Below, piece by piece: positions 1-64,000 of a DNA stretch of 64,000 nucleotides. This stretch comes from Obrimoposthia wandeli (lineage: Eukaryota). The position numbers were made by a program, and so were the translations under genes. Numbering within the stretch: the stretch's first letter is position 1; the number at the start of each line of letters is the position of its first letter. The notes below the pieces were generated by a model, which ran no database searches, had not been told where the DNA came from, and worked only from the letters and a program-made list of their open reading frames with translations. The stretch lies in NCBI GenBank assembly GCA_977020255.1, contig CDROCS010000666.1, positions 186,001 to 250,000 of the forward strand. Reading direction: 5' to 3'.

Positions 1-277
1 ACCGTCTAAATTAAGATATACGCTATAGATATAATCCGAAGAAATAGTCAAGTGTATAGTAGCTCACCAATAATAACGCTTCCGTTAACCGCAGCGTTAA
101 ATTACTCTAAGCCACATATTTTTCTTTAATCAACAATAAGAAGATTAATCGTGTTATGGTGTAAAACTTATCGTCCTTACTCTCTAGCATCGATAAGCAG
201 ACTTTTTGTCTGTCGATTTTGTGATTTGAATTTATTTCATAACTCTGGCTTTGGATCTATTTTATTGGAAGCTTGAA

Positions 278-524
278 ATGGAAATCAAAATAATCACCGC
301 TGTAAATGCGAAATTAAAAGAAACGGGCTTTGGTTCTATGCTCACGTGTCACGATGTATTAGCCTCCGTAAAACGTTGGGGCATTCGGGTATCGTTACTG
401 AGTGCGATTCTCTGAGTATTTTGCAGCGATCCCTAGTGAGTATAAGGCTAAAGAAGAATTACCATTTTCATTTCCGTTATTTCTTAAGCCGACAAATGCC
501 GTTAATGATAATTATGGTGTTTAG
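278..524 (+). pseudogene. Frameshifted, internally deleted remnant of a D-Ala-D-Ala-ligase-like ATP-grasp gene
   Basis: Three consecutive frames join up: ATG278 MEIKIITAVNAKLKETGFGSMLTCHDVLASVK, then (frame of ORF 346) TLGHSGIVTECDSL, then 414-524 EYFAAIPSEYKAKEELPFSFPLFLKPTNAVNDNYGV*. The last piece carries the ATP-grasp FPLFxKP motif. Far too short for an intact ligase. Confidence 0.55.
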
Positions 525-648
525 CATGATATCAATGCCCCCTTCCTCATTTAGACAGAGCAGCCATAAGGAATTGGCCTGTTAGTAACACTGATTATTT
601 GTTCATAAAGTCACACCTATTGAATTTTTCATAAAAGGATACGACAAC

Positions 649-1815
649 ATGAATACATCAAGAATAGGAGTCATTGGGACTTCAAGAAAAGAAGATGAAC
701 GACGATTTCCAATTCATCCTGACCATTTACTGCGTATTCCTGAAGAACTTCGTCGTCAACTAATCTTTGAGGAAGGTTACGGTGCACCATTTGGCATCTC
801 AGATTCTGAAATTGCAGCCATAACAGGTGGTACAGCCAGTCGTCACGAATTACTGGCCGACATTGGCAGGGTTATCATTGCCAAACCAGAATTAGCCGAT
901 TTGCAGGAGCTTCGCGAAGGCGGAACACTTTGGGGTTACGTGCATTGTGTACAGCAACAGGACATTACGCAGGCAGCGATAGATCGAAAGCAAACGCTTA
1001 TTGCCTTTGAAGATATGTATATTTGGTCTCAAAATGATCAAGTAGGTCGCCATACATTCTATAAAAACAATGAAATGGCTGGCTATTGTGCGGTATTGCA
1101 TTCCTTGCAGCTTAAAGGTATCGATGGGCATTACGGTGATCAACGCAAAACAATTATTTTTGGTTTTGGGGCTGTTAGCCGTGGCGCAATATACGCTCTT
1201 AAGGCACATGGTTTTAGAGATATCACCATCTGTATTCAGCGCCCAGAAGACGAAGTGCGTGAAGAAGTACTCGATTGTAACTATGTGAGAATTCGAGCCG
1301 GTAGCGAAGGCGAAGCACGTATGGTCGTTATGGATCACGATGGAACCACACGACCGCTGACAGATCTAATTAATGAAGCAGATATCATTGTAAACGGAAC
1401 GTATCAAAATACAGAAAACCCTACAGACTTTGTGATCGAAGCTGAAAGTGCATGCCTCAAACCCAATAGCTTAATTATTGATGTAAGTTGCGACGAAGGA
1501 ATGGGATTCTTTTTTGCCAAACCAACGACATTTAAAAATCCGATGTTTAAATATGAAACCATCGATTACTACGCAGTGGATCATACCCCTAGCTATTTGT
1601 GGGAAAGTGCAACGCGATCAATTTCTGCTGCTCTAATTGTTTATTTGCCGATTGTATTGGCGGGCTGCAATAGTTGGCAGAAAAATGAGACGATTCGACA
1701 GGCGATCAATATTCATGATGGCGTGATTCAGAAACCCTCCATTTTGTCGTTTCAAAAACGTGAACAAGACTACCCCCATAGGAATTTAAATCCTAACTCA
1801 AAGCGTATAGCCTAA
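649..1815 (+). CDS. ceo: N5-(carboxyethyl)ornithine synthase family (AlaDH/PNT superfamily) NAD(P)-dependent oxidoreductase
   Basis: N-terminal GVIGTSRKEDERRFPIHP, GYVHCVQQ, Rossmann IIFGFGAVSRGA, DVSCDEGMGF and YYAVDHTPS match CEOS-type proteins. AAGGA RBS. Confidence 0.8.
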   Translation: MNTSRIGVIGTSRKEDERRFPIHPDHLLRIPEELRRQLIFEEGYGAPFGISDSEIAAITGGTASRHELLADIGRVIIAKPELADLQELREGGTLWGYVHCVQQQDITQAAIDRKQTLIAFEDMYIWSQNDQVGRHTFYKNNEMAGYCAVLHSLQLKGIDGHYGDQRKTIIFGFGAVSRGAIYALKAHGFRDITICIQRPEDEVREEVLDCNYVRIRAGSEGEARMVVMDHDGTTRPLTDLINEADIIVNGTYQNTENPTDFVIEAESACLKPNSLIIDVSCDEGMGFFFAKPTTFKNPMFKYETIDYYAVDHTPSYLWESATRSISAALIVYLPIVLAGCNSWQKNETIRQAINIHDGVIQKPSILSFQKREQDYPHRNLNPNSKRIA

Positions 1816-1825
1816 AAACTACCGT

Positions 1826-1853
1826 CAGCCGGCGTATCTTTGACGTCCGGCTG
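1826..1853. terminator. Hairpin after ceo
   Basis: cagccgg-cgt-atctttg-acg-tccggctg inverted repeat between convergent genes. Confidence 0.5.
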
Positions 1854-2006
1854 AACCTAGCATTAGCTTTTCTACATTTTATAGCAAATACAAATCGCCC
1901 TACAATTATCGATACCACTACATTTTCTATACAGCGCAAATAAGAAAGCCTAAGAGTAAATAATATTAAATGCTTTAAAGCGGATTAAGACTAATTACCA
2001 CATACT

Positions 2007-2942
2007 TTACCAATCAAACGCAAAGCTTATGAATAAATGATCACCTTCTAGTCTGTTTTCAGCTTTCACTTCATGCAACCATTTAGCGATAAACGAAACA
2101 TCCTGATTAGATATTTTTGTATTCCATAATAAGGCAGGACCAACGCCAACGACCTCTGCTTTAAAATCCCCCAATAGTGCACCAGAGCCACTGTCACCCG
2201 TAATTTGATTGAGGTAAAAGCCATGGATACCGACAGCAAAACTATCGGAGAAAAACTGGTTTAGAGCTACATCAAGATGTATTTCTTGACCAGTTTGATA
2301 GTTGGTATCTTCATTCTCAGTATTGTAAATATGGCCAAGGTTGAAGGAAAAATCATGACCTGTTTCTAGGTTCAGGTACGTTATCGCGAGATTGGTATCG
2401 AAACTCCAGTAGTTCAAGCCGTTGTTAATCGAGTTATTAACGTCGTAATCACCACTTGGAATTATCACATAATGAGCGAATGAACTGTGGATGTTGCCTT
2501 TAGTCCAAAAAAGCGCAAAAGGGATCAGAGATACATCACCCAATCCTGTAGCACTATCTCTGGCATTTAATACCTGACTCCCACTCCCCTCCTTTACCTT
2601 TAAGCTTGCTTCAGTATTCAAATTTACGAAAGGAATAAATATACCCGTGGTATATTGTGCACCAAAAATTTTGAACTCAGGTTTATACAGTAACGTGGTG
2701 AAATTCATAAGAAACTGTAAATCTAAATCTGTTGCAAGATTACCGCCCTGTACAGCTCTACTGGTGCTGGCATCATAATAATATGTGTCATTTCGTAGAG
2801 TCCACGTTTCTGTCGGGGAAAGTGCCATACCAAAGTCGCCATAACTTCCAGGAAGATAGTTACTATATCCCCCTTCAGCAGCAATGGTATTTTGATTCAA
2901 GAAATTCACAATGAAGATTAAAATAATAAAGCGCATAAACAT
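2007..2942 (-). CDS. SphA / Phenol_MetA_deg family outer-membrane beta-barrel channel
   Basis: Signal peptide, EGGYSNYLPGSYGDF, GLGDVSLIP, PSGDYD..GLNYWSFD motifs and terminal aromatic residue (FDW). Confidence 0.75.
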   Translation of the reverse strand: MFMRFIILIFIVNFLNQNTIAAEGGYSNYLPGSYGDFGMALSPTETWTLRNDTYYYDASTSRAVQGGNLATDLDLQFLMNFTTLLYKPEFKIFGAQYTTGIFIPFVNLNTEASLKVKEGSGSQVLNARDSATGLGDVSLIPFALFWTKGNIHSSFAHYVIIPSGDYDVNNSINNGLNYWSFDTNLAITYLNLETGHDFSFNLGHIYNTENEDTNYQTGQEIHLDVALNQFFSDSFAVGIHGFYLNQITGDSGSGALLGDFKAEVVGVGPALLWNTKISNQDVSFIAKWLHEVKAENRLEGDHLFISFAFDW

Positions 2943-3049
2943 AACTACCTATACTGCTTAAAACTGTTAAGGGTTAGTAACGACTGCTCTATTCTCAATA
3001 CGTTAATCATCAAAAATCTTTTTATAACACCGCATAGAGCCCAACAAAA

Positions 3050-3090
3050 CTCGCTGAGATCACTCTGAATCCTGAGGTAGCTTGGGTAAA
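3050..3090 (-). repeat. Partial ERIC/IRU-like element (left end)
   Basis: Reverse complement reads tttacccaagctacctcaggattcagagtgatctcagcgag; shares blocks with copies at 29988, 34185 and 39230. Confidence 0.6.
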
Positions 3091-3311
3091 TAGTCAGCAT
3101 AATAAAATTTAGCACAAGAAATATGAAAGGAAGTGTTATTGATGAGAAGCACTTAACGAAAGCCTGTCTACCACAATATTCCTATATGCATGATGGATAT
3201 GGTAAAGTTTAGTAAGGCAATGAATTAGCCATGACTTGATGGCCTCTTCTACCCAGTGTTGATAGCAAAAATACTGGGGAACTTTAAAAATGTAACGAGG
3301 TGACAATAACA

Positions 3312-4196
3312 ATGACAACACACAATATCGCATTCATCGGACTTGGCACTATGGGCTTCCCGATGGCGGGTCACTTAGCCAATGCAGGTCACAACGTTAC
3401 CGTTTATAACCGCACAACAGCCACAGCTGAAAAATGGGTTAATAGCTATAAAGGTCAACTGGCTTTAACACCCGCAGAAGCGGCAAAAAATGCCGATATT
3501 ATTTTTACTTGTGTTGGTAATGATGATGACGTTCGCCATGTTTACACCGGTGAAAATGGGATTCTTTCTACGGTAAAATCGGGCGCTATTTTGGTCGATA
3601 ACACCACAGCTTCTGCTGAAGTGGCACGTGAAATCGCAGCGGCGGCACATGCAGTACACGCCGAGTTCTTAGACGCCCCTGTTTCTGGTGGCGAAGCGGG
3701 TGCAATAAATGGCTGCCTGACCGTTATGGTAGGTGGTGACCCAGCTGTCTTTGAGAAAGCAAAACCGATTATTGATTGCTTTGCTAAAGCCACCACCTTG
3801 ATGGGTGATGTGGGTTACGGTCAGGTCACCAAAATGGCTAATCAAATCTGTATTGCAGGTATTTTACAAGGCTTATCTGAAGCCATTACATTGGCTAAAT
3901 CATCTGGCTTAGACATTGAAAAAATGACGGATGTATTAAAGCATGGTGCAGCAGGCTCTTGGCAGTTAGAAAACCGAGCAGCAACAATGGCTGAAGATAA
4001 ATTTGATTTTGGTTTTGCTATCGATTGGATGCGTAAAGATTTAGGTATTTGTTTTGATGCAGCAGACAAGTTAGGTGTCGAGCTACCATTGGCTAAGCAA
4101 GTTGATGCAAAATATGCTGATTTACAGCAGCGTAGACACAACCGTTCAGATACTTCAGTCTTGATTAAACAATTCGATAAGCCCGATTTTAGATAA
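3312..4196 (+). CDS. NAD(P)-dependent beta-hydroxyacid dehydrogenase (3-hydroxyisobutyrate dehydrogenase / tartronate semialdehyde reductase family)
   Basis: IAFIGLGTMGFPMAGHL, DAPVSGG and KMANQ motifs. Start moved to ATG3312, downstream of GAGGTG. Confidence 0.9.
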   Translation: MTTHNIAFIGLGTMGFPMAGHLANAGHNVTVYNRTTATAEKWVNSYKGQLALTPAEAAKNADIIFTCVGNDDDVRHVYTGENGILSTVKSGAILVDNTTASAEVAREIAAAAHAVHAEFLDAPVSGGEAGAINGCLTVMVGGDPAVFEKAKPIIDCFAKATTLMGDVGYGQVTKMANQICIAGILQGLSEAITLAKSSGLDIEKMTDVLKHGAAGSWQLENRAATMAEDKFDFGFAIDWMRKDLGICFDAADKLGVELPLAKQVDAKYADLQQRRHNRSDTSVLIKQFDKPDFR

Positions 4197-4225
4197 TAAC
4201 GGCGACACTCGCTCTATTAAATCTG

Positions 4226-4254
4226 AAGGCATGGTCAATATCATGCCTTTTTTA
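4226..4254 (+). terminator. Intrinsic terminator
   Basis: aaggcatg-gtcaatat-catgcctt followed by a T run. Confidence 0.7.
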
Positions 4255-4268
4255 GCTTGATTTTTTGG

Positions 4269-4658
4269 CTATTGGCTATTGGTTAACATAAAATCAAGTG
4301 CCATCAATGCAACAGGAACAGCACACCCTTCTCCTTCACATTCAACACCATCATAAGTGTTATTTTTATTGTTACTTTCAAATTGCTTATCAAAAAATCG
4401 GGTATGAGTCGTATATATAGATGACATATTCTGGAATGAGTCTGTTATTTGCACATTACTAGTGTCAGTCTCACGAAGCCTATCATTAAGTAAGACACTC
4501 TCTTTAGAAAAAATGATCGATTCAGGTAGCAACAATACTGGTTCATTCAAAGTATTAAGAAACAGATTACTTATCGGTGCTTCCGCTGCCACAACGCTGT
4601 TTGTCAGTGAACTGAACAATATCATCGTAATAAGGATTGATATATTTCTTCTTAACAT
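4269..4658 (-). CDS. Hypothetical secreted protein
   Basis: 129-aa ORF with signal-peptide-like N-terminus (SVVAA) and a C-terminal CEGEGC; no family recognised. Confidence 0.5.
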   Translation of the reverse strand: MLRRNISILITMILFSSLTNSVVAAEAPISNLFLNTLNEPVLLLPESIIFSKESVLLNDRLRETDTSNVQITDSFQNMSSIYTTHTRFFDKQFESNNKNNTYDGVECEGEGCAVPVALMALDFMLTNSQ

Positions 4659-4775
4659 GCGGTCTCAACTGAAATTTAAAACAATGTTCAATTTTTACCA
4701 TAAAAAAAGCCACACCGAAAGTACGGGGTGGCATTTTTGTGCTTCTATCACTTATCGCGAATCAAGCCGTCACTA

Positions 4776-5984
4776 TTATAACGAGATGAAGATACCCGCT
4801 AAGGCTGCACTCATTAAGTTAGCAAGTGTTGCAGCAAGTACCGCTTTAAAACCTAACTTAGCCACATCACCGCGACGCTCTGGCGCCATGATGCCGATTG
4901 AACCAATCTGAATCGCAATTGAACCAATATTTGCAAAACCACACAGTGCAAAAGTAATGATAATCTGGCTCTGAGATGACAATGTTTCTTTAATGCTAAC
5001 GAAATCAAGGAAAGCCACAAATTCATTTAGAATCATCTTCTGACCGATAAATGAACCCGCTTGCAGCATCTCATTTGCCGGTACACCAATGATGAACGCT
5101 AATGGTGAGAAAATGTATCCCAAAAGACCTTGCATAGTTAAGTCAGCAAAACCGAACCACCCACCGACCATGCCTAGCCCTGCGTTTGCCATTGCAATAA
5201 CACTGACAAAAGCAATAAGCATAGTACCGATAGCAACAGCCACTTTCATGCCGTTCATCGCACCAGCCGCTAATGCATCAATCGCATTACTGTGTTCACT
5301 GGTCGCCATTTCGATATCTGTTTGCTCTACAGGCGTGCTTTGTTCTGGTACTAAAATTTTAGCCATTAACAAACTACCAGGCGCTGCCATGAAGCTTGCA
5401 GCAATTAGGTATTTCAATTCAACACCTAAACCCGCATAGCCACCTAACACACTGCCCGCAACCGATGCCATACCACCCGTCATTACAGCAAATAGTTCAG
5501 AACGCGTCATCTTAGGAAGGAAAGGTCTAACAAGAAGTGGAGATTCACCTTGGGAAAGAAAAATATTACCTGTCGCCACTAATGATTCAGCACGGCTTGT
5601 ACCTAGGAATTTCTGGATGCCACCACCGATCACTTTAATGACCCACTGCATCACACCAAGATAATAAAGAAGAGAGATAAGAGAACTAATGAAGATAACG
5701 AGGGGAAGAACACGAACTGCGAAGATAAAACCTGTTGTTGCTAAATCACCAAATAAAAATTTTATCCCCTCATCAGCAAAACTCAATATACTCGCAACGC
5801 CACTACTCATTGCCCCCAACATCATCTGCCCCACGGGTATATATAATACCAACGCGGCGAAACTTGCTTGTAAAAACAATGCCCCCCCGACTGTACGCCA
5901 GTTGATTGCTTTACGATTTTCAGAAATTGCGCATGCGCACAAAACCAGTACTAAAATACCGGCTAAACTAATTAACAACTGCAT
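4776..5984 (-). CDS. Concentrative nucleoside transporter (NupC/NupX/PsuT, CNT family)
   Basis: FIFAVRVLP, GMASVAGSVL, GQKMILNEFVAF and ALCGFANIGSI motifs; multi-TM. Confidence 0.93.
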   Translation of the reverse strand: MQLLISLAGILVLVLCACAISENRKAINWRTVGGALFLQASFAALVLYIPVGQMMLGAMSSGVASILSFADEGIKFLFGDLATTGFIFAVRVLPLVIFISSLISLLYYLGVMQWVIKVIGGGIQKFLGTSRAESLVATGNIFLSQGESPLLVRPFLPKMTRSELFAVMTGGMASVAGSVLGGYAGLGVELKYLIAASFMAAPGSLLMAKILVPEQSTPVEQTDIEMATSEHSNAIDALAAGAMNGMKVAVAIGTMLIAFVSVIAMANAGLGMVGGWFGFADLTMQGLLGYIFSPLAFIIGVPANEMLQAGSFIGQKMILNEFVAFLDFVSIKETLSSQSQIIITFALCGFANIGSIAIQIGSIGIMAPERRGDVAKLGFKAVLAATLANLMSAALAGIFISL

Positions 5985-6268
5985 TATTTCGTCCTGCTGC
6001 TTTTTTAAAATAGATGTCGAAAAATGAAGGTGTTACTGAATGCTGCCATTGGGGATCATTAGCCTTCAGGAAGAAAGCAAAATAGGTAGGTACTAAGCTA
6101 AAGAGCCTAGAAAATAAAAGATAATCCGCCAATAAATACAACATACAAGTCACCTTGATAACAAGCTAAAATCATGCTGGTCCAACTCCGTGGGTCGTTC
6201 ACATTTCCGTGGTGACAGCTTGTAACTAAGGTGGCTGGAACTCAATGGTTCTGACCGGATGCGGAGTA

Positions 6269-6290
6269 TATAGAGATATAGATCACATTA
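6269..6290 (-). promoter_or_regulatory. CRP-like binding site upstream of the nucleoside transporter
   Basis: Minus strand TAATGTGATCTATATCTCTATA matches 16/22 of the AAATGTGATCTAGATCACATTT consensus. It abuts a TATACT -10-like hexamer at 6265-6270. Confidence 0.55.
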
Positions 6291-6441
6291 ACAACGCTAT
6301 TACCGCTTATTTTTGTGATCTTGGTTTGTTTGGGTGAAATATAGACGGATATGATAAAAATGGCGGTTTTCTATAGGCGAGAGAGTGAGCAGAGGTATAG
6401 ATAAGCAATGTAGACGAAAGATTATTGCTCTAATGAAAAAT

Positions 6442-6470
6442 AAGAAGGGAAAAGCCCATTTTCCCTTCTT
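6442..6470. terminator. Perfect hairpin terminator downstream of the OMP gene
   Basis: aagaagggaaaa-gccca-ttttcccttctt. Confidence 0.8.
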
Positions 6471-6515
6471 AATAACTTCAACGTTTTAGTTAATCAGACA
6501 CAATGAGTCGTTTGT

Positions 6516-7025
6516 TTAGAATTTGTAGTCAACAGACCATACAACCTGCTGAGAATAATCAAGCTTTGTTGCTTGCTCGCTGTAGTCTTGATCAAGGTAG
6601 CGGTAAGTCAAATCAGTAGACCAGCTATCATTTATTTCGTACATAGCACCTACTTGGCCGCCCCATACAAAATCTGTAGAACTGTCATTGTTAATCTTGT
6701 TATCAGCTAAACCAGCAGATACACCTGCAAATAAATTCACTTTCTGAGCGACAGGAATTAGATAATCATAAGAAGCGAGAAACATATTTTGAGATGATTT
6801 ATCCATGTAGCTGTAAGTACCCATTACACGGTGGTGGTCATTAATGATTGCACCGCCACGCAATTGGTAAGTGGCGTCTTCGCCATTTTGTTCATTGGCA
6901 CCTTTAATGGTGTCTTGCTGGTAACCAACGCCACCACCAACAAACCAATCCGTATCAGCAGCAAACGCGGGAAGAGTAACAGAAGACGCTAAAATCAGAG
7001 TTGAAAGTACTGTAAATTTATTCAT
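6516..7025 (-). CDS. 8-stranded outer-membrane beta-barrel protein (OmpA-TM/Ail/Lom-like)
   Basis: Signal peptide ending AFA, alternating amphipathic strands, terminal YKF. Confidence 0.85.
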   Translation of the reverse strand: MNKFTVLSTLILASSVTLPAFAADTDWFVGGGVGYQQDTIKGANEQNGEDATYQLRGGAIINDHHRVMGTYSYMDKSSQNMFLASYDYLIPVAQKVNLFAGVSAGLADNKINNDSSTDFVWGGQVGAMYEINDSWSTDLTYRYLDQDYSEQATKLDYSQQVVWSVDYKF

Positions 7026-7478
7026 GGGGAAACTCCTAAGTATTATTATTGTAAGTTAAAGCAATATGTAAATTGCTGTGCTCCGTTTCAATAACAACTA
7101 CTCTACACCTTAAAACTGAACCAAACCTTAATATAAAAAACAATGTTTTATAACTGAATTAACGCTGAACACCATGATGATATATAGAGGATAATTAACG
7201 AATTAATTAATCAATTCCCATTAAAACGATTAAAAAAATACTCTTCTCTAATTAGAAAATTATTATCAACTCGTAATTTTACTTAAAAGGTATGTCACTC
7301 AAAAACAACACGCATAAAAAAGAGCCTTTATATCGATAAAAGGCTCTTCTTTTCATATTTCCGAATAAAATATTGTACAGTTATCGTCATTTTTTCCAGC
7401 TAACAGCGTGATCAGACAGTAAAACAGAGTAAGACCATGTCATATCTTCTGTGTTGTTAGCTAAAAAACAGATCTTCA

Positions 7479-8540
7479 TTACTTAATGAATTCCGCATCA
7501 AACATATGACCCAGTTTGGCTGATTTTGTTTTAAGGTAACCGTCATTAAAAGGGTTATGACCTTCTTGTAAGGTGACTCGTTCAACAACCTTGATACCGT
7601 TATCCGTCAATGCATTAATCTTACGTGGGTTGTTTGTCATTAAACTAACAGATTCAATATTAAGAAAACTTAGCATTCCTCGACAGAAAGCGTAATCACG
7701 CATATCAGCCGCAAAGCCTAACCTTTCGTTAGCTTCGACTGTATCGGCTCCTTCATCTTGCAGATGATAAGCACGAATCTTATTAATTAAACCGATGCCT
7801 CGGCCTTCTTGCTTCAAATATAATAAGACGCCAGACCCTTTTTTGACGATATTTTCCATTGCTCGAGCAAGTTGAAAGCCACAATCACAACGTTGACTAA
7901 ATAATGCATCACCCGTCAAACATTCAGAATGTAAGCGGATTAGAGTGGGTTCGTCGGGAGTTGGTTGACCATAAACAAGGGCAAGATGTTCTTTCCCCGT
8001 CTTCACCTCAATAAAACCATACATTTGAAATGTACCCCACTGAGTAGGCAGCTTTGCACTATCAACAAAATGAACAAGATTAAAAGGTTCTTTTTTAGCA
8101 AAATAGTCACGTACATCCATGAGAATTTTACCTAATTCATTTCTGCCATTTCCGTCGCCACCGTCGCCCCAGTAATCATCTTTATGCGAGTGCTCTTTGA
8201 TAACCTGATCACCAGTACTCACTAATAGGTGCGTAAAATATGTATTCTGACGAAATTTTTCAAATACGATAAATCGCATGACTGCACCACGAACTTCCAT
8301 CCAGTCATCTTTTACCTGATCAGCAAAATCACGACTAATTTTGAAAGCGTCATCCGGCGTTTCTGCTTTTAATATTTTATTTTGGATGCTTACGTCGGTA
8401 AATTTTTGGGCTTGATAGTAATGCTCGCTACTCGGCCACGCCACATCACTCAATGTTATTGGGCTAAAAGCAAAATTGGATAGAAAACCATGTTTATCTT
8501 CTGGCTCATAAAAATGTATTTCTTCAACCATATATTTCAC
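7479..8540 (-). CDS. ribA: NADAR (YbiA-like N-glycosidase)-GTP cyclohydrolase II fusion
   Basis: N-terminal [39 protein letters not shown] (NADAR). C-terminal [40 protein letters not shown] (GCH II). Confidence 0.93.
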
Positions 8541-8759
8541 TCCATATTAAATTGATTTATGTACACCTGTGTGTATATTTATCTTGCCTTCCATTCCCTA
8601 CAGTGAAGTATAGTTACATTAACAAAAAGTCAACATTGCAAAGGCAAATATTTACTACTTACTCATAAATAAGTAGATGTTAATATCATAAATTATTCAT
8701 ATTTGGGATTAAGCGCCATCTAGATTAATATACGTAAAAATTGCCTGATGGAGAGAAAG

Positions 8760-9443
8760 ATGAAGTACAAATGGATCCTGTTCGATGCGGATGAAACATT
8801 ATTCCACTTTGATGCACTCAAAGGCTTACAACTTATGTTTTCACGCTTTGGCGTCGATTTCACAACACATGATTACAACGTTTACCAAACGACAAATAAA
8901 CCGCTTTGGGTTGACTATCAGGATGGAATCATTTCAGCAGGGCAACTTCAGAATATCCGCTTTGAAGGCTGGGCTAAAAAACTGGAAGTGACGACTCAAA
9001 CATTAAACAGTGCTTTTTTAATGGCTATGGCAGATATTTGCGCCCCACTATCTGGTGCTAAAGAACTACTTGCATCACTACACGGTAAAGTAGGTATGGG
9101 CATAATCACCAATGGCTTTACTGAATTACAAGAAATACGCCTTGAACGCACAGGATTTAAACAGTACTTTTCACCACTCATTATCTCTGAGCAAGTCGGC
9201 ATTGCTAAGCCACACGTGGGGATTTTTGAGCATGCGTTAGAACACATGGGCCAACCTGAAAAACATCATGTGCTTATGGTGGGTGATAATCCGCATTCTG
9301 ATATTTTAGGAGGGCTAAATGCAGGCTTTGATACGTGTTGGTTAAATGTTGATGGTCACGAAACACCAGAGAGCATTACACCGCATTACCAAGTCAGTTC
9401 TTTAAGTGAACTACAAACCCTGCTTCATAAACAAGTCGCCTAA
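8760..9443 (+). CDS. yjjG: Pyrimidine 5'-nucleotidase (HAD)
   Basis: MKYKWILFDADETLFHFD, IITNGFTELQ, KP and VGDNPHSDI motifs. Start set after the GGAGA RBS. Confidence 0.92.
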   Translation: MKYKWILFDADETLFHFDALKGLQLMFSRFGVDFTTHDYNVYQTTNKPLWVDYQDGIISAGQLQNIRFEGWAKKLEVTTQTLNSAFLMAMADICAPLSGAKELLASLHGKVGMGIITNGFTELQEIRLERTGFKQYFSPLIISEQVGIAKPHVGIFEHALEHMGQPEKHHVLMVGDNPHSDILGGLNAGFDTCWLNVDGHETPESITPHYQVSSLSELQTLLHKQVA

Positions 9444-9498
9444 AGCTGAGATTCCTCTTCGTGATAAGTCATGTTCAGTGGCTTATCTATAGGGAGAT

Positions 9499-9526
9499 AA
9501 TCAGGCAGAATATTGACTGCCTGATT
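9499..9526 (+). terminator. Hairpin after yjjG
   Basis: aatcaggcag-aatattga-ctgcctgatt. Confidence 0.6.
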
Positions 9527-9700
9527 CATTACCGACTCGTACAGGCCAGATAAACAACCACGCAAAGTGACCATTCACAATTAAAAACCCCAAATTAAGG
9601 CTTTACAATGGCGGAATATCCCATTAGTTTAAGTCTATCAACTTTCACACAGAAATGAATAATGCCGTATTCTCTTAAACATACAATTTGTACGCGCAAC

Positions 9701-9781
9701 ATGGAAAGAGACTTAGCTTCAGTATCTCATTCCATTCTTTCTGTCGTCTCTGTCGTCGTCGTAGTCACACACTTACGCTGA
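9701..9781 (+). CDS. Putative Val-rich leader (attenuator) peptide of brnQ
   Basis: Hand translation gives MERDLASVSHSILSVVSVVVVVTHLR*, with 8 Val (5 consecutive). An alternative in-frame start at ATG9662 gives 39 aa. Followed by competing hairpins. Confidence 0.7.
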   Translation: MERDLASVSHSILSVVSVVVVVTHLR

Positions 9782-9877
9782 CGGGTAATGTATTTCGTCA
9801 GCTTAGCTGGCGGATACCGATTACCTCTTTTCCATATCCTCTAGCTCAGCTGACAACAACCATAAAGGTTTAGTCAA

Positions 9878-11206
9878 TTGAATAGAAAAGATCTTATCGC
9901 CATCGGGTTTATGACCTTTGCACTTTTTCTTGGTGCTGGGAATCTCATTTTTCCACCGCTAATGGCACAACAAGCCGGTGAATATTGGTTACTTGCTATA
10001 GCAGGTTTTCTGTTAACCGCTGTTGGGTTACCTGCCCTTACTATTATTGTGCTTGGCCGTTTATCATCTGCCGATAAACTCACCGCTAGCTTACCTAAAT
10101 GGATGGATCGTTCATTTTGGATTTTAGTTCTTACAACGTTAGGGCCTGCTTTTGTATTACCTAGAGCTGTTACTGTCGCTTATGAAATGGGGATAAAACC
10201 GTTTGTAAATGACAGCTACCTATTCATTTTCTCTATTAGCTTTTGCGCCCTTACATTACTATTGGCATTAAAGCCGGGGCGTTTACTGGATTACATTGGT
10301 AAAGTGATGACACCAGCACTCATTAGCATGCTGGCATTACTCATTATTGCTGCCATTATTAACCCCCTTGGTTCAACAAGCCCCGCAACAGATATATATA
10401 AACAAGCCCCAACCGTTAATGGGCTAATTCAAGGCTACATGACATTAGATGCTATCGCTGCTGTTGCATTTGGCTGGGTGATTATTCAAACCATTAAAAG
10501 TAAAGGGGTTACATCGAAGAAAGATATAGCAAGATACAGCCGATGGATTGCAGGGATCTATGCAATCCTGATGTCTAGTTGCTATCTTGCGATGGGCTAT
10601 TTAGGCGCTACATCTTCTAATATTGCGCCCAATGCATTAAACGGCGGAGAAATATTAACTCGTTATGCCGCTGGCGAATTTGGACAAGCAGGACAGGTAT
10701 TACTTGCCGCTATAACGTTAATGGCATGTTTAACAACCACGATTGGTTTAACCAATGCAAATGCCCAATATTATAACAACACTTACCGTACACCTTTTAA
10801 AATCAGCGCAACGCTCATTATGGCATTAACCGCGATTGTTTCTAACTTTGGTTTAGAAACAATTATTGAAATAAGTTTGCCTGCTATTTTGATCTTATGC
10901 CCTATTGCTATCGCCTTAATATTAGCAACGCTTTCTTTACCCTTATCGAACAAGCCATCAACAACTCACACTGTTATTGTGCTTATAGCGACCTTCTTTG
11001 GTACGATTGATGCCTTAAATATTTTAGACAAATTGCCATTGACCATTATTGAACAGCTCACTAAATGGTTACCATTTTTCTCGGCACATATGAGCTGGTT
11101 AGTACCAGTATTCATCACAATCGTTATTTCTAAGTTGCTATCATTTCGCTCTGAACCCCCAATTACACATTATTTTTTCAAGATTCTAAACAGAAACAAT
11201 CTATGA
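9878..11206 (+). CDS. brnQ: Branched-chain amino acid transport system II carrier
   Basis: GFMTFALFLGAGNLIFPP, GKVMTPAL, GYMTLDAIAA and ACLTTTIGL motifs; TTG start. Confidence 0.92.
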   Translation: MNRKDLIAIGFMTFALFLGAGNLIFPPLMAQQAGEYWLLAIAGFLLTAVGLPALTIIVLGRLSSADKLTASLPKWMDRSFWILVLTTLGPAFVLPRAVTVAYEMGIKPFVNDSYLFIFSISFCALTLLLALKPGRLLDYIGKVMTPALISMLALLIIAAIINPLGSTSPATDIYKQAPTVNGLIQGYMTLDAIAAVAFGWVIIQTIKSKGVTSKKDIARYSRWIAGIYAILMSSCYLAMGYLGATSSNIAPNALNGGEILTRYAAGEFGQAGQVLLAAITLMACLTTTIGLTNANAQYYNNTYRTPFKISATLIMALTAIVSNFGLETIIEISLPAILILCPIAIALILATLSLPLSNKPSTTHTVIVLIATFFGTIDALNILDKLPLTIIEQLTKWLPFFSAHMSWLVPVFITIVISKLLSFRSEPPITHYFFKILNRNNL

Positions 11207-11629
11207 CAATGATACAAATATCGCTATTTTATGTATTTAGTGGATGGTAATAAATTATGCTCATTATAGTGGTCTAATTCAGGCTCTCATCAAGTGATTT
11301 CTATCGCTGCTTTTTCTAAGTTTAATACTTTGTATACAATTTGGATCAAGCAGCATCAGTCGAGATATGTTGGCACGTTAATGGTCAGAACTTATTTAGG
11401 ATCACAAATCTCACCCAAACATTCCCCGCAACAACTTAAGTAACTAACTCATCAAATAATTAGAACACAAAACATTAAGTAACACATTCGCAAACATAAG
11501 CTTGCCATATAAATCAATAAGATAAGCTATATAGGTGGGATAATATTCATATATGTACTTGATAAATTCATTCCGGAGTGTAATGATTAAACCCTGATTG
11601 TTTAGACCACTAAGGAATATGGGTACAAA

Positions 11630-12172
11630 ATGATTACGATAGCACCTTGGATTGTATGCCCGACAATATTGGCCAAGGACGAAAATAAGTGGGTATTTAG
11701 AACACCAAACATTGGCGATGGAGACCAAGTGCATAAGCTTATCGCTTCATGCCCTCCTCTGGATGTAAACTCGGCTTACTGTAACTTTCTGCAAGCTACT
11801 CACTTCAAACAAACCTGCATCATTGCAGAGTGCAATGATGAAATAGCTGGTTTTATATCTAGCTACCTCAAGCCGGAAAATAATAGTGAACTGTTTATTT
11901 GGCAAGTTGCCGTAGCCCCCAAACACAGAGGGAAAGGGCTTGCATTTCATATGCTAAAAGAACTTTTAATGCGCGACAACCTGCAACACATTAAGGCTGT
12001 TGAAACAACAATCACAAAAGACAATCAAGGCTCTTGGAACCTATTCAAGAAACTAGACGAGAAAAATAATAACCGTGGTTCAGTGACAACTTTTCTGGAC
12101 GAGCACAAACACTTTAAAGGCAAGCACGATACCGAATGTCTGTATCACATCCCTCTTACCAAAACTCATTAA
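11630..12172 (+). CDS. ectA: Diaminobutyrate acetyltransferase
   Basis: CPPLDVNSAYCNFLQ, FIWQVAV and ETTITKDN motifs; first gene of the ect operon. Confidence 0.95.
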   Translation: MITIAPWIVCPTILAKDENKWVFRTPNIGDGDQVHKLIASCPPLDVNSAYCNFLQATHFKQTCIIAECNDEIAGFISSYLKPENNSELFIWQVAVAPKHRGKGLAFHMLKELLMRDNLQHIKAVETTITKDNQGSWNLFKKLDEKNNNRGSVTTFLDEHKHFKGKHDTECLYHIPLTKTH

Positions 12173-12195
12173 TTTATTGAAAAAATGGTCCCAAT

Positions 12196-13461
12196 ATGGA
12201 TATCTTCAAAAAGCAAGAATCAAATGTACAATCATATGCGAATAACTTCCCTGTTGTTTTTTCATCAGCAAAAGGTTGTTGGCTATACACTAATAATGGT
12301 AAACGTTACCTCGACTTTCTTGCTGGCGCTGGTTCGTTGAACTACGGCCATAACAATGCAGTACTAAAACAAGCACTACTTGATTACATCGATAGTGATG
12401 GTATTACCCATGGCCTAGACATGCACTCTGAAGCTAAAGCAGAATTTTTAACCGCACTTCGTAATCACATATTCTCCCCCCGAAATCTTGATTACAAAGT
12501 GCAGTTCACCGGCCCTACTGGCACAAATGCCGTAGAAGCGGCAATGAAGCTCGCACGAAAAGTAACTGGCCGCGTTAATATCGTCACTTTCACCAACGGC
12601 TTTCACGGTTGCACTATCGGTGCGCTTTCTGCAACAGGAAATCAGCACCACCGCGGCGGTGCTGGTATGCCTCTGATCGGCACTTCACGTCTTCCGTACG
12701 AAGGCTACGCTGGCGTTGATGGCTTGGCTTTGTTCGAAACAATGTTGAACGATAACTCAAGTGGTTTAGACAAACCCGCAGCAGTATTACTTGAAACAGT
12801 ACAAGGTGAAGGTGGATTGAATGTAGCCTCCACTAAATGGCTAAAACGACTGAGCGCCATTTGTAAGCAGCACAAAATTCTACTGATTGTCGACGATATT
12901 CAAGCCGGTTGTGGCCGCACCGGCACCTTTTTTAGTTTTGAACCTTCAGGTATCAAGCCAGACATCGTTACTTTGTCCAAATCAATCAGTGGATATGGAT
13001 TACCAATGGCACTGGTTCTACTTAAGCCTGAACTCGACATATGGCAACCAGGTGAACATAACGGTACTTTCCGTGGTAATAACCATGCCTTTGTTACCGC
13101 AACGAAAGCCATTACAACTTACTGGGCAAACGGCGAATTTGAACAACATATCGACCAGCGGGCAAACCAAGTAAATACTGCGATTCAACGCAACCTGCGC
13201 CGTTATCCGTCATTATTTATTCGCGGTAAAGGTCGAGGGCTGATGCAAGGTATCGAGTGTAAGAGCAGCTCTATTTCAACAGCCATTGCCAGAATATGTT
13301 TCGACAAAGGTATGGTAATTGAAACCGCAGGCCCAGATGACGAAATCGTTAAGTTCTTCTGTCCACTCACTATTAGTGAGTCCGAGCTTGAGCAAGGATT
13401 GCATATTTTCGAGCAGGCAGTAGATATCGTCGCCACTAAACTGATCAAGAAAGCTTCTTAA
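12196..13461 (+). CDS. ectB: Diaminobutyrate-2-oxoglutarate transaminase
   Basis: [35 protein letters not shown] (PLP Lys) and [10 protein letters not shown]. Confidence 0.97.
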
Positions 13462-13472
13462 AGGCGTTAAAC

Positions 13473-13859
13473 ATGATTGTAAGAACTCTGGAAGAGTGTA
13501 AAAACAGCGAACGTCGTATAGTGTCGGACAACTGGGAAAGTACCCGTATGCTATTAAAAGACGACAATATGGGATTTTCATTCCATATCACCACCATCTA
13601 TGACAACACCGAAACACATATTCATTACCAGAACCACTTAGAGTCCGTTTATTGTATTTCCGGCGAAGGTGAGATCGAAGTGATCGGCGATAAAACTTAC
13701 CCAATTAAGCCTGGTACATTATATATATTAGATAAAAATGATGAACATTACTTACGAGCCTATAAAGACAAAGAAATGGTAATGGCCTGTGTGTTTAACC
13801 CGCCTATTACTGGTGCAGAGGTCCATGACAAAAATGGAGTATACCCGTTAGTGGAATAA
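13473..13859 (+). CDS. ectC: L-ectoine synthase
   Basis: [31 protein letters not shown] and CVFNPP cupin motifs. Confidence 0.97.
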
Positions 13860-13926
13860 CCCTCTTCCCAAGGGGCAGTCAATGCCCCTTTTCCCAGATG
13901 TAATAAAATGAGTAAAGGATTCCCTC

Positions 13927-15345
13927 ATGAGTTATACCGTAGAGAAAATTGGCGGTACATCAATGTCAGCATTTGATGCTATCTTAGATAATATAATACT
14001 ACGCCCCAAATCGCCTTATAATCGCGTTTTTGTGGTATCTGCTTACGGCGGTATTACCGATGCGCTGCTAGAATGCAAACGTTCTGGTAAACCCGGCATT
14101 TACCAGTATATTGCCAAGCGAGATAAAACATGGCGAGAAGCTGTCGCCGATTTAGAAATGCGCATGCTACTCGTCAACGAAAATATGTTCGCCGACCCTC
14201 TTAATCGCAGACGTGCTGATAGTTTTATCAAATCAAGGATTAATGATGCAGTAAACTGTATCACTAATATTATGGAAACTTGTCAGTACGGCCAGTTCTC
14301 TTTGCGCCATTACTTGCCGCAAATCAGAGAGTTCCTATCATCGCTTGGTGAGGCACACAGTGCCTATAACACTGCTCTGAAATTAAAAACCCTTGGTATT
14401 AACGCCAAATTTGTTGATTTGTCGGGCTGGGATGACAAAAGCTATGGCAGCCTCGATGAAGTCATCAAGCATGCATTTGCCAATATTGATGTAACTAAAG
14501 AACTGCCTATAGTCACAGGTTATGCCTATTGTGATGAAGGATTGATGAAAACCTATGATCGCGGCTACAGCGAAATCACTTTTAGTCGTATTGCTTGTTT
14601 AACTCACGCTGATCAGGCAATCATCCATAAAGAATACCACCTAAGCAGTGCCGACCCACGCATCGTCGGTTCAGAAAGCGTCTTTCCTATGGGGCATACC
14701 AACTTTGATGTTGCCGATCAACTGGCCAATTTGGGAATGGAGGCGATCCACCCTAATGCAGCGTCTGGGCTACGCAAAAAAAATATTGAACTACGTATCA
14801 AAAACACCTTTGAACCCGAACATCAGGGCACACTCATTTCACAGAATTACCAACCTGACGCTGAAAGAGTGGAAATCATTGCCGGTAAAAGTAAAGTCTT
14901 CGCCCTGCACATTTTTGACCAGGCCATGGTTGGCAAGGTAGATAACGTAAGCTACAAGATGATGGAAATCATCTCAGATGCCAGAGTGAAGTTGATTGGT
15001 AAAGAGATGAACGCCAACTCTATTACCTACTACTTAAGTGGTGGCACAGAAATCTTAAACAAATTGCTCTACAAAGCAGAGAAACGCTACCCAAATTCGA
15101 CGATTACAGGCTGCATGGTCGCGCTAATTTCAATTATTGGTGCCTCTATCAATACCAATACTGCTTTAAGCAAAGGCATACTCGCCTTAACAGACAAGCA
15201 GATTTCACCAATAGCGGCCCACTCTTCCATGCGTAATGTTAACGTACAATTTGTAGTGGAAGACAAATATTACAAAGCGGCGATATGTGCTCTTCACTCC
15301 GAGTTTATCAACCAATCTGAAAATAAAACGCGCAAAGTTGCCTAG
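13927..15345 (+). CDS. ask: Ectoine-associated aspartokinase
   Basis: VEKIGGTSMS, DRGYSEITFS and HKEYHLSSADP; located directly after ectC. Confidence 0.93.
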   Translation: MSYTVEKIGGTSMSAFDAILDNIILRPKSPYNRVFVVSAYGGITDALLECKRSGKPGIYQYIAKRDKTWREAVADLEMRMLLVNENMFADPLNRRRADSFIKSRINDAVNCITNIMETCQYGQFSLRHYLPQIREFLSSLGEAHSAYNTALKLKTLGINAKFVDLSGWDDKSYGSLDEVIKHAFANIDVTKELPIVTGYAYCDEGLMKTYDRGYSEITFSRIACLTHADQAIIHKEYHLSSADPRIVGSESVFPMGHTNFDVADQLANLGMEAIHPNAASGLRKKNIELRIKNTFEPEHQGTLISQNYQPDAERVEIIAGKSKVFALHIFDQAMVGKVDNVSYKMMEIISDARVKLIGKEMNANSITYYLSGGTEILNKLLYKAEKRYPNSTITGCMVALISIIGASINTNTALSKGILALTDKQISPIAAHSSMRNVNVQFVVEDKYYKAAICALHSEFINQSENKTRKVA

Positions 15346-15426
15346 TTACTTGGTTGCTTAGTTGCTTTAAAGGCTCCCCCTAATCGGGCAATGCTGCTCA
15401 CTTAAGGTTCGGTTGACCGCTTCTCA

Positions 15427-15475
15427 CAATGAAAAAAATCGGAATACAATGACTGTATTCCGATTTTTTTCATTG
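15427..15475. terminator. Long bidirectional terminator hairpin
   Basis: caatgaaaaaaatcggaataca-atgac-tgtattccgatttttttcattg, a 22-bp perfect stem. Confidence 0.85.
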
Positions 15476-15803
15476 TAAATTCAACAGTTATGATGAGATA
15501 AATCGGTCTTTTTGAGGCTGTTATATAGATGCTTCTCCCTGCGGTGCCGAACAATCTGCTGGTGCCTGAATCCCCGTTGCAACACCATCAATTCAAATTC
15601 GCAGTCAAGCACTGGGACGATTGTCGATCCAATGATATCAATGCGATCAGACCCAACTGCTGATGTAAGGTTTCACCAATTGTATGATCTCAACAACGTC
15701 CTAAATAGCCAGCCTATGAAATCAGGTAAATAAATACATCTAACCTATACTAAGCAGGTCTTTAATCAAAAAATTAAAGTAAAGCAGAATAAAGGGTAAC
15801 AAT

Positions 15804-16250
15804 ATGTCAGACACTTTTACGAAAGGCATGGCTCGAAATATTTATTATGGCGGCAGTGTTTTTTTCTTGCTGTTGTTTGCCGCACTCACCCTGCATACCA
15901 CGAGAGAAATGCCCAAATCTGACCATCGCGAAAACCTCACTGAATCAGTAGCAAGAGGTAAAACGGTATGGGAAGACAATAATTGTATCGGTTGCCATAC
16001 GCTCGTAGGAGAAGGCGCCTATTATGCCCCTGAGCTGGGTAATGTTTACTTTCGTCGGGGGGGCGGTAATCTCGCTGCATTTAAAGGCTTTATGCAAGGT
16101 TGGATGAAAATTCAACCGCTTGGTGTGCCGGGGCGCCGCCAAATGCCTCAATTTAATTTAACGGTGCAACAAGTTGATGATTTAGCAGAGTTCTTAAAGT
16201 TCACCGCTGAAATGGATGTTAACAGTTGGCCACCGAATATTGAGGGGTAA
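15804..16250 (+). CDS. norC: Nitric oxide reductase cytochrome c subunit
   Basis: ARNIYYGGSVFF TM anchor, CIGCH heme motif, YYAPEL, RRQMPQFNL. Confidence 0.95.
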   Translation: MSDTFTKGMARNIYYGGSVFFLLLFAALTLHTTREMPKSDHRENLTESVARGKTVWEDNNCIGCHTLVGEGAYYAPELGNVYFRRGGGNLAAFKGFMQGWMKIQPLGVPGRRQMPQFNLTVQQVDDLAEFLKFTAEMDVNSWPPNIEG

Positions 16251-17642
<1,392 letters not shown>

Positions 17643-17766
17643 TGAGTCAATGTTGATTTAACAACATCCATTCGCTTCACTGTAAATGGAGCTGGCGTAT
17701 CGATTGGCGTCAGCTTTGATTCAAACCAAATCAAATCACGGTACAAGGGAGATAATTTAACCACAT

Positions 17767-19608
17767 ATGGAAGAATGGGTTGGTAGTATTTGGCATAAGT
17801 TCATTGTGCAAAAGAGCCACACTGAATTTGATCATGCCCGAGTTGAATTTGATGAAATCAAAAAATCCGCTGGAGTGGTCTTTCGGGCGTTAGGAGGGGC
17901 TCCGACTAAACGCGTCGAAGCAGCAGTACCTCGTGACTATTACGCTCGCAGAAAACTACTCGATAAGATTTCAGGCTCCAAGCAACAGATCAGCCTTGCA
18001 TGGCAAGATGAAACCAGCCTACGTCTACCGCAATCTATTGCCATTTTTGACACACCACAACTCAATAAAGAGCTTTATCTCTGGCTAGTGGCACTCGCCG
18101 CTCATAGCCCTAACCATTTCACTCACTGGGCCAAAGATAATCAGGCCGTAGTGACTAGAATATTAGTTAAATTCCCAGCATTAAGGCCGCGCTATCAACG
18201 ACTCGCAACAGCGGTACTCAAGCTACGCCAACCATTAGAGACATTACCCAAGTCATTACAACCGCTTGAACAAGCAGTTATTCAGGCGATAATTCACCCT
18301 GAAAGTATCATAGATTTTCCGGTGGCCAACTATGCCCCTCAAGCTATTTATCTCTGGTTATATCCCAATGAAAACATCAAGGCTAATCCGTTCAAAGCGG
18401 CAGAGGTTGATTGTAATGAGGAGCAAGTTTCATCATTGATGACTCATCAGAAAAGCCAGCAAGCGAGAAAAAAATCAGAGCGAATTGATGAAGATGACAC
18501 CAAAGATAGCTTGATGGTATTTCGCTTAGAAAACTTATTTTCTTGGAGCGAGTTTTCTCGAGTGAACCGTGCGGAAGACGACACTGAAGATGATGACGCT
18601 CAACGAGTCGCTGAGGATCTTGATATCATTACGGTAGCAAAGGGGTCGCGGCAAAAGACCGCAAAACTTAAGCTAGATCTCGATTTACCCGCTGCAATTG
18701 AAGACGACTTACCGCTGGGAAAAGGTATCACGTTGCCAGAGTGGGACTATAAGACTAATCAATTAATACTCGAGCGCTGCTTGCTGCAACCTATGTTACC
18801 TAAAGACAGCAAGCCCCTCGCCTTGCCAGCATCATTAACCCCTTCAGCCAAGAAAATCCGTCAACAATTCCAACAGTTACAAAGTATCAAAAATTGGCAA
18901 AAATCTCAGCCGACTGGTGATGAGATTGATTTAACCGCTTGGCTGGATTTCCATATTGATAGTAAAACATCGATGGCGCGTGATACTGGACTCTACCTCC
19001 GATTTCAGAACTGCCAACGTGATATCAGCACCCTGTTATTATCCGATCTTTCCATGTCTACAGATGCCTATATCAATAATGAGTACAGGGTAATTGATGT
19101 AATCAAAGACAGTATGTTGCTATTTAGTGAGGCCTTAGCGGCAGTGGGAGACCCTTTTGCTGTTTATGGCTTTTCATCGGTAAAGCGTCATCATGTCAGG
19201 TTCACGTTGTTGAAGAATTTTGCCGAATCTTATAATGACCATATACGCGGTCGCATACTCAGCCTACGTCCAGGGTTTTATACCCGCATGGGAGCAGCAA
19301 TTCGCCAAGCCAGCAACATTTTGGCCGAGCAAAATCAACATCGAAAACTATTGCTTATTTTGACCGATGGCAAACCAAATGATATCGATAATTACGACGG
19401 AAGACATGGGATTGAAGATACACGGCAAGCCATCATTGCCGCCCGCCGCCTCGGACTCATTCCATTTTGCATCACCATAGATCAAAAAGCCGACCAGTAT
19501 CTGCCTTATATATTTGGGAGCAATGGCTTTACTGTTATTTTCGACCCAAGCCAGTTACCCACTAAGCTGCCCCAGTTGTATCATCAACTCACCCAGTCTT
19601 CTTACTAG
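17767..19608 (+). CDS. norD: NO reductase activation VWA protein
   Basis: MEEWVGSIWH start, LPEWDY, C-terminal VWA (DLSMST, YTRMGAAIR, LTDGKPND). Confidence 0.92.
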   Translation: MEEWVGSIWHKFIVQKSHTEFDHARVEFDEIKKSAGVVFRALGGAPTKRVEAAVPRDYYARRKLLDKISGSKQQISLAWQDETSLRLPQSIAIFDTPQLNKELYLWLVALAAHSPNHFTHWAKDNQAVVTRILVKFPALRPRYQRLATAVLKLRQPLETLPKSLQPLEQAVIQAIIHPESIIDFPVANYAPQAIYLWLYPNENIKANPFKAAEVDCNEEQVSSLMTHQKSQQARKKSERIDEDDTKDSLMVFRLENLFSWSEFSRVNRAEDDTEDDDAQRVAEDLDIITVAKGSRQKTAKLKLDLDLPAAIEDDLPLGKGITLPEWDYKTNQLILERCLLQPMLPKDSKPLALPASLTPSAKKIRQQFQQLQSIKNWQKSQPTGDEIDLTAWLDFHIDSKTSMARDTGLYLRFQNCQRDISTLLLSDLSMSTDAYINNEYRVIDVIKDSMLLFSEALAAVGDPFAVYGFSSVKRHHVRFTLLKNFAESYNDHIRGRILSLRPGFYTRMGAAIRQASNILAEQNQHRKLLLILTDGKPNDIDNYDGRHGIEDTRQAIIAARRLGLIPFCITIDQKADQYLPYIFGSNGFTVIFDPSQLPTKLPQLYHQLTQSSY

Positions 19609-19633
19609 ACGTTACCCACATAAGGAGAGCTAA

Positions 19634-19852
19634 ATGATCGAGAAAGTGCCCTGTTTGTACTGTCAAACTGAAAATACCGTTCATCAAGATGTTGGTGGCG
19701 GATCTGCTCCAGATCAGGTCTGTCATCATTGTGGTATGGCTTTACCCAAGGCCCATCCGAGCAGTCGCCGCTATAAAACTAAGGTGTTTATCTGGGCCTT
19801 TGTATTTATCGCATTATTTTGTTTTATTATGGTCATTTATTTGCCTAGATAA
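19634..19852 (+). CDS. Small zinc-ribbon membrane protein (DnrP-like)
   Basis: CLYC..CHHC motif plus a C-terminal TM helix; follows norD. Confidence 0.65.
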   Translation: MIEKVPCLYCQTENTVHQDVGGGSAPDQVCHHCGMALPKAHPSSRRYKTKVFIWAFVFIALFCFIMVIYLPR

Positions 19853-19879
19853 CGGACTACAGCAGACAGGTATATAACG

Positions 19880-20248
19880 ATGAATTTAAAAAGATACGAT
19901 AAAGAACAAATAGAGCAAGCATCTGAAATTGCCTTGTGGTCTTTACTAAACCTCACTTTTTTGCCTGTGTTCTCATTTATCGTGTTACTAACCAAAATCA
20001 AGAAATGTACCACTGCGTCGTTTGCCGCTTACCACCTGAATTTTGCCATTAAGTTGAACCTAGCCGCTGCTGCGGCATTAATACTGGTGAGTGCACTAAT
20101 GATATTATTGGGGGGCTTCAACTCTGGGATGACGTGGGTATTTGTGATTACCTATTTTATCTCTATCCATACTTTTTTTATTCTGATTGCCGTATGGATG
20201 TTAGTACGCGCGTGGGCAGGCAACAAGATGGGCTACAAGCAAAATTAA
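19880..20248 (+). CDS. Hypothetical 3-TM membrane protein in the nor cluster
   Basis: 122 aa with three hydrophobic segments; co-oriented with norCBD. Confidence 0.65.
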   Translation: MNLKRYDKEQIEQASEIALWSLLNLTFLPVFSFIVLLTKIKKCTTASFAAYHLNFAIKLNLAAAAALILVSALMILLGGFNSGMTWVFVITYFISIHTFFILIAVWMLVRAWAGNKMGYKQN

Positions 20249-20259
20249 AAGGCGGCCCC

Positions 20260-21069
20260 TCAACAATCAAAATATAAGCGTGCGACATCCATCAAGGCTT
20301 CAACGGTACTGATATCATCGGATAGAGGCTCAGCAAGACAACACCGACACACAGCAAGCGGCAACATGCCGCTGGACATCATTCGAGCCGCATAAATTAA
20401 CAAGCGGGTAGACACCACTTCATCCAAGTCACTGTCTAGTCTTCGCAGTGAACCGGCTAATTCAATCAACTTGACCGCCAAGCCTTGCTCTATTTGGCTT
20501 TCAGCCCTCAGAATTTGGATCTCAAGCAAAGGGTCGGGATAGTTAAGTCGCAATGCAACAAAGCGCTGTCGAGTACTCGCCTTCATTCCTTTAAGAATGT
20601 TTTGATAACCTGGGTTATAAGACACCACCAACATAAAGCCTTCCGCAGCAGCAAGTTCCTCCCCCGTTCGCTCTATCGGTAGTAGACGCCTGTCATCAGC
20701 AAGTGGGTGAAGAACCACCGTGGTATCTTTACGCGCCTCGACGATTTCGTCGAGATAACATATGCCGCCTTCTCTCACTGCTCTGGTTAATGGCCCATCC
20801 TGCCAATACGTACCATTAGGGCCAATCAAATGGCGTCCAACGAGATCTGCCGCGGTTAAGTCATCGTGACATGCCACTGTGTACAATGGTCTTCCTAGCT
20901 TTTCGGCCATATGAGCGACAAAGCGAGTCTTACCGCACCCTGTTGGTCCTTTAATCAACAATGGCAACTGATGCGCATACGCATACTCAAACAGTTGTAC
21001 TTCATTATCTTGTGGTTGATAAAAAATCTCACCATTAATGGGAATGGTTGAGGTAGTTGAAAAGGTCAT
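20260..21069 (-). CDS. norQ: CbbQ/NirQ/NorQ AAA+ ATPase
   Basis: GPTGCGKT Walker A, CHDDLTAADLVG, YLDEIVEARKDTTVVLHPL. Confidence 0.95.
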   Translation of the reverse strand: MTFSTTSTIPINGEIFYQPQDNEVQLFEYAYAHQLPLLIKGPTGCGKTRFVAHMAEKLGRPLYTVACHDDLTAADLVGRHLIGPNGTYWQDGPLTRAVREGGICYLDEIVEARKDTTVVLHPLADDRRLLPIERTGEELAAAEGFMLVVSYNPGYQNILKGMKASTRQRFVALRLNYPDPLLEIQILRAESQIEQGLAVKLIELAGSLRRLDSDLDEVVSTRLLIYAARMMSSGMLPLAVCRCCLAEPLSDDISTVEALMDVARLYFDC

Positions 21070-21166
21070 ATTATTCCTTAGGACTCTGCGCTAGCCGAAA
21101 AAGAAAGCTATATAAATATAGCACTTATCAAATAGTTGGCTATAAAAGTAGTCGATTTATTCATCG

Positions 21167-21424
21167 TTAAAAAAAGGCGGTCAGTATAATGAGTGAGGGG
21201 AACAAAATAATGTAGATCCGCATCATTAACCGCAAGTATTTATGGGCTTGGCGCAGTTCCATAAAATGATCGATAACTATCAACCCTTTGGACATCACAG
21301 TCAGAGCCACCAAAACACTCACTAGTGCCGAGGACTCAAAATGTTCACCCAAAAATGTATTAAACAGGGTAATCCCAATCAACGTCCACCAATAATATTC
21401 AATTTTCCCAAATGACTTCATCAA
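21167..21424 (-). CDS. norF: NorF/NirP-like small membrane protein (cytochrome oxidase subunit IV-like)
   Basis: KGLIVIDHFMEL motif, three short TMs, lies between norE and norQ. Confidence 0.75.
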   Translation of the reverse strand: MMKSFGKIEYYWWTLIGITLFNTFLGEHFESSALVSVLVALTVMSKGLIVIDHFMELRQAHKYLRLMMRIYIILFPSLIILTAFF

Positions 21425-21427
21425 GAC

Positions 21428-22045
21428 TCACCTCAATACATACAGCAATGGGAAAATAAGGATCCACATCAGATCAATCATATGCCAATACATGGCCAAA
21501 GCCTCTAAACCTGAGTGCTGCTTTGCTGAGTAGGCGCCTTTACGCAAGCGGAAAATCACCCACAATATCGCGCAAGCTGCCCAACCAACATGAAGAAAGT
21601 GATTAAACGTCATGTAGTAGTAAATAGTAAAAAACTCACTGGTATTGGTGCTAAAGCCCTGTAAGTCATTCCAATAAAATTCTCCCGTTTTCACCATCAA
21701 ATACAAACAACCACAACTAAAAGTCAGCCAAAGGTAACGCTCCGACTTCTGTCGATTATCCAAACGGATATTGATCATGGCTTTTGCCATAAAGTAGCTA
21801 CTCGATAGCAATATAAGGGTATTTAAAACGCCTGAGGCAGTGCTGACGCTCTGAGGGCCAAGGGAGAAAGCTTCGGGGTAATGATATTTGGCAATAAAAT
21901 AAGCCACGAAAAAAATCCCAAACTCGGTCAATTCAGACAGAATCCCCACCCAAATGGGAATATTACCCGGAACTCTTCCCGCCCTCAATTCACTCCATGC
22001 ACGAGGAAAAATACCCAAATGTTCCTTAGGGGGTTCATGATTCAC
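21428..22045 (-). CDS. norE: NorE/NirO cytochrome c oxidase subunit III-like protein
   Basis: SELTEFGIFF, NTLILLSSSY, HFLHV and YWHMIDLMWILIFPLLY motifs. Confidence 0.88.
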   Translation of the reverse strand: MNHEPPKEHLGIFPRAWSELRAGRVPGNIPIWVGILSELTEFGIFFVAYFIAKYHYPEAFSLGPQSVSTASGVLNTLILLSSSYFMAKAMINIRLDNRQKSERYLWLTFSCGCLYLMVKTGEFYWNDLQGFSTNTSEFFTIYYYMTFNHFLHVGWAACAILWVIFRLRKGAYSAKQHSGLEALAMYWHMIDLMWILIFPLLYVLR

Positions 22046-22697
22046 GCTGTCATTACCTGCATAGAGGTATTCACTTGAGTTTATTTTTAGTTAACTTAAG
22101 GTTAGTTGAATAAAAAAGAAAAATCATGTACTCATGTTGTGGTTTTATTTACCACTGTATAACGCACATGCAAGCTGGCTTTTATTATGCTTATTTATAT
22201 TAGGGGTAAGCTATCTAAAAGCGGTTAAATAGCTAAATAGTTAAACAGCCTATTTCTGTTGATGTGATAAATTAACACTACCTTTCATAGGGGATATAAG
22301 AAACAGCTTCTGAGCGTGACTGATAGCCAGTACCATTAGTTACCCATAAGAAATAGTATTTTCGAACGTAGAGGTAATAACACTCATTTTGTTTTACCAC
22401 TTTAAATTTTGTATTAAAGCGAGTTATCGCTATCTGAAGTCTCATAGTAAGGTCGTAATCAATAATTGAATGTCTTGATAATGCCTCTATTTTTGCTATG
22501 TTATTAACATCAAAAAATAATCATGCGATCGAGTTAACGATTTTAAATTCATTGTTACGTGAGGATAACTAAATTATTAGAAGAAAATCCAATTAGACCT
22601 TATCAATAGTCTGTCTATTTTTATTGAATTTATTACTGTAGAACAACAATTAAACAGACCTCAAATAAGGCCTGTTTAAATAGAACAGAAACGTAGC

Positions 22698-22877
22698 CTA
22701 CTCTGGCTTGCGCTTACCTGTCATGAACTCTTCAAGAATCTCTGGCGTTAGTTCACCAGCTTCTTCTAAACGCTTTAGCTCTGCCACAATTAGCTTTTGT
22801 TCATCAAGAGAAGGAATCGGCAGCTCAGGCTCTTGCGTAATGTTTTCAGGTACACTCAGGTTTAGATCATCTTGCAT
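22698..22877 (-). CDS. Small acidic conserved-hypothetical protein
   Basis: PELPIPSLDEQKLIVAELKRLEEAGELTPEILEEF; protein-like composition, downstream hairpin. Start set at MQDD. Confidence 0.65.
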   Translation of the reverse strand: MQDDLNLSVPENITQEPELPIPSLDEQKLIVAELKRLEEAGELTPEILEEFMTGKRKPE

Positions 22878-23044
22878 GTTTAATCTCTTCATTATATTCA
22901 ATCACTGCGATCAGTATACAACAAACCCTAAGCAGAAAACTTGATCACAACCGCCGTTGTTTTTTTACTTGTTCAACTGCTTAATAATCAAACTTTTTCT
23001 TATAAAAAGGCCATGCATTATTTTCTTTTCACTCAATAAGAAAC

Positions 23045-23350
23045 TCACCACGAATTTTGGCTATCAATCATCACTTCATAATCGTGTTCTTTTTTATGAA
23101 TAAGATACAATTCAATTTCACCTAACTTAGGGTGCTTAAAATGATAGTGTCCATCAGGGAAATGAGTACTACCATCACCTTGAAAGTCGATCGTGAAATG
23201 TTCTATCGAACGCCCTAAATCATCCATGCCATGACGCTCTAATTGCGTAACCGATTTTACGCTAAATGTACCTAACACATCAGATTTATCAAACAAAAAG
23301 ACATGTTCACCAACCAGTTTTTCAATATTTTTCATGGATAATGGATTCAT
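23045..23350 (-). CDS. DUF6916-like hypothetical protein
   Basis: HFTIDFQG..FPDGHYHFKHPKLGEIELYL pattern; family recalled from memory. Confidence 0.55.
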   Translation of the reverse strand: MNPLSMKNIEKLVGEHVFLFDKSDVLGTFSVKSVTQLERHGMDDLGRSIEHFTIDFQGDGSTHFPDGHYHFKHPKLGEIELYLIHKKEHDYEVMIDSQNSW

Positions 23351-23631
23351 AGCTACCCCACTGTATATATCTAATATTCTGATCATCAAGATGCGTTTAA
23401 TTCATCGCATACCAATAATTATAGCTCGACCTACAACTATCAATAATATGCATTGATTGGTTGTTTAATTTCATATTGTGAATAGAAGCAAAGGCGGGTC
23501 TAATCATAACGACTTATCAAATTTAGGTTATTTTAGTTTTTATCGATAATAATAATATCTTTTCAATAGACATCATCTGGCTATCTTCTTAAAATTCTTC
23601 GCAATACAACCATTAATAGATACCTGTCATC

Positions 23632-24780
23632 ATGACTCTCTTTCGTTCTTTATTCTTTATCGCCGTTGCTTTTCTGGTTTCGTCTTGCTCGTTGCTTGAA
23701 ATTAAACTCGACTCACAAACAACCCCGCTCACCGCCCAAGAGCTCAATATTAGACTGTTGTCTCGTGATTACAGCATCACTTTTTTCAAGACTATTGAAG
23801 AAGCCGCTGATGAAATCGCTCAAGCTAACCTCGACGATAACATGCAATATTCGTATACGTTGCTTTGGAAAATTCATAGCGAAGAAGGGCTTCAGCAATC
23901 AGTCTATCAAGCATCTCCGCTGGCGAGCTTAATTGACAGCTGGGTATTTACCCACCAGATGAATGATTATTTCACGACAGGTGCGGGTGAAAAAATATTT
24001 GTAGAACAACAATATATAGCGACAACAGCCAGTAGTAAATTGGTTAAAGACGCAGATGCACTCGCGTTTAACTTATTAAAAAAAGCCGACTACGTAACTG
24101 CTAAACGGTTTGTCGCCCAGTTCAGCCAACAACATCCTTTTGAAAACCTTTCCTTTAAAAGGACACCTGCATTTAAAGATTGGCTAGCCTTCAACGGTTT
24201 TGATGAATCAGAAGCGGTAGCAACACTTGGTACAATGCCTGAAGCGCTAAGCGATCTATCAGATAGACTCAGCTTAATGTCAAATCAGACACCTAAGTTA
24301 TTATCATGGAAGGCAGAGTTAGTTGCGCGTAACAGTCGAGTGAATGGTGAACAGTTAAGCCAAACACTGTCAAATATCAATAATACATCATTAAAATTCC
24401 AAGAGTTTATCGATAACAACCCTGAATATATGCGCCTGTTAGCATCTGAAATGGGGAAAGAGCTACAACCATTACTGAATGATTTCGATAAAAAAGCAGG
24501 TGAAAAGTTAAATGTTATTACGCAAGAACGTATCGCGTTAGAAATAATGGTTGAGCGTGAACGTATTGCTATTGGTCAAATGGTAACGAAAGAGCGTGCA
24601 AATATAACCACAGATTTAGATGGTATCGCACAAAATGTTGTCAAAAAAGCCATCGAACAATTAACAGTAATGCTGTCAGACATTCTGATTTACCTAATAC
24701 TGTTTGTTCTAGTTATTTTCTTTGCACCCTTTGGGTTAGGTTTTCTTGTTGGGCGTAAAACCCATAAAACAAAAGCATAA
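23632..24780 (+). CDS. Conserved hypothetical lipoprotein with coiled-coil and C-terminal TM
   Basis: Lipobox LVSSC, long helical heptad region, C-terminal hydrophobic helix. Confidence 0.75.
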   Translation: MTLFRSLFFIAVAFLVSSCSLLEIKLDSQTTPLTAQELNIRLLSRDYSITFFKTIEEAADEIAQANLDDNMQYSYTLLWKIHSEEGLQQSVYQASPLASLIDSWVFTHQMNDYFTTGAGEKIFVEQQYIATTASSKLVKDADALAFNLLKKADYVTAKRFVAQFSQQHPFENLSFKRTPAFKDWLAFNGFDESEAVATLGTMPEALSDLSDRLSLMSNQTPKLLSWKAELVARNSRVNGEQLSQTLSNINNTSLKFQEFIDNNPEYMRLLASEMGKELQPLLNDFDKKAGEKLNVITQERIALEIMVERERIAIGQMVTKERANITTDLDGIAQNVVKKAIEQLTVMLSDILIYLILFVLVIFFAPFGLGFLVGRKTHKTKA

Positions 24781-24824
24781 TACGATTATTGATACGCAGA
24801 TAAGTTGACCTTATCTAACAACTA

Positions 24825-24860
24825 AAAAGGCGTACTCGCTATTAACGATGTACGCCTTTT
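24825..24860. terminator. Bidirectional terminator
   Basis: aaaaggcgtac-tcg...cga-tgtacgcctttt between convergent genes. Confidence 0.75.
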
Positions 24861-24865
24861 CTTTA

Positions 24866-25027
24866 TCAATAATCGAACTCACTATGTTCAGAGCTGTCGT
24901 AACGTTCCTTAACTATACGACGTTTCTTTTTACGATCATCTTGAATATAATCTTGAGAATCGTCACCAAAATCTAATTTTGATTTATCTTTCGCGCTTTT
25001 ATGAAATTTTTGGTCTAACTTAGCCAT
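24866..25027 (-). CDS. 53-aa highly charged small protein absent from the ORF track
   Basis: Hand translation MAKLDQKFHKSAKDKSKLDFGDDSQDYIQDDRKKKRRIVKERYDSSEHSEFDY*. AGGA RBS six nt upstream of ATG; terminator right after the stop. Confidence 0.75.
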   Translation of the reverse strand: MAKLDQKFHKSAKDKSKLDFGDDSQDYIQDDRKKKRRIVKERYDSSEHSEFDY

Positions 25028-25345
25028 GTTATTTCCTGAAATACATCCAGTGTGAGTGATTAGTAATAGTACAGTGGTAATAATAATGCTTTATTATTAC
25101 AAAATTACGAATATTCTATGTCGAAATCACTACAGATGACGAGACTGTTAAATCCATCATCATGACAATGTAAACATTCGTTCCTTAAGACTAATCGAAT
25201 CACAGAAGCCGTGTACAACAAGATTTTTTCACCGTTACCATTAGTATTTTTTATTCAAAGTAAATAAATCAAAAATACATATACATGCTGTGAACGAGTT
25301 AACAGTTTAGAACGAAATATTTTTAAGTTTAGTTAACTTTTAGTG

Positions 25346-26206
25346 TTAGACCGACTCAATAACATTATTAAAAGGTACAGCTAACATCGCTTCAATCATT
25401 TCTGATTTTTCATTATCTTCACGAGAAATCAAATATAGTGACTGCTCCATCACAGGTGCACCTTTCACTACATGCAATACGCCATCATCAACACTTTGTG
25501 CAACCACTGGTGACGGTAAATACCCCACGCCACCACTACCCAAAATATAATCTAACGCCATACGGCTTGAATGAGTATGTAAAATTGGCGTACGTTGTAG
25601 CTCATGGATCCGGCTATGCTCAACAGAAAAGCGCGTGCCCCAATCAAGATAGACCAATGGGATCTCTCGTACATTTTCCATCGTACAGTTCGGTTTATGT
25701 ACAACCAATTGTAATTGATAGTCACGTACTTTTGTGACTTGTAGATTTTCAATTCTTGGCGCTTCACTGGTAATCGCGACATCAATCGTCTTATCAAGTA
25801 ATCGCTTCGACATACTTTGACGAGGCACCGACTCTAAACGCAATGCTAAGCCGGGTATCGAGCCATATATGCGGTTTGTCCAATCTGAAATACCATCAAA
25901 TTCCCAAAAAAGTGCTGATGCTCCTATCGCTATCTGAGTGTTTAAGGTTTCAGATAATGCGACATCTTGCTTCGCTCGTCCCCACGTTTGCAATATGGCT
26001 TCAGCATACGGCTGTAAACGTTCCCCCGCAGCCGTTAAGTGCACATTGCCACGCTGCCTTGAAAATAATGGGTTACCTAACTGCGACTCTAATTGCCGAA
26101 TTCGAAAACTTACTGCAGATTGCGTAAGAAATAAATTATCTGCCGCACGGCCGAAATGACGTGTTTTAGTCACCTCTAAAAACGTTTTAAGTAATTCTGT
26201 ATCCAC
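25346..26206 (-). CDS. hdfR: LysR-family regulator, HdfR-like
   Basis: GTG start (M)DTELLKTFLEVTKTRHFGRAADNLFLTQSAVSFRIRQLE is nearly identical to the HdfR HTH; divergent from a maoP-like gene. Confidence 0.8.
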   Translation of the reverse strand: MDTELLKTFLEVTKTRHFGRAADNLFLTQSAVSFRIRQLESQLGNPLFSRQRGNVHLTAAGERLQPYAEAILQTWGRAKQDVALSETLNTQIAIGASALFWEFDGISDWTNRIYGSIPGLALRLESVPRQSMSKRLLDKTIDVAITSEAPRIENLQVTKVRDYQLQLVVHKPNCTMENVREIPLVYLDWGTRFSVEHSRIHELQRTPILHTHSSRMALDYILGSGGVGYLPSPVVAQSVDDGVLHVVKGAPVMEQSLYLISREDNEKSEMIEAMLAVPFNNVIESV

Positions 26207-26371
26207 AAGGCTTGCTCTCATAAATAACAACATTCATTAATTTGAATGTTACACCGAAACACTCAAAAAGCATCGATAAATAATTTTAATCGTTATGGTG
26301 AAAATTACTCGTTTTACAAGTTTGACTCTCTGCATGATTATCTGCGAAAACCTCAGCAGGAATATAAATTA

Positions 26372-26722
26372 ATGAGAATTGTAGGCAAATTTTACGACGA
26401 TAAAAATTTCCCTCGAGGCTTTAATCGTTCAGGTGTATTCACCATCAATGAAGCCAGCATGTTAGAAAATTATGGTCGCACTATGCGCGGTTTACAAGAT
26501 GGTTCAGTTGCTCCTATTGATGAATCTGAACGTCAATTTCTAGCTGAGGTTAATGGACAACAAGATGTCATGTCTGAATTTGGAAAATGTTGGATTAAAT
26601 ATTTAAATCGAACAACGACCAAAGAACGCCGTTATACATTGTGTGATTCACCTCGACGAAAGCCTAAAGGTTTATACGACTACGATGATAACGGCTCAGA
26701 TGATAATAACATTGATTATTAA
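26372..26722 (+). CDS. DUF413 / MaoP (YifE)-like protein
   Basis: FYDDKNFPRGFNRSGVFTINEASMLENYG matches the YifE family. Start at ATG26372 after AGGAA. Acidic tail DDNGSDDNNIDY. Confidence 0.85.
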   Translation: MRIVGKFYDDKNFPRGFNRSGVFTINEASMLENYGRTMRGLQDGSVAPIDESERQFLAEVNGQQDVMSEFGKCWIKYLNRTTTKERRYTLCDSPRRKPKGLYDYDDNGSDDNNIDY

Positions 26723-26845
26723 ACAGCTTTAACACCACTCGTCACCCTCTAATTAAATTATAACGACAAGCCATCGTCTAAAGAACGATGGCTTATTTCT
26801 TTTTGCGCTTAGAAAAAAGCTAAGCAATGTAACTTGGTAATATGT

Positions 26846-27874
26846 ATGAAAATTTGTTTTGTTATGTACCCGTGGGAAAGAGTAGAACCAGAATCTGACT
26901 CAACTTTACGAATGATTCACGAAGTCGCTAGTAGAGGGCACACGGTAGCCATTACAACGCCAAATAATTTGACAATGCGTGATAGCATGGCAATCGCATT
27001 CTGTAGCGTTTTAAAACAGTCTGACGTTTCTAACAACATACCAAGCTTTTACCGTAAAGCTGAATTTCGTAAAGCGCAGCTACCCTTAGCGGGTTTTGAC
27101 GCGATCATTATGCGAGCAAACCCACCGCTAGACACAATGGCATTGAATTTCCTTGATTCAGTTCGTGATGACACCTTCATCATGAATGATATTAACGGAC
27201 TGCGCGTTGCAAATAACAAGCTGTATACCGCGTCTTTACCTGATCCAAATAACGAGTTTATTCCTGTTACTCACGTCTCTAAAAATCGTGAATACCTAGA
27301 GCGCGTTCTGGAAGAAAGCCCTAACGATCGCATGATCATGAAACCGTTAGACGGTTACGGTGGTAGCGGCGTTATTTTGGTCGAGAAAAGTGCAAAATCG
27401 AGCGTTAAATCCTTGCTTGATTTCTATATCGGTGCCGACCAAAACTACGTGATCTTACAAGATTATATTGAAGGCGCTGAAAAAGGCGATGTACGTATCA
27501 TGATGCTAAACGGCGAGCCTATTGGGGCTATGCGTCGTGTACCAGCAGATGGCGATGTTCGCTCGAATATTCACGCAGGTGGAAAAGAAGTAAAACACAC
27601 ATTAACCAAGCAAGAGCTGCGTTTATGTAAGCACATTGGCCCTAAATTAGTCCGTGATGGTTTATTCTTTGTCGGGCTTGATGTAATCAGTGGCAAGTTA
27701 GTTGAAGTTAACGTACTCAGCCCTGGCGGCATCACACGAATTAACCGCTTAAATCGCACCAAACTTCAGTCTGAAGTGATTGATTTCGTTGAAACGGTAG
27801 TAAAAGCAAAACACTCTAGCATCGCGCGTAAAAATGCATTCAGCAAAGTAATTGAAGATGCTACAGCTAACTGA
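26846..27874 (+). CDS. GshB/RimK-like ATP-grasp peptide ligase
   Basis: MRANPP, NNKLY, MKPLDGYGGSGV, GDVRIMMLNG, RSNIHAGG, GLDVI..EVNVLSPGG. Confidence 0.85.
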   Translation: MKICFVMYPWERVEPESDSTLRMIHEVASRGHTVAITTPNNLTMRDSMAIAFCSVLKQSDVSNNIPSFYRKAEFRKAQLPLAGFDAIIMRANPPLDTMALNFLDSVRDDTFIMNDINGLRVANNKLYTASLPDPNNEFIPVTHVSKNREYLERVLEESPNDRMIMKPLDGYGGSGVILVEKSAKSSVKSLLDFYIGADQNYVILQDYIEGAEKGDVRIMMLNGEPIGAMRRVPADGDVRSNIHAGGKEVKHTLTKQELRLCKHIGPKLVRDGLFFVGLDVISGKLVEVNVLSPGGITRINRLNRTKLQSEVIDFVETVVKAKHSSIARKNAFSKVIEDATAN

Positions 27875-29840
27875 GCAGGAGGTACTGGATAAGATCCAGC
27901 ACCTTGTCCCATTTGAAGGACAACTAAACGACGGTAGCTTCACTATCCGTATTAGTGAGTATCAACCGTACATTGCAACAGCGATACATAACGGTAGCCG
28001 CCTACGTGGCGAGTTAATGACAAAATGCGAATTAACCGAAGAAGAACGATACTTCGAGGAAGATCCGTTTACTGGTGATTTCATTTCGTCTTTGCCTATC
28101 GTTTTACAAGGTGGTGATTCACGCTACGAATACGACTTAAATCGCGCACCTGAAAACTGTATTTATCAAGATGCGTGGGGAAAAAATGTGTGGTCAACAC
28201 CGTTAACGGATGTTGAAAAGGCAACCTCTTACAACAAGCATGCGTGCTATTACCGCATTCTTAAATGTTTAGTCGCCACGTTAGAAAATAAGTTTGGTTT
28301 GTGCTTATTGTACGATATTCATTCATACAACTATCAGCGCATAGAAACTGAAACACCAACATTCAATATAGGCACTAAACAAGTCAATGCACGCCGTTGG
28401 CGTAAAGAAATTAATGACCTATTAAGTGGTTTAAGCGGCATTGAGCTGCCAAATATTGATGTGACCGTCAAAGAAAATGACATTTTCAAAGGGATGGGAT
28501 ATCAAGCAACGTTCATTAATCAGCACTTCCACAATACATTGATTTTACCGATTGAAATCAAGAAAGTGTACATGAGCGAATTGGGCGGTGAAAGCTTTCC
28601 ACTTGTGATTGAAAAAATGAATGAATCGATGAAAATGGTTATCACGGAGCACGCCGCTTCTACCCTTTTACGTCGAACAAAAATAAAGCGTTTAACAGGC
28701 AGCCATATATTGGCCTCTAAGCTACCACGTGAAGTGATCAAACTTGATCGTCAACTTTATGCGATATCTCGTGGTATCAATACATTAAGCTATATAAACC
28801 CAACGAACTTAAAACAAGAAAAACGTCGCTTCTTGCATAACCCGTATTCATACCAGCCGCAATTTACATACCGCCAGCTGGATTTGGATCCATATAAGTT
28901 TCGTGAACAATTATATCGCTTACCTGTTGAAGATATTCGCGATGCTGATATCCAAAAACTGTATCGCAAAGTGATTGACCAGTTAGCCATTCGTATCGAC
29001 TTGCTAACCAGTATTGGCACTGATGAGTTCTTATATAACTCTTTACGCTACTATGGCCAGCCAGACGAACGAGATATTGCGAATGCAAATTTCATTCTTC
29101 ATGCTTGCGAATACCAAGAGCCACCAGAAGCAACGATTTGCGCAGCGGAAGCTATTCAAGCATTTAAAGATGCGGCAGATGATTACGGTATAACCTGTAA
29201 AGTGGTTGGTTCAAAACAACTGATTGCCAGAGCAATGGTGAGTGGACGCAGTATAAAAGTAAACACGGGGTGTATGTTCTCAACAAGGGACTTAGACGCA
29301 TTAATTCATCACGAATTAGGCGTTCATCTAGTCACTTCAGTAAATGCAGATGCACAACCACTTAACGTGTTGAAGCTGGGTTTGCCGGGCAATACACACA
29401 CACAGGAAGGCTTGGCTATCTTATGTGAGTTTTTATCAGGTAGCTTCCCATTACATCGCCTAAAAACACTCGCATTACGCGTAATTGCTGTTGATATGAT
29501 GGTAAATGGTGAAAGTTTTAGTGCAACATTTAATGCCTTAAAACATGTTCACAAACTATCGGATGATGATGCCTTCACCATTACAACGCGTGCGTATCGT
29601 GGTGGTGGCTTCACTAAAGATTTCTTATATTTACGCGGCTTAAAAGATGCTATTCATGCCTATAAGCAAGGGGATTTAACCTCATTGTTTGTGGGAAAAA
29701 CAGGGTTTGAATCGAAGCCTTTATTGGATGAGTTGATTGCACGAGAAATCTTGAAAAAGCCAGCGTATATACCCAAAGCGCTTTCTATCAAGAAAAAACC
29801 TGATCCTGTAATGGATTTCTTAATAAATTCCATCAAGTAA
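27852..29840 (+). CDS. N-formylglutamate amidohydrolase domain fused to DUF1704 (QEGLA-motif, MATCAP-like) metallo-carboxypeptidase
   Basis: N-terminal AIHNG, EEDPFT, SRYEYDLNR, YDIHSYN. C-terminal HHELGVH (HExxxH), TQEGLA, GGFTKDFLYLRG. Confidence 0.85.
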   Translation: MKMLQLTEQEVLDKIQHLVPFEGQLNDGSFTIRISEYQPYIATAIHNGSRLRGELMTKCELTEEERYFEEDPFTGDFISSLPIVLQGGDSRYEYDLNRAPENCIYQDAWGKNVWSTPLTDVEKATSYNKHACYYRILKCLVATLENKFGLCLLYDIHSYNYQRIETETPTFNIGTKQVNARRWRKEINDLLSGLSGIELPNIDVTVKENDIFKGMGYQATFINQHFHNTLILPIEIKKVYMSELGGESFPLVIEKMNESMKMVITEHAASTLLRRTKIKRLTGSHILASKLPREVIKLDRQLYAISRGINTLSYINPTNLKQEKRRFLHNPYSYQPQFTYRQLDLDPYKFREQLYRLPVEDIRDADIQKLYRKVIDQLAIRIDLLTSIGTDEFLYNSLRYYGQPDERDIANANFILHACEYQEPPEATICAAEAIQAFKDAADDYGITCKVVGSKQLIARAMVSGRSIKVNTGCMFSTRDLDALIHHELGVHLVTSVNADAQPLNVLKLGLPGNTHTQEGLAILCEFLSGSFPLHRLKTLALRVIAVDMMVNGESFSATFNALKHVHKLSDDDAFTITTRAYRGGGFTKDFLYLRGLKDAIHAYKQGDLTSLFVGKTGFESKPLLDELIAREILKKPAYIPKALSIKKKPDPVMDFLINSIK

Positions 29841-29987
29841 TGCCAGTTAAAGCGACTTCGGTCGCTTTTGTTTCATCTGTCATAAAAAATAAAACAATTA
29901 CCCCAGCAGTAATACGTGAAAATAAATCCTTACAAAAAGAACTTGAGATTGACGCATAAAATACTGACAATGCGCAGCGCATAAAAT

Positions 29988-30025
29988 TCTCGCTGAAACG
30001 AGCATCTTGAGGTAACTTGGGTATA
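29988..30025 (+). repeat. Partial ERIC/IRU-like element (right end)
   Basis: tctcgctgaaacgagcatcttgaggtaacttgggtata, ending in the GGGTATA terminus. Confidence 0.65.
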
Positions 30026-30182
30026 TAGATTATTTCAAAATAATTGAAACAATTACTGCTATTTCATGGTCAGATAAACATTATGAAATATAATACGGCT
30101 TTTACAGTTATGCACTTCGAGATTGAATCTGCCCCTGTAATTTACGCTACCGCTAATCAAAGATGAAAGGTTCGCTATCAGT

Positions 30183-30599
30183 ATGTCTTTTGGGGTGAGA
30201 AATCACCACATTGCAAAATGGTCACTGGTTATGGTTTGGCTAGTTATCGTTGTCTGTTTAGGACAACGGGCTGGTTTTATATCGTCGTGCCCAATGAGTG
30301 CTGACAACCGTTCATCTGAAGCATCGCTTTTCAATGACCAACATGCCAACGCAGAACTTGCATCAACAGCGAATACAAGTGATCGCAGCATTAATAGCGC
30401 AACTGACAAGCAATGTGACATGACAGATCACCTGCTTCAAGTTCATCAACACTCTTTTGAACATGCCCTCATCTTTATATCACTATTGATCGTTGTGCTC
30501 GCTTGGCTGAGTACGATGCAATACCGCATTCCCGTTTTAACTGAACCGATCCCCCCTACCCGACGGCTTCATTTAACCTTGTGTGTTTTTCGAGAATAA
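30183..30599 (+). CDS. Hypothetical membrane protein upstream of the DsbD-family gene
   Basis: Two hydrophobic segments, Cys/His motifs (CDMTDHLL), C-terminal RRLHLTLCVFRE, a pattern seen in small metal/redox-locus leader genes. Confidence 0.7.
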   Translation: MSFGVRNHHIAKWSLVMVWLVIVVCLGQRAGFISSCPMSADNRSSEASLFNDQHANAELASTANTSDRSINSATDKQCDMTDHLLQVHQHSFEHALIFISLLIVVLAWLSTMQYRIPVLTEPIPPTRRLHLTLCVFRE

Positions 30600-30667
30600 A
30601 CCCTCCGGCATTTCTACATCTGGCAAAAGCCAACATGATTTGTTTTAGCGTTTATTGGAGATCCACC

Positions 30668-32803
30668 TTGAAAAAAATATTCAACTCTTACGTTTCACTG
30701 TTCATATTGCTCAGTGCGTCGTTTCTCGCACTTTTCTCACTTACAGCCAATGCATCTGATGAAAGCACTGGTTGGTTAGTGAACCCGATGCATCCCCCGC
30801 TTGAAGTTCGCTTAATGCTTACAGGGCAAAAAGATCTTGAAGCAAAAACAGTGGAAGGCTTTTTAGAAGTCAAACTTGCTAACGATTGGAAAACCTATTG
30901 GCGTTCTCCTGGTGAAGGAGGCATAGCGCCAAAGGTTGATTGGGAACTATCCAATAACCTCGATACTGTAGATTGGCAATGGCCAATGCCAAAACGCTAT
31001 GAATTTTTGGGCGTTGAAACGCTTGGTTATAAAGAACACGTTATCTTTCCGATGACTTTCCATATTGATGATATGAACAAGCCTGTTTTCCTCTCGGGAA
31101 AATTGACGATGTCATCGTGTACCAGCATTTGTGTTCTGACAGATTACGAGTTGATATTGGATTTCACACCAGCTAATTTACCGTTATCAACCAACGCAAT
31201 GCATGTCTTTAATCAAGGTATGAGCCAAGTTCCAAAGACATCACAAGCCGTGTCTCTAGACATGATTTCATGGAACCAAGCAAAGAAAGAGCTCACTGTT
31301 GTAGCAACGAATACTGCAGGCTGGAATAAACCAGATGTATTCATTGATGGTCAATCTCAGAATGTAAAAGACACATCATTTTTAGCCCCAAAGATCGCCA
31401 TTAACGATAAGCAGATGATCGCAACAATACCCGCATCAAGCTGGTTTGGTGATCCGGAATTACTCAATGAAGAAATGGCTGTCACAATCAGTGATGAGAA
31501 CATGGCCGTTGAACTGTCAGCAACGGCAACCAATCAAATTGTGCCGATGGCTGCCAATACCAGCCTACTCAAAATTATTGGTCTCGCCTTATTAGGTGGA
31601 TTGATTCTTAACATCATGCCATGCGTACTGCCCGTTTTAGGCATGAAGCTGAGCAGTGTAATATCAGCTGAAGGGCTAGAAAAACGCCAAATTCGTACCC
31701 AGTTTTTAGCATCTGCAGCAGGTATTTTAACGTCTTTCTGGTTAATTGCAGGCTTTCTCGTAATACTAAAAATTTCAGGTCAAGCTTTAGGCTGGGGCAT
31801 CCAGTTCCAAAACCCGTACTTCATTGGTGCCATGATTATCATCACGGGTTTGTTTGCTGCAAACATGTTAGGGCTATTTGAAATTCGCTTATCAAGTAAT
31901 ACAAATACATGGTTAGCAACCCGTGGTGATAACTCACATACCGGACATTTCGTTCAAGGTATGTTTGCAACCTTACTCGCCACCCCATGTAGTGCACCTT
32001 TCTTAGGCACTGCCGTTGCGTTTGCACTAGGGGCTAATTACTTCACCCTCTTTGCTATCTTTACAGCTTTAGCAATTGGTATGGCAGCCCCTTGGTTGCT
32101 GATTGCCTTGTTCCCACGGTTGGCTCAAATGATGCCAAAACCTGGCAAGTGGATGGACAAAGTAAAAACCATGTTTGGTTTAATGATGCTAGCCACCAGC
32201 ATTTGGTTACTCACGTTAATGACCAGTTTCTTAAGTACAGGTTTAGTTTGGTTAATCGGTCTTAGTTTAATAGCACTGTTGTTATGGCGCTTAGGTAACG
32301 TAAAAGGACGCAAGCCTGTTATCCTCACGCTCGCCTTCTTAATCTTTGGTTCTGCTGGCGGTATGCTTCTAGGCAGCGTAACTGCAGATCATTGGGCGAC
32401 GCCACTGCCTGCAGATCATGCATGGGTGCCGTTGCAAACAGATGAAATAGCACATGCTGTTAGCCAAGGTAAAACCGTTTTTGTCGATGTAACTGCCGAC
32501 TGGTGTATTACCTGTAAAGCCAACAAGATTGGTGTATTGCTTCAAGAGCCCGTTTATTCAGCGCTTGGCGAAGATAACATGCTGTTAATGCGTGGTGACT
32601 GGACGAAACCGTCAGATTACGTGACAGGCTTCTTGCAGTCTTACGGTCGCTTTGGTGTGCCATTTAATATTATTTATGGCCCGGGTGCGCCACAGGGCAT
32701 CTCATTACCTGTGATTTTAAGTACTAATGATGTATTAAATGCCCTTCGTGTTGCGAGTGATTCATCTAATGCCGTGGTTTCAGCTCAGGCGAATAAGGGT
32801 TAA
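30668..32803 (+). CDS. ScsB-type DsbD-family thiol:disulfide interchange protein
   Basis: WKTYWRSPGEGG, CTSIC, NIMPCVLP, TPCSAPFLG, WCITCK thioredoxin domain. TTG start after GGAG. Confidence 0.9.
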   Translation: MKKIFNSYVSLFILLSASFLALFSLTANASDESTGWLVNPMHPPLEVRLMLTGQKDLEAKTVEGFLEVKLANDWKTYWRSPGEGGIAPKVDWELSNNLDTVDWQWPMPKRYEFLGVETLGYKEHVIFPMTFHIDDMNKPVFLSGKLTMSSCTSICVLTDYELILDFTPANLPLSTNAMHVFNQGMSQVPKTSQAVSLDMISWNQAKKELTVVATNTAGWNKPDVFIDGQSQNVKDTSFLAPKIAINDKQMIATIPASSWFGDPELLNEEMAVTISDENMAVELSATATNQIVPMAANTSLLKIIGLALLGGLILNIMPCVLPVLGMKLSSVISAEGLEKRQIRTQFLASAAGILTSFWLIAGFLVILKISGQALGWGIQFQNPYFIGAMIIITGLFAANMLGLFEIRLSSNTNTWLATRGDNSHTGHFVQGMFATLLATPCSAPFLGTAVAFALGANYFTLFAIFTALAIGMAAPWLLIALFPRLAQMMPKPGKWMDKVKTMFGLMMLATSIWLLTLMTSFLSTGLVWLIGLSLIALLLWRLGNVKGRKPVILTLAFLIFGSAGGMLLGSVTADHWATPLPADHAWVPLQTDEIAHAVSQGKTVFVDVTADWCITCKANKIGVLLQEPVYSALGEDNMLLMRGDWTKPSDYVTGFLQSYGRFGVPFNIIYGPGAPQGISLPVILSTNDVLNALRVASDSSNAVVSAQANKG

Positions 32804-32828
32804 GGGTTAAGGGTTAAGGGTTAAGGGT
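32794..32828 (+). repeat. Perfect heptamer tandem repeat (TAAGGGT)x5
   Basis: Read directly; includes the dsbD stop codon and overlaps the next GTG start. Confidence 0.97.
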
Positions 32829-33405
32829 GAATAGAATGTCTGAATCAAATGAAAATGCATCACCTAAAACACCAAAGAAAAAAACGGACAATAAGCGAAA
32901 GACAAAGAAAGCAAAAGGGCTACGTCACTGGCTAAAAGAAGCCGTCATGTTTCTTGTTATATTGACTATTTTCAGTACAGGGCTAGACATTTGGCGCAGT
33001 GGAGATATGCCATCAAATGAAGTGCCTGAACTGATTGCTCAAACCATTAACGATGAAACTATCGATTTAAAAGCGATGAGTTACGAGAAACCAGTATTGC
33101 TGTATTTTTGGGCGACATGGTGCCCAGCATGTAAATTTGTATCCCCCACCGTGAACTGGATGAGTGATCACTTTACTGTGGTATCTGTTGCCATAACATC
33201 GGGTGAGAATCGCCGGATAAATGCATTTATGGATAACAGCGGCTATACCTTCCCCGTTATCAATGATGATAAAGGGAACATAAGCCGATCTTGGGGAGTA
33301 TCAGCTACGCCAAGTATCGTTATCATCAAAGATGGTGAAATATCATTCATCACAACAGGAGTGTCAACACCTCCCGGTTTATGGTTACGAATGCTATTTG
33401 CTTAG
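32827..33405 (+). CDS. ScsD-like membrane-anchored thioredoxin (TlpA family)
   Basis: LLYFWATWCPACK, WGVSATP; N-terminal TM. The start may be ATG32836. Confidence 0.88.
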   Translation: MNRMSESNENASPKTPKKKTDNKRKTKKAKGLRHWLKEAVMFLVILTIFSTGLDIWRSGDMPSNEVPELIAQTINDETIDLKAMSYEKPVLLYFWATWCPACKFVSPTVNWMSDHFTVVSVAITSGENRRINAFMDNSGYTFPVINDDKGNISRSWGVSATPSIVIIKDGEISFITTGVSTPPGLWLRMLFA

Positions 33406-33535
33406 GTTTTATTGACAAAGAGCGATAGATCTTAATATGGAAACACCCGATGAACATTCCGTTTATCGGGTGTTTTTTATTGCGAATCGGATGACGAATT
33501 ATGAATAAGTGTCAGATAGCTATATCATCGACTAC

Positions 33536-34054
33536 TCACTCCCAATCCCAGTGACGACTATCATGCTCTGGAGACGGTATCATACGATAACCGCTAATAT
33601 TTTGGTGTTGAATATTTTTCATTGCTTTGTGAAACTGCTTACGATCTAAATGAATCAAGTTTTCATGATCACCCGATTCTAAATAAATCTCATCTTGCTC
33701 TAACAACATATCATCAATCAACATACCCACTTGGTACGCTTGACCCAATGTAGGAACAGCACCTGGTTCGCAATCTTGGAAAACATTCGATAAGTCATGC
33801 TCACTAACAAGCAAATATTGCTTACCAGTCATGCGGTTAATTTTATCGATCATTACCCGTCGATTTGAAGGAACAACCGCCATCAAATATTCGCCATTCT
33901 GATCAATTAGCATAACAGCCTTTGCGACTTGTGTTGTTGGCACATGAGCTGAAACAGCTGAACTAAAAGATGTATCAGTATGACGATGATTTGTAAGGCT
34001 AAAGTTAATATTACGACTATTTAGGAATTGCCCTATAGAGATTGCCATGGCCAT
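33536..34054 (-). CDS. YbaK/aminoacyl-tRNA deacylase family protein
   Basis: VAKAVMLID, FQDCEPGAVPTLG, IYLESGDHENLI; GAGGAGG RBS. Confidence 0.85.
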   Translation of the reverse strand: MAMAISIGQFLNSRNINFSLTNHRHTDTSFSSAVSAHVPTTQVAKAVMLIDQNGEYLMAVVPSNRRVMIDKINRMTGKQYLLVSEHDLSNVFQDCEPGAVPTLGQAYQVGMLIDDMLLEQDEIYLESGDHENLIHLDRKQFHKAMKNIQHQNISGYRMIPSPEHDSRHWDWE

Positions 34055-34184
34055 GATTACCTCCTCAGAATGTATTCTGGTCACAGGAAAAGTATGGAGG
34101 CTGAGGCGCTTTTTCGCGAGTTAATTATTCTATTTTAGAGCTAGACATTATCAGCCTCGCAAAAACATTCAGCGTTTGAAGATA

Positions 34185-34215
34185 GAAACGCACATCTTGA
34201 GGTAGTTTGGGGATA
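34185..34215 (+). repeat. Degenerate ERIC/IRU-like right end
   Basis: gaaacgcacatcttgaggtagtttggggata resembles 29995-30025. Confidence 0.55.
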
Positions 34216-34224
34216 CAAAATAAC

Positions 34225-34731
34225 TTAATTAATACGCCGTACTTGCCAAAATTTACGGCTCCAGTACGGATTATCTAACCGAGAGATCATAACACCACGC
34301 GATGTAGACGCATGTAAAAACTCAGAGTTCCCCAGATAAATACCTACATGACGTGTTGTGTATCCGGTTTTAAAAAAGACTAAGTCACCTTTTTGTGCAT
34401 TAGCGACAGCAACATAACGACCCAGCTTTACCTGCTGTGAGGTTGTACGAGGTAGCATTTTTTCATACACAGAAGAATACCCAACCTGTACAAATGCGGA
34501 GCAATCAATTCCACGTTTAGTATTGCCCCCTAGCCTATATGGCGTGCCTTTCCAAACATCATAAACATTAGTAAAATCAATGCCGTTAACATCAGACTTA
34601 GCCGTATTCCTTGCCATAACATCAGATGTTGATTTATCCGCTTCTGTTGTATCAACAGAATCAGACGAAGAACACCCCACGATCGTGGTAAGCATTATGC
34701 CTATAAATATTGTGTAATAGCGCCTATTCAC
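34225..34731 (-). CDS. NlpC/P60 family lipoprotein (cell-wall peptidase)
   Basis: Lipobox IVGC, PYRLGG..GIDCSAFV, GDLVFF, HVGIYLG, FLHAS. Confidence 0.93.
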   Translation of the reverse strand: MNRRYYTIFIGIMLTTIVGCSSSDSVDTTEADKSTSDVMARNTAKSDVNGIDFTNVYDVWKGTPYRLGGNTKRGIDCSAFVQVGYSSVYEKMLPRTTSQQVKLGRYVAVANAQKGDLVFFKTGYTTRHVGIYLGNSEFLHASTSRGVMISRLDNPYWSRKFWQVRRIN

Positions 34732-34870
34732 GATTTATCCCAAACCTTTAAAGTAATATCTTGTCGTGCATAATTATTATTTTAAGCATCCATTTTATGG
34801 GTGTTATTATGGAATAGATTAGCCATTAGTGCTATCGATAACTCTCTATTCATCAACATGGTAGATATGC

Positions 34871-35350
34871 ATGACGACAGTCACCCTACGCCCATATAAC
34901 CCCACAGATACAGAAAGGTTAGCTCATATATATACACAAGCAGCACTGATTTTGGGTAAAACACAGTACACCGAACAGCAAGTACAGATATGGGCAGATT
35001 ACCCGATTCAATATTTTGATGAATTTAAAGCCATGCTTTCTAATGGGCACACATACGTAGCAGCATCTGGCTGTGGTGAGATCATCGGCTTTGGCCAAAT
35101 TTACCCAACAGACTATGTCACCTTACTGTATGTATTACCGGAATATTCACGTGCAGGTATTGGACAAACGATCTATAAGCAGCTAGAAAATATCGCACAA
35201 GATAATCAACAAAAATGTTTAAGTGTGATTGCGAGTAAAATATCGAAAGGGTTATTCGAGAAACTAGGATTTGAAGTCATTGATACTGAAATATCATTGA
35301 GAAATGGCATTGAATTTGAGCGCTACAACATGGTTAAAATATTGATATAG
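34871..35350 (+). CDS. GNAT family N-acetyltransferase
   Basis: LYVLPEYSRAGIG acetyl-CoA motif, FEKLGF. Confidence 0.85.
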   Translation: MTTVTLRPYNPTDTERLAHIYTQAALILGKTQYTEQQVQIWADYPIQYFDEFKAMLSNGHTYVAASGCGEIIGFGQIYPTDYVTLLYVLPEYSRAGIGQTIYKQLENIAQDNQQKCLSVIASKISKGLFEKLGFEVIDTEISLRNGIEFERYNMVKILI

Positions 35351-35719
35351 GTTCTGCTGAAATCCAACACGAAGAAACCTATCGGCTTTACTTTAGCAGA
35401 CAGCCTCGCGATGCTTTAACCATAATAGTTAAACTTGCGATGATTAATTAAGCGAGCCACCTCATCGCTAGCTATCTAATCGAATACCATTCATAATGCC
35501 GTATGTTTTTGAAACGATAGTTTGCTATTGATCAATATCTGAAATAAATGATTAATAGCTGCCGTTTTTCTACACCAATTTTGAATTTAGTTTTGATTTG
35601 TTGTATTTTTGTGTAATTGAATCAATCGCTTTTTAGACCTATTCTGTAAAGTATAACATTTGAATAACATTTGCCATTCACAACATATCGAAGTAACTGT
35701 TTGATACAAAGGAGTTTCT

Positions 35720-36469
35720 GTGCTGTCTTTCATCCGTCTATTTACTGCGGCAATCTTTATTATTTTTATGACACTTTTTGCTTTGGTTTATTGCATATTT
35801 ACTCCTCGCAATCCAAAGCATGTGTATTTCTTTTGCCGTTGGTTTAATCAATTACAGAAAGTTGTTGGTCTACGTGTTGAAACACGTGGTGTAGAAAACG
35901 CTGACAATGTAGGTAACAGTGTTTATATTTCTAACCACCAAAGTGTATTTGATTTTGTTACTGATCCTGGCATGTTAAGACCCCGAACAGTTACGATTGG
36001 TAAAAAGAGCCTACTGTGGGTTCCTTTCTTTGGTCAGCTATATTGGATTACAGGTAACATTCTGCTCGATCGTGAAAATAAATCGAAAGCAAGAAACACC
36101 ATTCAGCAGGTTGCTGAAGCTATTCGTAACCGTAACCTATCGGTGTGGATGTATCCTGAAGGTACACGTAGCAAGGGTAGAGGCTTACTGCCTTTTAAAA
36201 CAGGGGCATTTCGCATGGCAATTGAAGCTGGCGTACCAATTGTGCCAATGTGCACCAGTACAACACATAACAAAATAGACTTAAATCGTCGTGACAACGG
36301 CATTGCAATTACAGAAATGTTAGCGCCTATTGATGTCACACAGTTTAAAAATGCACGAGAGTTAGCAGACCACTGTCACACTCTGATGGCTGAGAAAATT
36401 GCAGAATTAGATGTTGAAGTCGAACGATTTGCAATGAGTAAAGTAGAAGTTCCTGCAAAATCAAATTAA
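35720..36469 (+). CDS. plsC: 1-acyl-sn-glycerol-3-phosphate acyltransferase
   Basis: SNHQSVFD, YPEGTRS, LPFKTGAF motifs; GGAG RBS. Confidence 0.93.
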   Translation: MLSFIRLFTAAIFIIFMTLFALVYCIFTPRNPKHVYFFCRWFNQLQKVVGLRVETRGVENADNVGNSVYISNHQSVFDFVTDPGMLRPRTVTIGKKSLLWVPFFGQLYWITGNILLDRENKSKARNTIQQVAEAIRNRNLSVWMYPEGTRSKGRGLLPFKTGAFRMAIEAGVPIVPMCTSTTHNKIDLNRRDNGIAITEMLAPIDVTQFKNARELADHCHTLMAEKIAELDVEVERFAMSKVEVPAKSN

Positions 36470-36570
36470 TTAACGCTTCATACACGTATATAAAAAAGAG
36501 CACCTTCGAGGTTAATACCGAACGATTAAACAAAACAGTGAATAATTAGTCATTATTCTAAGTGCTTTCA

Positions 36571-36634
36571 ATCGCGTAGGAGGAGACCTCGCTGTCTCCG
36601 TCCTCTCACACCACCGTACAAGCGTGGATCGCAT
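36571..36634 (-). mobile_element. Group II intron 3'-end remnant (3' part of domain V plus domain VI)
   Basis: Minus strand ATGCGATCCACGCTTGTACGGTGGTGTGAGAGGACGGAGACAGCGAGGTCTCCTCCTACGCGAT. It has the GTACGGTGGTGTGAGAGG signature, a domain VI stem and a CCTAC.CGAT end. The 5' strand of domain V and the RT ORF are missing. Confidence 0.85.
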
Positions 36635-36977
36635 TAGAACCCTCAGTTCTTGCTAGAACGCCACAATTCGGCATTATAGGAAATGAGGTGTCTTAATAGC
36701 TCGTTAGTTGAAAGCCGAAATGATATCAAAAGGTGCGCTATGAGATCTAACGTTTACCGTATTGGCTAAGCTCGATATATTCATCAAGAGCCTTTCTATC
36801 ACCGAGTACAGCAAGATCGAATATCGCCTTAATATAGGCATTTTCCTCGTTTTGTGCACACTTGTCTTCTGCGTACTTCAGTAAGACAAAAGCAAATCAA
36901 TAACCATGAATCGTGATGTCGATTTCAGACCCTATTGTTCAGTTTAACGTAAGCTAACTTGGCATTGCTAACGAGCG

Positions 36978-37268
36978 CTACATGAAATAACAAGAGTAAC
37001 CATTATAGCCTTTTATAAACGCAGGTGAAAATAAAGCTAAAATTGCAGCCATAAGTTCTCCCAATCGATAACCGCCAGTGTAACCGTCTCTGCCTGCGAA
37101 TATCTGGAAAAAAGGTACCAGAGCCGTTAGCTTTGATAAATATCCGCTCATCTCTATAACTTTGTTCATATCCTTTATGCCCCTGAGTGTACTTGGCCCA
37201 GGTTTAAAAGCACGAATGTAACAGAAGTTTCCCTTTTCGAGCTCAATCTTCTTCATTCCAACCTCCAT
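36978..37268 (-). CDS. Hypothetical or degenerate ORF
   Basis: 96 aa with GGAGG before MKKIE; no family recognised; lies in a decayed patch. Confidence 0.35.
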   Translation of the reverse strand: MEVGMKKIELEKGNFCYIRAFKPGPSTLRGIKDMNKVIEMSGYLSKLTALVPFFQIFAGRDGYTGGYRLGELMAAILALFSPAFIKGYNGYSCYFM

Positions 37269-37632
37269 GTGATCTTGAATCCATGATGCTTTGTAGACGT
37301 TTTATGTCTTCTTGCGATCAGTCGTGATAAAAGGCTCTGTTCCATATTATTTGTCATCGCCTAATAAGACCTGCATAGCTCTCTAAATGTTTCCCTGACT
37401 GTTAATATAAACTCATAGCCTTAACCTTCAAGCTGTTGATTACGCTTATGAGTATAGTCACATTTGATGGAACAGAGCATGCCCATCGCCAACCGCTTTC
37501 TGATATAAAACAAATGATAACAGCAGAGTTCGTTACTATTTTCTTCAGCTCTATACCCAAGTACTCAGGTATACATAAGCAAAATGCCAGTCATAAACTG
37601 GCATTTTTATACGTTCTAATTCGTAGTCACGA

Positions 37633-37983
37633 TTAGCTATGCTTTTGTTGTAGGTAAGTACGACCTACAACTTGGTATGTCTCTTTATGCTTAATTTCAA
37701 ACATAATGTAGAAGAACCATGCAACAAATTTTAGCATTTCATCGCCATCATTCATTACCCATTCAACATACTCTTCTTCTTCACCATCATCATTTTCTTG
37801 GGTGAAAACGTGATAAATACGCTTTTCATTATCAATTTCAGCTAACTGAAATTGACCCGTTAATGATACAGCGGCATCAACGACTTCCTGCTCTTCACTG
37901 GCTTTAAGCGCTTCAAGCACTTCAGGTAACGTTTCTTTTTGGCATAAATCTTTTACTAGTGTTTCAAATTCTTCTTGTTGCAT
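37633..37983 (-). CDS. Acidic conserved-hypothetical protein
   Basis: 116-aa ORF with protein-like composition and a downstream hairpin (cagtcataaactg). Confidence 0.7.
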   Translation of the reverse strand: MQQEEFETLVKDLCQKETLPEVLEALKASEEQEVVDAAVSLTGQFQLAEIDNEKRIYHVFTQENDDGEEEEYVEWVMNDGDEMLKFVAWFFYIMFEIKHKETYQVVGRTYLQQKHS

Positions 37984-38132
37984 GATTCTTCAACTCAATA
38001 GTCTAATACCAATATTGTATCAGTAAGTCTTCTACAATTTCACCCTGATTACATTGTGTTTCACCCGCAGTTTACCCTCCCCGATAAGAATAAGGTAAAT
38101 GCATGCTTATTAAGTAAGACTATTCGTTATCG

Positions 38133-38381
38133 CTAACGATCAGTAAAACGAAATAAGTTATCGATTGATATTGGGCAATTCGCTATTTGATGAACCTTAT
38201 CTTCAGCTTGTTCTAATGAATCGTAACTACATGCAATGCCATAGATATCGGTAAGAGGATTATCATTACCTAATTTATCTACAAAATTTATACTCCATCC
38301 TGCGCTCAAAAAATCATGTATAACATGCGCTTCGACTAAGGTTTGATTGGCAAATAAACGCTTACATTCTGAAAGAACCAT
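38133..38381 (-). CDS. Hypothetical protein
   Basis: GAGGA RBS before MVLSECKRLF; no family recognised. Confidence 0.55.
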   Translation of the reverse strand: MVLSECKRLFANQTLVEAHVIHDFLSAGWSINFVDKLGNDNPLTDIYGIACSYDSLEQAEDKVHQIANCPISIDNLFRFTDR

Positions 38382-38610
38382 AATCCATTCCTCACTTACT
38401 GATTTACTATAAATATAGCCAACATTCATCAATTAATAAAATCATCAACAGCATTGTGCAATATGTATTAGGGTAACTTTGCGTGAACAATATCAGTAAA
38501 CAGAATATAGCGATGAATGGGGGTGTTGGAACGAAGGATAGAAAAAGTAGAATAACGCATTAGAAAAGAAGCTCAAAGCCGCACCAAACGATGCGACTTT
38601 GAAGTATCAA

Positions 38611-38964
38611 TTAAAGATACAGTTTTGCAACGTTTGTTGCTTCTGTCTCAGTGCCTTCTAAGCTAGTGTTCCAGTTCAAGCCAACAAGCACTTCATCTTC
38701 AGATAAAGTGATCATCCAATCTTCTAGGAAAACATCAAGTGGCACCTGAGTTGGAGTGAATTCAGCCCACTCTTCTTCACACTGTACTTTAGCATCAGCT
38801 TCAGTAGACCAGAATGGCATAACTTCTGATTCTTCAAATTCTGAAGACTCAACAGATAACCAATCACCCTCTTCGTTACAAAGACCCCAAACAATGCGGG
38901 TTTCTTGTGTTTCAGTAACAAATAGTTCTTTGTTCGCTTGAATATCTGCCGTTAACTTTGTCAT
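38611..38964 (-). CDS. DUF2750 family protein
   Basis: VWGL..EEGDW..MPFWS..F.EDW..L.ED.VLVGLNW pattern. Confidence 0.8.
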   Translation of the reverse strand: MTKLTADIQANKELFVTETQETRIVWGLCNEEGDWLSVESSEFEESEVMPFWSTEADAKVQCEEEWAEFTPTQVPLDVFLEDWMITLSEDEVLVGLNWNTSLEGTETEATNVAKLYL

Positions 38965-39229
38965 TCTTTTCTCTCTTTAAATGTGCCTTTTCGGCTTGAT
39001 GTGACTGTAAGTCATTATTGCAGCCACATAGTGCGCTTATTTTATCAAAAAAAAAGCCATTCGCACGATTAAATCTTCATTAATAAGGTAGATAAAGGTA
39101 GGTATAAGTTAAACCAGCATCTTTTTAATCATTATTCTGACGTTTACCTAAGAACTATAATCCTTATCGAATATTTATTACTCGAATTCCAAGCTTTGAA
39201 CAAAAGTATCAAACAGTTTTTTTTATACT

Positions 39230-39264
39230 TATAGCCAAGCAAGCTCAAGATGCAGGATTCAGAG
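39230..39264 (+). repeat. Degenerate ERIC/IRU-like left end
   Basis: tatagccaagcaagctcaagatgcaggattcagag matches the reverse complement of 3062-3090 and of 30001-30025. Confidence 0.55.
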
Positions 39265-39338
39265 TAGCATCAGCCAGCACTTTGAAGTTGCTGGCTGTAT
39301 CAGTTCTCGTTTACTATTGATAATAAGGATATTTTGAA

Positions 39339-39941
39339 ATGGCCATCTCAAATTGGCAACGCTATATCAATACACAAGCTCTGCTACCACCTCGGCCACA
39401 TGTAGTCGATACGCACCTTTTTCTTGGTGATAACGGTCGTAATAAGGTCGCTGTTGACATTGCTTGTGGTACAGGACGAGACACTCTATACCTACTTGAC
39501 AAGGGGTATCAAGTGTATGCTTTTGATAAAGATATTGGTAGCTTAGAACGCCTCTCTACTCATCCTCTGGCATGCTCTAATCCCAGTTTAGATTTGCAGT
39601 TAAGTGTGTTCGAAGAATACTCCTTCCCAAAAGCCAATATGATTAATGCGAGTGCCTGTCTATTTTTCTGTAAACCGAATGAGTTCTCAATACTCTGGCA
39701 CAACATTGATACGGCATTAGACGTTAATGGTATTTTTTGTGGCCACTTCCTTGGAACAAATAGCGTTAATGTTAATACTCACACTGACAAGCCTATATTG
39801 ACTCACAGCCAAGAAGACATCGAAACGCTACTTAAGGGATATTACATTATCTCTTGGAAAGTAAAAAAAGAATATTCAGCACAACTCACCGGTAAAAAAC
39901 AGCGCTGGTTGGTCAATACTCTTATCGCAATGAAAAAATAA
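39339..39941 (+). CDS. Class I SAM-dependent methyltransferase (TehB-like)
   Basis: VAVDIACGTGRD motif I, VYAFD. Confidence 0.85.
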   Translation: MAISNWQRYINTQALLPPRPHVVDTHLFLGDNGRNKVAVDIACGTGRDTLYLLDKGYQVYAFDKDIGSLERLSTHPLACSNPSLDLQLSVFEEYSFPKANMINASACLFFCKPNEFSILWHNIDTALDVNGIFCGHFLGTNSVNVNTHTDKPILTHSQEDIETLLKGYYIISWKVKKEYSAQLTGKKQRWLVNTLIAMKK

Positions 39942-40093
39942 CACATTGATTTATAATCAAAATATCATTCACTATTGAATGCGCATACAAACTCACATAA
40001 AAAGCTTTTCGCCTACATTATAAAGTGACAGAATAGCGGAAATTTCAGGTTATCCCCTAATCTCTTTCTTCTTTCTTATCGTTAGGTTTTGCT

Positions 40094-40996
40094 ATGCAAT
40101 CACATCGTGCTGGAAATGCCTTAGCCGCTTTTTCATTTGTGCTCTGGGGTATTTTGCCTCTTTATTACCACTTTTTACCACAAGCTAACACCAATGAACT
40201 TTTAGCATCGAGAATCATCTTCTCGGTACCGGTTATGCTTCTAATAATCATAACCTTACGACAACCTTTGCCGTCGTATCGCGCCATTATCAATGATAAG
40301 CGTTCTTTGATATTCACTGTTATAGCCAGTTTAATCATGTGCATATCATGGTATGCCTTTACGTGGGCGTTAACTCATGGACAAGTGCTTGCCGCCAGCC
40401 TTGGCTTTTTTATTAATCCATTATTTGCTATTGCATTTGGGGTGTTCTTTTTAAAAGAACGTTTATCTCGTGCTCAGGTTGCAGCTGTCATTTTGGGTAC
40501 TGCTGGCATCAGCTACCAAGTATGGAGCTATGGCGAACTGCCTTGGATTGCACTCATTATGGGCAGCTTTTTTGCCCTATATGGATTATGTAAAAAGTTC
40601 ATTCAATATAACGCACTAACCTCTGTCACAATTGAATCGGTGGTTCTTGCACCTTTTGCTATTGCCTTTATGTTATGGCAATACCTGCAAGGTAGCAGCG
40701 TTGCATTATCATCAGATATACAAACATTATTACTTTATATTGGCTCTGCGCCTGTAACGTTAGCACCTCTGATTTTCTTTGCACTTGCATTAAACCGTAC
40801 CAGTTTAACCATGGTCGGTTTAATGCAATATATTGAACCTAGCCTGCAGTTTTTACTCGCGGTCTTCTTATTTGGTGAGATATTTGATGAAGTGAAACTG
40901 GTGAGTTTTGGCTTTATTTGGCTCGGGCTATTGTTATGTACACTTGAAGCGTTAGCTCAAGGATTAAAAAATAAGTACCGATTACGTGCGCAGTGA
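40094..40996 (+). CDS. rarD: RarD-type EamA/DMT transporter
   Basis: LWGILPLY, ASLGFFINPL, GLMQYIEPSLQF. Confidence 0.9.
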   Translation: MQSHRAGNALAAFSFVLWGILPLYYHFLPQANTNELLASRIIFSVPVMLLIIITLRQPLPSYRAIINDKRSLIFTVIASLIMCISWYAFTWALTHGQVLAASLGFFINPLFAIAFGVFFLKERLSRAQVAAVILGTAGISYQVWSYGELPWIALIMGSFFALYGLCKKFIQYNALTSVTIESVVLAPFAIAFMLWQYLQGSSVALSSDIQTLLLYIGSAPVTLAPLIFFALALNRTSLTMVGLMQYIEPSLQFLLAVFLFGEIFDEVKLVSFGFIWLGLLLCTLEALAQGLKNKYRLRAQ

Positions 40997-41206
40997 TTCT
41001 GTCCATTGGAAGGATAAATACTTTGGTTCTGCGAAAAAGTACAATGAGCTTTAGCTGAGTAATAAACAGCTTACTGCCTTTTATGTTAGAACAATAAGTA
41101 CTGGTGCAGTTATAAATAGCCTCGTCGCTATTAGTTAACTGCACCATTCTATTGACTACAACACCGTATAGGGGCTTATTAATCAACCTTGTAGTAAGGC
41201 ATAACC

Positions 41207-42211
41207 CTATTTAGCTTTACCATACACAGTGCACCAGTCATTTTTCATATCTATCAGATGCCAATTGTCTTTTTGTTTCGCTTCGTCTAGCGCTTTATCT
41301 AATCGACCAACGGATGAATCGCGATCATACTGCCATTCACGATCTGCGTCTGTATGGTGAACAATCATAGCCATACTCGGTGTATTTTGGTTGGTACTCC
41401 ATTGCATCATTGCTTGATCACCGTCAGAATTACCTACGGCAAGAATTGGCTTCTTACCAATCACACGCTGAATATTCTCTACTTTTACTTCCTTATCATT
41501 AAGAGAAGTAATCGTGTCATTTTTTGTCACCGTCGCTTTACCATCAATCATTGTGAAGTCATAACCGAAGCTACTGCCAATCACATTTTCTGGTGGTATG
41601 TTGTAGGCATCTTCTGCCCATGCACGCATGAAGTCGACACCACCACCTGAAACAATATAGGTTTTAAATTCATTATCCTTTAGGTAGGTTAACATCTCTT
41701 TCATAGGCTGATAGGTAAGTTGTTCGTAGCTACGATTAAAGCGCGGGTCTTTCTGCTGTGATACCCATTCTTTCACTTGCTTCTGAAAAGCCTCAACGGT
41801 CATTCCTGAATGTGTCACCTTAACCAAGTCCAGTAATGCCTGGTGATCTGCCGCCATTAATGACGCCATATCATCTTCTAACACCCACTTAAACGGTGTT
41901 TGCGTTTTCCATTCTGGATGGTTTTTCGCTTGTTTTTTAATTTGTTCAATCGTAAAAACAAGCTGAAAGTAAGCAGGTTTTTCAGACCATAAGGTTCCAT
42001 CATTATCAAAAACGGCAATACGATCATCCGGTGCTACATAATTCTTACTATTAGGGGTAGTAACGTCTTTAACAAAGGTTTTTATCGCTGTTCTACTTTC
42101 ACTTTCTCCCCAAGAAGGCAGCGTACTATCACTTGAATTACAAGTTGCAGCGAAGGCAGTAGTGGATGAAATAGCAAGAATAACAGCAAGTGAAAGAGTA
42201 TGGATGTGCAT
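41207..42211 (-). CDS. Secreted HAD-superfamily phosphatase
   Basis: Signal peptide (AFA), FDNDGTLWSEKP, VSGGG, GNSDGD. Start after AAGGA. Confidence 0.88.
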   Translation of the reverse strand: MHIHTLSLAVILAISSTTAFAATCNSSDSTLPSWGESESRTAIKTFVKDVTTPNSKNYVAPDDRIAVFDNDGTLWSEKPAYFQLVFTIEQIKKQAKNHPEWKTQTPFKWVLEDDMASLMAADHQALLDLVKVTHSGMTVEAFQKQVKEWVSQQKDPRFNRSYEQLTYQPMKEMLTYLKDNEFKTYIVSGGGVDFMRAWAEDAYNIPPENVIGSSFGYDFTMIDGKATVTKNDTITSLNDKEVKVENIQRVIGKKPILAVGNSDGDQAMMQWSTNQNTPSMAMIVHHTDADREWQYDRDSSVGRLDKALDEAKQKDNWHLIDMKNDWCTVYGKAK

Positions 42212-42455
42212 TAAAATAGTCCTTGGAAAATTAAAGAATATTAGTAAAACAAAAAACATCTAGCCCAAACAATATGTAAAATTACTAGTTACAATGGAAA
42301 TTAATGCTGTGTCACCCTCGTTTTTTCAGTTTTAACATAATGATTCATCGATAAACGCTCTGCATTATTACTAAATAGACGCTTTGAATTTTTAAGTATA
42401 GGAAAAATTCAAAAATAACCATATTCAAAGTGCTATTTACGATTATATTTTTTCC

Positions 42456-43724
42456 TTATCGATAAAAACCATGCTGAACGGGGTAACCCATTTGTTTTAT
42501 TATTTGTGCCATATAAGGGTCGATGTGTTTAAAGAAGCGATGCCAACCTGCACATAAATAGTTATGACCTTCTTCACCAGTAGACGATCGGGTGAAGCGA
42601 TTTTTAGGGCACTCACCAAAACAAGCAAATAAGTAATCGCAATTTTTACACTGCTTAGTTAACAATAAAGCTTTATCTCGCCCAAATGCTTCTTGCTTTG
42701 CAGAGTAAGCTAGCTCGCCCAAATCATTTTCTTTGATATTGCCAATTTTGTATTCCGGATAAACATAATGGTCGCAAGAATATACATCACCGGTTGGCTC
42801 CATAGCCAAGCCTTTTCCACACACCGAACCAAGCGTACACAGTGGGTTTACTCTTCCCATCCATGTTTCAACACTGGCTTCAAAATATTGCACAAAAACA
42901 CGTCCTACATCTTTTTGAGCCCACTCATCAAATACCGTACAAAGAAAATTGCCCCATGACTCCGCAGCAACAGACCATGGTTCCATAACACTATCGTCTA
43001 TGTTAGGGATAAGATCTGCACTGCCTAATAACGGTATATCGCCTTTATTCCAATGCTGAGGTGCTGTTGTACGAAATGTTTTTTGTTCCACTATTGGAAT
43101 GAATTGAATTTGAGGAGAGCGGACGACATCACGTAAAAAGCGATAAACCTCGAGGGGCTGACGGCTTGTTGCATTGTTGATACAGGTTAAAGTTGCAAAC
43201 TGTACTTTATATTTATGCAGCAAATCGACAGCTGCCATCACTTTATGAAAGGTGCCACGTCCTGCACGGTTTTTACGATAGGTATTATGAAGATGTTCTG
43301 GGCCATCTAGGCTTAGACCAACCAAGAAATTATTAGCTTTTAAAAAACGGCACCATTCATCATTTAATAGTGTGCCATTGGTTTGCAAGTCATTCGAAAT
43401 TGTGACACCAGCAGGTTTGTATTGTTTTTGAAATTTAACAATTTTTTTAAAATACGGGATACCTAGCATAGTAGGCTCACCACCTTGCCACGAAAAAACA
43501 ATTTCTGGTGTATTTTGATTTTCGATATATTGACGGATGTAGAGCTCTAATGTCTCATCGTCCATTTTAGGGCTGCACCCTTTTTTATAATTCAGCAGCT
43601 CTTTTTTACTTAAATAATAGCAATATTGACAGTCAATATTACACGCCGCACCAATCGGTTTAGCCATTACATGCAAGCGCTTACTTGCTTTTCCTTTAAA
43701 CAACATTGAATTTTGATCAGTCAT
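42456..43724 (-). CDS. Anaerobic sulfatase maturase (radical SAM/SPASM, AslB/ChuR family)
   Basis: MAKPIGAACNIDCQYCYY, WQGGEP, YSCDH, CKNC..CFGECPK SPASM cysteines. Confidence 0.95.
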   Translation of the reverse strand: MTDQNSMLFKGKASKRLHVMAKPIGAACNIDCQYCYYLSKKELLNYKKGCSPKMDDETLELYIRQYIENQNTPEIVFSWQGGEPTMLGIPYFKKIVKFQKQYKPAGVTISNDLQTNGTLLNDEWCRFLKANNFLVGLSLDGPEHLHNTYRKNRAGRGTFHKVMAAVDLLHKYKVQFATLTCINNATSRQPLEVYRFLRDVVRSPQIQFIPIVEQKTFRTTAPQHWNKGDIPLLGSADLIPNIDDSVMEPWSVAAESWGNFLCTVFDEWAQKDVGRVFVQYFEASVETWMGRVNPLCTLGSVCGKGLAMEPTGDVYSCDHYVYPEYKIGNIKENDLGELAYSAKQEAFGRDKALLLTKQCKNCDYLFACFGECPKNRFTRSSTGEEGHNYLCAGWHRFFKHIDPYMAQIIKQMGYPVQHGFYR

Positions 43725-43956
43725 CTTAACTCCTATACATAAAGATAGGCTGTCGTATCATTCTCAACGTTAAAAACGCATTGAATAAACTTCCTTAGAT
43801 AGAGACAACCGACAATAAAAATAAACCATATACTGCTTTATCGAACTAAAAACAAAAATAGCACGTCAAGCAAAAGGCTAGGGTAGCCTGACGTGCATAT
43901 TATATTCACTTTATCTAACCAATAAGTTGCTAATAATAGAAGCGATTAATTAACAC

Positions 43957-44883
43957 TTAACGTGTTGGGTTGGGAATAACAGGAATTGCGAAGAAACGTA
44001 GATTCCACGTTGGACCAAATTCATCAGCCTGCTGAACATAATAATGTAATTCTGCACCAATCCGCACAGGCATAGGACCAACCTTAATCATGGTATCGCC
44101 ACCAAAACCAACAGGAATGGTGTACTTATCACTTCCACTTTCATTCCAGTCAATTTGAATATTTGGACCGAAACCAATTTGCGTAGTTGGCGTTACGCGG
44201 TAACGCAATACGTATTGAATGTCGGTTAAATTAAGGTCTTCTTCCTCTTTGGTCTCGAGATTCATTTTCTTTGAATCCCCCATTCCCCACCAATGCTGAA
44301 CCACACCACCATATACCCATTCATCACCTAGGTGGAATGCAGTAACAGCAGGACCAACAGCCCATTGATCTGCCCCTTGAGTACTTAGAAAATCTTCTGA
44401 TGCTGTTGGTATTAACGAGGTAAAGCCAACACCCCAAATATTATTGTTTATAGGGGTTGCAGGGCCTAGTACGCCAAGTAACGCTGTATCGCCCATACCC
44501 GTTTCGCGCTTTTTACCAGGAGCTTCCATACTTAAGTGTTGGATAACTGGTCGTACAATAAAGTTATAATCTTCTGTTAAACCAAATGACATAACAGGTT
44601 GAAATTTAAAACTATTAATTGTGTAGTCATTACCCGCCTTATCTTCATATTGATAAGTGTCATTTTGAGTAAACAACATCCAAAGATCAGATACCGGATT
44701 ATTTAACTTAGCGGCTAATTCACCAAGATTTTCAGATTCACCTTCCGCGATTTCTGGTACAACTTTTTGTGAAACATCCGATTCATTGTTGATTGATTTT
44801 TCTGGATTAGTATTATCAGCCCAAACGGGAGATACTGATACTAATGTTGCGATAACGCCAGCTAAAATAGTCTTACTTGTCAT
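43957..44883 (-). CDS. Outer-membrane channel-like protein (family often auto-annotated neuromedin U)
   Basis: Signal peptide, LAAKLNNPV, FQPV, GMGD, QWAVGP and amphipathic strands. Confidence 0.7.
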   Translation of the reverse strand: MTSKTILAGVIATLVSVSPVWADNTNPEKSINNESDVSQKVVPEIAEGESENLGELAAKLNNPVSDLWMLFTQNDTYQYEDKAGNDYTINSFKFQPVMSFGLTEDYNFIVRPVIQHLSMEAPGKKRETGMGDTALLGVLGPATPINNNIWGVGFTSLIPTASEDFLSTQGADQWAVGPAVTAFHLGDEWVYGGVVQHWWGMGDSKKMNLETKEEEDLNLTDIQYVLRYRVTPTTQIGFGPNIQIDWNESGSDKYTIPVGFGGDTMIKVGPMPVRIGAELHYYVQQADEFGPTWNLRFFAIPVIPNPTR

Positions 44884-45177
44884 TTTTATTTCTCGCGATA
44901 ATCCTTCTTGCCACTGCTTATGGTTTATTTAGAAGGTATTAATGATGGTAACAGTCATTGTGTTACCAATATTTATCGCCATGTTGCTTTGTCAAAACGT
45001 TAACTTTTTAATTAATCATTAATGACTTATATTTCACCGAATTTCAAAGATAGGCGTAAGATACTATTTTTATAATTATTGAGAAAGAAGATTTATAACG
45101 TAGAGATAGAAACAGGAAATATTACCAGTAAGGAAGAGAAAGAAGGTACACACATACCTCCTTCGTTATAAATAAAG

Positions 45178-45771
45178 TTAGTTAATTAAACCATGATTAA
45201 TCGCATATTGAACCAACTCAGCACTGGTTTTAACATTAAGTAAGCGCATCATGGCATACTTGTGAAATTCAACAGTACGCGAAGAAATAAACAATTCTTC
45301 AGCCACCTGTTTTGCCGATTTCCCTTTCACTAATAACTGTAAAACACTCAGTTGACGTGCTGTTAACGCGGGTTTCTCACTCGTCATATCAATAGAATTT
45401 GAAATATAGCGACCACCATTCATTACAGTATCAACCGCTTTAACTAACTCTTCACCGGCTTGGTGTTTTAATACATAACCATTCGCACCTGCTGCAATTG
45501 CACCTTCCGCATATTCAGGTTCATCATGCATGGTTAAGCAAATCATTTTTACTGATTTAAAATCACGTCTAAGACGCGCAACAGCGGCAATACCAGTCAT
45601 ACCCGGCATACTGATATCTGTAATAACAAGATCCGGTTGATGTTTTTTAACCAGTGCTATTAACTCTTCACCATCTTTAGCAATAGCCAATACTGTATGT
45701 TCTGGTTCAAGTAAACTCGCCACACCTTGCGCTACAATAAGATGGTCATCAGCCAACACTAAATTACTCAT
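45178..45771 (-). CDS. NarL/LuxR-family response regulator
   Basis: ADDH, ITDISMP, GYVLK receiver motifs; LTARQ..TVEFHK HTH. Confidence 0.95.
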   Translation of the reverse strand: MSNLVLADDHLIVAQGVASLLEPEHTVLAIAKDGEELIALVKKHQPDLVITDISMPGMTGIAAVARLRRDFKSVKMICLTMHDEPEYAEGAIAAGANGYVLKHQAGEELVKAVDTVMNGGRYISNSIDMTSEKPALTARQLSVLQLLVKGKSAKQVAEELFISSRTVEFHKYAMMRLLNVKTSAELVQYAINHGLIN

Positions 45772-46966
45772 AAAAATCGTCCTCTAGAGGTATAGTTATT
45801 GAAACCATAAACCCACCTTCAGCAGGCGAATCAAAAGATGCCCTACCATTAAATTGTTGTGTTCGCTCAGTCATACTTACCAAGCCTAAATTACCTTTTT
45901 TCTCTTTAATATCAGTTTCTAATCCAACACCATCATCATTTATTTGAAAAAAAAGCTGATTATTACGTACTTCTAATATCACAAAAACATTGGTTGCTTG
46001 AGCATGCTTTATAACATTGCCTAGCGATTCTTGTAGTATCCGGTAAAGGTTTAATGCAAGTGCTGATGCTAATTGAGGTAGAGGGTCAATTAAACAATGG
46101 ATCTCTAACGCTGTAAGCTTATTGACTCGTCTACACTCCGCCTTTAGCGCAGCAGCAAGCCCTAAATCTTCGATAATTGCAGGGTGAAGCGAACGTGATA
46201 GCGTTTGCATATCACCCGCTAACTGCTGGATAGTTAAATACAATTTTTTGGCATCATCCACTTCTACTTTATCTTTTTCAATCGCATTGACTATATTGCC
46301 AGCTTTAATACTTAGCAATGCCATGCGCTGTGAAAAATTATCATGTAGCTCTCTTGATAATGCGCGCCTTTCTACTTCTTGATTTTCCATTAAGTGCCGA
46401 GATAGCAACACTAATTGTTTTTGCTGTTCACGTGTTTTCAGCCATAACGTATAACGCTCAAAAATAGCCGCAAGGTACTGAGCAAAAGTAGTAATCCTTG
46501 TAATGAAAACATCTTGCCAATGCTCATGTTCATGAAAGCGGCTCATTGTTATCGCTCCCCAAATTTTTCCTCTGACTTCAACTGGGCATATTAAGTGAGC
46601 AATAACACCTTCCATTCGCGCATATTCAAATTCAGCAGCTGTCATCACATTCAATGACATGTCATCAACAGCAATAACATTACCCGCAGAGATATTTTTC
46701 AGATATATACCTTCAGGATTAGCCAAATGAATACGTGGTTTTTCTATTCCGTCTTTAGCAACAGAACAGGCACCTTCAAGTCTCCCCTCTTCCGTTAGTC
46801 GAATCATCGACATACGACCGACATCAAACAATATCATGAGCTGTTCGAGCGTTTGCTCCATTTTCTTTGGTACATCCACCATATCCACCTCAATAAACTC
46901 GCGAGATACAGTCGAAAAAAAAGCTTCAGCTTCAGATAGTTGAGAAGACATCCAAGTCTCAGGCAT
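45764..46966 (-). CDS. Soluble GAF-HisKA_3 sensor histidine kinase
   Basis: LSRELHDNFSQ H-box, ESLGNVIKHA, DDGVG, GLVSMTER. N-terminal GAF-like region with no TM segments. Confidence 0.9.
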   Translation of the reverse strand: MPETWMSSQLSEAEAFFSTVSREFIEVDMVDVPKKMEQTLEQLMILFDVGRMSMIRLTEEGRLEGACSVAKDGIEKPRIHLANPEGIYLKNISAGNVIAVDDMSLNVMTAAEFEYARMEGVIAHLICPVEVRGKIWGAITMSRFHEHEHWQDVFITRITTFAQYLAAIFERYTLWLKTREQQKQLVLLSRHLMENQEVERRALSRELHDNFSQRMALLSIKAGNIVNAIEKDKVEVDDAKKLYLTIQQLAGDMQTLSRSLHPAIIEDLGLAAALKAECRRVNKLTALEIHCLIDPLPQLASALALNLYRILQESLGNVIKHAQATNVFVILEVRNNQLFFQINDDGVGLETDIKEKKGNLGLVSMTERTQQFNGRASFDSPAEGGFMVSITIPLEDDFYE

Positions 46967-47291
46967 TCAGTTTTCCACCTATTCAAATGATAATACTGTC
47001 CGATTCGTAACAGCAGAAACAGCAAGAAACGTTCTAATACTCGTAACCATATTTCGGTGTACTAGAAATAACGCGAATTCGTGATAACACCTACAAAAAC
47101 CATACAAATAGCAAGAGAACACGAAAAACTACGAGTGTTTTTACAGGCGTTCTAACGCTTTAATAGCCGCCATAAACATCGCCGTGTTTATACCGAGTTT
47201 CGAAGACTTCTTACATTGATGCTAACCGCACCACACAATTAGTATCAATTAGCATTAATCACCCCGTTATACACAATTTATGGGTAACGAA

Positions 47292-48866
47292 ATGGCTACT
47301 ACATTCAATAAAAGCGCATTAAGTAAAATTGCACTTGGCATCGGTTTACTGGCAACTGCACATTCTGCCTTTGCAGCACAAGATACTTCTCGTCCTAATA
47401 TTCTAGCAATCTGGGGCGATGATATTGGTTACTACAATATCAGTGCTTATAACCAAGGCATGATGGGATACCAAACACCAAACCTTGATCGCATTGCTAA
47501 CGAAGGTGCATTGTTCACTGATATGTATGCACAACAGAGCTGTACAGCAGGTCGTGCATCATTCATTACGGGTCAACACCCTTTTAGAACTGGTCTTCTT
47601 ACTATTGGTATGCCTGGTTCAGAACACGGTATTCCTGATTGGGCACCCACCATTGCTGATGTAATGAAAGACAAGGGTTATGTAACAGCACAATTTGGTA
47701 AAAATCACCTAGGCGATCAAGATAAGCACTTACCTACTAACCACGGCTTTGACGAATTCTTTGGCAATTTATATCACCTAAATGCTGAAGAAGAACCAGA
47801 AACGTATTACTACCCTAAAGATGCTGAATTTAAAAAGAAATTTGGCCCTCGTGGTGTTATCCACTCTTATGCTGATGGCCGCGTAGAAGACACTGGCCCA
47901 TTAACGCGTAAGCGCATGGAAACTGTCGATGAAGAATTCATTGGTGCATCGCTTGATTTCATGGAAAAAGCCGTAAAACAAGACAAGCCATTCTTCATGT
48001 GGGTTAACGCATCACGCATGCACATCCATACTCGTTTGCAAGATAAATACAAAGGCATTACAGGTGTGGGTATTTACCCTGATGGCATGACAGAACATGA
48101 TGACCATGTTGGCTTGCTGCTGGATAAACTGGATAACCTAAACGTTGCTGATAACACAATCGTTATTTACTCAACAGATAACGGCGCTGAAAAATTCACT
48201 TGGCCTGATGGCGGTACATCACCGTTCCATGGCGAAAAAGGCACAACCTTTGAAGGCGGTATGCGTGTTCCTCAACTAGTGCGTTGGCCTGGCGTAATTG
48301 AACCCGGTTCTAAGTTCAACTCTATGATGTCTCAAGAAGACTGGTTGCCAACACTTGCCGCAGCTGCGGGTGATAGCGACCTTGTGGAAGAACTGAAGAA
48401 AGGTAAAAACTTCAACAATAAAGATTGGCGTGTACATTTAGACGGCAACAACTTCATGCCATATTTTAAAGGTGATGAAGAAAAAGGACCGCGCACATCT
48501 AAACTTTACTTCTCTGCTAATGGTGAGCTAAACGCAGTACGTTGGAATGATTGGAAAGCAACGTTCGCAATGATGGACGGCGACATGCAATCAGCAATCC
48601 GTCAAACACCAGCTTGGGCTGAAATCACCAACCTGCGTGCAGATCCATTTGAAACTGCCCCTCGTGAATCTGGCATGTATGTACGTTGGATGATCGACAA
48701 CATGTGGCTATTCGTACCTATGTCGCAAGAAGTGGGTAAGTTCATGTCTACACTTGATCAATATCCGTTCCAAGCGGGTACAAATTTCAGTGCTGCAGGT
48801 ATTAACTACAACACACTAAAACTACAAAAAATGATGCAACTAGCCGCTGAACAACAGGCTAAATAA
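47292..48866 (+). CDS. Exported arylsulfatase (Cys-type, CxAxR)
   Basis: WGDDIG, QQSCTAGRASFITG, FGKNHLGD, STDNG, GEKG; signal peptide. Confidence 0.95.
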   Translation: MATTFNKSALSKIALGIGLLATAHSAFAAQDTSRPNILAIWGDDIGYYNISAYNQGMMGYQTPNLDRIANEGALFTDMYAQQSCTAGRASFITGQHPFRTGLLTIGMPGSEHGIPDWAPTIADVMKDKGYVTAQFGKNHLGDQDKHLPTNHGFDEFFGNLYHLNAEEEPETYYYPKDAEFKKKFGPRGVIHSYADGRVEDTGPLTRKRMETVDEEFIGASLDFMEKAVKQDKPFFMWVNASRMHIHTRLQDKYKGITGVGIYPDGMTEHDDHVGLLLDKLDNLNVADNTIVIYSTDNGAEKFTWPDGGTSPFHGEKGTTFEGGMRVPQLVRWPGVIEPGSKFNSMMSQEDWLPTLAAAAGDSDLVEELKKGKNFNNKDWRVHLDGNNFMPYFKGDEEKGPRTSKLYFSANGELNAVRWNDWKATFAMMDGDMQSAIRQTPAWAEITNLRADPFETAPRESGMYVRWMIDNMWLFVPMSQEVGKFMSTLDQYPFQAGTNFSAAGINYNTLKLQKMMQLAAEQQAK

Positions 48867-48976
48867 ACATCATTTAAACCATCATGCCTCTGCCAAAATG
48901 AAGTGAAACCTCATTTATCAGAGGCATTTTAATTTAATAGAGGCATGCGTTTTAGCCACTCCAGTTAGGTATTCCT

Positions 48977-49852
48977 ATGAAACGTTCGTTCTTTTCAATC
49001 AGCATTGTTTGCTTATCTCTCGTTACCTTATTTGGTTGCAACGAATCAAGCCGCAATACACAAAATAACACGGTAAAAAGCGACAAAGCACAAGCAACTG
49101 TTGACGAAAACCCATTATTAACCAGCATTATGAAAAACATGGTGCATGTTGAAGGTGGTGATTTCGAAATGGGTTCAAATAATGAATCCGCTTCTCTTGC
49201 AGAACAACCGCGTCACTCTGTCAGCGTAAATAGCTTCTACATCGATAAATATGAAGTTACACAAAAGCTGTTTGAAACCGTAATGGGATCATCTAACAGT
49301 TATTTCTCTGGTGATGATTTTCCAGTAAACAATCTAAGTTGGCAGCAAGCTAATTATTTTATTGAGCAACTCAATAAACAAACAGGTAAGCATTTTCGTT
49401 TACCTACCGAAGCAGAATGGGAATACGCTGCACAGGGCGGAAATAAAACGCAAAATTATGTGTATAGCGGTTCAAATAATATTGCTGATGTTGCTTGGTA
49501 TGCTGATAACGCCAAAAATAAAGCACACCCTGTTGGCATGAAACAGCCCAATGAACTTGGATTATATGACATGACAGGCAATGTGGGCGAGTTTGTAATC
49601 GATGCTTACGAAGAGAACTACTACTCTCGCCTTACTGATAACCGCGAACCCAACCAAACACCGTCTGTAAACAATCCTTCTACAAACAACCCAGCGAACG
49701 TTGTTGATTCAACACATCCGCTAGCCTACAAAAGTGTACGAGGGGGAAGTTATTCATACGCCGTCAATGAATCTGAAAATTATCGTCGAGATTCAGCAAG
49801 CCAAACCGCCATAATGGCAGATATGGGACTTCGCTTAGTACTGTCGAATTAA
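48977..49852 (+). CDS. FGE-sulfatase (SUMF1-fold) domain lipoprotein, apparently non-catalytic
   Basis: Lipobox LFGC, YEVTQ, RLPTEAEWEYAA, NELGLYDMTGNV, RGGSY; no Cys in the domain. Confidence 0.85.
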   Translation: MKRSFFSISIVCLSLVTLFGCNESSRNTQNNTVKSDKAQATVDENPLLTSIMKNMVHVEGGDFEMGSNNESASLAEQPRHSVSVNSFYIDKYEVTQKLFETVMGSSNSYFSGDDFPVNNLSWQQANYFIEQLNKQTGKHFRLPTEAEWEYAAQGGNKTQNYVYSGSNNIADVAWYADNAKNKAHPVGMKQPNELGLYDMTGNVGEFVIDAYEENYYSRLTDNREPNQTPSVNNPSTNNPANVVDSTHPLAYKSVRGGSYSYAVNESENYRRDSASQTAIMADMGLRLVLSN

Positions 49853-50151
49853 TAAGCCAATAAAATGATTGTTCGCGACTTCACACTGGAGCATTAACGT
49901 TATAATCGTTTACCGTTAATGCTATTTGCTCTTTTTTACTATCACAGCTTTCATTTATCAGTTTTATGTCACTGCATTCAACGTAATTCCCAATGATTAT
50001 TCTTACCCATTCCATCTAACCTTGACTATCACCGATAAGAAAAAAATTGTTCAAAGGCGCCACATCAATCTGTTGCTTTGTGGCGGAATGGGCAATTTGT
50101 TCTAGTGTTTAAAGGTACTTACTCGTCGAGTTAGAAAATGGAGTTCACTAT

Positions 50152-51702
50152 ATGAATAAGGTTGGAACCCGGTTGAAACAGTGCCTCACACTTGCAGTAA
50201 TGACAGCAGGTATGGCCTCAACCAGTTACGCCGCGGAAGAAAAACCCAACATTCTTGTGATTTGGGGAGACGATATTGGGCAATCAAATATTAGTGCATA
50301 CACCTTTGGCCTTATGGGCTACAAAACACCCAATATTGATAGTATCGCCAAAGAAGGCATCATGTTCACCGATTACTACGCCGAACAGTCTTGTACCGCA
50401 GGTCGTTCGACCTTCATTACTGGGCAAAGCGTATTACGAACAGGCCTTAGCAAAGTGGGACTGCCCGGTGCAGACATTGGCTTACAAGCGGAAGATGCAA
50501 CCATTGCCGAAATCCTTAAACCCATGGGTTACATGACCGGCCAATTCGGTAAAAACCACTTGGGTGACAAAGATGAATTCTTACCAACTAGCCATGGTTT
50601 CGATGAGTTCTTAGGTAACTTGTACCACTTAAATGCGGAAGAAGAGCCTGAAAATATCGATTACCCAAAAGATCCCGAATTCCGTAAAAAATACGGACCA
50701 CGCGGTGTCATTAAATCATTTGCTGACGGCAAGATCGAAGATACAGGCCCGCTAACCCGTAAACGCATGGAAACGATCGATGATGAAACCGTCTCCGCCG
50801 CGATAGATTTCATGGATCGTGCAGTAAAACAAGAAAAACCCTTTTTCCTCTGGTGGAACGCCACACGTATGCACTTTCGTACACACGTGAAGCCTGAACT
50901 AGCTGGATCAACAGGGATCAGTGAATATGCCGACGGTATGGTTGAGCACGACAACCATGTGGGCGAGTTACTGAAAAAAGTGGATGATCTTGGCATTAAA
51001 GACAACACCATCGTGTTCTACTCGACCGATAATGGTCCACACATGAACTCATGGCCAGATGCTGGTACTACGCCGTTCCGTAGTGAGAAAAATACTAACT
51101 GGGAGGGCGCATACCGCGTACCAGCGATGGTGCGTTGGCCGGGTAAGATCAAACCTGGTGAAGTCTCTAACGACATTATGCACCACATGGACTGGCTGCC
51201 AACGCTTGCAGCTGCAGCCGGTGACGATCAAATCAAGGAGAAGTTGCTTAAAGGCTACCAAGTGGGCGACAAGAAATTCAAAGTCCATTTAGATGGCTAC
51301 AACTTCTTGCCTTACCTTACGGGTAAAGAAGAAAAAAGCCGCCGTGATGAAGTGTTCTACTTTACCGATGACGGTGATTTAGCCGCACTACGTTACAACA
51401 AATGGAAAGTCGTGTTCATGGAGCAACGCATAAGAGGAACGCTGCAACTGTGGTCTGAACCGTTTGTGGTATTGCGTTTACCTAAATTGTTTAACCTACG
51501 TATGGACCCGTACGAAGTTGCCGATATAACGTCGAACACATACTACGATTGGCTACTCGACCACGCATACATGTTTGTACCTGCGCAAACTTATGTAGGT
51601 GAATTTTTGGCTACATTCCAAGAATTCCCACCGCGCCAAAAAGCCGCGAGCTTTAACCTAGATCAGGTGATGAGCAAACTGCAAGAAAGCCATCATAAGT
51701 AA
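50152..51702 (+). CDS. Second exported arylsulfatase (Cys-type, CxAxR)
   Basis: WGDDIG, EQSCTAGRSTFITG, FGKNHLGD, STDNG; signal peptide; paralog of 47292. Confidence 0.95.
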   Translation: MNKVGTRLKQCLTLAVMTAGMASTSYAAEEKPNILVIWGDDIGQSNISAYTFGLMGYKTPNIDSIAKEGIMFTDYYAEQSCTAGRSTFITGQSVLRTGLSKVGLPGADIGLQAEDATIAEILKPMGYMTGQFGKNHLGDKDEFLPTSHGFDEFLGNLYHLNAEEEPENIDYPKDPEFRKKYGPRGVIKSFADGKIEDTGPLTRKRMETIDDETVSAAIDFMDRAVKQEKPFFLWWNATRMHFRTHVKPELAGSTGISEYADGMVEHDNHVGELLKKVDDLGIKDNTIVFYSTDNGPHMNSWPDAGTTPFRSEKNTNWEGAYRVPAMVRWPGKIKPGEVSNDIMHHMDWLPTLAAAAGDDQIKEKLLKGYQVGDKKFKVHLDGYNFLPYLTGKEEKSRRDEVFYFTDDGDLAALRYNKWKVVFMEQRIRGTLQLWSEPFVVLRLPKLFNLRMDPYEVADITSNTYYDWLLDHAYMFVPAQTYVGEFLATFQEFPPRQKAASFNLDQVMSKLQESHHK

Positions 51703-51909
51703 CAGGAAAATACTGTAAACAAGGGCTCTTAGGAGCCCTTACTTCGTTAATTACGTCTAAAAACCCTATCGACATCAATCTATTATTTCCGTTTTCACAT
51801 AGCTCAAAATATAAACTGGAAATTTTACTAGTTTATATGAACGCCGAATAGAAAATATAATGAAACCGTATTCTCACCAATCACCTTACCGACATGAAAG
51901 GCATCATCG

Positions 51910-52896
51910 ATGGATAAAGCACAACACGCCGTGAATCAAATTTACCAAACGGTCAGTCAATCTGTGATTGGGCAACAACACGTAGTAAAAGCCTTGGTGA
52001 TTGGATTATTGACCAATGGTCACGTTTTACTCGAAGGATTACCCGGCACAGCAAAGACCCGCTCCATTAAAGCCCTTGCGAATGCAATGAATGCTTCGTT
52101 TGGCCGTATTCAGTTCACCCCCGATTTATTACCATCGGATGTCACGGGCACCGAGGTCTACCAAGAAGTGAACGGTAAACCCAGCCTAACCTTTCAGCCG
52201 GGTCCTGTTTTCAATTCTATTGTGCTGGCAGATGAAATAAACCGTGCTCCCGCCAAAGTGCAAGCAGCACTACTTGAAGCCATGGCCGAAGGCACATTGA
52301 CTGTTGGTGATGTAACCCACCAACTACCAGAATTATTCATGGTACTGGCCACACAAAACCCGATTGAACAAGAAGGCACATACCCACTACCTGAGGCACA
52401 AATGGATCGCTTTCTCATGAAAGTTACTGTCGATTATCCCGACGATGAAGCGGAATTAGCGATCATTCGTCTTGTGCGCAGTGAAGAAACACCCGCTACT
52501 GACGAACAAGCAACACAAAAAAATACAGTTACTGTCGATCCCACTTATATTTTAGAAGGTCGCGCTGCACTGCAACACATCCACATATCAGAGGTGATTG
52601 AACGCTATATCGTCGGACTCGTGATGGCAACCCGCGATCCTGATCGTTATCCCAACAGTGCGCTCTCAACATGGTTAACCGCAGGTGCCAGCCCACGAGC
52701 TTCAATTGCTCTAGATCGTTGTTCCCGCGCCCATGCGTGGTTAGAAAGCCGCGACTTTGTCGACCCAGATGATGTGCGTGCAATAGCTCATGAAGTACTT
52801 GGTCATCGACTCATTTTAAGCTACGACGCCATTGCCGAAGGTATTACTGCCCGTGATGTGGTGAATGAATTATTAAATACCGTAGTGATTGGATAA
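51910..52896 (+). CDS. moxR: MoxR-family AAA+ ATPase
   Basis: GLPGTAKT, RIQFTPDLLPSDVTG, LADEINRA, ATQNPIEQEGTYPLPEAQMDRF, GASPRA. Confidence 0.95.
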   Translation: MDKAQHAVNQIYQTVSQSVIGQQHVVKALVIGLLTNGHVLLEGLPGTAKTRSIKALANAMNASFGRIQFTPDLLPSDVTGTEVYQEVNGKPSLTFQPGPVFNSIVLADEINRAPAKVQAALLEAMAEGTLTVGDVTHQLPELFMVLATQNPIEQEGTYPLPEAQMDRFLMKVTVDYPDDEAELAIIRLVRSEETPATDEQATQKNTVTVDPTYILEGRAALQHIHISEVIERYIVGLVMATRDPDRYPNSALSTWLTAGASPRASIALDRCSRAHAWLESRDFVDPDDVRAIAHEVLGHRLILSYDAIAEGITARDVVNELLNTVVIG

Positions 52897-52899
52897 GCC

Positions 52900-53940
52900 A
52901 TGGGCAAAGATCAGTCCCACCCTCACCCCCAAGTACAATCACGTTCAACTGCACGTGAAGGCACTGCACAAAAAAGCACTGCGCCGTTGGATCCTCGTTT
53001 ATATTGTGACTACAAAACCTTGCTGCACTTGAAAGGTCAAGCTCAGGGTTTTAGCTTTCTGCCGCATCAACGCGCAGGTAGTGTGCTGGCTGGTCGTCAT
53101 CAATCCCGCTTTCGTGGTCGTGGCTTAAACTTCGAAGAGCTACGTCATTATCACAAAGGCGATGATATTCGCACCTTAGATTGGCGTGTCACCTTACGTA
53201 CAGGTAAGCCTCATGTACGCGCCTACAGTGAAGAAAAAGATCATAAAATCATTTTGTGTGTCGACCAATCGCAAAGTCTATTCTTTGCCTCATTGGATAC
53301 GATGAAGTCTGTCGCGGCGGCACACATCGCCGCCTTAAGTGCATGGCGAGTAATCGCCGATAATGATCGCGTTGGCGCCTTGATATTTAACGACCACCAG
53401 CATCAATGGTTTGAACCACAACGAAGCCAACACCATGTGCTTCGTCTGTTACAAACCCTGACCCAATATAACCAACAGCTATCGGCACAAACGTCGCACC
53501 TTTCAGAAACTCATTCTTTAGCGCCTACTCATGCCGCGCAGACCACAGCGTTACTGACCGCAATCACCCGCTTGAATCGTACCCAACCCAAAGACTGTGT
53601 TTTTGTGTTTATCAGCGATTTTCAACATACCGACGAAGCATGTATTGAACAATTAAAACGACTACAACGACACAATGACGTTTTGTGTGTGTGGGTTGCC
53701 GATCCAATGGAAAAAAAATTACCAGAATCAGGCCGGTTTATTGCCAGTGACGGACAATTGCAATTAGAAGTCGATGCCACCGATCAGCGCTTGTTTACAG
53801 GTTTTTCACAATCATTTGCAGATAAACATACCAGCCTCAGTGATTTACTCGCCCGCAAAAAATTACCATTAATCGAAGTTGATACTTCGGGTAATCACTT
53901 ACACCAATTCCGTACCGCATTAGGAAATCGTGTCTCATGA
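52900..53940 (+). CDS. DUF58 protein
   Basis: GRGLNFEELRHY..GDDIRTLDWRVT, VDQSQS, FISDF. Confidence 0.92.
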   Translation: MGKDQSHPHPQVQSRSTAREGTAQKSTAPLDPRLYCDYKTLLHLKGQAQGFSFLPHQRAGSVLAGRHQSRFRGRGLNFEELRHYHKGDDIRTLDWRVTLRTGKPHVRAYSEEKDHKIILCVDQSQSLFFASLDTMKSVAAAHIAALSAWRVIADNDRVGALIFNDHQHQWFEPQRSQHHVLRLLQTLTQYNQQLSAQTSHLSETHSLAPTHAAQTTALLTAITRLNRTQPKDCVFVFISDFQHTDEACIEQLKRLQRHNDVLCVWVADPMEKKLPESGRFIASDGQLQLEVDATDQRLFTGFSQSFADKHTSLSDLLARKKLPLIEVDTSGNHLHQFRTALGNRVS

Positions 53941-54560
53941 CGATCCTTATATCGACACTCTCGACTTCTGACAGTTCTGCAACCGCCAATGCCAGTAGCT
54001 ATGTCTTACGTGAATTGGTAGAAATTCCTTTACCCTTTTCTATCAGTTGGTGGCCGCAAACTATCGGCTGGAAAATACTCGGTATCTGCTTAGTTATTGG
54101 TGTGCTATACGGCTGTTATCGTGCTGCGGTGCATTGGTGGCACAACCGCTATCGTCGTGAAGCTTTAGATGCTCTTATACATGTCAACCTCATGCAGCCT
54201 TACACTGCTTTGGTTGAGCTATCACGTATCACTAAAATTACACTCAACTATGCCTTCCCAACACAAACAGCTTCACTTATGGGTACGCCTTTATTGACCT
54301 TCTTAGATGCTACCGCGCCAACACAACTCAATACGCCATTAGGTATACGCTGGCAACACGCCTTGTTGCGCGCACCCGATGACAATGCGTTAAGCAACGA
54401 AGAAATCCAACAACTTAAGCAACAGTTAATTCTTTGGGTTAAACATCATCGCCGTCAGTCAACAGCACACATCAACAGCTCTGACCTTAAAAGTACCTCT
54501 AGCCTCAAGAACAACCCTAACAGCGAATCGATGACCAACAAGGAATTGCCCCATGATTGA
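53937..54560 (+). CDS. DUF4381 membrane protein
   Basis: LVEIPLP..ISWWPQTIGW, TM, YRREAL. Confidence 0.85.
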   Translation: MTILISTLSTSDSSATANASSYVLRELVEIPLPFSISWWPQTIGWKILGICLVIGVLYGCYRAAVHWWHNRYRREALDALIHVNLMQPYTALVELSRITKITLNYAFPTQTASLMGTPLLTFLDATAPTQLNTPLGIRWQHALLRAPDDNALSNEEIQQLKQQLILWVKHHRRQSTAHINSSDLKSTSSLKNNPNSESMTNKELPHD

Positions 54561-55635
54561 GTTGGCCCATCCTTGGTGGTTGCTCGTGCTTCCACTACCG
54601 TATTTGGTATATAAGTTCATACCCGCCTATCGCACTCGTCGTGCAGCAGTAAAAGTGCCCTTTTTTGACGTGCTCAATGCGTTAATTCCTGATGCGCCAT
54701 CTGAAGGTGCGGTGAAGCTACGTCCTTCTTGGTGGCAACGCATCGCACTATTGACAACATGGTTAATGTTGGTCTTTGCCATGACGCAACCCATGTGGCT
54801 TGGAAAACCCCAAACACGTACACTCATAGGCCGTGATGTGATGGTAGTGGTCGATTTATCAGGCTCGATGGCAGAAAAAGATTTTGTCACTCCCGACGGG
54901 GGAAAACACACACGCCTCGATGCTGTTAAACAGGTGTTGGCACAATTCAGTCAACATCGTGATGGTGATCGTCTTGGCCTAATTTTGTTTGGTGATGCCG
55001 CGTATTTACAAGCGCCATTTACCGCCGACCATGACGCATGGCTAGCCTTGTTAGACGAAACACAAGTCGGCATGGCTGGGCAAAGTACCCATTTAGGTGA
55101 TGCTATTGGCTTAGCCATCAAAGTCTTTAATGATCAAGCCGACGCCGCAAAACAAACAGCAACCCAACAAAGTTCAGCTGTTGTCGCTCGCCCAGTCAAA
55201 GAAAAGGTCGTTATCGTTCTGACTGACGGTAACGATACCGACAGCCTTGTTCCACCACTTGATGCAGCTAAAGTAGCAGCCAGTCGTGACATTCGCATTC
55301 ACATGATCGCAATGGGCGACCCTCGTACTGTAGGTGAGCAAGCCCTTGATATGGAAGTTATTGAACAAGTGGCGTCTTTAACCGGAGGGCAATCATTCCA
55401 AGCCTTGTCACCCGCCGAACTTACTCGCGTGTACAAAAAAATCGGTGAATTGGAACCTCAACAATATGACAGCACCACGTACCGCCCAAAAACCAGCATG
55501 CACTTTGTGCCAATCATGGTGGCCTTAATGATTTACCTGTTCGCCTTCTCGCTTACAACTTGGCATGCCAGACGTAAATTGCCTGGTAAAGGATCAAAAA
55601 AATCGGCTATAAGCGATGGAGGTTCACATGTTTGA
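54553..55635 (+). CDS. BatA-like VWA membrane protein
   Basis: VVDLSGSM MIDAS, DRLGLILFG, THLGDAIG, LTDG. Confidence 0.9.
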   Translation: MIELAHPWWLLVLPLPYLVYKFIPAYRTRRAAVKVPFFDVLNALIPDAPSEGAVKLRPSWWQRIALLTTWLMLVFAMTQPMWLGKPQTRTLIGRDVMVVVDLSGSMAEKDFVTPDGGKHTRLDAVKQVLAQFSQHRDGDRLGLILFGDAAYLQAPFTADHDAWLALLDETQVGMAGQSTHLGDAIGLAIKVFNDQADAAKQTATQQSSAVVARPVKEKVVIVLTDGNDTDSLVPPLDAAKVAASRDIRIHMIAMGDPRTVGEQALDMEVIEQVASLTGGQSFQALSPAELTRVYKKIGELEPQQYDSTTYRPKTSMHFVPIMVALMIYLFAFSLTTWHARRKLPGKGSKKSAISDGGSHV

Positions 55636-57340
55636 TTCTCTGATTTGGCATCAATTTCATTTCATTCGCCCATGGTGGTTACTCACTTTTATCCCTTTTA
55701 CATGGCTTATTTTCCAACGTTGGCAGCACGATGCACAAAACGAACAGTGGCAAAAACTGCTTCCCGCGCATTTATTGGCCGCCCTTACCGTGGGTGATAA
55801 TGGCTGGAAAAAACAACTACCACTCAAAATACTGACGATTGTGATCGCGGTTTCAATCATCATTTGTGCGGGTCCAACTTGGCAACGCCAGTCCTCGCCA
55901 TTTGGTGAAGATAAATCGCCCGTAATGGTCGTGATGGATGTGTCACAATCGATGCTGCAAACCGATATCGCACCCAGCCGCCTTAGCCGTACCAAGCAGA
56001 AAGTAGAAGATTTATTAACGATGCGTGATGGCGGTCGTACAGGATTGATCGTCTATGCTGGCAGTGCACACCTCGCCATGCCATTAACGCAAGACATTGA
56101 TATTTACAAGCCATTACTGAATGCCGTCACACCCAAAATCATGCCGCGCGATGGCAAGTTTGCAGAGTACGCTTTGCCATTGATTGAGCAGCAATTTGCT
56201 TCTAATCAGCGTGATAATGCACAACCCGCTGATACAGCGAATACCGATACATCTAAAAAGAATACCTCTGAACAAGTGACACAAGATCCACCAGCGTCAA
56301 TTGCAGGCACAGTCGTCTTGTTTACCGATGGAATGGGTGCCAACACGGTAGAAGCCTTCCAACAGTATTTTCAAGATTCACCGCATCAACTCTTGGTAGT
56401 TGCGGTCGGTAACCCCGACAAGCCAAGTGATATCCCTCTCGACATTAATGGCTTACAGACGTTAACCAAGGCTTCTAATGGGAAACTTGAGATGCTTACG
56501 ATCGACAATCAAGATATGGAATGGGTTAACAGCCAAATCAACCGCCACATGCAACTAAGCCTCGACAGTGCCTTACCGTGGCAAGACATGGGGTATTACT
56601 TAGTTTTTGTAGTCGCTTTGTTATTTTTACTGTGGTTCCGCAGTGGTTGGTTAGTTCAATGGTGTATGGCGGGCATGTTAGTTTTTGGTGCCCTATCACC
56701 CAATACTGCTGAAGCCAGCGATTGGCATTTTGCTGATATTTGGATGACAGCCGATCAACAAGGGCAATGGTACTTCAATCAAGAAGACTACGTGACTGCA
56801 TCTGAACGCTTTGCAGACCCAATGTGGAAAGGGGTTGCCTTGTATTCAGCTGGCGATTACAAAGCCGCCCACGCCTATTTCATGCGGGTCGACTCTGGCC
56901 AAGCATTGTTTAATGCCGCCAATGCCTTAGCCCATGCCCGCGAATACGTGCCTGCACGAAACTTATATGACGCGTTATTGGTACAGAATGATGCCTTTCC
57001 CAACGCCCAACACAATCGCGATGTACTACAAGGCATTATCGACAACATCAATATGCAAAGTGAAAGCCAGGCGAACACCGAGAATGAAGCTTCACGAGAA
57101 CTCGGAGATGCCCCGCAAACCGCAGACGGTGCCGATGAGCAAGTCGCGAAAGAATTGGTATTAGAAGAGGCGTTAACCGCAGAGCAATTACTGCAAGATG
57201 AAGCACTGAACGCACGCTGGATGCAGCGAGTACAAGCCGACCCTGCTCGTTTTTTATCGACCAAATTCAATTTACAACTTAATCAAACTAACCAACTGAA
57301 TCAAACTAACCAGCTTAATCAAGCCAAGGAGGCAGAATGA
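55628..57340 (+). CDS. BatB/BatC-like VWA plus TPR protein
   Basis: DVSQSM, PSRL, FTDG, then TM and TPR (ALFNAANALA). GGAGG RBS before ATG55628. Confidence 0.88.
   Translation: MFDSLIWHQFHFIRPWWLLTFIPFTWLIFQRWQHDAQNEQWQKLLPAHLLAALTVGDNGWKKQLPLKILTIVIAVSIIICAGPTWQRQSSPFGEDKSPVMVVMDVSQSMLQTDIAPSRLSRTKQKVEDLLTMRDGGRTGLIVYAGSAHLAMPLTQDIDIYKPLLNAVTPKIMPRDGKFAEYALPLIEQQFASNQRDNAQPADTANTDTSKKNTSEQVTQDPPASIAGTVVLFTDGMGANTVEAFQQYFQDSPHQLLVVAVGNPDKPSDIPLDINGLQTLTKASNGKLEMLTIDNQDMEWVNSQINRHMQLSLDSALPWQDMGYYLVFVVALLFLLWFRSGWLVQWCMAGMLVFGALSPNTAEASDWHFADIWMTADQQGQWYFNQEDYVTASERFADPMWKGVALYSAGDYKAAHAYFMRVDSGQALFNAANALAHAREYVPARNLYDALLVQNDAFPNAQHNRDVLQGIIDNINMQSESQANTENEASRELGDAPQTADGADEQVAKELVLEEALTAEQLLQDEALNARWMQRVQADPARFLSTKFNLQLNQTNQLNQTNQLNQAKEAE
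57278..57325 (+). repeat. 18-bp coding tandem repeat (about 2.5 copies, LNQTNQ)
   Basis: cttaatcaaactaaccaa / ctgaatcaaactaaccag / cttaatcaagcc. Confidence 0.8.
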
Positions 57341-58899
57341 GCCATTATCATTCGTTTAATTCATGGCTTGTACGTGTCCGCATTATAACTTTATTTCTCG
57401 GCGGACTGATTGCCTTCATTTTACCTGCGCACGCTGAAACGCTACAAGATTTAGAACGCCAACACCGCGTAACCATCAACAGTTGGCTTAGTACCGATCA
57501 TTCCGCAACCAACACGAATATCAATATCGACCAAGCTAACTCAGCTTTTGCTTCAACCATTTCAGAAACGACACCTTCCACACCAAAAAACGCAGCCAAA
57601 CCTGTCGCTATTGGTGAGCAAGTGATCCTCTACATTGAGATCGCAACCGATCGCTGGCTAACAGCAGGTACACAGATTGGTTTGTTCGAGGTAGATAATG
57701 CCATTGTTTTACGGCGAAAAAATCTCGCGACGAATTTTACCCGCCGCACAAATGGGGAAACTTGGACCCACCAGCGCTGGGAAATCACCCTATATCCTCA
57801 AAAAAGTGGGCAATTTGTAATACCTCCCATTGCAGTCACATTGCAAATATCGGCGTCTACTAATAATAATGTGCGCGGCACCTTATTAACCCAGCCACAC
57901 CGTTTTAATGCGGCGTTACCATCACCGTATCTCACCGAAGACACGCCTTGGGTCGCGGGGGAAGATGTTACGCTAACTCAATCTTGGAACCAAAAAGAAG
58001 AAGCGCCACTGGTAGTTGGTGATGCTATTGAACGCACTATCACCTTAACAGGCAAGAATACGTCAGCCATGCTATTCCCAATATTAACGCCAGCCACCAC
58101 CCCACAAGCTCAATTGTATACAGCACCAGAAACATTAACCGACAGTCAAAATCGCGGGGAATATACCGCCAAACGTATCGACCGTTATACCTATATTGTG
58201 CAGCATAATGGCACAATCACTTTGCCACCTGTTCGCCTACAATGGTGGGATACACAAGCACAACAATTAGTCACATTAAAAGCACCCGGTGCAGAGTGGC
58301 ACATTCGACATACACCCACATCATTTTTAAAAGCGTATTGGCTGCCCTTATTGATCTCGCTATTCAGCATCGTTTTAATGATATGGATAGTGATAAGAAC
58401 AGTAAAAAAATATCGAAATCAGCCACTTCCGTCACACTTTGCCTTTCTATTAGCAATAAAACGCCAACAATGGCCATTCGCTAATCTATTATTATATCGG
58501 AAACTCCATAAACATCAGCATCGGTATTTACTGTCTGAGGCTGAACAAAATGAACAGACAATGCCTGCAACGAAAAAGAACACAAATTCACAAGAAACAC
58601 GAGCAGGCAATCAGTGGCATCAAGTTGTAATGCAATGGCAAACCGCGTTGTACAGCACTGTCCCTACATCCCCCTCTCCGCAACGAGGTTGGCGCTTATG
58701 GCATGGCATTAAGCAACCTGTTCGACGTTTATGGTCATGGCGAATACCTGCGGCCTTACCACAGTTAAAAGAACAGTTACCACACACAACGCCCATAGCA
58801 AAGTCTGCGATATCTTCAACACGGGAGTTCGCAACCAAAATAACAAAGAACACGCCACGTAATACGGAGCAAAAGAATGACAATGATGTCAGCAATTAA
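57337..58899 (+). CDS. BatD family protein
   Basis: GEQVILYIE, YPQKSG..IPPI, VGDAIERTITL, LQWWD; last Bat gene. Confidence 0.85.
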   Translation: MSHYHSFNSWLVRVRIITLFLGGLIAFILPAHAETLQDLERQHRVTINSWLSTDHSATNTNINIDQANSAFASTISETTPSTPKNAAKPVAIGEQVILYIEIATDRWLTAGTQIGLFEVDNAIVLRRKNLATNFTRRTNGETWTHQRWEITLYPQKSGQFVIPPIAVTLQISASTNNNVRGTLLTQPHRFNAALPSPYLTEDTPWVAGEDVTLTQSWNQKEEAPLVVGDAIERTITLTGKNTSAMLFPILTPATTPQAQLYTAPETLTDSQNRGEYTAKRIDRYTYIVQHNGTITLPPVRLQWWDTQAQQLVTLKAPGAEWHIRHTPTSFLKAYWLPLLISLFSIVLMIWIVIRTVKKYRNQPLPSHFAFLLAIKRQQWPFANLLLYRKLHKHQHRYLLSEAEQNEQTMPATKKNTNSQETRAGNQWHQVVMQWQTALYSTVPTSPSPQRGWRLWHGIKQPVRRLWSWRIPAALPQLKEQLPHTTPIAKSAISSTREFATKITKNTPRNTEQKNDNDVSN

Positions 58900-61264
58900 T
58901 CGCATGTATTCCCTACAGCAGTCAAAGCACAGCTGGGCTGTATTATCACGCTTGAACCAGAGTAAAGTTCAATCTAGCACGCGACAGACACTAAGCCCTT
59001 TGCTTCTGGGTTTGATTCTTCTATTGAGCGCTTTCACGACACACGCTGAAGATCAGCCCCAATCTCATCAAACAGTGAACACTCAGGCAGGCTCGTCACT
59101 GACCTATGTTGGTACAGACGCCTGTATTGATTGCCACAAGAACGAGTACAAAGAATGGCAAGGTTCTGATCATGATATGGCGATGCGCCATGCTGATACA
59201 GAATCTGTATTGGGTAACTTCAACAATGTTTCTTTAGAATCAAAAGGACAAACTAACCGCTTTTTCAAAAAAGGCTCTGAATACTGGGTAAATATTCAGG
59301 ACGCTGACGGTAAATTTAACAATTATAAAATCAGCTATACCTTTGGTTTTAAACCCCTGCAGCAATACATGGTCGAATTTGAAGATGGCCGTATTCAACT
59401 GATTCCCTTTGCGTGGGATTCCCGCCCCAAAGCCGATGGTGGTCAACGTTGGTTTAATCTTTATCCCGACATAAAAAAAACAGATGAATTTTTCTGGACC
59501 AATACGGGGCAAAATTGGAATTTCATGTGCGCCGACTGCCACTCTACAAACCTGAAAAAGAACTACGATAAAGCCACCGATACTTACAACACCAGCTGGT
59601 TTGAAATTAACGTCGGCTGTGAAGCTTGTCATGGCGCAGCCAGTGAACATATGGCATGGACCGAAAAGCAAAACGCCACAACCCCACATACTGGCTTCGA
59701 TCGTGATTTAGGGTTGGCAGTAAAGGAATGGGTTTACCAAGAAGGTGAAACAACCTTGCAACCGAAATCCATTACACCAACTGATCAAACCCAAGTTTGC
59801 GCACAGTGTCATAGCCGTCGTATGCAATTGAATGAAGACGCTAATCATGTAAAAGACAAATTTCTCGACCGCTACATGTTAAGCATGATAACGCCAGAAT
59901 TGTATGAAGATGACGGGCAAATTTTCGACGAAGATTACGTATTAGGTTCATTCTTACAATCGAAAATGCACGATAAAGGTGTGGTATGTTCTAACTGTCA
60001 TAACCCTCATACCACTGAATTAAAAATTCCTAAAGAAGCCGTGTGTTACCAATGCCATATCGCATCTGAATACACGACAGAAAAACACACCTTCCATGAG
60101 GCGGGAACTGATGGCGCGCAATGTACCAGTTGCCACATGCCACAAACGACGTACATGCAAGTCGATCCTCGTCGCGATCATAGCTGGCAAGTACCGCGTC
60201 CAGACCTAAGCAAAAATATCGGCACACCCAATGTGTGCACCAGCTGCCATGAAGACAAAGACAGCAACTGGGCCGATAAGCAAGTGGGAGAATGGTTCCC
60301 TAATTCGCCTTATCGCAATAAAGCACATTTCGCGAACGCGTTTTATGCCGCTGATCTTGGTTATCAAAATGCAGGTGATTCGTTATCTTATATTGCCCAA
60401 GATATAAAACAGAGTGACATCATTCGCGCCTCAGCACTTCAACGCCTCGAACGTTATCCTAGCCGTAACAGTGTGGTTGCTTTAGCACGCGCCGTTAAAA
60501 ATGACAGTGAGATGATTCGCTTAGGGGCTGTTCAAGGCTCTGCTCCTTATCCGTTTTCGCAACGCTGGCAGATTATAGAGAAACTTCTGACGGATTCTGT
60601 ACTGGCAGTTCGTGCTGAAGCCGCAGGAGCTCTTGCGAGTAGCTGGCAAGAAATGACACTAGTGCAACGTGAAAAGCTTGCCGCTCCGTTACAAGATTAT
60701 ATCGACATCCAAAATTTCAATGCTGATCGTGGATTTGGACGCACTAATCTCGGTAATATTTATTTAGCGCAGGGGTTATATGAACAAGCAGAAAAAGAAT
60801 ATTTAGGGGCTATTAGCATTGAACCCAACTTTGCCAATAGCTATGCCAATCTTGCTGACCTTTATCGAGGACAACGACGAGATAAAGATACGATCACCGT
60901 ATTGCAACAAGGCATGAAAGCACAGCCTAATTCAGCACTACTACCCTATAGCGCTGGCCTTGCCATGTTCAGGCAGAAAAACCAAAGTGAAGCGATTCGT
61001 TACCTACAACTAGCGACAGAAATCGATGCGAATAACCCGCAGTATTGGTATGTTTACGGTTTAGCCATAGAAAGTAACAATGTGTCTGAGGCGGGTAAAT
61101 CACTCGAAAAAGCCTATAACTTGAGTGGTAACCCTCAACACTTATTTGCATTATGTGACCTACAAATTCGCTATAAGAGCCCTTCCGCTTCAGCCTGCAT
61201 TAGTCAGCTCGAAAAAATAGCGCCACCGGAAGCCGTCAATCAATTGAAAGCTAAAATGAAATAG
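58877..61264 (+). CDS. Exported octaheme c-type cytochrome with HEAT-like and TPR repeats
   Basis: Eight CxxCH motifs (CIDCH, CADCH, CEACH, CAQCH, CSNCH, CYQCH, CTSCH twice), then RASALQRL/RAEAA helical repeats and TPRs. True start uncertain. Confidence 0.9.
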   Translation: MTMMSAINRMYSLQQSKHSWAVLSRLNQSKVQSSTRQTLSPLLLGLILLLSAFTTHAEDQPQSHQTVNTQAGSSLTYVGTDACIDCHKNEYKEWQGSDHDMAMRHADTESVLGNFNNVSLESKGQTNRFFKKGSEYWVNIQDADGKFNNYKISYTFGFKPLQQYMVEFEDGRIQLIPFAWDSRPKADGGQRWFNLYPDIKKTDEFFWTNTGQNWNFMCADCHSTNLKKNYDKATDTYNTSWFEINVGCEACHGAASEHMAWTEKQNATTPHTGFDRDLGLAVKEWVYQEGETTLQPKSITPTDQTQVCAQCHSRRMQLNEDANHVKDKFLDRYMLSMITPELYEDDGQIFDEDYVLGSFLQSKMHDKGVVCSNCHNPHTTELKIPKEAVCYQCHIASEYTTEKHTFHEAGTDGAQCTSCHMPQTTYMQVDPRRDHSWQVPRPDLSKNIGTPNVCTSCHEDKDSNWADKQVGEWFPNSPYRNKAHFANAFYAADLGYQNAGDSLSYIAQDIKQSDIIRASALQRLERYPSRNSVVALARAVKNDSEMIRLGAVQGSAPYPFSQRWQIIEKLLTDSVLAVRAEAAGALASSWQEMTLVQREKLAAPLQDYIDIQNFNADRGFGRTNLGNIYLAQGLYEQAEKEYLGAISIEPNFANSYANLADLYRGQRRDKDTITVLQQGMKAQPNSALLPYSAGLAMFRQKNQSEAIRYLQLATEIDANNPQYWYVYGLAIESNNVSEAGKSLEKAYNLSGNPQHLFALCDLQIRYKSPSASACISQLEKIAPPEAVNQLKAKMK

Positions 61265-61515
61265 CTAACAATCAAGTTTATTTCCAAATACACCTAATTC
61301 AAAGGTCGCTTCGGCGGCCTTTGTTCATTCTGTGTTTTATCTTGGTACACTATTACTATGTAGCAACAGTGTTTTACTTTTCAACCGTATTGTTAGCTTA
61401 TCGGTAATTGTTAAACTACTTCCATCGAAAATAACCAAAACAAAAGACAACAGTATTGGTTAAGTAAAGTGCCTTTAAAAGGCATCCTAAAATTTTACAC
61501 GGTGGTATGGTAAGA

Positions 61516-61815
61516 ATGAAAAAATTAGCAACGACAGTAAGTGCATTAATAGTCACACTTACAGTTATATTAACTTTTTGGCCGCAAACAAATACAGCAG
61601 CCAAAGACTTGAGCAGTGAAAAAATGTCTAGCTATACCAATTTTCAGCAGCAAATGGCTGATAAAGGGTGCACGATGTTAATCGAACACAAAACCAATGC
61701 ACAGGGCTACCCTATGTTTGCAGAGTATCGGTGTGGCGATACGCTATTCAAAAGTTGGAACCCTAACAAGGAGTCAGGGGCTCAATCATATTCGGTTAAC
61801 CCATCGACAATATAA
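61516..61815 (+). CDS. Small exported hypothetical protein
   Basis: MKK plus hydrophobic N-terminus; two Cys in the mature part. Confidence 0.55.
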   Translation: MKKLATTVSALIVTLTVILTFWPQTNTAAKDLSSEKMSSYTNFQQQMADKGCTMLIEHKTNAQGYPMFAEYRCGDTLFKSWNPNKESGAQSYSVNPSTI

Positions 61816-61847
61816 ACCCGCCTTTCGAGCTGTAATATCAAGCCACT

Positions 61848-62282
61848 CTAGGCGTCAGGATGACTTAGCTTAGCACCCGACTGGCGAATTCCTCGTGAAT
61901 CGTCAGGGTTGTATAACGCACACTTTTCTAACGATAAACAACCGCATTGAATACAGCTTCCAAGTTGAAACTGTAAGCTTTTTAGGCTTTGAATTTTCTC
62001 TTCGAGTTTATGATTCCAATCTTGTGCTAGTTTCTCCCATTCGTCTTTATTCGGTGCTTTATGCTTGGGAAGATGTTCAAGTGCTACAGATATTTCTTGC
62101 AACGTTAAACCTACATTCTGTGCTGCTTTAATCACTGCGATTCTTCTCAAAATTTGGCGCTCATATCTCCGTTGATTCGCTTGATTTCTAGTACTAAAAA
62201 TCAAACCTTTCTCTTCATAAAAATGAAGGGTTGCTACAGTAACGCCCGCCCGTTTAGCGACTTGCCCTACGCTCATATCCAT
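61848..62282 (-). CDS. soxR: Redox-sensing transcriptional activator SoxR
   Basis: MerR HTH SVGQVAKRAGV..LHFYE and the CIQCGCLSLEKC [2Fe-2S] motif; AGGAG RBS. Confidence 0.95.
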   Translation of the reverse strand: MDMSVGQVAKRAGVTVATLHFYEEKGLIFSTRNQANQRRYERQILRRIAVIKAAQNVGLTLQEISVALEHLPKHKAPNKDEWEKLAQDWNHKLEEKIQSLKSLQFQLGSCIQCGCLSLEKCALYNPDDSRGIRQSGAKLSHPDA

Positions 62283-62305
62283 ATGAAAGCTCCTATAAAA
62301 AGTCA

Positions 62306-62336
62306 TTGACCTCAAGTTAACCTGAGGTACTAGAGT
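62306..62336 (+). promoter_or_regulatory. SoxR-activated promoter with soxbox
   Basis: -35 TTGACC (62306-62311), 19-bp spacer, -10 TAGAGT (62331-62336). Palindrome CCTCAAGTTAACCTGAGG (62310-62327) is one mismatch from the canonical soxbox. Confidence 0.9.
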
Positions 62337-62370
62337 AGCAGTGAATAGTTAATATCACACGGAATGAACA

Positions 62371-63564
62371 ATGAAAAATAAAACGTTTCCCTATTTATCA
62401 GGACGATTTTTTGATGGCATAAGCTCGGGTTTATTCATGATGGCATTACCTTGGATCATGCTGAAAGAGCCGAATATGGGTACATTCGTGGCGCTTACTG
62501 CCCTTGTTTGCACAACATTGTCCTTTTTATGTACGCCATTTTTCTCTGTTATGACTGATAGGCATTCAAGAAAAGCTATTTTGATTTTGGTGCAAATCAT
62601 TCAATCAATTGCCGCAATGTCAGTCGGTATCGCTTATTGGTTTGATTTAGGATCTCAGTGGCTATTGGCGTTTTCACAGTTAGTTTTTTGGGTATCAAGC
62701 AATATAGCTTGGAATGCTAACAATGCCTTCACGCAAGAAAATTACGCTCAGCATGAATATGCAAAAATATCTGGATATCAGGAAGTTGTAATGCAAAGTA
62801 CAACACTGGGAGCAGGAGCATTAGGTATAATTCTGCTTGAAATGTGGGGAACCGTTGAGTTTGCGGCATTTGCAGCGGTAGCTTCGGCAATTGCAGCCTT
62901 CAGTTATGTAATCACCCCTTATAATCGCCAAGTTAGGCCATCGTTTAAAACGTCATTCATAAAGCAATTTAAAGAGAGCAAAAACATTTGCACCCAAAAT
63001 CCAACATTTTATGGGTTCTTATTAATATCGTGTTTGTCTTATCCTATCCTTACCTTTTTAGGCAAATTAGTGCCTATTTGGTTTGCCGAATTAGATATTT
63101 CAGGCAATTGGATTGCTTGGTATAACATAGCATTTGGTCTTGGTTCTTTAATGACAGGCTTGCTGGTTTCACGCATACTCGCGCTGGTATCCCATCGATA
63201 TATTATGCAGTATTCGATGATCATTCTTGCGTTAACATTATTGGCGATGAGTGGAATGATGCAACCATTGTATATTATTGCTTTTACACTTTGTTTTGGT
63301 TTCTTTAATGCACTAAATAGAATTGCAAGAACCAACTGGATGCACCACACAATTCCAATGTCACAACGTGGTCGCGTAGATGGTGGGCTAGCAATGTTTG
63401 CAACGCTAGTTCAAAGCCTTAGCTATGTATTAATTGCGCTTCTCGCACATGTTAATGCTATCGAATACGGTTTTCTCATCGTGGGTTTAGTCGTCTTATT
63501 CGCGAGCTGTTGGATGATGGTTCTTGGGAATAAGATCGAGACAAAGCCTGAGCTTGCTCATTGA
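62371..63564 (+). CDS. MFS transporter (likely SoxR-regulated efflux)
   Basis: About 12 TM helices, DRHSRK loop motif; downstream of the soxbox. Confidence 0.88.
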   Translation: MKNKTFPYLSGRFFDGISSGLFMMALPWIMLKEPNMGTFVALTALVCTTLSFLCTPFFSVMTDRHSRKAILILVQIIQSIAAMSVGIAYWFDLGSQWLLAFSQLVFWVSSNIAWNANNAFTQENYAQHEYAKISGYQEVVMQSTTLGAGALGIILLEMWGTVEFAAFAAVASAIAAFSYVITPYNRQVRPSFKTSFIKQFKESKNICTQNPTFYGFLLISCLSYPILTFLGKLVPIWFAELDISGNWIAWYNIAFGLGSLMTGLLVSRILALVSHRYIMQYSMIILALTLLAMSGMMQPLYIIAFTLCFGFFNALNRIARTNWMHHTIPMSQRGRVDGGLAMFATLVQSLSYVLIALLAHVNAIEYGFLIVGLVVLFASCWMMVLGNKIETKPELAH

Positions 63565-63664
63565 TCGTTAAGCATATTCAGCCCCACTTTCCACTTATAT
63601 TAAAGGGAAATGGGGCGGTGTATTCCTCGTAACCATTTAGGCTAAGTAGACTTTACTAAAGACA

Positions 63665-64000
63665 TTAGAATGTTTTATTAAACAACACGCCAAAGTAATG
63701 AATACCAATATCATAATCGCCACGTAAAGTGCCGCCAGGTCCTGCCTCTAATGTGTACTCAATCGATGGTGTGCCTGCATCTAAATATTCATAGTACATC
63801 TGCATGCGCCACTCTGCATTGAGTTCATACGTTGCACCCATCGCATATTTCCAGATTTCGCCTGTTGGTACATCAGGATATTGCTTAGTCGGATCATCTT
63901 GTGGTGAAGTTTCATAATAAACACCCCCCTCTAAACGCCAGTCAGGGGTTAATTGGTAGTGAGCACCTAAGCTAAACAACCATGTATCTTCCCATTCACG
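63665..64000 (-). CDS. 3' part of a FadL/OmpP1-family outer-membrane transporter (truncated by window edge)
   Basis: W..SLGAHYQL..W.L.GGV.YETSP..PDVP..W.YA.GA.Y pattern and terminal F. Confidence 0.75.
   Translation of the reverse strand, partial: REWEDTWLFSLGAHYQLTPDWRLEGGVYYETSPQDDPTKQYPDVPTGEIWKYAMGATYELNAEWRMQMYYEYLDAGTPSIEYTLEAGPGGTLRGDYDIGIHYFGVLFNKTF

Follow-up and report, generated by a model that had tools for sequence, protein, structure and literature searches.

Which reaction would be carried out by an amino-acid ligase and a two-domain peptidase that are encoded by overlapping genes next to two small proteins with acidic, tyrosine-terminated tails? This question is raised by a Photobacterium locus in the window, i.e. 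the 64-kb stretch of DNA analysed here, in which a 53-aa gene, a LysR gene, a DUF413 gene, the ligase gene and the fusion peptidase gene follow each other (Table 1). All genes named in the original prediction, which had proposed a writer/eraser cycle acting on protein C-termini, were found at their positions. Our tentative answer is that the two enzymes form a self-contained module that extends and trims an acidic C-terminus; its acceptor would most likely be a small peptide of the glutamyl type or some other common substrate.

Table 1 Features of the Photobacterium locus (positions in the window)
Feature	Position	Strand	Evidence or remarks
53-aa highly charged protein	24866..25027	-	ORF; tail ...SEHSEFDY
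Promoter-region element upstream of 53-aa gene	25212..25230	-	conserved; A-tract then TTGTTGTACA
HdfR-like LysR-family regulator	25346..26233	-	HTH_1 and LysR_substrate domains; NF002946
Promoter-region element upstream of DUF413 gene	26300..26318	+	A-tract then TCGTTTTACA
Sigma-70-like hexamer pair	26313-26341		upstream of DUF413 gene
DUF413/MaoP-like protein, ~116 aa	26372..26722	+	PF04219, 121 bits; tail ...DDNNIDY
GC-rich hairpin and T-run, DUF413/ligase intergenic	26768..26794	+	terminator scan; conserved
ATP-grasp amino-acid ligase, GshB/RimK clade (NF009110 subfamily)	26846..27874	+	Pfam, NCBIfam, AF2 fold
Two-domain hydrolase (FGase-fold and MATCAP-type gluzincin)	27858..29840	+	Pfam, NCBIfam, AF2 fold
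FGase-fold domain of fusion	~27966-28565	+	
MATCAP-type gluzincin carboxypeptidase domain of fusion	~28827-29831	+	
Terminator-like hairpin 3' of fusion gene	29849..29868	+	terminator scan

Ligase and fusion peptidase

The reading frame of the fusion protein spans 27852-29840 (+, 662 aa) and probably starts at the ATG at 27858, so that the ligase gene is overlapped by 17 nt. The predicted overlapping pair of an ATP-grasp gene and an FGase-DUF1704 fusion gene is borne out, including the HHELGVH and QEGLA motifs. Pfam assigns FGase (PF05013, 55 bits) and MATCAP (PF08014, 372 bits) domains, and TIGR02421 ('QEGLA') is matched with 491.7 bits. The AF2 model (pLDDT 93) resembles 2Q7S and 2ODF (TMt ~0.7) as well as 7Z5G and 7Z6S (TMt 0.62-0.67), and this predicted structure confirms the FGase fold of the N-terminal part. 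The HExxH motif and the QEGLA glutamate have aligned counterparts in the sequences of the human MATCAP structures and are invariant in 61 sequences; mean column identity of the peptidase alignment is 55%. The MATCAP domain retains H487, E488, H492 and E519, and its invariant basic residues (R536, R543, R580, R583, K589 and K616) would agree with an acidic substrate. Substrates of characterised FGase-family enzymes are small N-acyl-glutamates. The only MATCAP-family enzymes characterised so far have protein tails as substrates.

The ligase matches GSH-S_N, GSH-S_ATP and RimK in Pfam, and its top NCBIfam model is NF009110 (485.6 bits, cut-off 408). It passes the cut-off of the GshB equivalog NF003573 (287.6 vs 272) but stays below those of TIGR01380 (243 vs 299) and of the RimK families TIGR00768 (79.9 vs 143.4) and NF007764 (56 vs 331). 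E. coli GshB with glutathione bound (1GSA) is the top match both by sequence (E 3.7e-38) and by fold, ranking with TM 0.82/0.89 before RimK (0.70/0.82) and ArgX/LysX in a comparison based on the AF2 model (pLDDT 89). The GSH-S_N domain, the lid loop, the Mg/ATP motifs and, in the sequence alignment, the equivalents of Arg210, Arg225 and Arg233 are retained. Two active-site motifs, RSNIHAGG and EVNVLSPGG, depart from GshB and resemble RimK; the latter, correctly noted in the original prediction, aligns with EINVTSPTC in E. coli GshB and EVNASPG in E. coli RimK. The model further has an extra C-terminal helix (residues 307-341). Since P. damselae carries a separate canonical gshB on chromosome I besides the ligase paralog, the ligase is not the housekeeping glutathione synthetase, which supports its assignment as a paralog of gshB rather than gshB itself. 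Judged by motifs and models, both enzymes look catalytically intact.

Conservation of the ligase-peptidase pair

In 74 of 81 loci, the ligase gene immediately precedes the fusion gene, and the stop of the former overlaps the start of the latter. The pair occurs in Pseudomonadota, Bacteroidota, Planctomycetota, Chlamydiota, Deinococcota, Verrucomicrobiota, Bdellovibrionota and Bacillota; ligases of other phyla share 48-73% identity with that of the window. These data support a strongly conserved, translationally coupled pair, which is the real unit of the locus. Phyla are intermixed in the peptidase tree, in agreement with horizontal transfer of the module. It represents a widely conserved and so far uncharacterised combination of one enzyme that would add at a carboxyl end and one that would trim it.

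A comparison of the flanks revealed no further gene family shared among the loci, and 57 of the 81 loci across many phyla have neither a DUF413 nor a small-protein neighbour. DUF413 adjoins the pair in 24 loci that correspond to two clades of the peptidase tree and together cover Vibrionaceae, several Alteromonadales families, Cellvibrionaceae and Endozoicomonadaceae. The DUF413 and ligase genes overlap or nearly abut in five loci (gaps of -4, -1, 8, 21 and 29 nt), some loci in other gammaproteobacteria are tight DUF413-ligase-peptidase operons, and two ligase-less loci keep DUF413 next to the peptidase in the order LysR-DUF413-peptidase. Some flanks also contain genes for MscS-like channels (8 loci) or aminotransferases (7 loci), of which several directly follow the pair.

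Acidic tails of the neighbouring proteins

The DUF413 reading frame opens at 26246 (+, to 26722), but its likely start is 26372 because orthologs begin at this internal Met. The protein scores below all NCBIfam MaoP-type equivalog cut-offs. The 53-aa protein, which has no Pfam or NCBIfam match, begins with MAKLDQKF, followed by an acidic central part, a KKKRR block and an acidic/aromatic tail with EFDY at its end; its relatives are found in 13 loci and additionally in P. damselae and two further loci.

The acidic Asp-Tyr ends of both neighbours are real. Chance, which had been considered as their origin, is a poor explanation: among the 253 ORFs in the window that are 45 aa or longer, just these two end in DY, and the ends are also conserved among orthologs. 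Of 36 DUF413 orthologs from Photobacterium, 34 have a tail whose final Y, I or F is preceded by an acidic residue, the full motif being acidic, I/L/M/F, D/E/N and Y/I/F after a variable linker. A terminal Y is present in 11 of the 16 relatives of the 53-aa protein. Within Photobacterium, acidic tails with a final Y, I or F are a conserved property of both neighbours.

The expectation that D/E-Y/F ends accompany the ligase and peptidase fails outside this genus. Terminal aromatics of module-linked DUF413 proteins are not conserved there, and hydrophobic ends are not enriched (3 of 11 lineages vs 48 of 150 family-wide). Nor are such ends restricted to module loci: module-less loci encode an EDY-ended DUF413 protein and an LY-ended small protein. 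Acidic tails are common throughout the small DUF413 family (292 representatives): they are found in 103 of 150 representatives and in E. coli MaoP (...EDYTDSDD), and an aromatic or hydrophobic residue within the tail is frequent across the whole family.

Regulation and salinity response

The LysR gene is divergent from the DUF413 gene. Its product scores just under the cut-off of the HdfR model NF002946 (237.8 vs 240 bits), and the P. damselae ortholog is annotated as HdfR. The same divergent LysR-DUF413 arrangement is known as HdfR-MaoP from Enterobacterales, but in Photobacterium the enzyme module comes after it and the 53-aa gene before it, and the DUF413 protein falls below the equivalog cut-offs. 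The element upstream of the 53-aa gene is conserved in 10 Photobacterium loci. In the window, its pattern matches only upstream of the 53-aa and DUF413 genes (0.35 matches expected), a count that is circular as the pattern was derived from the same sequences. The DUF413/ligase intergenic hairpin is conserved across Photobacterium loci with inner-stem changes that preserve pairing; it matches no Rfam family and looks like a terminator or attenuator.

In published RNA-seq data of P. damselae, four genes are induced 9-38-fold at 1% NaCl: the 53-aa ortholog RS17005 (18.6-fold), the DUF413 ortholog (9.1-fold), the ligase paralog (38-fold) and the peptidase (27.5-fold). The LysR ortholog is reduced 2.3-fold, unlike DUF413, and the canonical gshB 1.6-fold.

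Possible functions of the module

For the reaction type, substrate and physiological role of the module, we infer the following. A two-gene unit would have spread between phyla. Its ligase, of GshB-like build with RimK-like active-site motifs, would convert a terminal carboxylate into an activated acyl-phosphate and then attach an amino acid, as expected from the chemistry of its family. The MATCAP-type gluzincin domain would remove C-terminal residues from an acidic chain and the FGase/M14-like domain would cleave a bond of the N-acyl-glutamate type; jointly, ligase and peptidase would build up an acidic peptide at its carboxyl end and trim it back. As acceptor, a small peptide of the glutamyl type, or some other substrate that all host bacteria have in common, is considered most likely because the two enzymes are highly conserved across phyla, with no protein neighbour conserved alongside them. 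The module follows an hdfR-maoP-like pair in Photobacterium and some other marine gammaproteobacteria, and in P. damselae it is induced jointly with the MaoP-like and 53-aa proteins at low salinity. This adjacency could reflect shared regulation and possibly a lineage-specific action on those acidic tails.

A protein substrate would be no worse a fit than a small one, given the MATCAP-family precedents on protein tails, the motifs shared with RimK, which modifies a protein tail, the DUF413 genes overlapping or abutting the ligase gene in five loci or adjoining the peptidase in two ligase-less ones, and the co-induction of two acidic-tailed neighbours with the enzymes. It is possible, albeit rather doubtful, that the pair edits the C-termini of the MaoP-like and 53-aa proteins: MATCAP would remove Tyr, Ile or Phe (or acidic residues) and the ligase would restore a residue, tuning a nucleoid-associated protein at low salinity. 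Tails kept in Photobacterium despite a variable linker, the Y ends of the small proteins, the two DUF413-linked clades with some three-gene operons, the ligase-less LysR-DUF413-peptidase loci, and the promoter element common to both neighbours point in this direction, as do MATCAP/TTL on tubulin, LysX/LysW and the action of RimK and the RimB protease on ribosomal protein S6. Moreover, HdfR activates maoP in Yersinia pestis, where MaoP is a nucleoid-associated DNA-binding protein; however, Y. pestis MaoP with a C-terminal FLAG tag is functional. Also against tail editing are the many loci without either neighbour, the small size of the DUF413 family with its family-wide acidic tails, the hydrophobic ends that are not enriched in module-linked proteins beyond Photobacterium and recur at module-less loci, and the near-invariance of the enzymes across phyla, which argues for a universal substrate. 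Hence, of the originally proposed writer/eraser cycle, the conserved and intact-looking enzyme pair, the Photobacterium tails, the low-salt co-induction and some DUF413 operons are supported, but a link between tails and module beyond Photobacterium is not.

It appears improbable that the ATP-grasp enzyme is a second, stress-induced glutathione synthetase and the QEGLA protein an unrelated co-transcribed peptidase or regulator. The NF003573 score, the 1GSA match and the retained arginines are in accordance with this, and the authors of the P. damselae study read the gene as gshB. Yet TIGR01380 fails and the NF009110 subfamily fits far better, the canonical gshB is encoded elsewhere and regulated oppositely, two active-site motifs are RimK-like, and overlap with a peptidase gene across phyla is unexpected for an isozyme. 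Hardly more can be said for the MaoP-like and 53-aa proteins as non-substrate regulators or adaptors that might bind the enzymes or a common partner via an acidic-hydrophobic C-terminal motif. The tail of SSB may be a motif of comparable kind. Their similar tails, the hydrophobic residues common in DUF413 tails, and co-expression and operon fusion with the enzymes would suit this role, but the enzymes mostly occur without these proteins.

The favoured add/trim module shares features with several known systems. Like GshB, its ligase combines GSH-S_N and GSH-S_ATP domains, lid loop and catalytic residues, but it falls into another NCBIfam subfamily, has a peptidase as its obligate partner and carries the RimK-like motifs and the additional helix. 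The LysW/LysX/LysK system likewise comprises a small acidic-tailed protein, a RimK-clade ATP-grasp enzyme ligating to the tail and a product-releasing metallohydrolase, and LysX/ArgX are among the structural neighbours of the ligase model; the conserved module, in contrast, lacks the kinase, reductase and aminotransferase genes of the carrier pathway. The tail of LysW ends in Glu. With tubulin detyrosination and tyrosination by MATCAP/TMCP1 (KIAA0895L) and TTL, the module shares a PF08014 peptidase domain of the same fold and HExxH...E zinc site, the partnership with an ATP-grasp ligase and, in Photobacterium, neighbours with genome-encoded acidic Tyr tails as in alpha-tubulin. It differs in that the ligase is of the GshB/RimK clade without a TTL match, the peptidase carries a fused FGase-fold domain, and tubulin is absent, with terminal Tyr not conserved beyond one genus. 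In S6 polyglutamylation and trimming by RimK and RimB/RimA, a bacterial ATP-grasp enzyme extends an acidic protein C-terminus and a protease removes the additions. The module eraser is a metallocarboxypeptidase fusion rather than a retropepsin-like protease, and the ligase has a GshB N-terminal domain and scores below the RimK cut-offs, but the RSNxHxGG and EVNxSPG motifs are common to both ligases, and low salt strongly induces RimK of P. damselae as well.

Gene content of the locus

The window derives from Photobacterium, and its fusion protein is 96% identical to the P. frigidiphilum counterpart. Five genes are located within positions 24866-29840; they are listed below together with the regulatory elements and the adjacent genes. 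All motifs quoted in the original prediction, which had been made from the sequence alone, were recovered. The terminal Asp-Tyr to which it had drawn attention in two neighbouring proteins is confined to exactly these two in the whole window (2 of 253 ORFs with 45 aa or more). The start assigned to the DUF413 protein is the most likely one because orthologs comprise 109-137 aa, mostly 113-118. The most likely ATG of the fusion gene results in a 17-nt overlap with the ligase gene, and the identical overlap is found in the P. damselae annotation. The DUF413 gene and the divergent HdfR-type LysR gene are arranged as in E. coli hdfR-maoP. All NCBIfam MaoP-type equivalog models remain under their cut-offs for the DUF413 protein of the window.

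Features of the locus and its surroundings (window coordinates; scores in bits against model cut-offs where available)
Feature	Position	Strand	Assignment and remarks
DUF6916 protein and 382-aa protein	23045-23389, 23632-24780 region		upstream of the module
53-aa ORF		minus	C-terminus ...EFDY
A-tract + TYGWTKTACA	25212-25230		promoter region of the 53-aa gene
LysR regulator			HdfR equivalog model 237.8 vs 240, slightly below cut-off
A-tract + TYGWTKTACA	26300-26318		promoter region of the DUF413 gene
DUF413/MaoP-like protein	start most likely 26372		PF04219, 121 bits; C-terminus ...NIDY
Hairpin + T-run	26768-26794		between DUF413 and ligase genes; a second small hairpin follows
ATP-grasp protein (ligase)	26846-27874	plus	Pfam GSH-S_N, GSH-S_ATP, RimK (73 bits); top NCBIfam NF009110 'glutathione synthetase' subfamily, 485.6 vs 408
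662-aa fusion protein	27858-29840 (ATG start most likely)	plus	FGase PF05013, 55.4 vs 28.9; MATCAP PF08014, 372.1 vs 27; TIGR02421 'QEGLA', 491.7 vs 338.65
138-aa membrane-like ORF, DsbD homolog, thioredoxin-like protein	30183-33405		downstream of the module

The 382-aa protein upstream of the locus has a signal-peptide-like start and a C-terminal membrane helix, and a search for its family gave no match. Neither this protein nor the DUF6916 protein is conserved beside the module. The three downstream genes occur in the same order in P. damselae (comparison locus L090), where they lie outside the strongly induced genes listed beside the locus.

Conservation of the ligase-peptidase pair

A scan with one genome per species yielded 80 loci, which together with the window form a set of 81. 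The ligase gene is encoded directly upstream of the fusion gene and overlaps it in 74 of them. Of the others, one is truncated by the end of its contig and six have no ligase gene. The set spans Gammaproteobacteria, Bacteroidota, Planctomycetota, Chlamydiota, Deinococcota, Verrucomicrobiota, Bdellovibrionota, Bacillota and others, and the interleaving of these phyla in the peptidase tree points to horizontal transfer of the module. The enzymes are unusually conserved across phyla; Bacteroidota ligases, for example, are about 60% identical to that of the window. The ligase/carboxypeptidase module is a real and conserved unit, widespread among bacteria from several phyla that are marine or live with hosts. 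When the flanking ORFs were clustered all against all, no further family common to the locus set emerged. In 57 of the 81 loci, neither DUF413 nor the small protein is present and the flanking genes are mutually unrelated. Among the papers searched, none links the DUF1704/MATCAP homologs of bacteria to an ATP-grasp partner; the 2009 amidoligase survey by Iyer and Aravind may mention the pairing.

A ligase between GshB and RimK

In sequence searches, the ligase matches E. coli GshB (E = 3.7e-38) and RimK (about 1e-15). Its AlphaFold model (pLDDT 89) superposes best on GshB with ADP and glutathione (1GSA, TM 0.82/0.89), followed by RimK (0.70/0.82) and then ArgX/LysX. Of the GshB equivalog models, NF003573 is exceeded (287.6 vs 272) and TIGR01380 is not reached (243.2 vs 299.05); the ligase likewise stays under the RimK cut-offs (TIGR00768, 79.9 vs 143.4; NF007764, 56.3 vs 331).

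When 52 orthologs were aligned with the GshB and RimK sequences of the E. coli MG1655 record, the family was seen to retain the GshB N-terminal domain with the R-x-[ND]-P-P-x-D motif, the metal-binding E-x-N and the lid loop. In the active site, the two motifs RSNIHAGG and EVNVLSPGG are nearer to RimK (RSNLHRGG, EVNASPG) than to GshB (RGNLAAGG, EINVTSPTC). Because GshB domains and motifs are retained yet these two motifs are RimK-like, the family is placed between GshB and RimK, and the motif alignment thereby supports the earlier suspicion of an intermediate enzyme.

The relative P. damselae provides a comparison with the housekeeping enzyme. It carries a separate canonical glutathione synthase (RS03915, 948 nt, chromosome I), which rules out that the ligase is the housekeeping glutathione synthetase in this species. 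In the published RNA-seq data comparing 1% with 3% NaCl, RS03915 is down 1.6-fold and the ortholog of the window ligase, RS17020 on chromosome II, is up 38.4-fold. The authors of that study discussed RS17020 as 'GshB'. This reading is doubtful, and the 38-fold induction of 'gshB' should not be taken as glutathione synthesis without a test. The neighbours of P. damselae rimK are missing from the list of differentially expressed genes.

Domains of the fusion peptidase

The model of the fusion protein (pLDDT 93) comprises two recognizable halves. The N-terminal half matches the N-formylglutamate amidohydrolase structures 2Q7S and 2ODF (TMt 0.67-0.70) and, more remotely, M14/CCP-type carboxypeptidases and poly-gamma-glutamate hydrolases. 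Comparison of this domain with solved structures by sequence gave noise only; it was the fold search that identified it. In the alignment, H46, R66, E70, S90, R91, D95 and D155 show no variation, and D89, E93, H130 and H157 show almost none. A hut context as known for HutG was sought, but neither the window region nor the genes conserved beside the pair in the 81 loci include any hut gene.

The C-terminal half matches human MATCAP (7Z5G, 7Z6S; TMt 0.62-0.67, probability 1.00). HELGVH and TQEGLA align with HEIGTH and TEEGLA of human KIAA0895L, which form the gluzincin zinc site. Across 61 sequences, H487, E488, H492 and E519 do not vary, and neither do six Arg/Lys residues of the MATCAP domain. 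With zinc site, motifs and residues conserved, both the ligase and the fusion peptidase look catalytically competent. The module annotations 'glutathione synthase' and 'flavohemoglobin expression-modulating protein' are misleading. The latter name seems to originate with PA3697 of P. aeruginosa and the fhp promoter, a link for which a citation speaks.

Gammaproteobacterial neighbours and their regulation

DUF413 accompanies the pair in 24 and LysR in 23 of the 81 loci. In the peptidase tree, these loci belong to two clades, both gammaproteobacterial, namely Vibrionaceae and a second clade of Alteromonadaceae, Pseudoalteromonadaceae, Colwelliaceae, Cellvibrionaceae and Endozoicomonadaceae plus one Vibrio, a distribution compatible with few origins and subsequent losses. 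In five loci, the DUF413 and ligase genes overlap or nearly abut (gaps of -4, -1, 8, 21 and 29 nt). Two Vibrio-like comparison loci contain LysR, DUF413 and the fusion gene without a ligase gene (L083:5968-8394 and L093:6001-8565); their DUF413 proteins have the acidic ends EED and EDD. Relatives of the 53-aa protein are present in 13 of the 81 loci, and three more were found elsewhere. A homolog search with the 53-aa protein itself returned near-identical copies only.

P. damselae induces all four genes together at low salt (1% vs 3% NaCl), most strongly the ligase (38.4-fold), then the peptidase (27.5-fold), the small gene (18.6-fold) and DUF413 (9.1-fold). The LysR gene is down 2.3-fold. 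The A-tract/TYGWTKTACA element is kept in 10 Photobacterium loci and may serve both genes as the operator or promoter through which low salt induces them; as the pattern was built from these same sequences, its sharing is suggestive only. Across Photobacterium species, changes in the stem of the hairpin between the DUF413 and ligase genes maintain pairing. An Rfam search of the locus gave nothing credible, and the hairpin matches no family. Since the downstream genes are up 38-fold versus 9-fold for DUF413, read-through past the hairpin may be regulated.

Acidic C-termini within and outside the module

The original prediction had proposed a writer/eraser cycle on acidic protein C-termini and, as a test of it, that a terminal Tyr should be conserved only alongside the two enzymes. 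Its genes, motifs, pairing, DY ends and intermediate ligase stand; the tie between terminal Tyr and the enzymes is not supported, because outside Photobacterium hydrophobic ends are no commoner in module-linked DUF413 proteins than in the family and ends in Tyr occur at loci that lack the module.

Within Photobacterium, 34 of 36 DUF413 proteins have as their last two residues an acidic one (replaced by Asn in a single protein) and then Y, I or F (DY 19, DI 9, EY 3, DF 2, NY 1), and the acidic linker upstream of this end is freely variable. The relatives of the 53-aa protein end in Y in 11 of 16 cases, the others in Q, M or F. The DUF413 family as a whole is small (292 representatives at 50% identity), and acidic tails are general in it: in 103 of 150 representatives, the final 15 residues carry a net charge of -3 or lower. 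A terminal Y is seen in only six of the 150, and E. coli MaoP ends in ...EDYTDSDD. Outside Photobacterium, module-linked DUF413 proteins have a hydrophobic end in 3 of 11 lineages, which is not above the family background (48/150). Among DUF413 contexts sampled from individual contigs and a plasmid collection, and judged by the locus only, the module is missing from a LysR-DUF413 locus of V. campbellii whose DUF413 tail ends in EDY, and from a Vibrio-like locus where the small-protein relative ends in ...DRLY.

A candidate tail co-occurring with the enzymes over their whole range was not seen, DUF413 being limited to 24 and the small protein to 13 of the 81 loci and terminal aromatic residues being conserved only in Photobacterium. 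Likewise, no acidic-tailed conserved protein neighbour was found outside the gammaproteobacteria, with a single exception. In a Cytophagales MAG (L069:6613-6903), the ligase gene is preceded, at a distance of 77 bp, by the gene for an unrelated 96-aa protein with a long acidic tail. The EEDLDY end of this protein is the ending of many Photobacterium DUF413 proteins; this is a lone case and possibly due to chance.

Possible activities and substrates

By family membership, the two enzymes would have opposing activities. The ligase would join an amino acid to a terminal carboxylate in an ATP-dependent reaction, and the two-headed hydrolase would remove C-terminal residues from acidic chains and cleave N-acyl-glutamate-type bonds. 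The substrate may be small or universal, a reading we place a little short of an even chance: the ligase has a GshB-like architecture, FGases offer a small-molecule precedent, conservation of the enzymes across phyla is very high and a universal protein neighbour is missing. If a small glutamyl peptide is made and degraded, the module defines a low-salinity metabolite. That the ligase is a plain second glutathione synthetase appears improbable and fits poorly with the strict pairing.

A role on protein tails, at least in these gammaproteobacteria, is possible but rather unlikely; it draws on the action of MATCAP on protein tails, the resemblance of ligase motifs to RimK, the operons in which DUF413 is fused to the pair and the joint induction. 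Tubulin-like tail editing in Photobacterium is an attractive hypothesis. In its full form, it would give bacteria an equivalent of the tubulin tail code: at low salinity, the GshB/RimK-clade ligase would add residues to the acidic C-termini of the MaoP-like and 53-aa proteins, the MATCAP-type peptidase would remove them, and DNA or partner binding would thereby be switched, which we consider unlikely. In Y. pestis, HdfR activates maoP, whose product binds DNA as part of the nucleoid; that a MaoP copy with a C-terminal FLAG tag is functional counts against tail editing. The acidic-tailed proteins could also be binding partners of the enzymes and not their substrates, for which we see only a slim chance. 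Should the tail code exist, it would point to a bacterial origin of the MATCAP eraser, already paired with an ATP-grasp writer. If protein tails are edited, the module would join RimK/RimB as the second writer/eraser system of bacteria and would be related, on the prokaryotic side, to tubulin detyrosination.

Other genes flanking the module

MscS-like channel genes are found in the module flanks of eight comparison loci (L021, L033, L034, L039, L041, L055, L056 and L079), in several of them directly downstream. Aminotransferase genes flank the module in seven others (L035, L038, L040, L042, L060, L065 and L074). Both types of flanking gene hint at amino-acid or osmolyte metabolism.

Follow-up and report, generated by a model that had tools for sequence, protein, structure and literature searches.

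The window analysed, a 64,000-nucleotide stretch of the Obrimoposthia wandeli assembly GCA_977020255.1 (contig CDROCS010000666.1, positions 186,001 to 250,000, forward strand), carries DNA of a marine Photobacterium-like bacterium and contains a 15-gene island in which two exported sulfatases lie next to their maturation enzyme, a MoxR/Bat gene set and an octaheme cytochrome (Table 1). Pfam and NCBIfam profile scans placed every gene at its open reading frame, and the initial annotation's description of a leftward and a rightward arm with these gene identities was confirmed, the outer-membrane channel being assigned by predicted fold. None of the 15 genes is a glycoside hydrolase, TonB receptor or sugar-catabolism gene, consistent with the earlier statement that this is not a polysaccharide locus by gene content. 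From moxR to the cytochrome gene, neighbouring genes are 3 bp apart or overlap by 4-23 bp. However, a strong hairpin and the best promoter-like site in the region lie between sulfatase 2 and moxR (consensus matches only), indicating that the right arm is probably several transcription units rather than one operon. No shared operator motif was found in the intergenic regions.

Table 1 Features of the sulfatase island (positions within the 64,000-nucleotide window)
Position	Strand	Feature	Supporting observations
41207-42259	-	Exported HAD-family phosphatase	Pfam HAD/Hydrolase; DNDGT nucleophile motif; signal peptide follows an internal Met; E 1.4e-92 to PDB 4ovy, which has no assigned function
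42456-43724	-	Anaerobic sulfatase-maturating enzyme (anSME; radical SAM/SPASM)	TIGR03942, 494.6 bits against a curated cut-off of 349.45; Pfam Radical_SAM and SPASM; CX3CX2C motif (CNIDCQYC in the first 40 residues)
43957-44883	-	Predicted outer-membrane beta-barrel channel of the COG4313 type, 308 aa	No Pfam or NCBIfam hit; AlphaFold model pLDDT 78.7; best PDB match 4rl8, a COG4313 channel
45178-45771	-	NarL/LuxR-type response regulator	Pfam Response_reg and GerE
45764-46966	-	Cytoplasmic GAF-HisKA_3 histidine kinase	Pfam GAF, HisKA_3 and HATPase_c; no hydrophobic segment
47280-48866	+	Sulfatase 1, Sec-exported, Cys-type S1	Pfam Sulfatase, 157 bits; QSCTAGR motif
48977-49852	+	FGE-fold lipoprotein	Pfam FGE-sulfatase, 141 bits; no cysteine after the lipobox
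50152-51702	+	Sulfatase 2, Sec-exported, Cys-type S1	Pfam Sulfatase, 175 bits; QSCTAGR motif
51717-51744		Palindromic hairpin just after sulfatase 2, followed by a promoter-like site at 51832-51861	12-bp stem
51910-52896	+	MoxR-type AAA+ ATPase, cytoplasmic, island-specific paralogue class	Pfam AAA_3, 204 bits; AAA_lid_2, 72 bits
52900-53940	+	DUF58 (VWA-like) protein, cytoplasmic	Pfam DUF58, 145 bits; no hydrophobic segment; starts 3 bp after moxR
53937-54560	+	DUF4381 single-pass membrane protein	Pfam; one hydrophobic segment at residues 42-60
54553-55635	+	BatA-like VWA membrane protein	Pfam VWA and VWA_2; hydrophobic segment at residues 316-334
55616-57340	+	BatB-like VWA membrane protein with C-terminal TPR-like region	Pfam VWA_2 and TPR_2; weak NCBIfam BatA/BatB matches; hydrophobic segments
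57337-58899	+	BatD-like protein	Pfam BatD, 48 bits; signal or anchor segment and a late membrane segment by hydropathy
58877-61264	+	Membrane-anchored periplasmic octaheme c-type cytochrome fused to a HEAT/TPR solenoid	8 CXXCH motifs; model pLDDT 87.4
61300-61323	+	Terminator-like hairpin after the cytochrome gene	10-bp stem with 6 G-C pairs

Sequence and predicted structure of the island proteins

Both sulfatases match Pfam PF00884 over its full length (profile positions 1-300 of 301) and carry the C/S-X-P/A-X-R motif with the residue that becomes formylglycine. In sulfatase 2, GDDIG, GKNHLG, the His of the 'rmhf' stretch, TDNGP and the Lys of the 'sekn' stretch, corresponding to the metal-binding Asp-Asp and Asp-Asn and the catalytic Lys/His pairs, align with the equivalent positions of arylsulfatase A. 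Sulfatase 2 is highly conserved, being 86-87% identical in Vibrio and 77% in a Nitrospirales MAG, and its nearest solved relative is PsFucS1 (7aj0) of subfamily S1_13 at 204 bits (PMC8484680), although the SulfAtlas subfamily itself was not assigned. Orthologues of sulfatase 1 (857-896 bits) lie divergent from, or upstream of, sulfatase 2 in Vibrionaceae and Colwellia, and orthologues of the anSME (709-718 bits) lie in the Vibrio and Aliivibrio islands. The island differs from known anSME-dependent systems of the AtsB/ChuR type, which are a sulfatase plus a maturase, in adding a MoxR/VWA machine, a cysteine-less FGE-fold lipoprotein and a multihaem cytochrome; the CXAXR sulfatases beside its anSME are of the client class named for that enzyme (PMC2459300).

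The FGE-fold lipoprotein is not a copper-dependent FGE, as its only cysteines are in the signal peptide and lipobox and matches to solved FGEs stop before the C-terminal catalytic Cys pair. Orthologues in the Vibrio and Aliivibrio islands also have one Cys. Like pFGE/SUMF2 (PDB 1y4j), the non-catalytic paralogue of FGE, it has the FGE fold without the catalytic cysteine pair and is encoded with sulfatases, but it is a bacterial lipoprotein closer in sequence to TvpA (2y3c), PorK and PvdO than to SUMF2, and binding to sulfatases was not assayed.

The 308-aa protein was compared with 4rl8 by structural alignment (TM 0.64/0.73, rmsd 3.6 over 264 columns), and its model shows a helix at residues 52-59 followed by a run of strands, in keeping with a COG4313 beta-barrel with an N-terminal helix. 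No match to Pfam Phenol_MetA_deg (PF13557) was obtained even at E = 10, although one of the Atlas structural neighbour clusters carries PF13557 in 11% of its members.

The closest known proteins to the cytochrome are the OcwA/NrfA-related multihaem cytochromes: its best fold match outside the TPR region is OcwA (PDB 6i5b, PMC6703420; Foldseek E 3e-8, TM 0.54 by target), and there is a weak Pfam Cytochrom_C552 hit. Sequence identity to OcwA is 16%, and the island protein has eight haems rather than nine, no CXXCK motif, an added N-terminal beta domain and a 300-residue HEAT/TPR solenoid. Five invariant His and four invariant Met residues are candidate distal ligands that could ligate all the haems, but these were not paired with individual haems in the model, leaving undecided whether any haem has the open or unusual distal position of a catalytic NrfA/OcwA-type cytochrome; their number suggests electron transfer rather than catalysis.

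The moxR-DUF58-batA-batB-batD families and order correspond to the Bacteroides aerotolerance (Bat) operon, whose order is moxR-DUF58-batA-batB-batC-batD-batE, and the MoxR has the core, lid and DUF58/VWA neighbours of the MoxR-proper AAA+ ATPases. Separate BatC and BatE TPR genes are absent, the TPR regions being fused to BatB and to the cytochrome. Bat function is unknown, Leptospira Bat mutants reportedly gave no clear phenotype (PMC3557215), and aerotolerance or stress phenotypes were not examined here. A search against PADLOC models for anti-phage MoxR/VWA conflict systems gave no hit for any of the seven proteins.

Conservation of the linkage in other genomes

The initial annotation had named a lack of co-occurrence across genomes as one of the grounds for abandoning the proposed coupling, and this was clearly not observed. 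In 151 Vibrionaceae genomes, 43 of 44 sulfatase 2 orthologues (80% identity or more) lie directly upstream of the cytochrome orthologue, 130-390 bp away and on the same strand. At the genome level, 57 genomes have both, 3 the cytochrome only, 7 the sulfatase only and 84 neither (Fisher p = 9e-30, not corrected for phylogeny). Among 43 distant cytochrome loci with 12 kb or more of flank, 12 have a sulfatase of this subfamily within 4.2 kb (binomial p at most 2e-6), spanning Planctomycetota, Nitrospirales, Burkholderiales, Alphaproteobacteria and Acidobacteriota, and the sulfatase is by far the commonest neighbour family of the cytochrome. The QSCTAGR motif was found in 34 of 36 cytochrome-linked relatives. 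In other phyla the cytochrome sits beside the same sulfatase subfamily and the same HAD phosphatase without Bat genes: homologues of the HAD phosphatase lie directly after sulfatase-2-like genes beside the cytochrome in eight loci, and homologues of the channel lie near the cytochrome in six. The cytochrome belongs to a large, unnamed family (more than 588 loci in the genome contigs searched), present in about 6% of sampled Gammaproteobacteria and in several other phyla, whose commonest neighbour is a hydrolase rather than a redox enzyme.

About 63 of 67 island-type MoxR genes lie within 5 kb of a CTAGR sulfatase, including those of the 7 genomes that have the sulfatase but no cytochrome. In Vibrionaceae this sulfatase-linked MoxR class (65-78% identity) is distinct from a near-universal class elsewhere in the genome (56-59%). 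In Aliivibrio chromosome 1 the order is sulfatase, anSME, moxR, DUF58, DUF4381, batA, batB, batD, with a 5 bp gap between anSME and moxR. Three gene orders were seen (sulfatase 2-cytochrome-Bat, sulfatase 2-Bat-cytochrome and sulfatase-anSME-Bat), indicating that the linkage survives rearrangement. However, the sulfatase-Bat link was seen only in Vibrionaceae, Colwellia and a Moritella-like contig, which are related lineages, such that shared ancestry inflates the counts. A periplasmic paralogue of the cytochrome's HEAT/TPR domain follows the anSME by 22-88 bp in Vibrio and Aliivibrio. The sulfatase is therefore the hub, with Bat and the cytochrome as separate accessories.

The link is not obligatory. 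In a sample of 401 gammaproteobacterial genomes, 14 loci of the sulfatase subfamily outside Vibrionaceae had no cytochrome or Bat genes in the available flank, and six of those ten genomes had no cytochrome at all; neither accessory is therefore generally required. The two-component pair is not conserved with the island, as Vibrio islands carry LysR or hybrid kinases instead. Marine-sediment metatranscriptome contigs, which are assembled and could include DNA, carry pieces of sulfatase 1, the FGE-fold gene, sulfatase 2, moxR and DUF58.

A proposed role in sulfatase maturation

The initial interpretation, a periplasmic pathway for an unknown small sulfated or phosphorylated substrate linked to redox chemistry, was supported in part. 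The conserved linked set and the recurrence of the HAD phosphatase and channel in distant phyla agree with it, and no functional description of the unit was found in the literature that could be searched. The link to redox chemistry is still a guess, and several accessory genes (anSME, the cysteine-less FGE-fold lipoprotein, MoxR-Bat and the HEAT/TPR module) look like sulfatase biogenesis factors rather than steps of a catabolic pathway.

The favoured reading, given a probability of about 0.6, is of a sulfatase-centred island in which most other genes serve to make or use the two sulfatases. The gene identities, the intact catalytic residues of sulfatase 2, and the conserved linkage of the sulfatase subfamily to the island-specific MoxR-DUF58-DUF4381-BatA-BatB-BatD set and, independently, to the cytochrome are direct findings of the analysis, whereas the mechanism is inferred. 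In this view, the anSME converts the motif cysteine to formylglycine in the cytoplasm, the sulfatases are exported by Sec, and the cytoplasmic MoxR ATPase, with DUF58 and the membrane VWA proteins, drives a late maturation step at the membrane, most likely loading of the active-site Ca2+. No experiment bears on any of these steps, and Ca2+ loading, which was not measured, rests only on analogy with the MxaR/S/A/C/K/L proteins of periplasmic PQQ methanol dehydrogenase. The cysteine-less FGE-fold lipoprotein and the HEAT/TPR solenoid would act as periplasmic sulfatase-binding modules, and the channel would admit a small, probably hydrophobic or aromatic ester, from which the sulfatases remove sulfate and the HAD enzyme removes phosphate. 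The octaheme domain would either take electrons from a redox-active product such as a quinol or catechol, or couple maturation to the redox state, with no basis here for choosing between the two.

Both this island and the Mxa system have a MoxR-class AAA+ ATPase with DUF58/VWA-type proteins encoded beside a c-type cytochrome and a periplasmic Ca2+-dependent enzyme, and in the Mxa system each of the six genes is needed for Ca2+ incorporation (PMC12276312). Here the client would be an S1 sulfatase rather than a quinoprotein, and the cytochrome is an octaheme HEAT/TPR protein rather than the monohaem electron acceptor cytochrome cL; one-to-one homology of DUF4381 and BatD with MxaA and MxaK was not examined, and no biochemical data exist. 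Bat operons are widespread and have had no defined client or mechanism since they were named, the methanol dehydrogenase system being the only MoxR/VWA set known to finish a periplasmic enzyme. A sulfatase genetically tied to its own Bat paralogue is a concrete candidate client that is simple to assay (colorimetric sulfatase activity, Ca2+ content and formylglycine occupancy), making the question directly testable in culturable Vibrio or Photobacterium, and the finding also bears on heterologous production of active marine sulfatases. A broader possibility, which is not excluded but is considered unlikely, is that Bat-type MoxR/VWA operons are periplasmic enzyme-finishing machines with this sulfatase subfamily as their first identifiable client, and that the cytochrome is a new kind of periplasmic redox partner for alkaline-phosphatase-superfamily hydrolases, which would either form or repair the formylglycine or gate sulfatase maturation by redox state.

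Alternative readings of the island

The best alternative, although unlikely, is a periplasmic catabolic pathway, as proposed in the initial annotation. In this reading the channel imports a sulfated or phosphorylated redox-active small molecule, the hydrolases free it, and the cytochrome oxidises the product into the respiratory chain, with Bat as a general envelope stress module that happens to lie nearby. The recurrence of the channel, HAD phosphatase and sulfatase beside the cytochrome without Bat in distant phyla is in its favour, as are the implication of COG4313 channels in uptake of hydrophobic molecules (PMC4493636), the role of the fold relative OcwA as a terminal oxidoreductase (PMC6703420), and a PafA/NPP-type phosphodiesterase that recurs in the islands. 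However, no substrate is known, no gene for further catabolism of any product is present, and the island-type MoxR is a separate paralogue that tracks the sulfatase even without the cytochrome and is fused into one operon with the sulfatase and anSME, indicating that Bat is not a bystander.

A less likely reading is that the cytochrome is the missing oxygen- and SAM-independent formylglycine maker for CXAXR-type sulfatases, with its HEAT/TPR solenoid holding the exported sulfatase and the haems taking the two electrons from the motif cysteine. This was suggested by the CTAGR type of the cytochrome-linked sulfatases, a type assigned to anSME rather than FGE (PMC2459300), by the lack of a detectable anSME in 14 of 15 non-Vibrionaceae genomes with a cytochrome-adjacent CTAGR sulfatase, by the missing catalytic cysteines of the FGE-fold protein, and by the HEAT/TPR paralogue behind the anSME, read as co-transcribed with it. 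The idea was weakened when tested, as the distribution is not complementary: six genomes with a CTAGR sulfatase have neither anSME nor the cytochrome, so another route must exist. In addition, FGE-family genes are present in the three genomes checked, one lies next to a subfamily sulfatase at one of the loci examined, the invariant His and Met residues could give all eight haems a sixth ligand, and the window itself has an anSME.

Least likely is linkage by history alone, through one mobile or ancestral island spread among related marine Gammaproteobacteria without functional dependence, for which the confinement of the Bat linkage to related families, the unusual conservation of sulfatase 2 across phyla (which could reflect horizontal transfer) and a rise in G+C from about 0.40 to 0.47 across the Bat genes can be cited, but against which stand the three gene orders, the 5 bp anSME-moxR gap, up to three paralogous sulfatase-Bat islands per genome, and recurrence of the cytochrome-sulfatase pair in at least five phyla with different surrounding genes.

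Gene content and predicted properties of the island proteins

ORF listing together with Pfam and NCBIfam scans confirmed every gene named in the initial annotation, at the stated coordinates, so the observation held in full. The left arm, on the minus strand, holds a GAF-HisKA_3 kinase, a LuxR-type response regulator, a 308-aa protein with no family, an anSME (TIGR03942, 494.6 bits against a cut-off of 349) and an exported HAD phosphatase. The right arm holds two sulfatases, an FGE-fold lipoprotein, moxR, DUF58, DUF4381, two VWA genes, batD, and a 795-aa protein with eight CXXCH motifs and TPR repeats, and from moxR to the cytochrome the genes are 3 bp apart or overlap by 4-23 bp. A structural model of the 308-aa protein, built with six homologues (pLDDT 78.7), had the COG4313 outer-membrane channel 4rl8 as its best solved match (TM 0.64/0.73), indicating that the annotation of this protein as an OM channel is right. 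None of the 15 genes is a glycoside hydrolase, TonB receptor or sugar-catabolism gene. The window is positions 186001-250000 of contig C666 of assembly G000, which is 1.35 Gb in 6912 contigs and holds several bacterial chromosomes, with at least 79 sulfatase-domain matches on many contigs, and searches of it therefore mix organisms. One of these matches lies on the same contig (C666) beyond the end of the window, a flank that was not read (see table).

Both sulfatases carry QSCTAGR, the CXAXR variant of the formylglycine motif, and neither has a twin-arginine signal, so export is probably by Sec. Sulfatase 2 aligns with arylsulfatase A at the metal-binding and catalytic positions and should be an active enzyme; its nearest solved relative is PsFucS1 (7aj0) of subfamily S1_13, at only 204 bits (PMC8484680). 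The FGE-fold lipoprotein was considered as a true FGE, but this was rejected as it has no cysteine beyond its lipobox and hence cannot work as the copper-dependent FGE; its nearest solved relatives are TvpA, PorK and PvdO rather than true FGEs, and it resembles the non-catalytic pFGE in lacking the catalytic cysteines. The HAD protein has the DNDGT motif and matches the structural-genomics entry 4ovy (E 1e-92), which has no assigned function. MoxR and DUF58 have no hydrophobic segments, whereas DUF4381, BatA, BatB, BatD and the cytochrome each have at least one, giving a picture of a cytoplasmic ATPase attached to a membrane complex. An anti-phage reading of the MoxR/VWA genes was rejected as there was no PADLOC hit.

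The model of the cytochrome is confident (pLDDT 87.4) and shows an N-terminal anchor followed by three further regions (see table). Outside the TPR region the best fold match is the nonahaem OcwA (6i5b), which is related to NrfA, HAO and MccA (PMC6703420). Across 50 homologues the eight CXXCH motifs are invariant, as are five further His and four Met, which is enough to give every haem a sixth ligand.

Coordinates of sequence features, predicted cytochrome regions and loci outside the window
Location	Feature	Context
Window 48867-48976	Strong hairpins	After sulfatase 1
Window 51703-51909	Strong hairpins and a TTTATA-18-TATAAT site	After sulfatase 2 and before moxR
Window 51717-51744	Hairpin with 12-bp stem	After sulfatase 2
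Window 51832-51861	Best promoter-like site in the region	Before moxR
Window 61300-61323	Hairpin	After the cytochrome gene
Window 50000-58000	G+C rises from about 0.40 to 0.47, relative to the rest of the window	Sulfatase 2 and the Bat genes
Cytochrome residues 103-194	Beta domain	
Cytochrome residues about 200-470	Haem-rich region	
Cytochrome residues 485-795	HEAT/TPR solenoid	
L104:8887-10017 (V. splendidus)	Di-haem CCP/MauG-family gene	With a hybrid histidine kinase, follows sulfatase 1
L105:10157-11839 (V. splendidus)	PafA/NPP-type phosphodiesterase (Pfam PF01663)	
L105:14350-15426 (V. splendidus)	Periplasmic HEAT/TPR protein of about 350 aa	After the island's anSME
L107:8493-9527 (A. logei)	Periplasmic HEAT/TPR protein of about 350 aa	After the island's anSME
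C666:259390-260445	Sulfatase	Beyond the end of the window

Linkage of the sulfatases to the Bat genes and the cytochrome

Absence of co-occurrence across genomes had been set out in advance as an outcome that would count against the initial annotation, and the linkage was examined first within the same assembly and then in public genomes. Two other bacterial contigs of the assembly carry the same set in other orders, with sulfatase 1 > sulfatase 2 > cytochrome > moxR ... batD on the Colwellia contig C253 and sulfatase 2 > moxR ... batD > cytochrome on the Moritella-like contig C506, while three further cytochrome homologues, at 36-40% identity, stand alone. A scan of public genomes with a three-sequence alignment of the cytochrome found more than 588 loci in many phyla, of which the best 80 were annotated using the window's own proteins as phmmer queries, so that families absent from the window were seen only through clustering and a few Pfam scans. 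Of the 56 loci with at least 12 kb of flank, 22 have a sulfatase of this subfamily (400 bits or more) within 0-4.2 kb, and among the 43 distant loci the figure is 12, including Planctomycetota, Nitrospirales, Burkholderiales, Methyloceanibacter, Acidobacteriota and Microbulbifer. Nine of these 12 also carry the HAD homologue next to the sulfatase and none has Bat genes. With a generous background of ten subfamily genes per genome, the binomial probability is 2e-6. Clustering of all flank ORFs showed the sulfatase to be the commonest neighbour family, in 28 loci, followed by the Bat genes in 13-14 loci, all in Vibrionaceae or Colwellia, with the rest being mostly generic regulators. The closest public cytochrome, 83% identical and from Photobacterium sagamiensis (locus L020), has no sulfatase-2 or Bat genes upstream, and lies beside the NPP enzyme and a CTPTR-type sulfatase on a contig that ends just after it. 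In locus L044 and four similar loci, family members lie next to a cytochrome b and further multihaem c-type cytochromes, not sulfatases, and the family probably has more than one context.

In a sample of 151 Vibrionaceae genomes searched with three queries, the cytochrome was found in 60 genomes and the sulfatase subfamily in 64, with 57 genomes having both, 3 the cytochrome only, 7 the sulfatase only and 84 neither. Of the 44 sulfatase-2 orthologues at 80% identity or more, 43 lie 130-390 bp upstream of the cytochrome on the same strand, the exception being in genome G049. MoxR splits into classes: a 56-59% identity class occurs in nearly all genomes, elsewhere on the chromosome; a 65-78% class of about 67 genes is almost always (about 63) within 5 kb of a CTAGR sulfatase, including in all seven genomes that lack the cytochrome; and a 59-62% class sits 3-4.5 kb from a further sulfatase paralogue. 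Adjacency was read by eye from coordinate tables, and the counts within Vibrionaceae are not corrected for shared ancestry. In Aliivibrio logei chromosome 1 the genes run sulfatase > anSME > moxR > DUF58 > DUF4381 > batA > batB > batD, with 5 bp between anSME and moxR. The sulfatase-Bat link therefore does not depend on the cytochrome, and the sulfatase-cytochrome link does not depend on Bat, making the sulfatase the hub.

The island in Vibrio and Aliivibrio also includes the cysteine-less FGE-fold lipoprotein, an anSME orthologue at 709-718 bits, a PafA/NPP-type phosphodiesterase, a LysR regulator, and a periplasmic protein of about 350 aa that is homologous to residues 503-793 of the cytochrome (33% identity, E 5e-53) and starts 22-88 bp after the anSME. 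The same second hit lies 12-18 kb from the cytochrome in many Vibrionaceae genomes, whereas the window has no such gene. The HEAT/TPR solenoid thus exists in two forms, one fused to eight haems and the other standing alone and co-transcribed with the known maturase, which points to a sulfatase-handling role for that domain. The phosphodiesterase recurs in the sulfatase-Bat-cytochrome islands (also on contigs C506 and C253 and at cytochrome loci L020, L021, L026 and L032), while the window carries the HAD phosphatase instead.

In the reverse test, a 401-genome sample of Gammaproteobacteria, the sulfatase subfamily occurs in 11 genomes, the cytochrome in 25, and both in 5 (Fisher p 2e-4, or 2e-3 without the Vibrio). 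Of the 14 subfamily loci outside Vibrionaceae that were retrieved, several on short contigs, none had the cytochrome or Bat genes in the available flank, two had the NPP enzyme, one the channel and one an FGE-like gene. The accessories are therefore frequent partners, not general requirements.

Proposed maturation of the exported sulfatases

The closest worked example is methanol dehydrogenase, for which a MoxR/VWA complex that inserts the metal has been proposed (PMC12276312). In order to compare Bat and Mxa proteins directly, the mxa cluster was sought in methylotroph genomes, but the MoxR hits retrieved were an ordinary Bat operon and unrelated loci, and the analogy relies on the published work. 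S1 sulfatases are also periplasmic Ca2+ enzymes. It is therefore proposed that the anSME acts in the cytoplasm, that the sulfatases are exported by Sec, that the island's MoxR-Bat paralogue finishes them, most likely by Ca2+ loading, and that the FGE-fold lipoprotein and the HEAT/TPR solenoid hold the client; the channel, the sulfatases and the HAD enzyme would then act on a small ester. The analysis demonstrates the identity of the genes and their linkage, whereas each step of this mechanism is an inference. The initial annotation's reading of a periplasmic pathway for a small sulfated or phosphorylated substrate, linked to redox chemistry, is supported only in part, and for the octaheme domain two options are retained, namely oxidation of a redox-active product or redox control of maturation. 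Searches of the literature combining sulfatase, MoxR, Bat names, VWA and multihaem cytochrome found no paper that describes this unit; the single sulfatase mention in the MoxR-vWA conflict-system paper concerns the FGE-like domain as an effector.

The possibility that the cytochrome itself makes the formylglycine was also examined. CXAXR sulfatases are assigned to anSME, and FGE is assigned to CXPXR (PMC2459300), yet a Colwellia MAG, a complete Nitrospirales chromosome and a Microbulbifer isolate have cytochrome-linked CTAGR sulfatases but no anSME. However, when 22 more non-Vibrionaceae genomes carrying the sulfatase were checked for a distribution complementary to that of anSME, anSME was not found in 21 of them whether or not they have the cytochrome, including six that have the sulfatase but no cytochrome, and FGE-family genes are present in the three genomes checked. 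There is no complementary pattern, and the idea loses most of its support, although it is not excluded. One detail fits ordinary anSME logic: in Vibrio owensii (locus L029) an extra, Ser-type sulfatase paralogue (SSTAGR) is followed directly by its own anSME gene, between the cytochrome and moxR, consistent with the rule that Ser-type sulfatases need anSME. A MauG-like di-haem peroxidase next to sulfatase 1 in V. splendidus was rejected as a conserved maturase, as it was found in that one locus only (L104).

Transcription signals and base composition

Based on the hairpins that follow sulfatase 1, sulfatase 2 and the cytochrome, and the promoter-like site that precedes moxR (see table), the right arm is probably four transcription units: sulfatase 1, the FGE-fold gene, sulfatase 2, and moxR through the cytochrome. 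A search for a shared operator motif in the island's intergenic regions found only AT-rich near-matches, and an Rfam scan of positions 40000-64000 found nothing. Three small marine-sediment metatranscriptomes from one study hold 150-290-nt contigs at 91-99% identity that cover sulfatase 1, the FGE-fold gene, sulfatase 2, moxR and DUF58; this is compatible with expression in nature, but DNA carry-over cannot be excluded and no control stretch was compared. The base composition of the island is not uniform, with G+C elevated across sulfatase 2 and the Bat genes.
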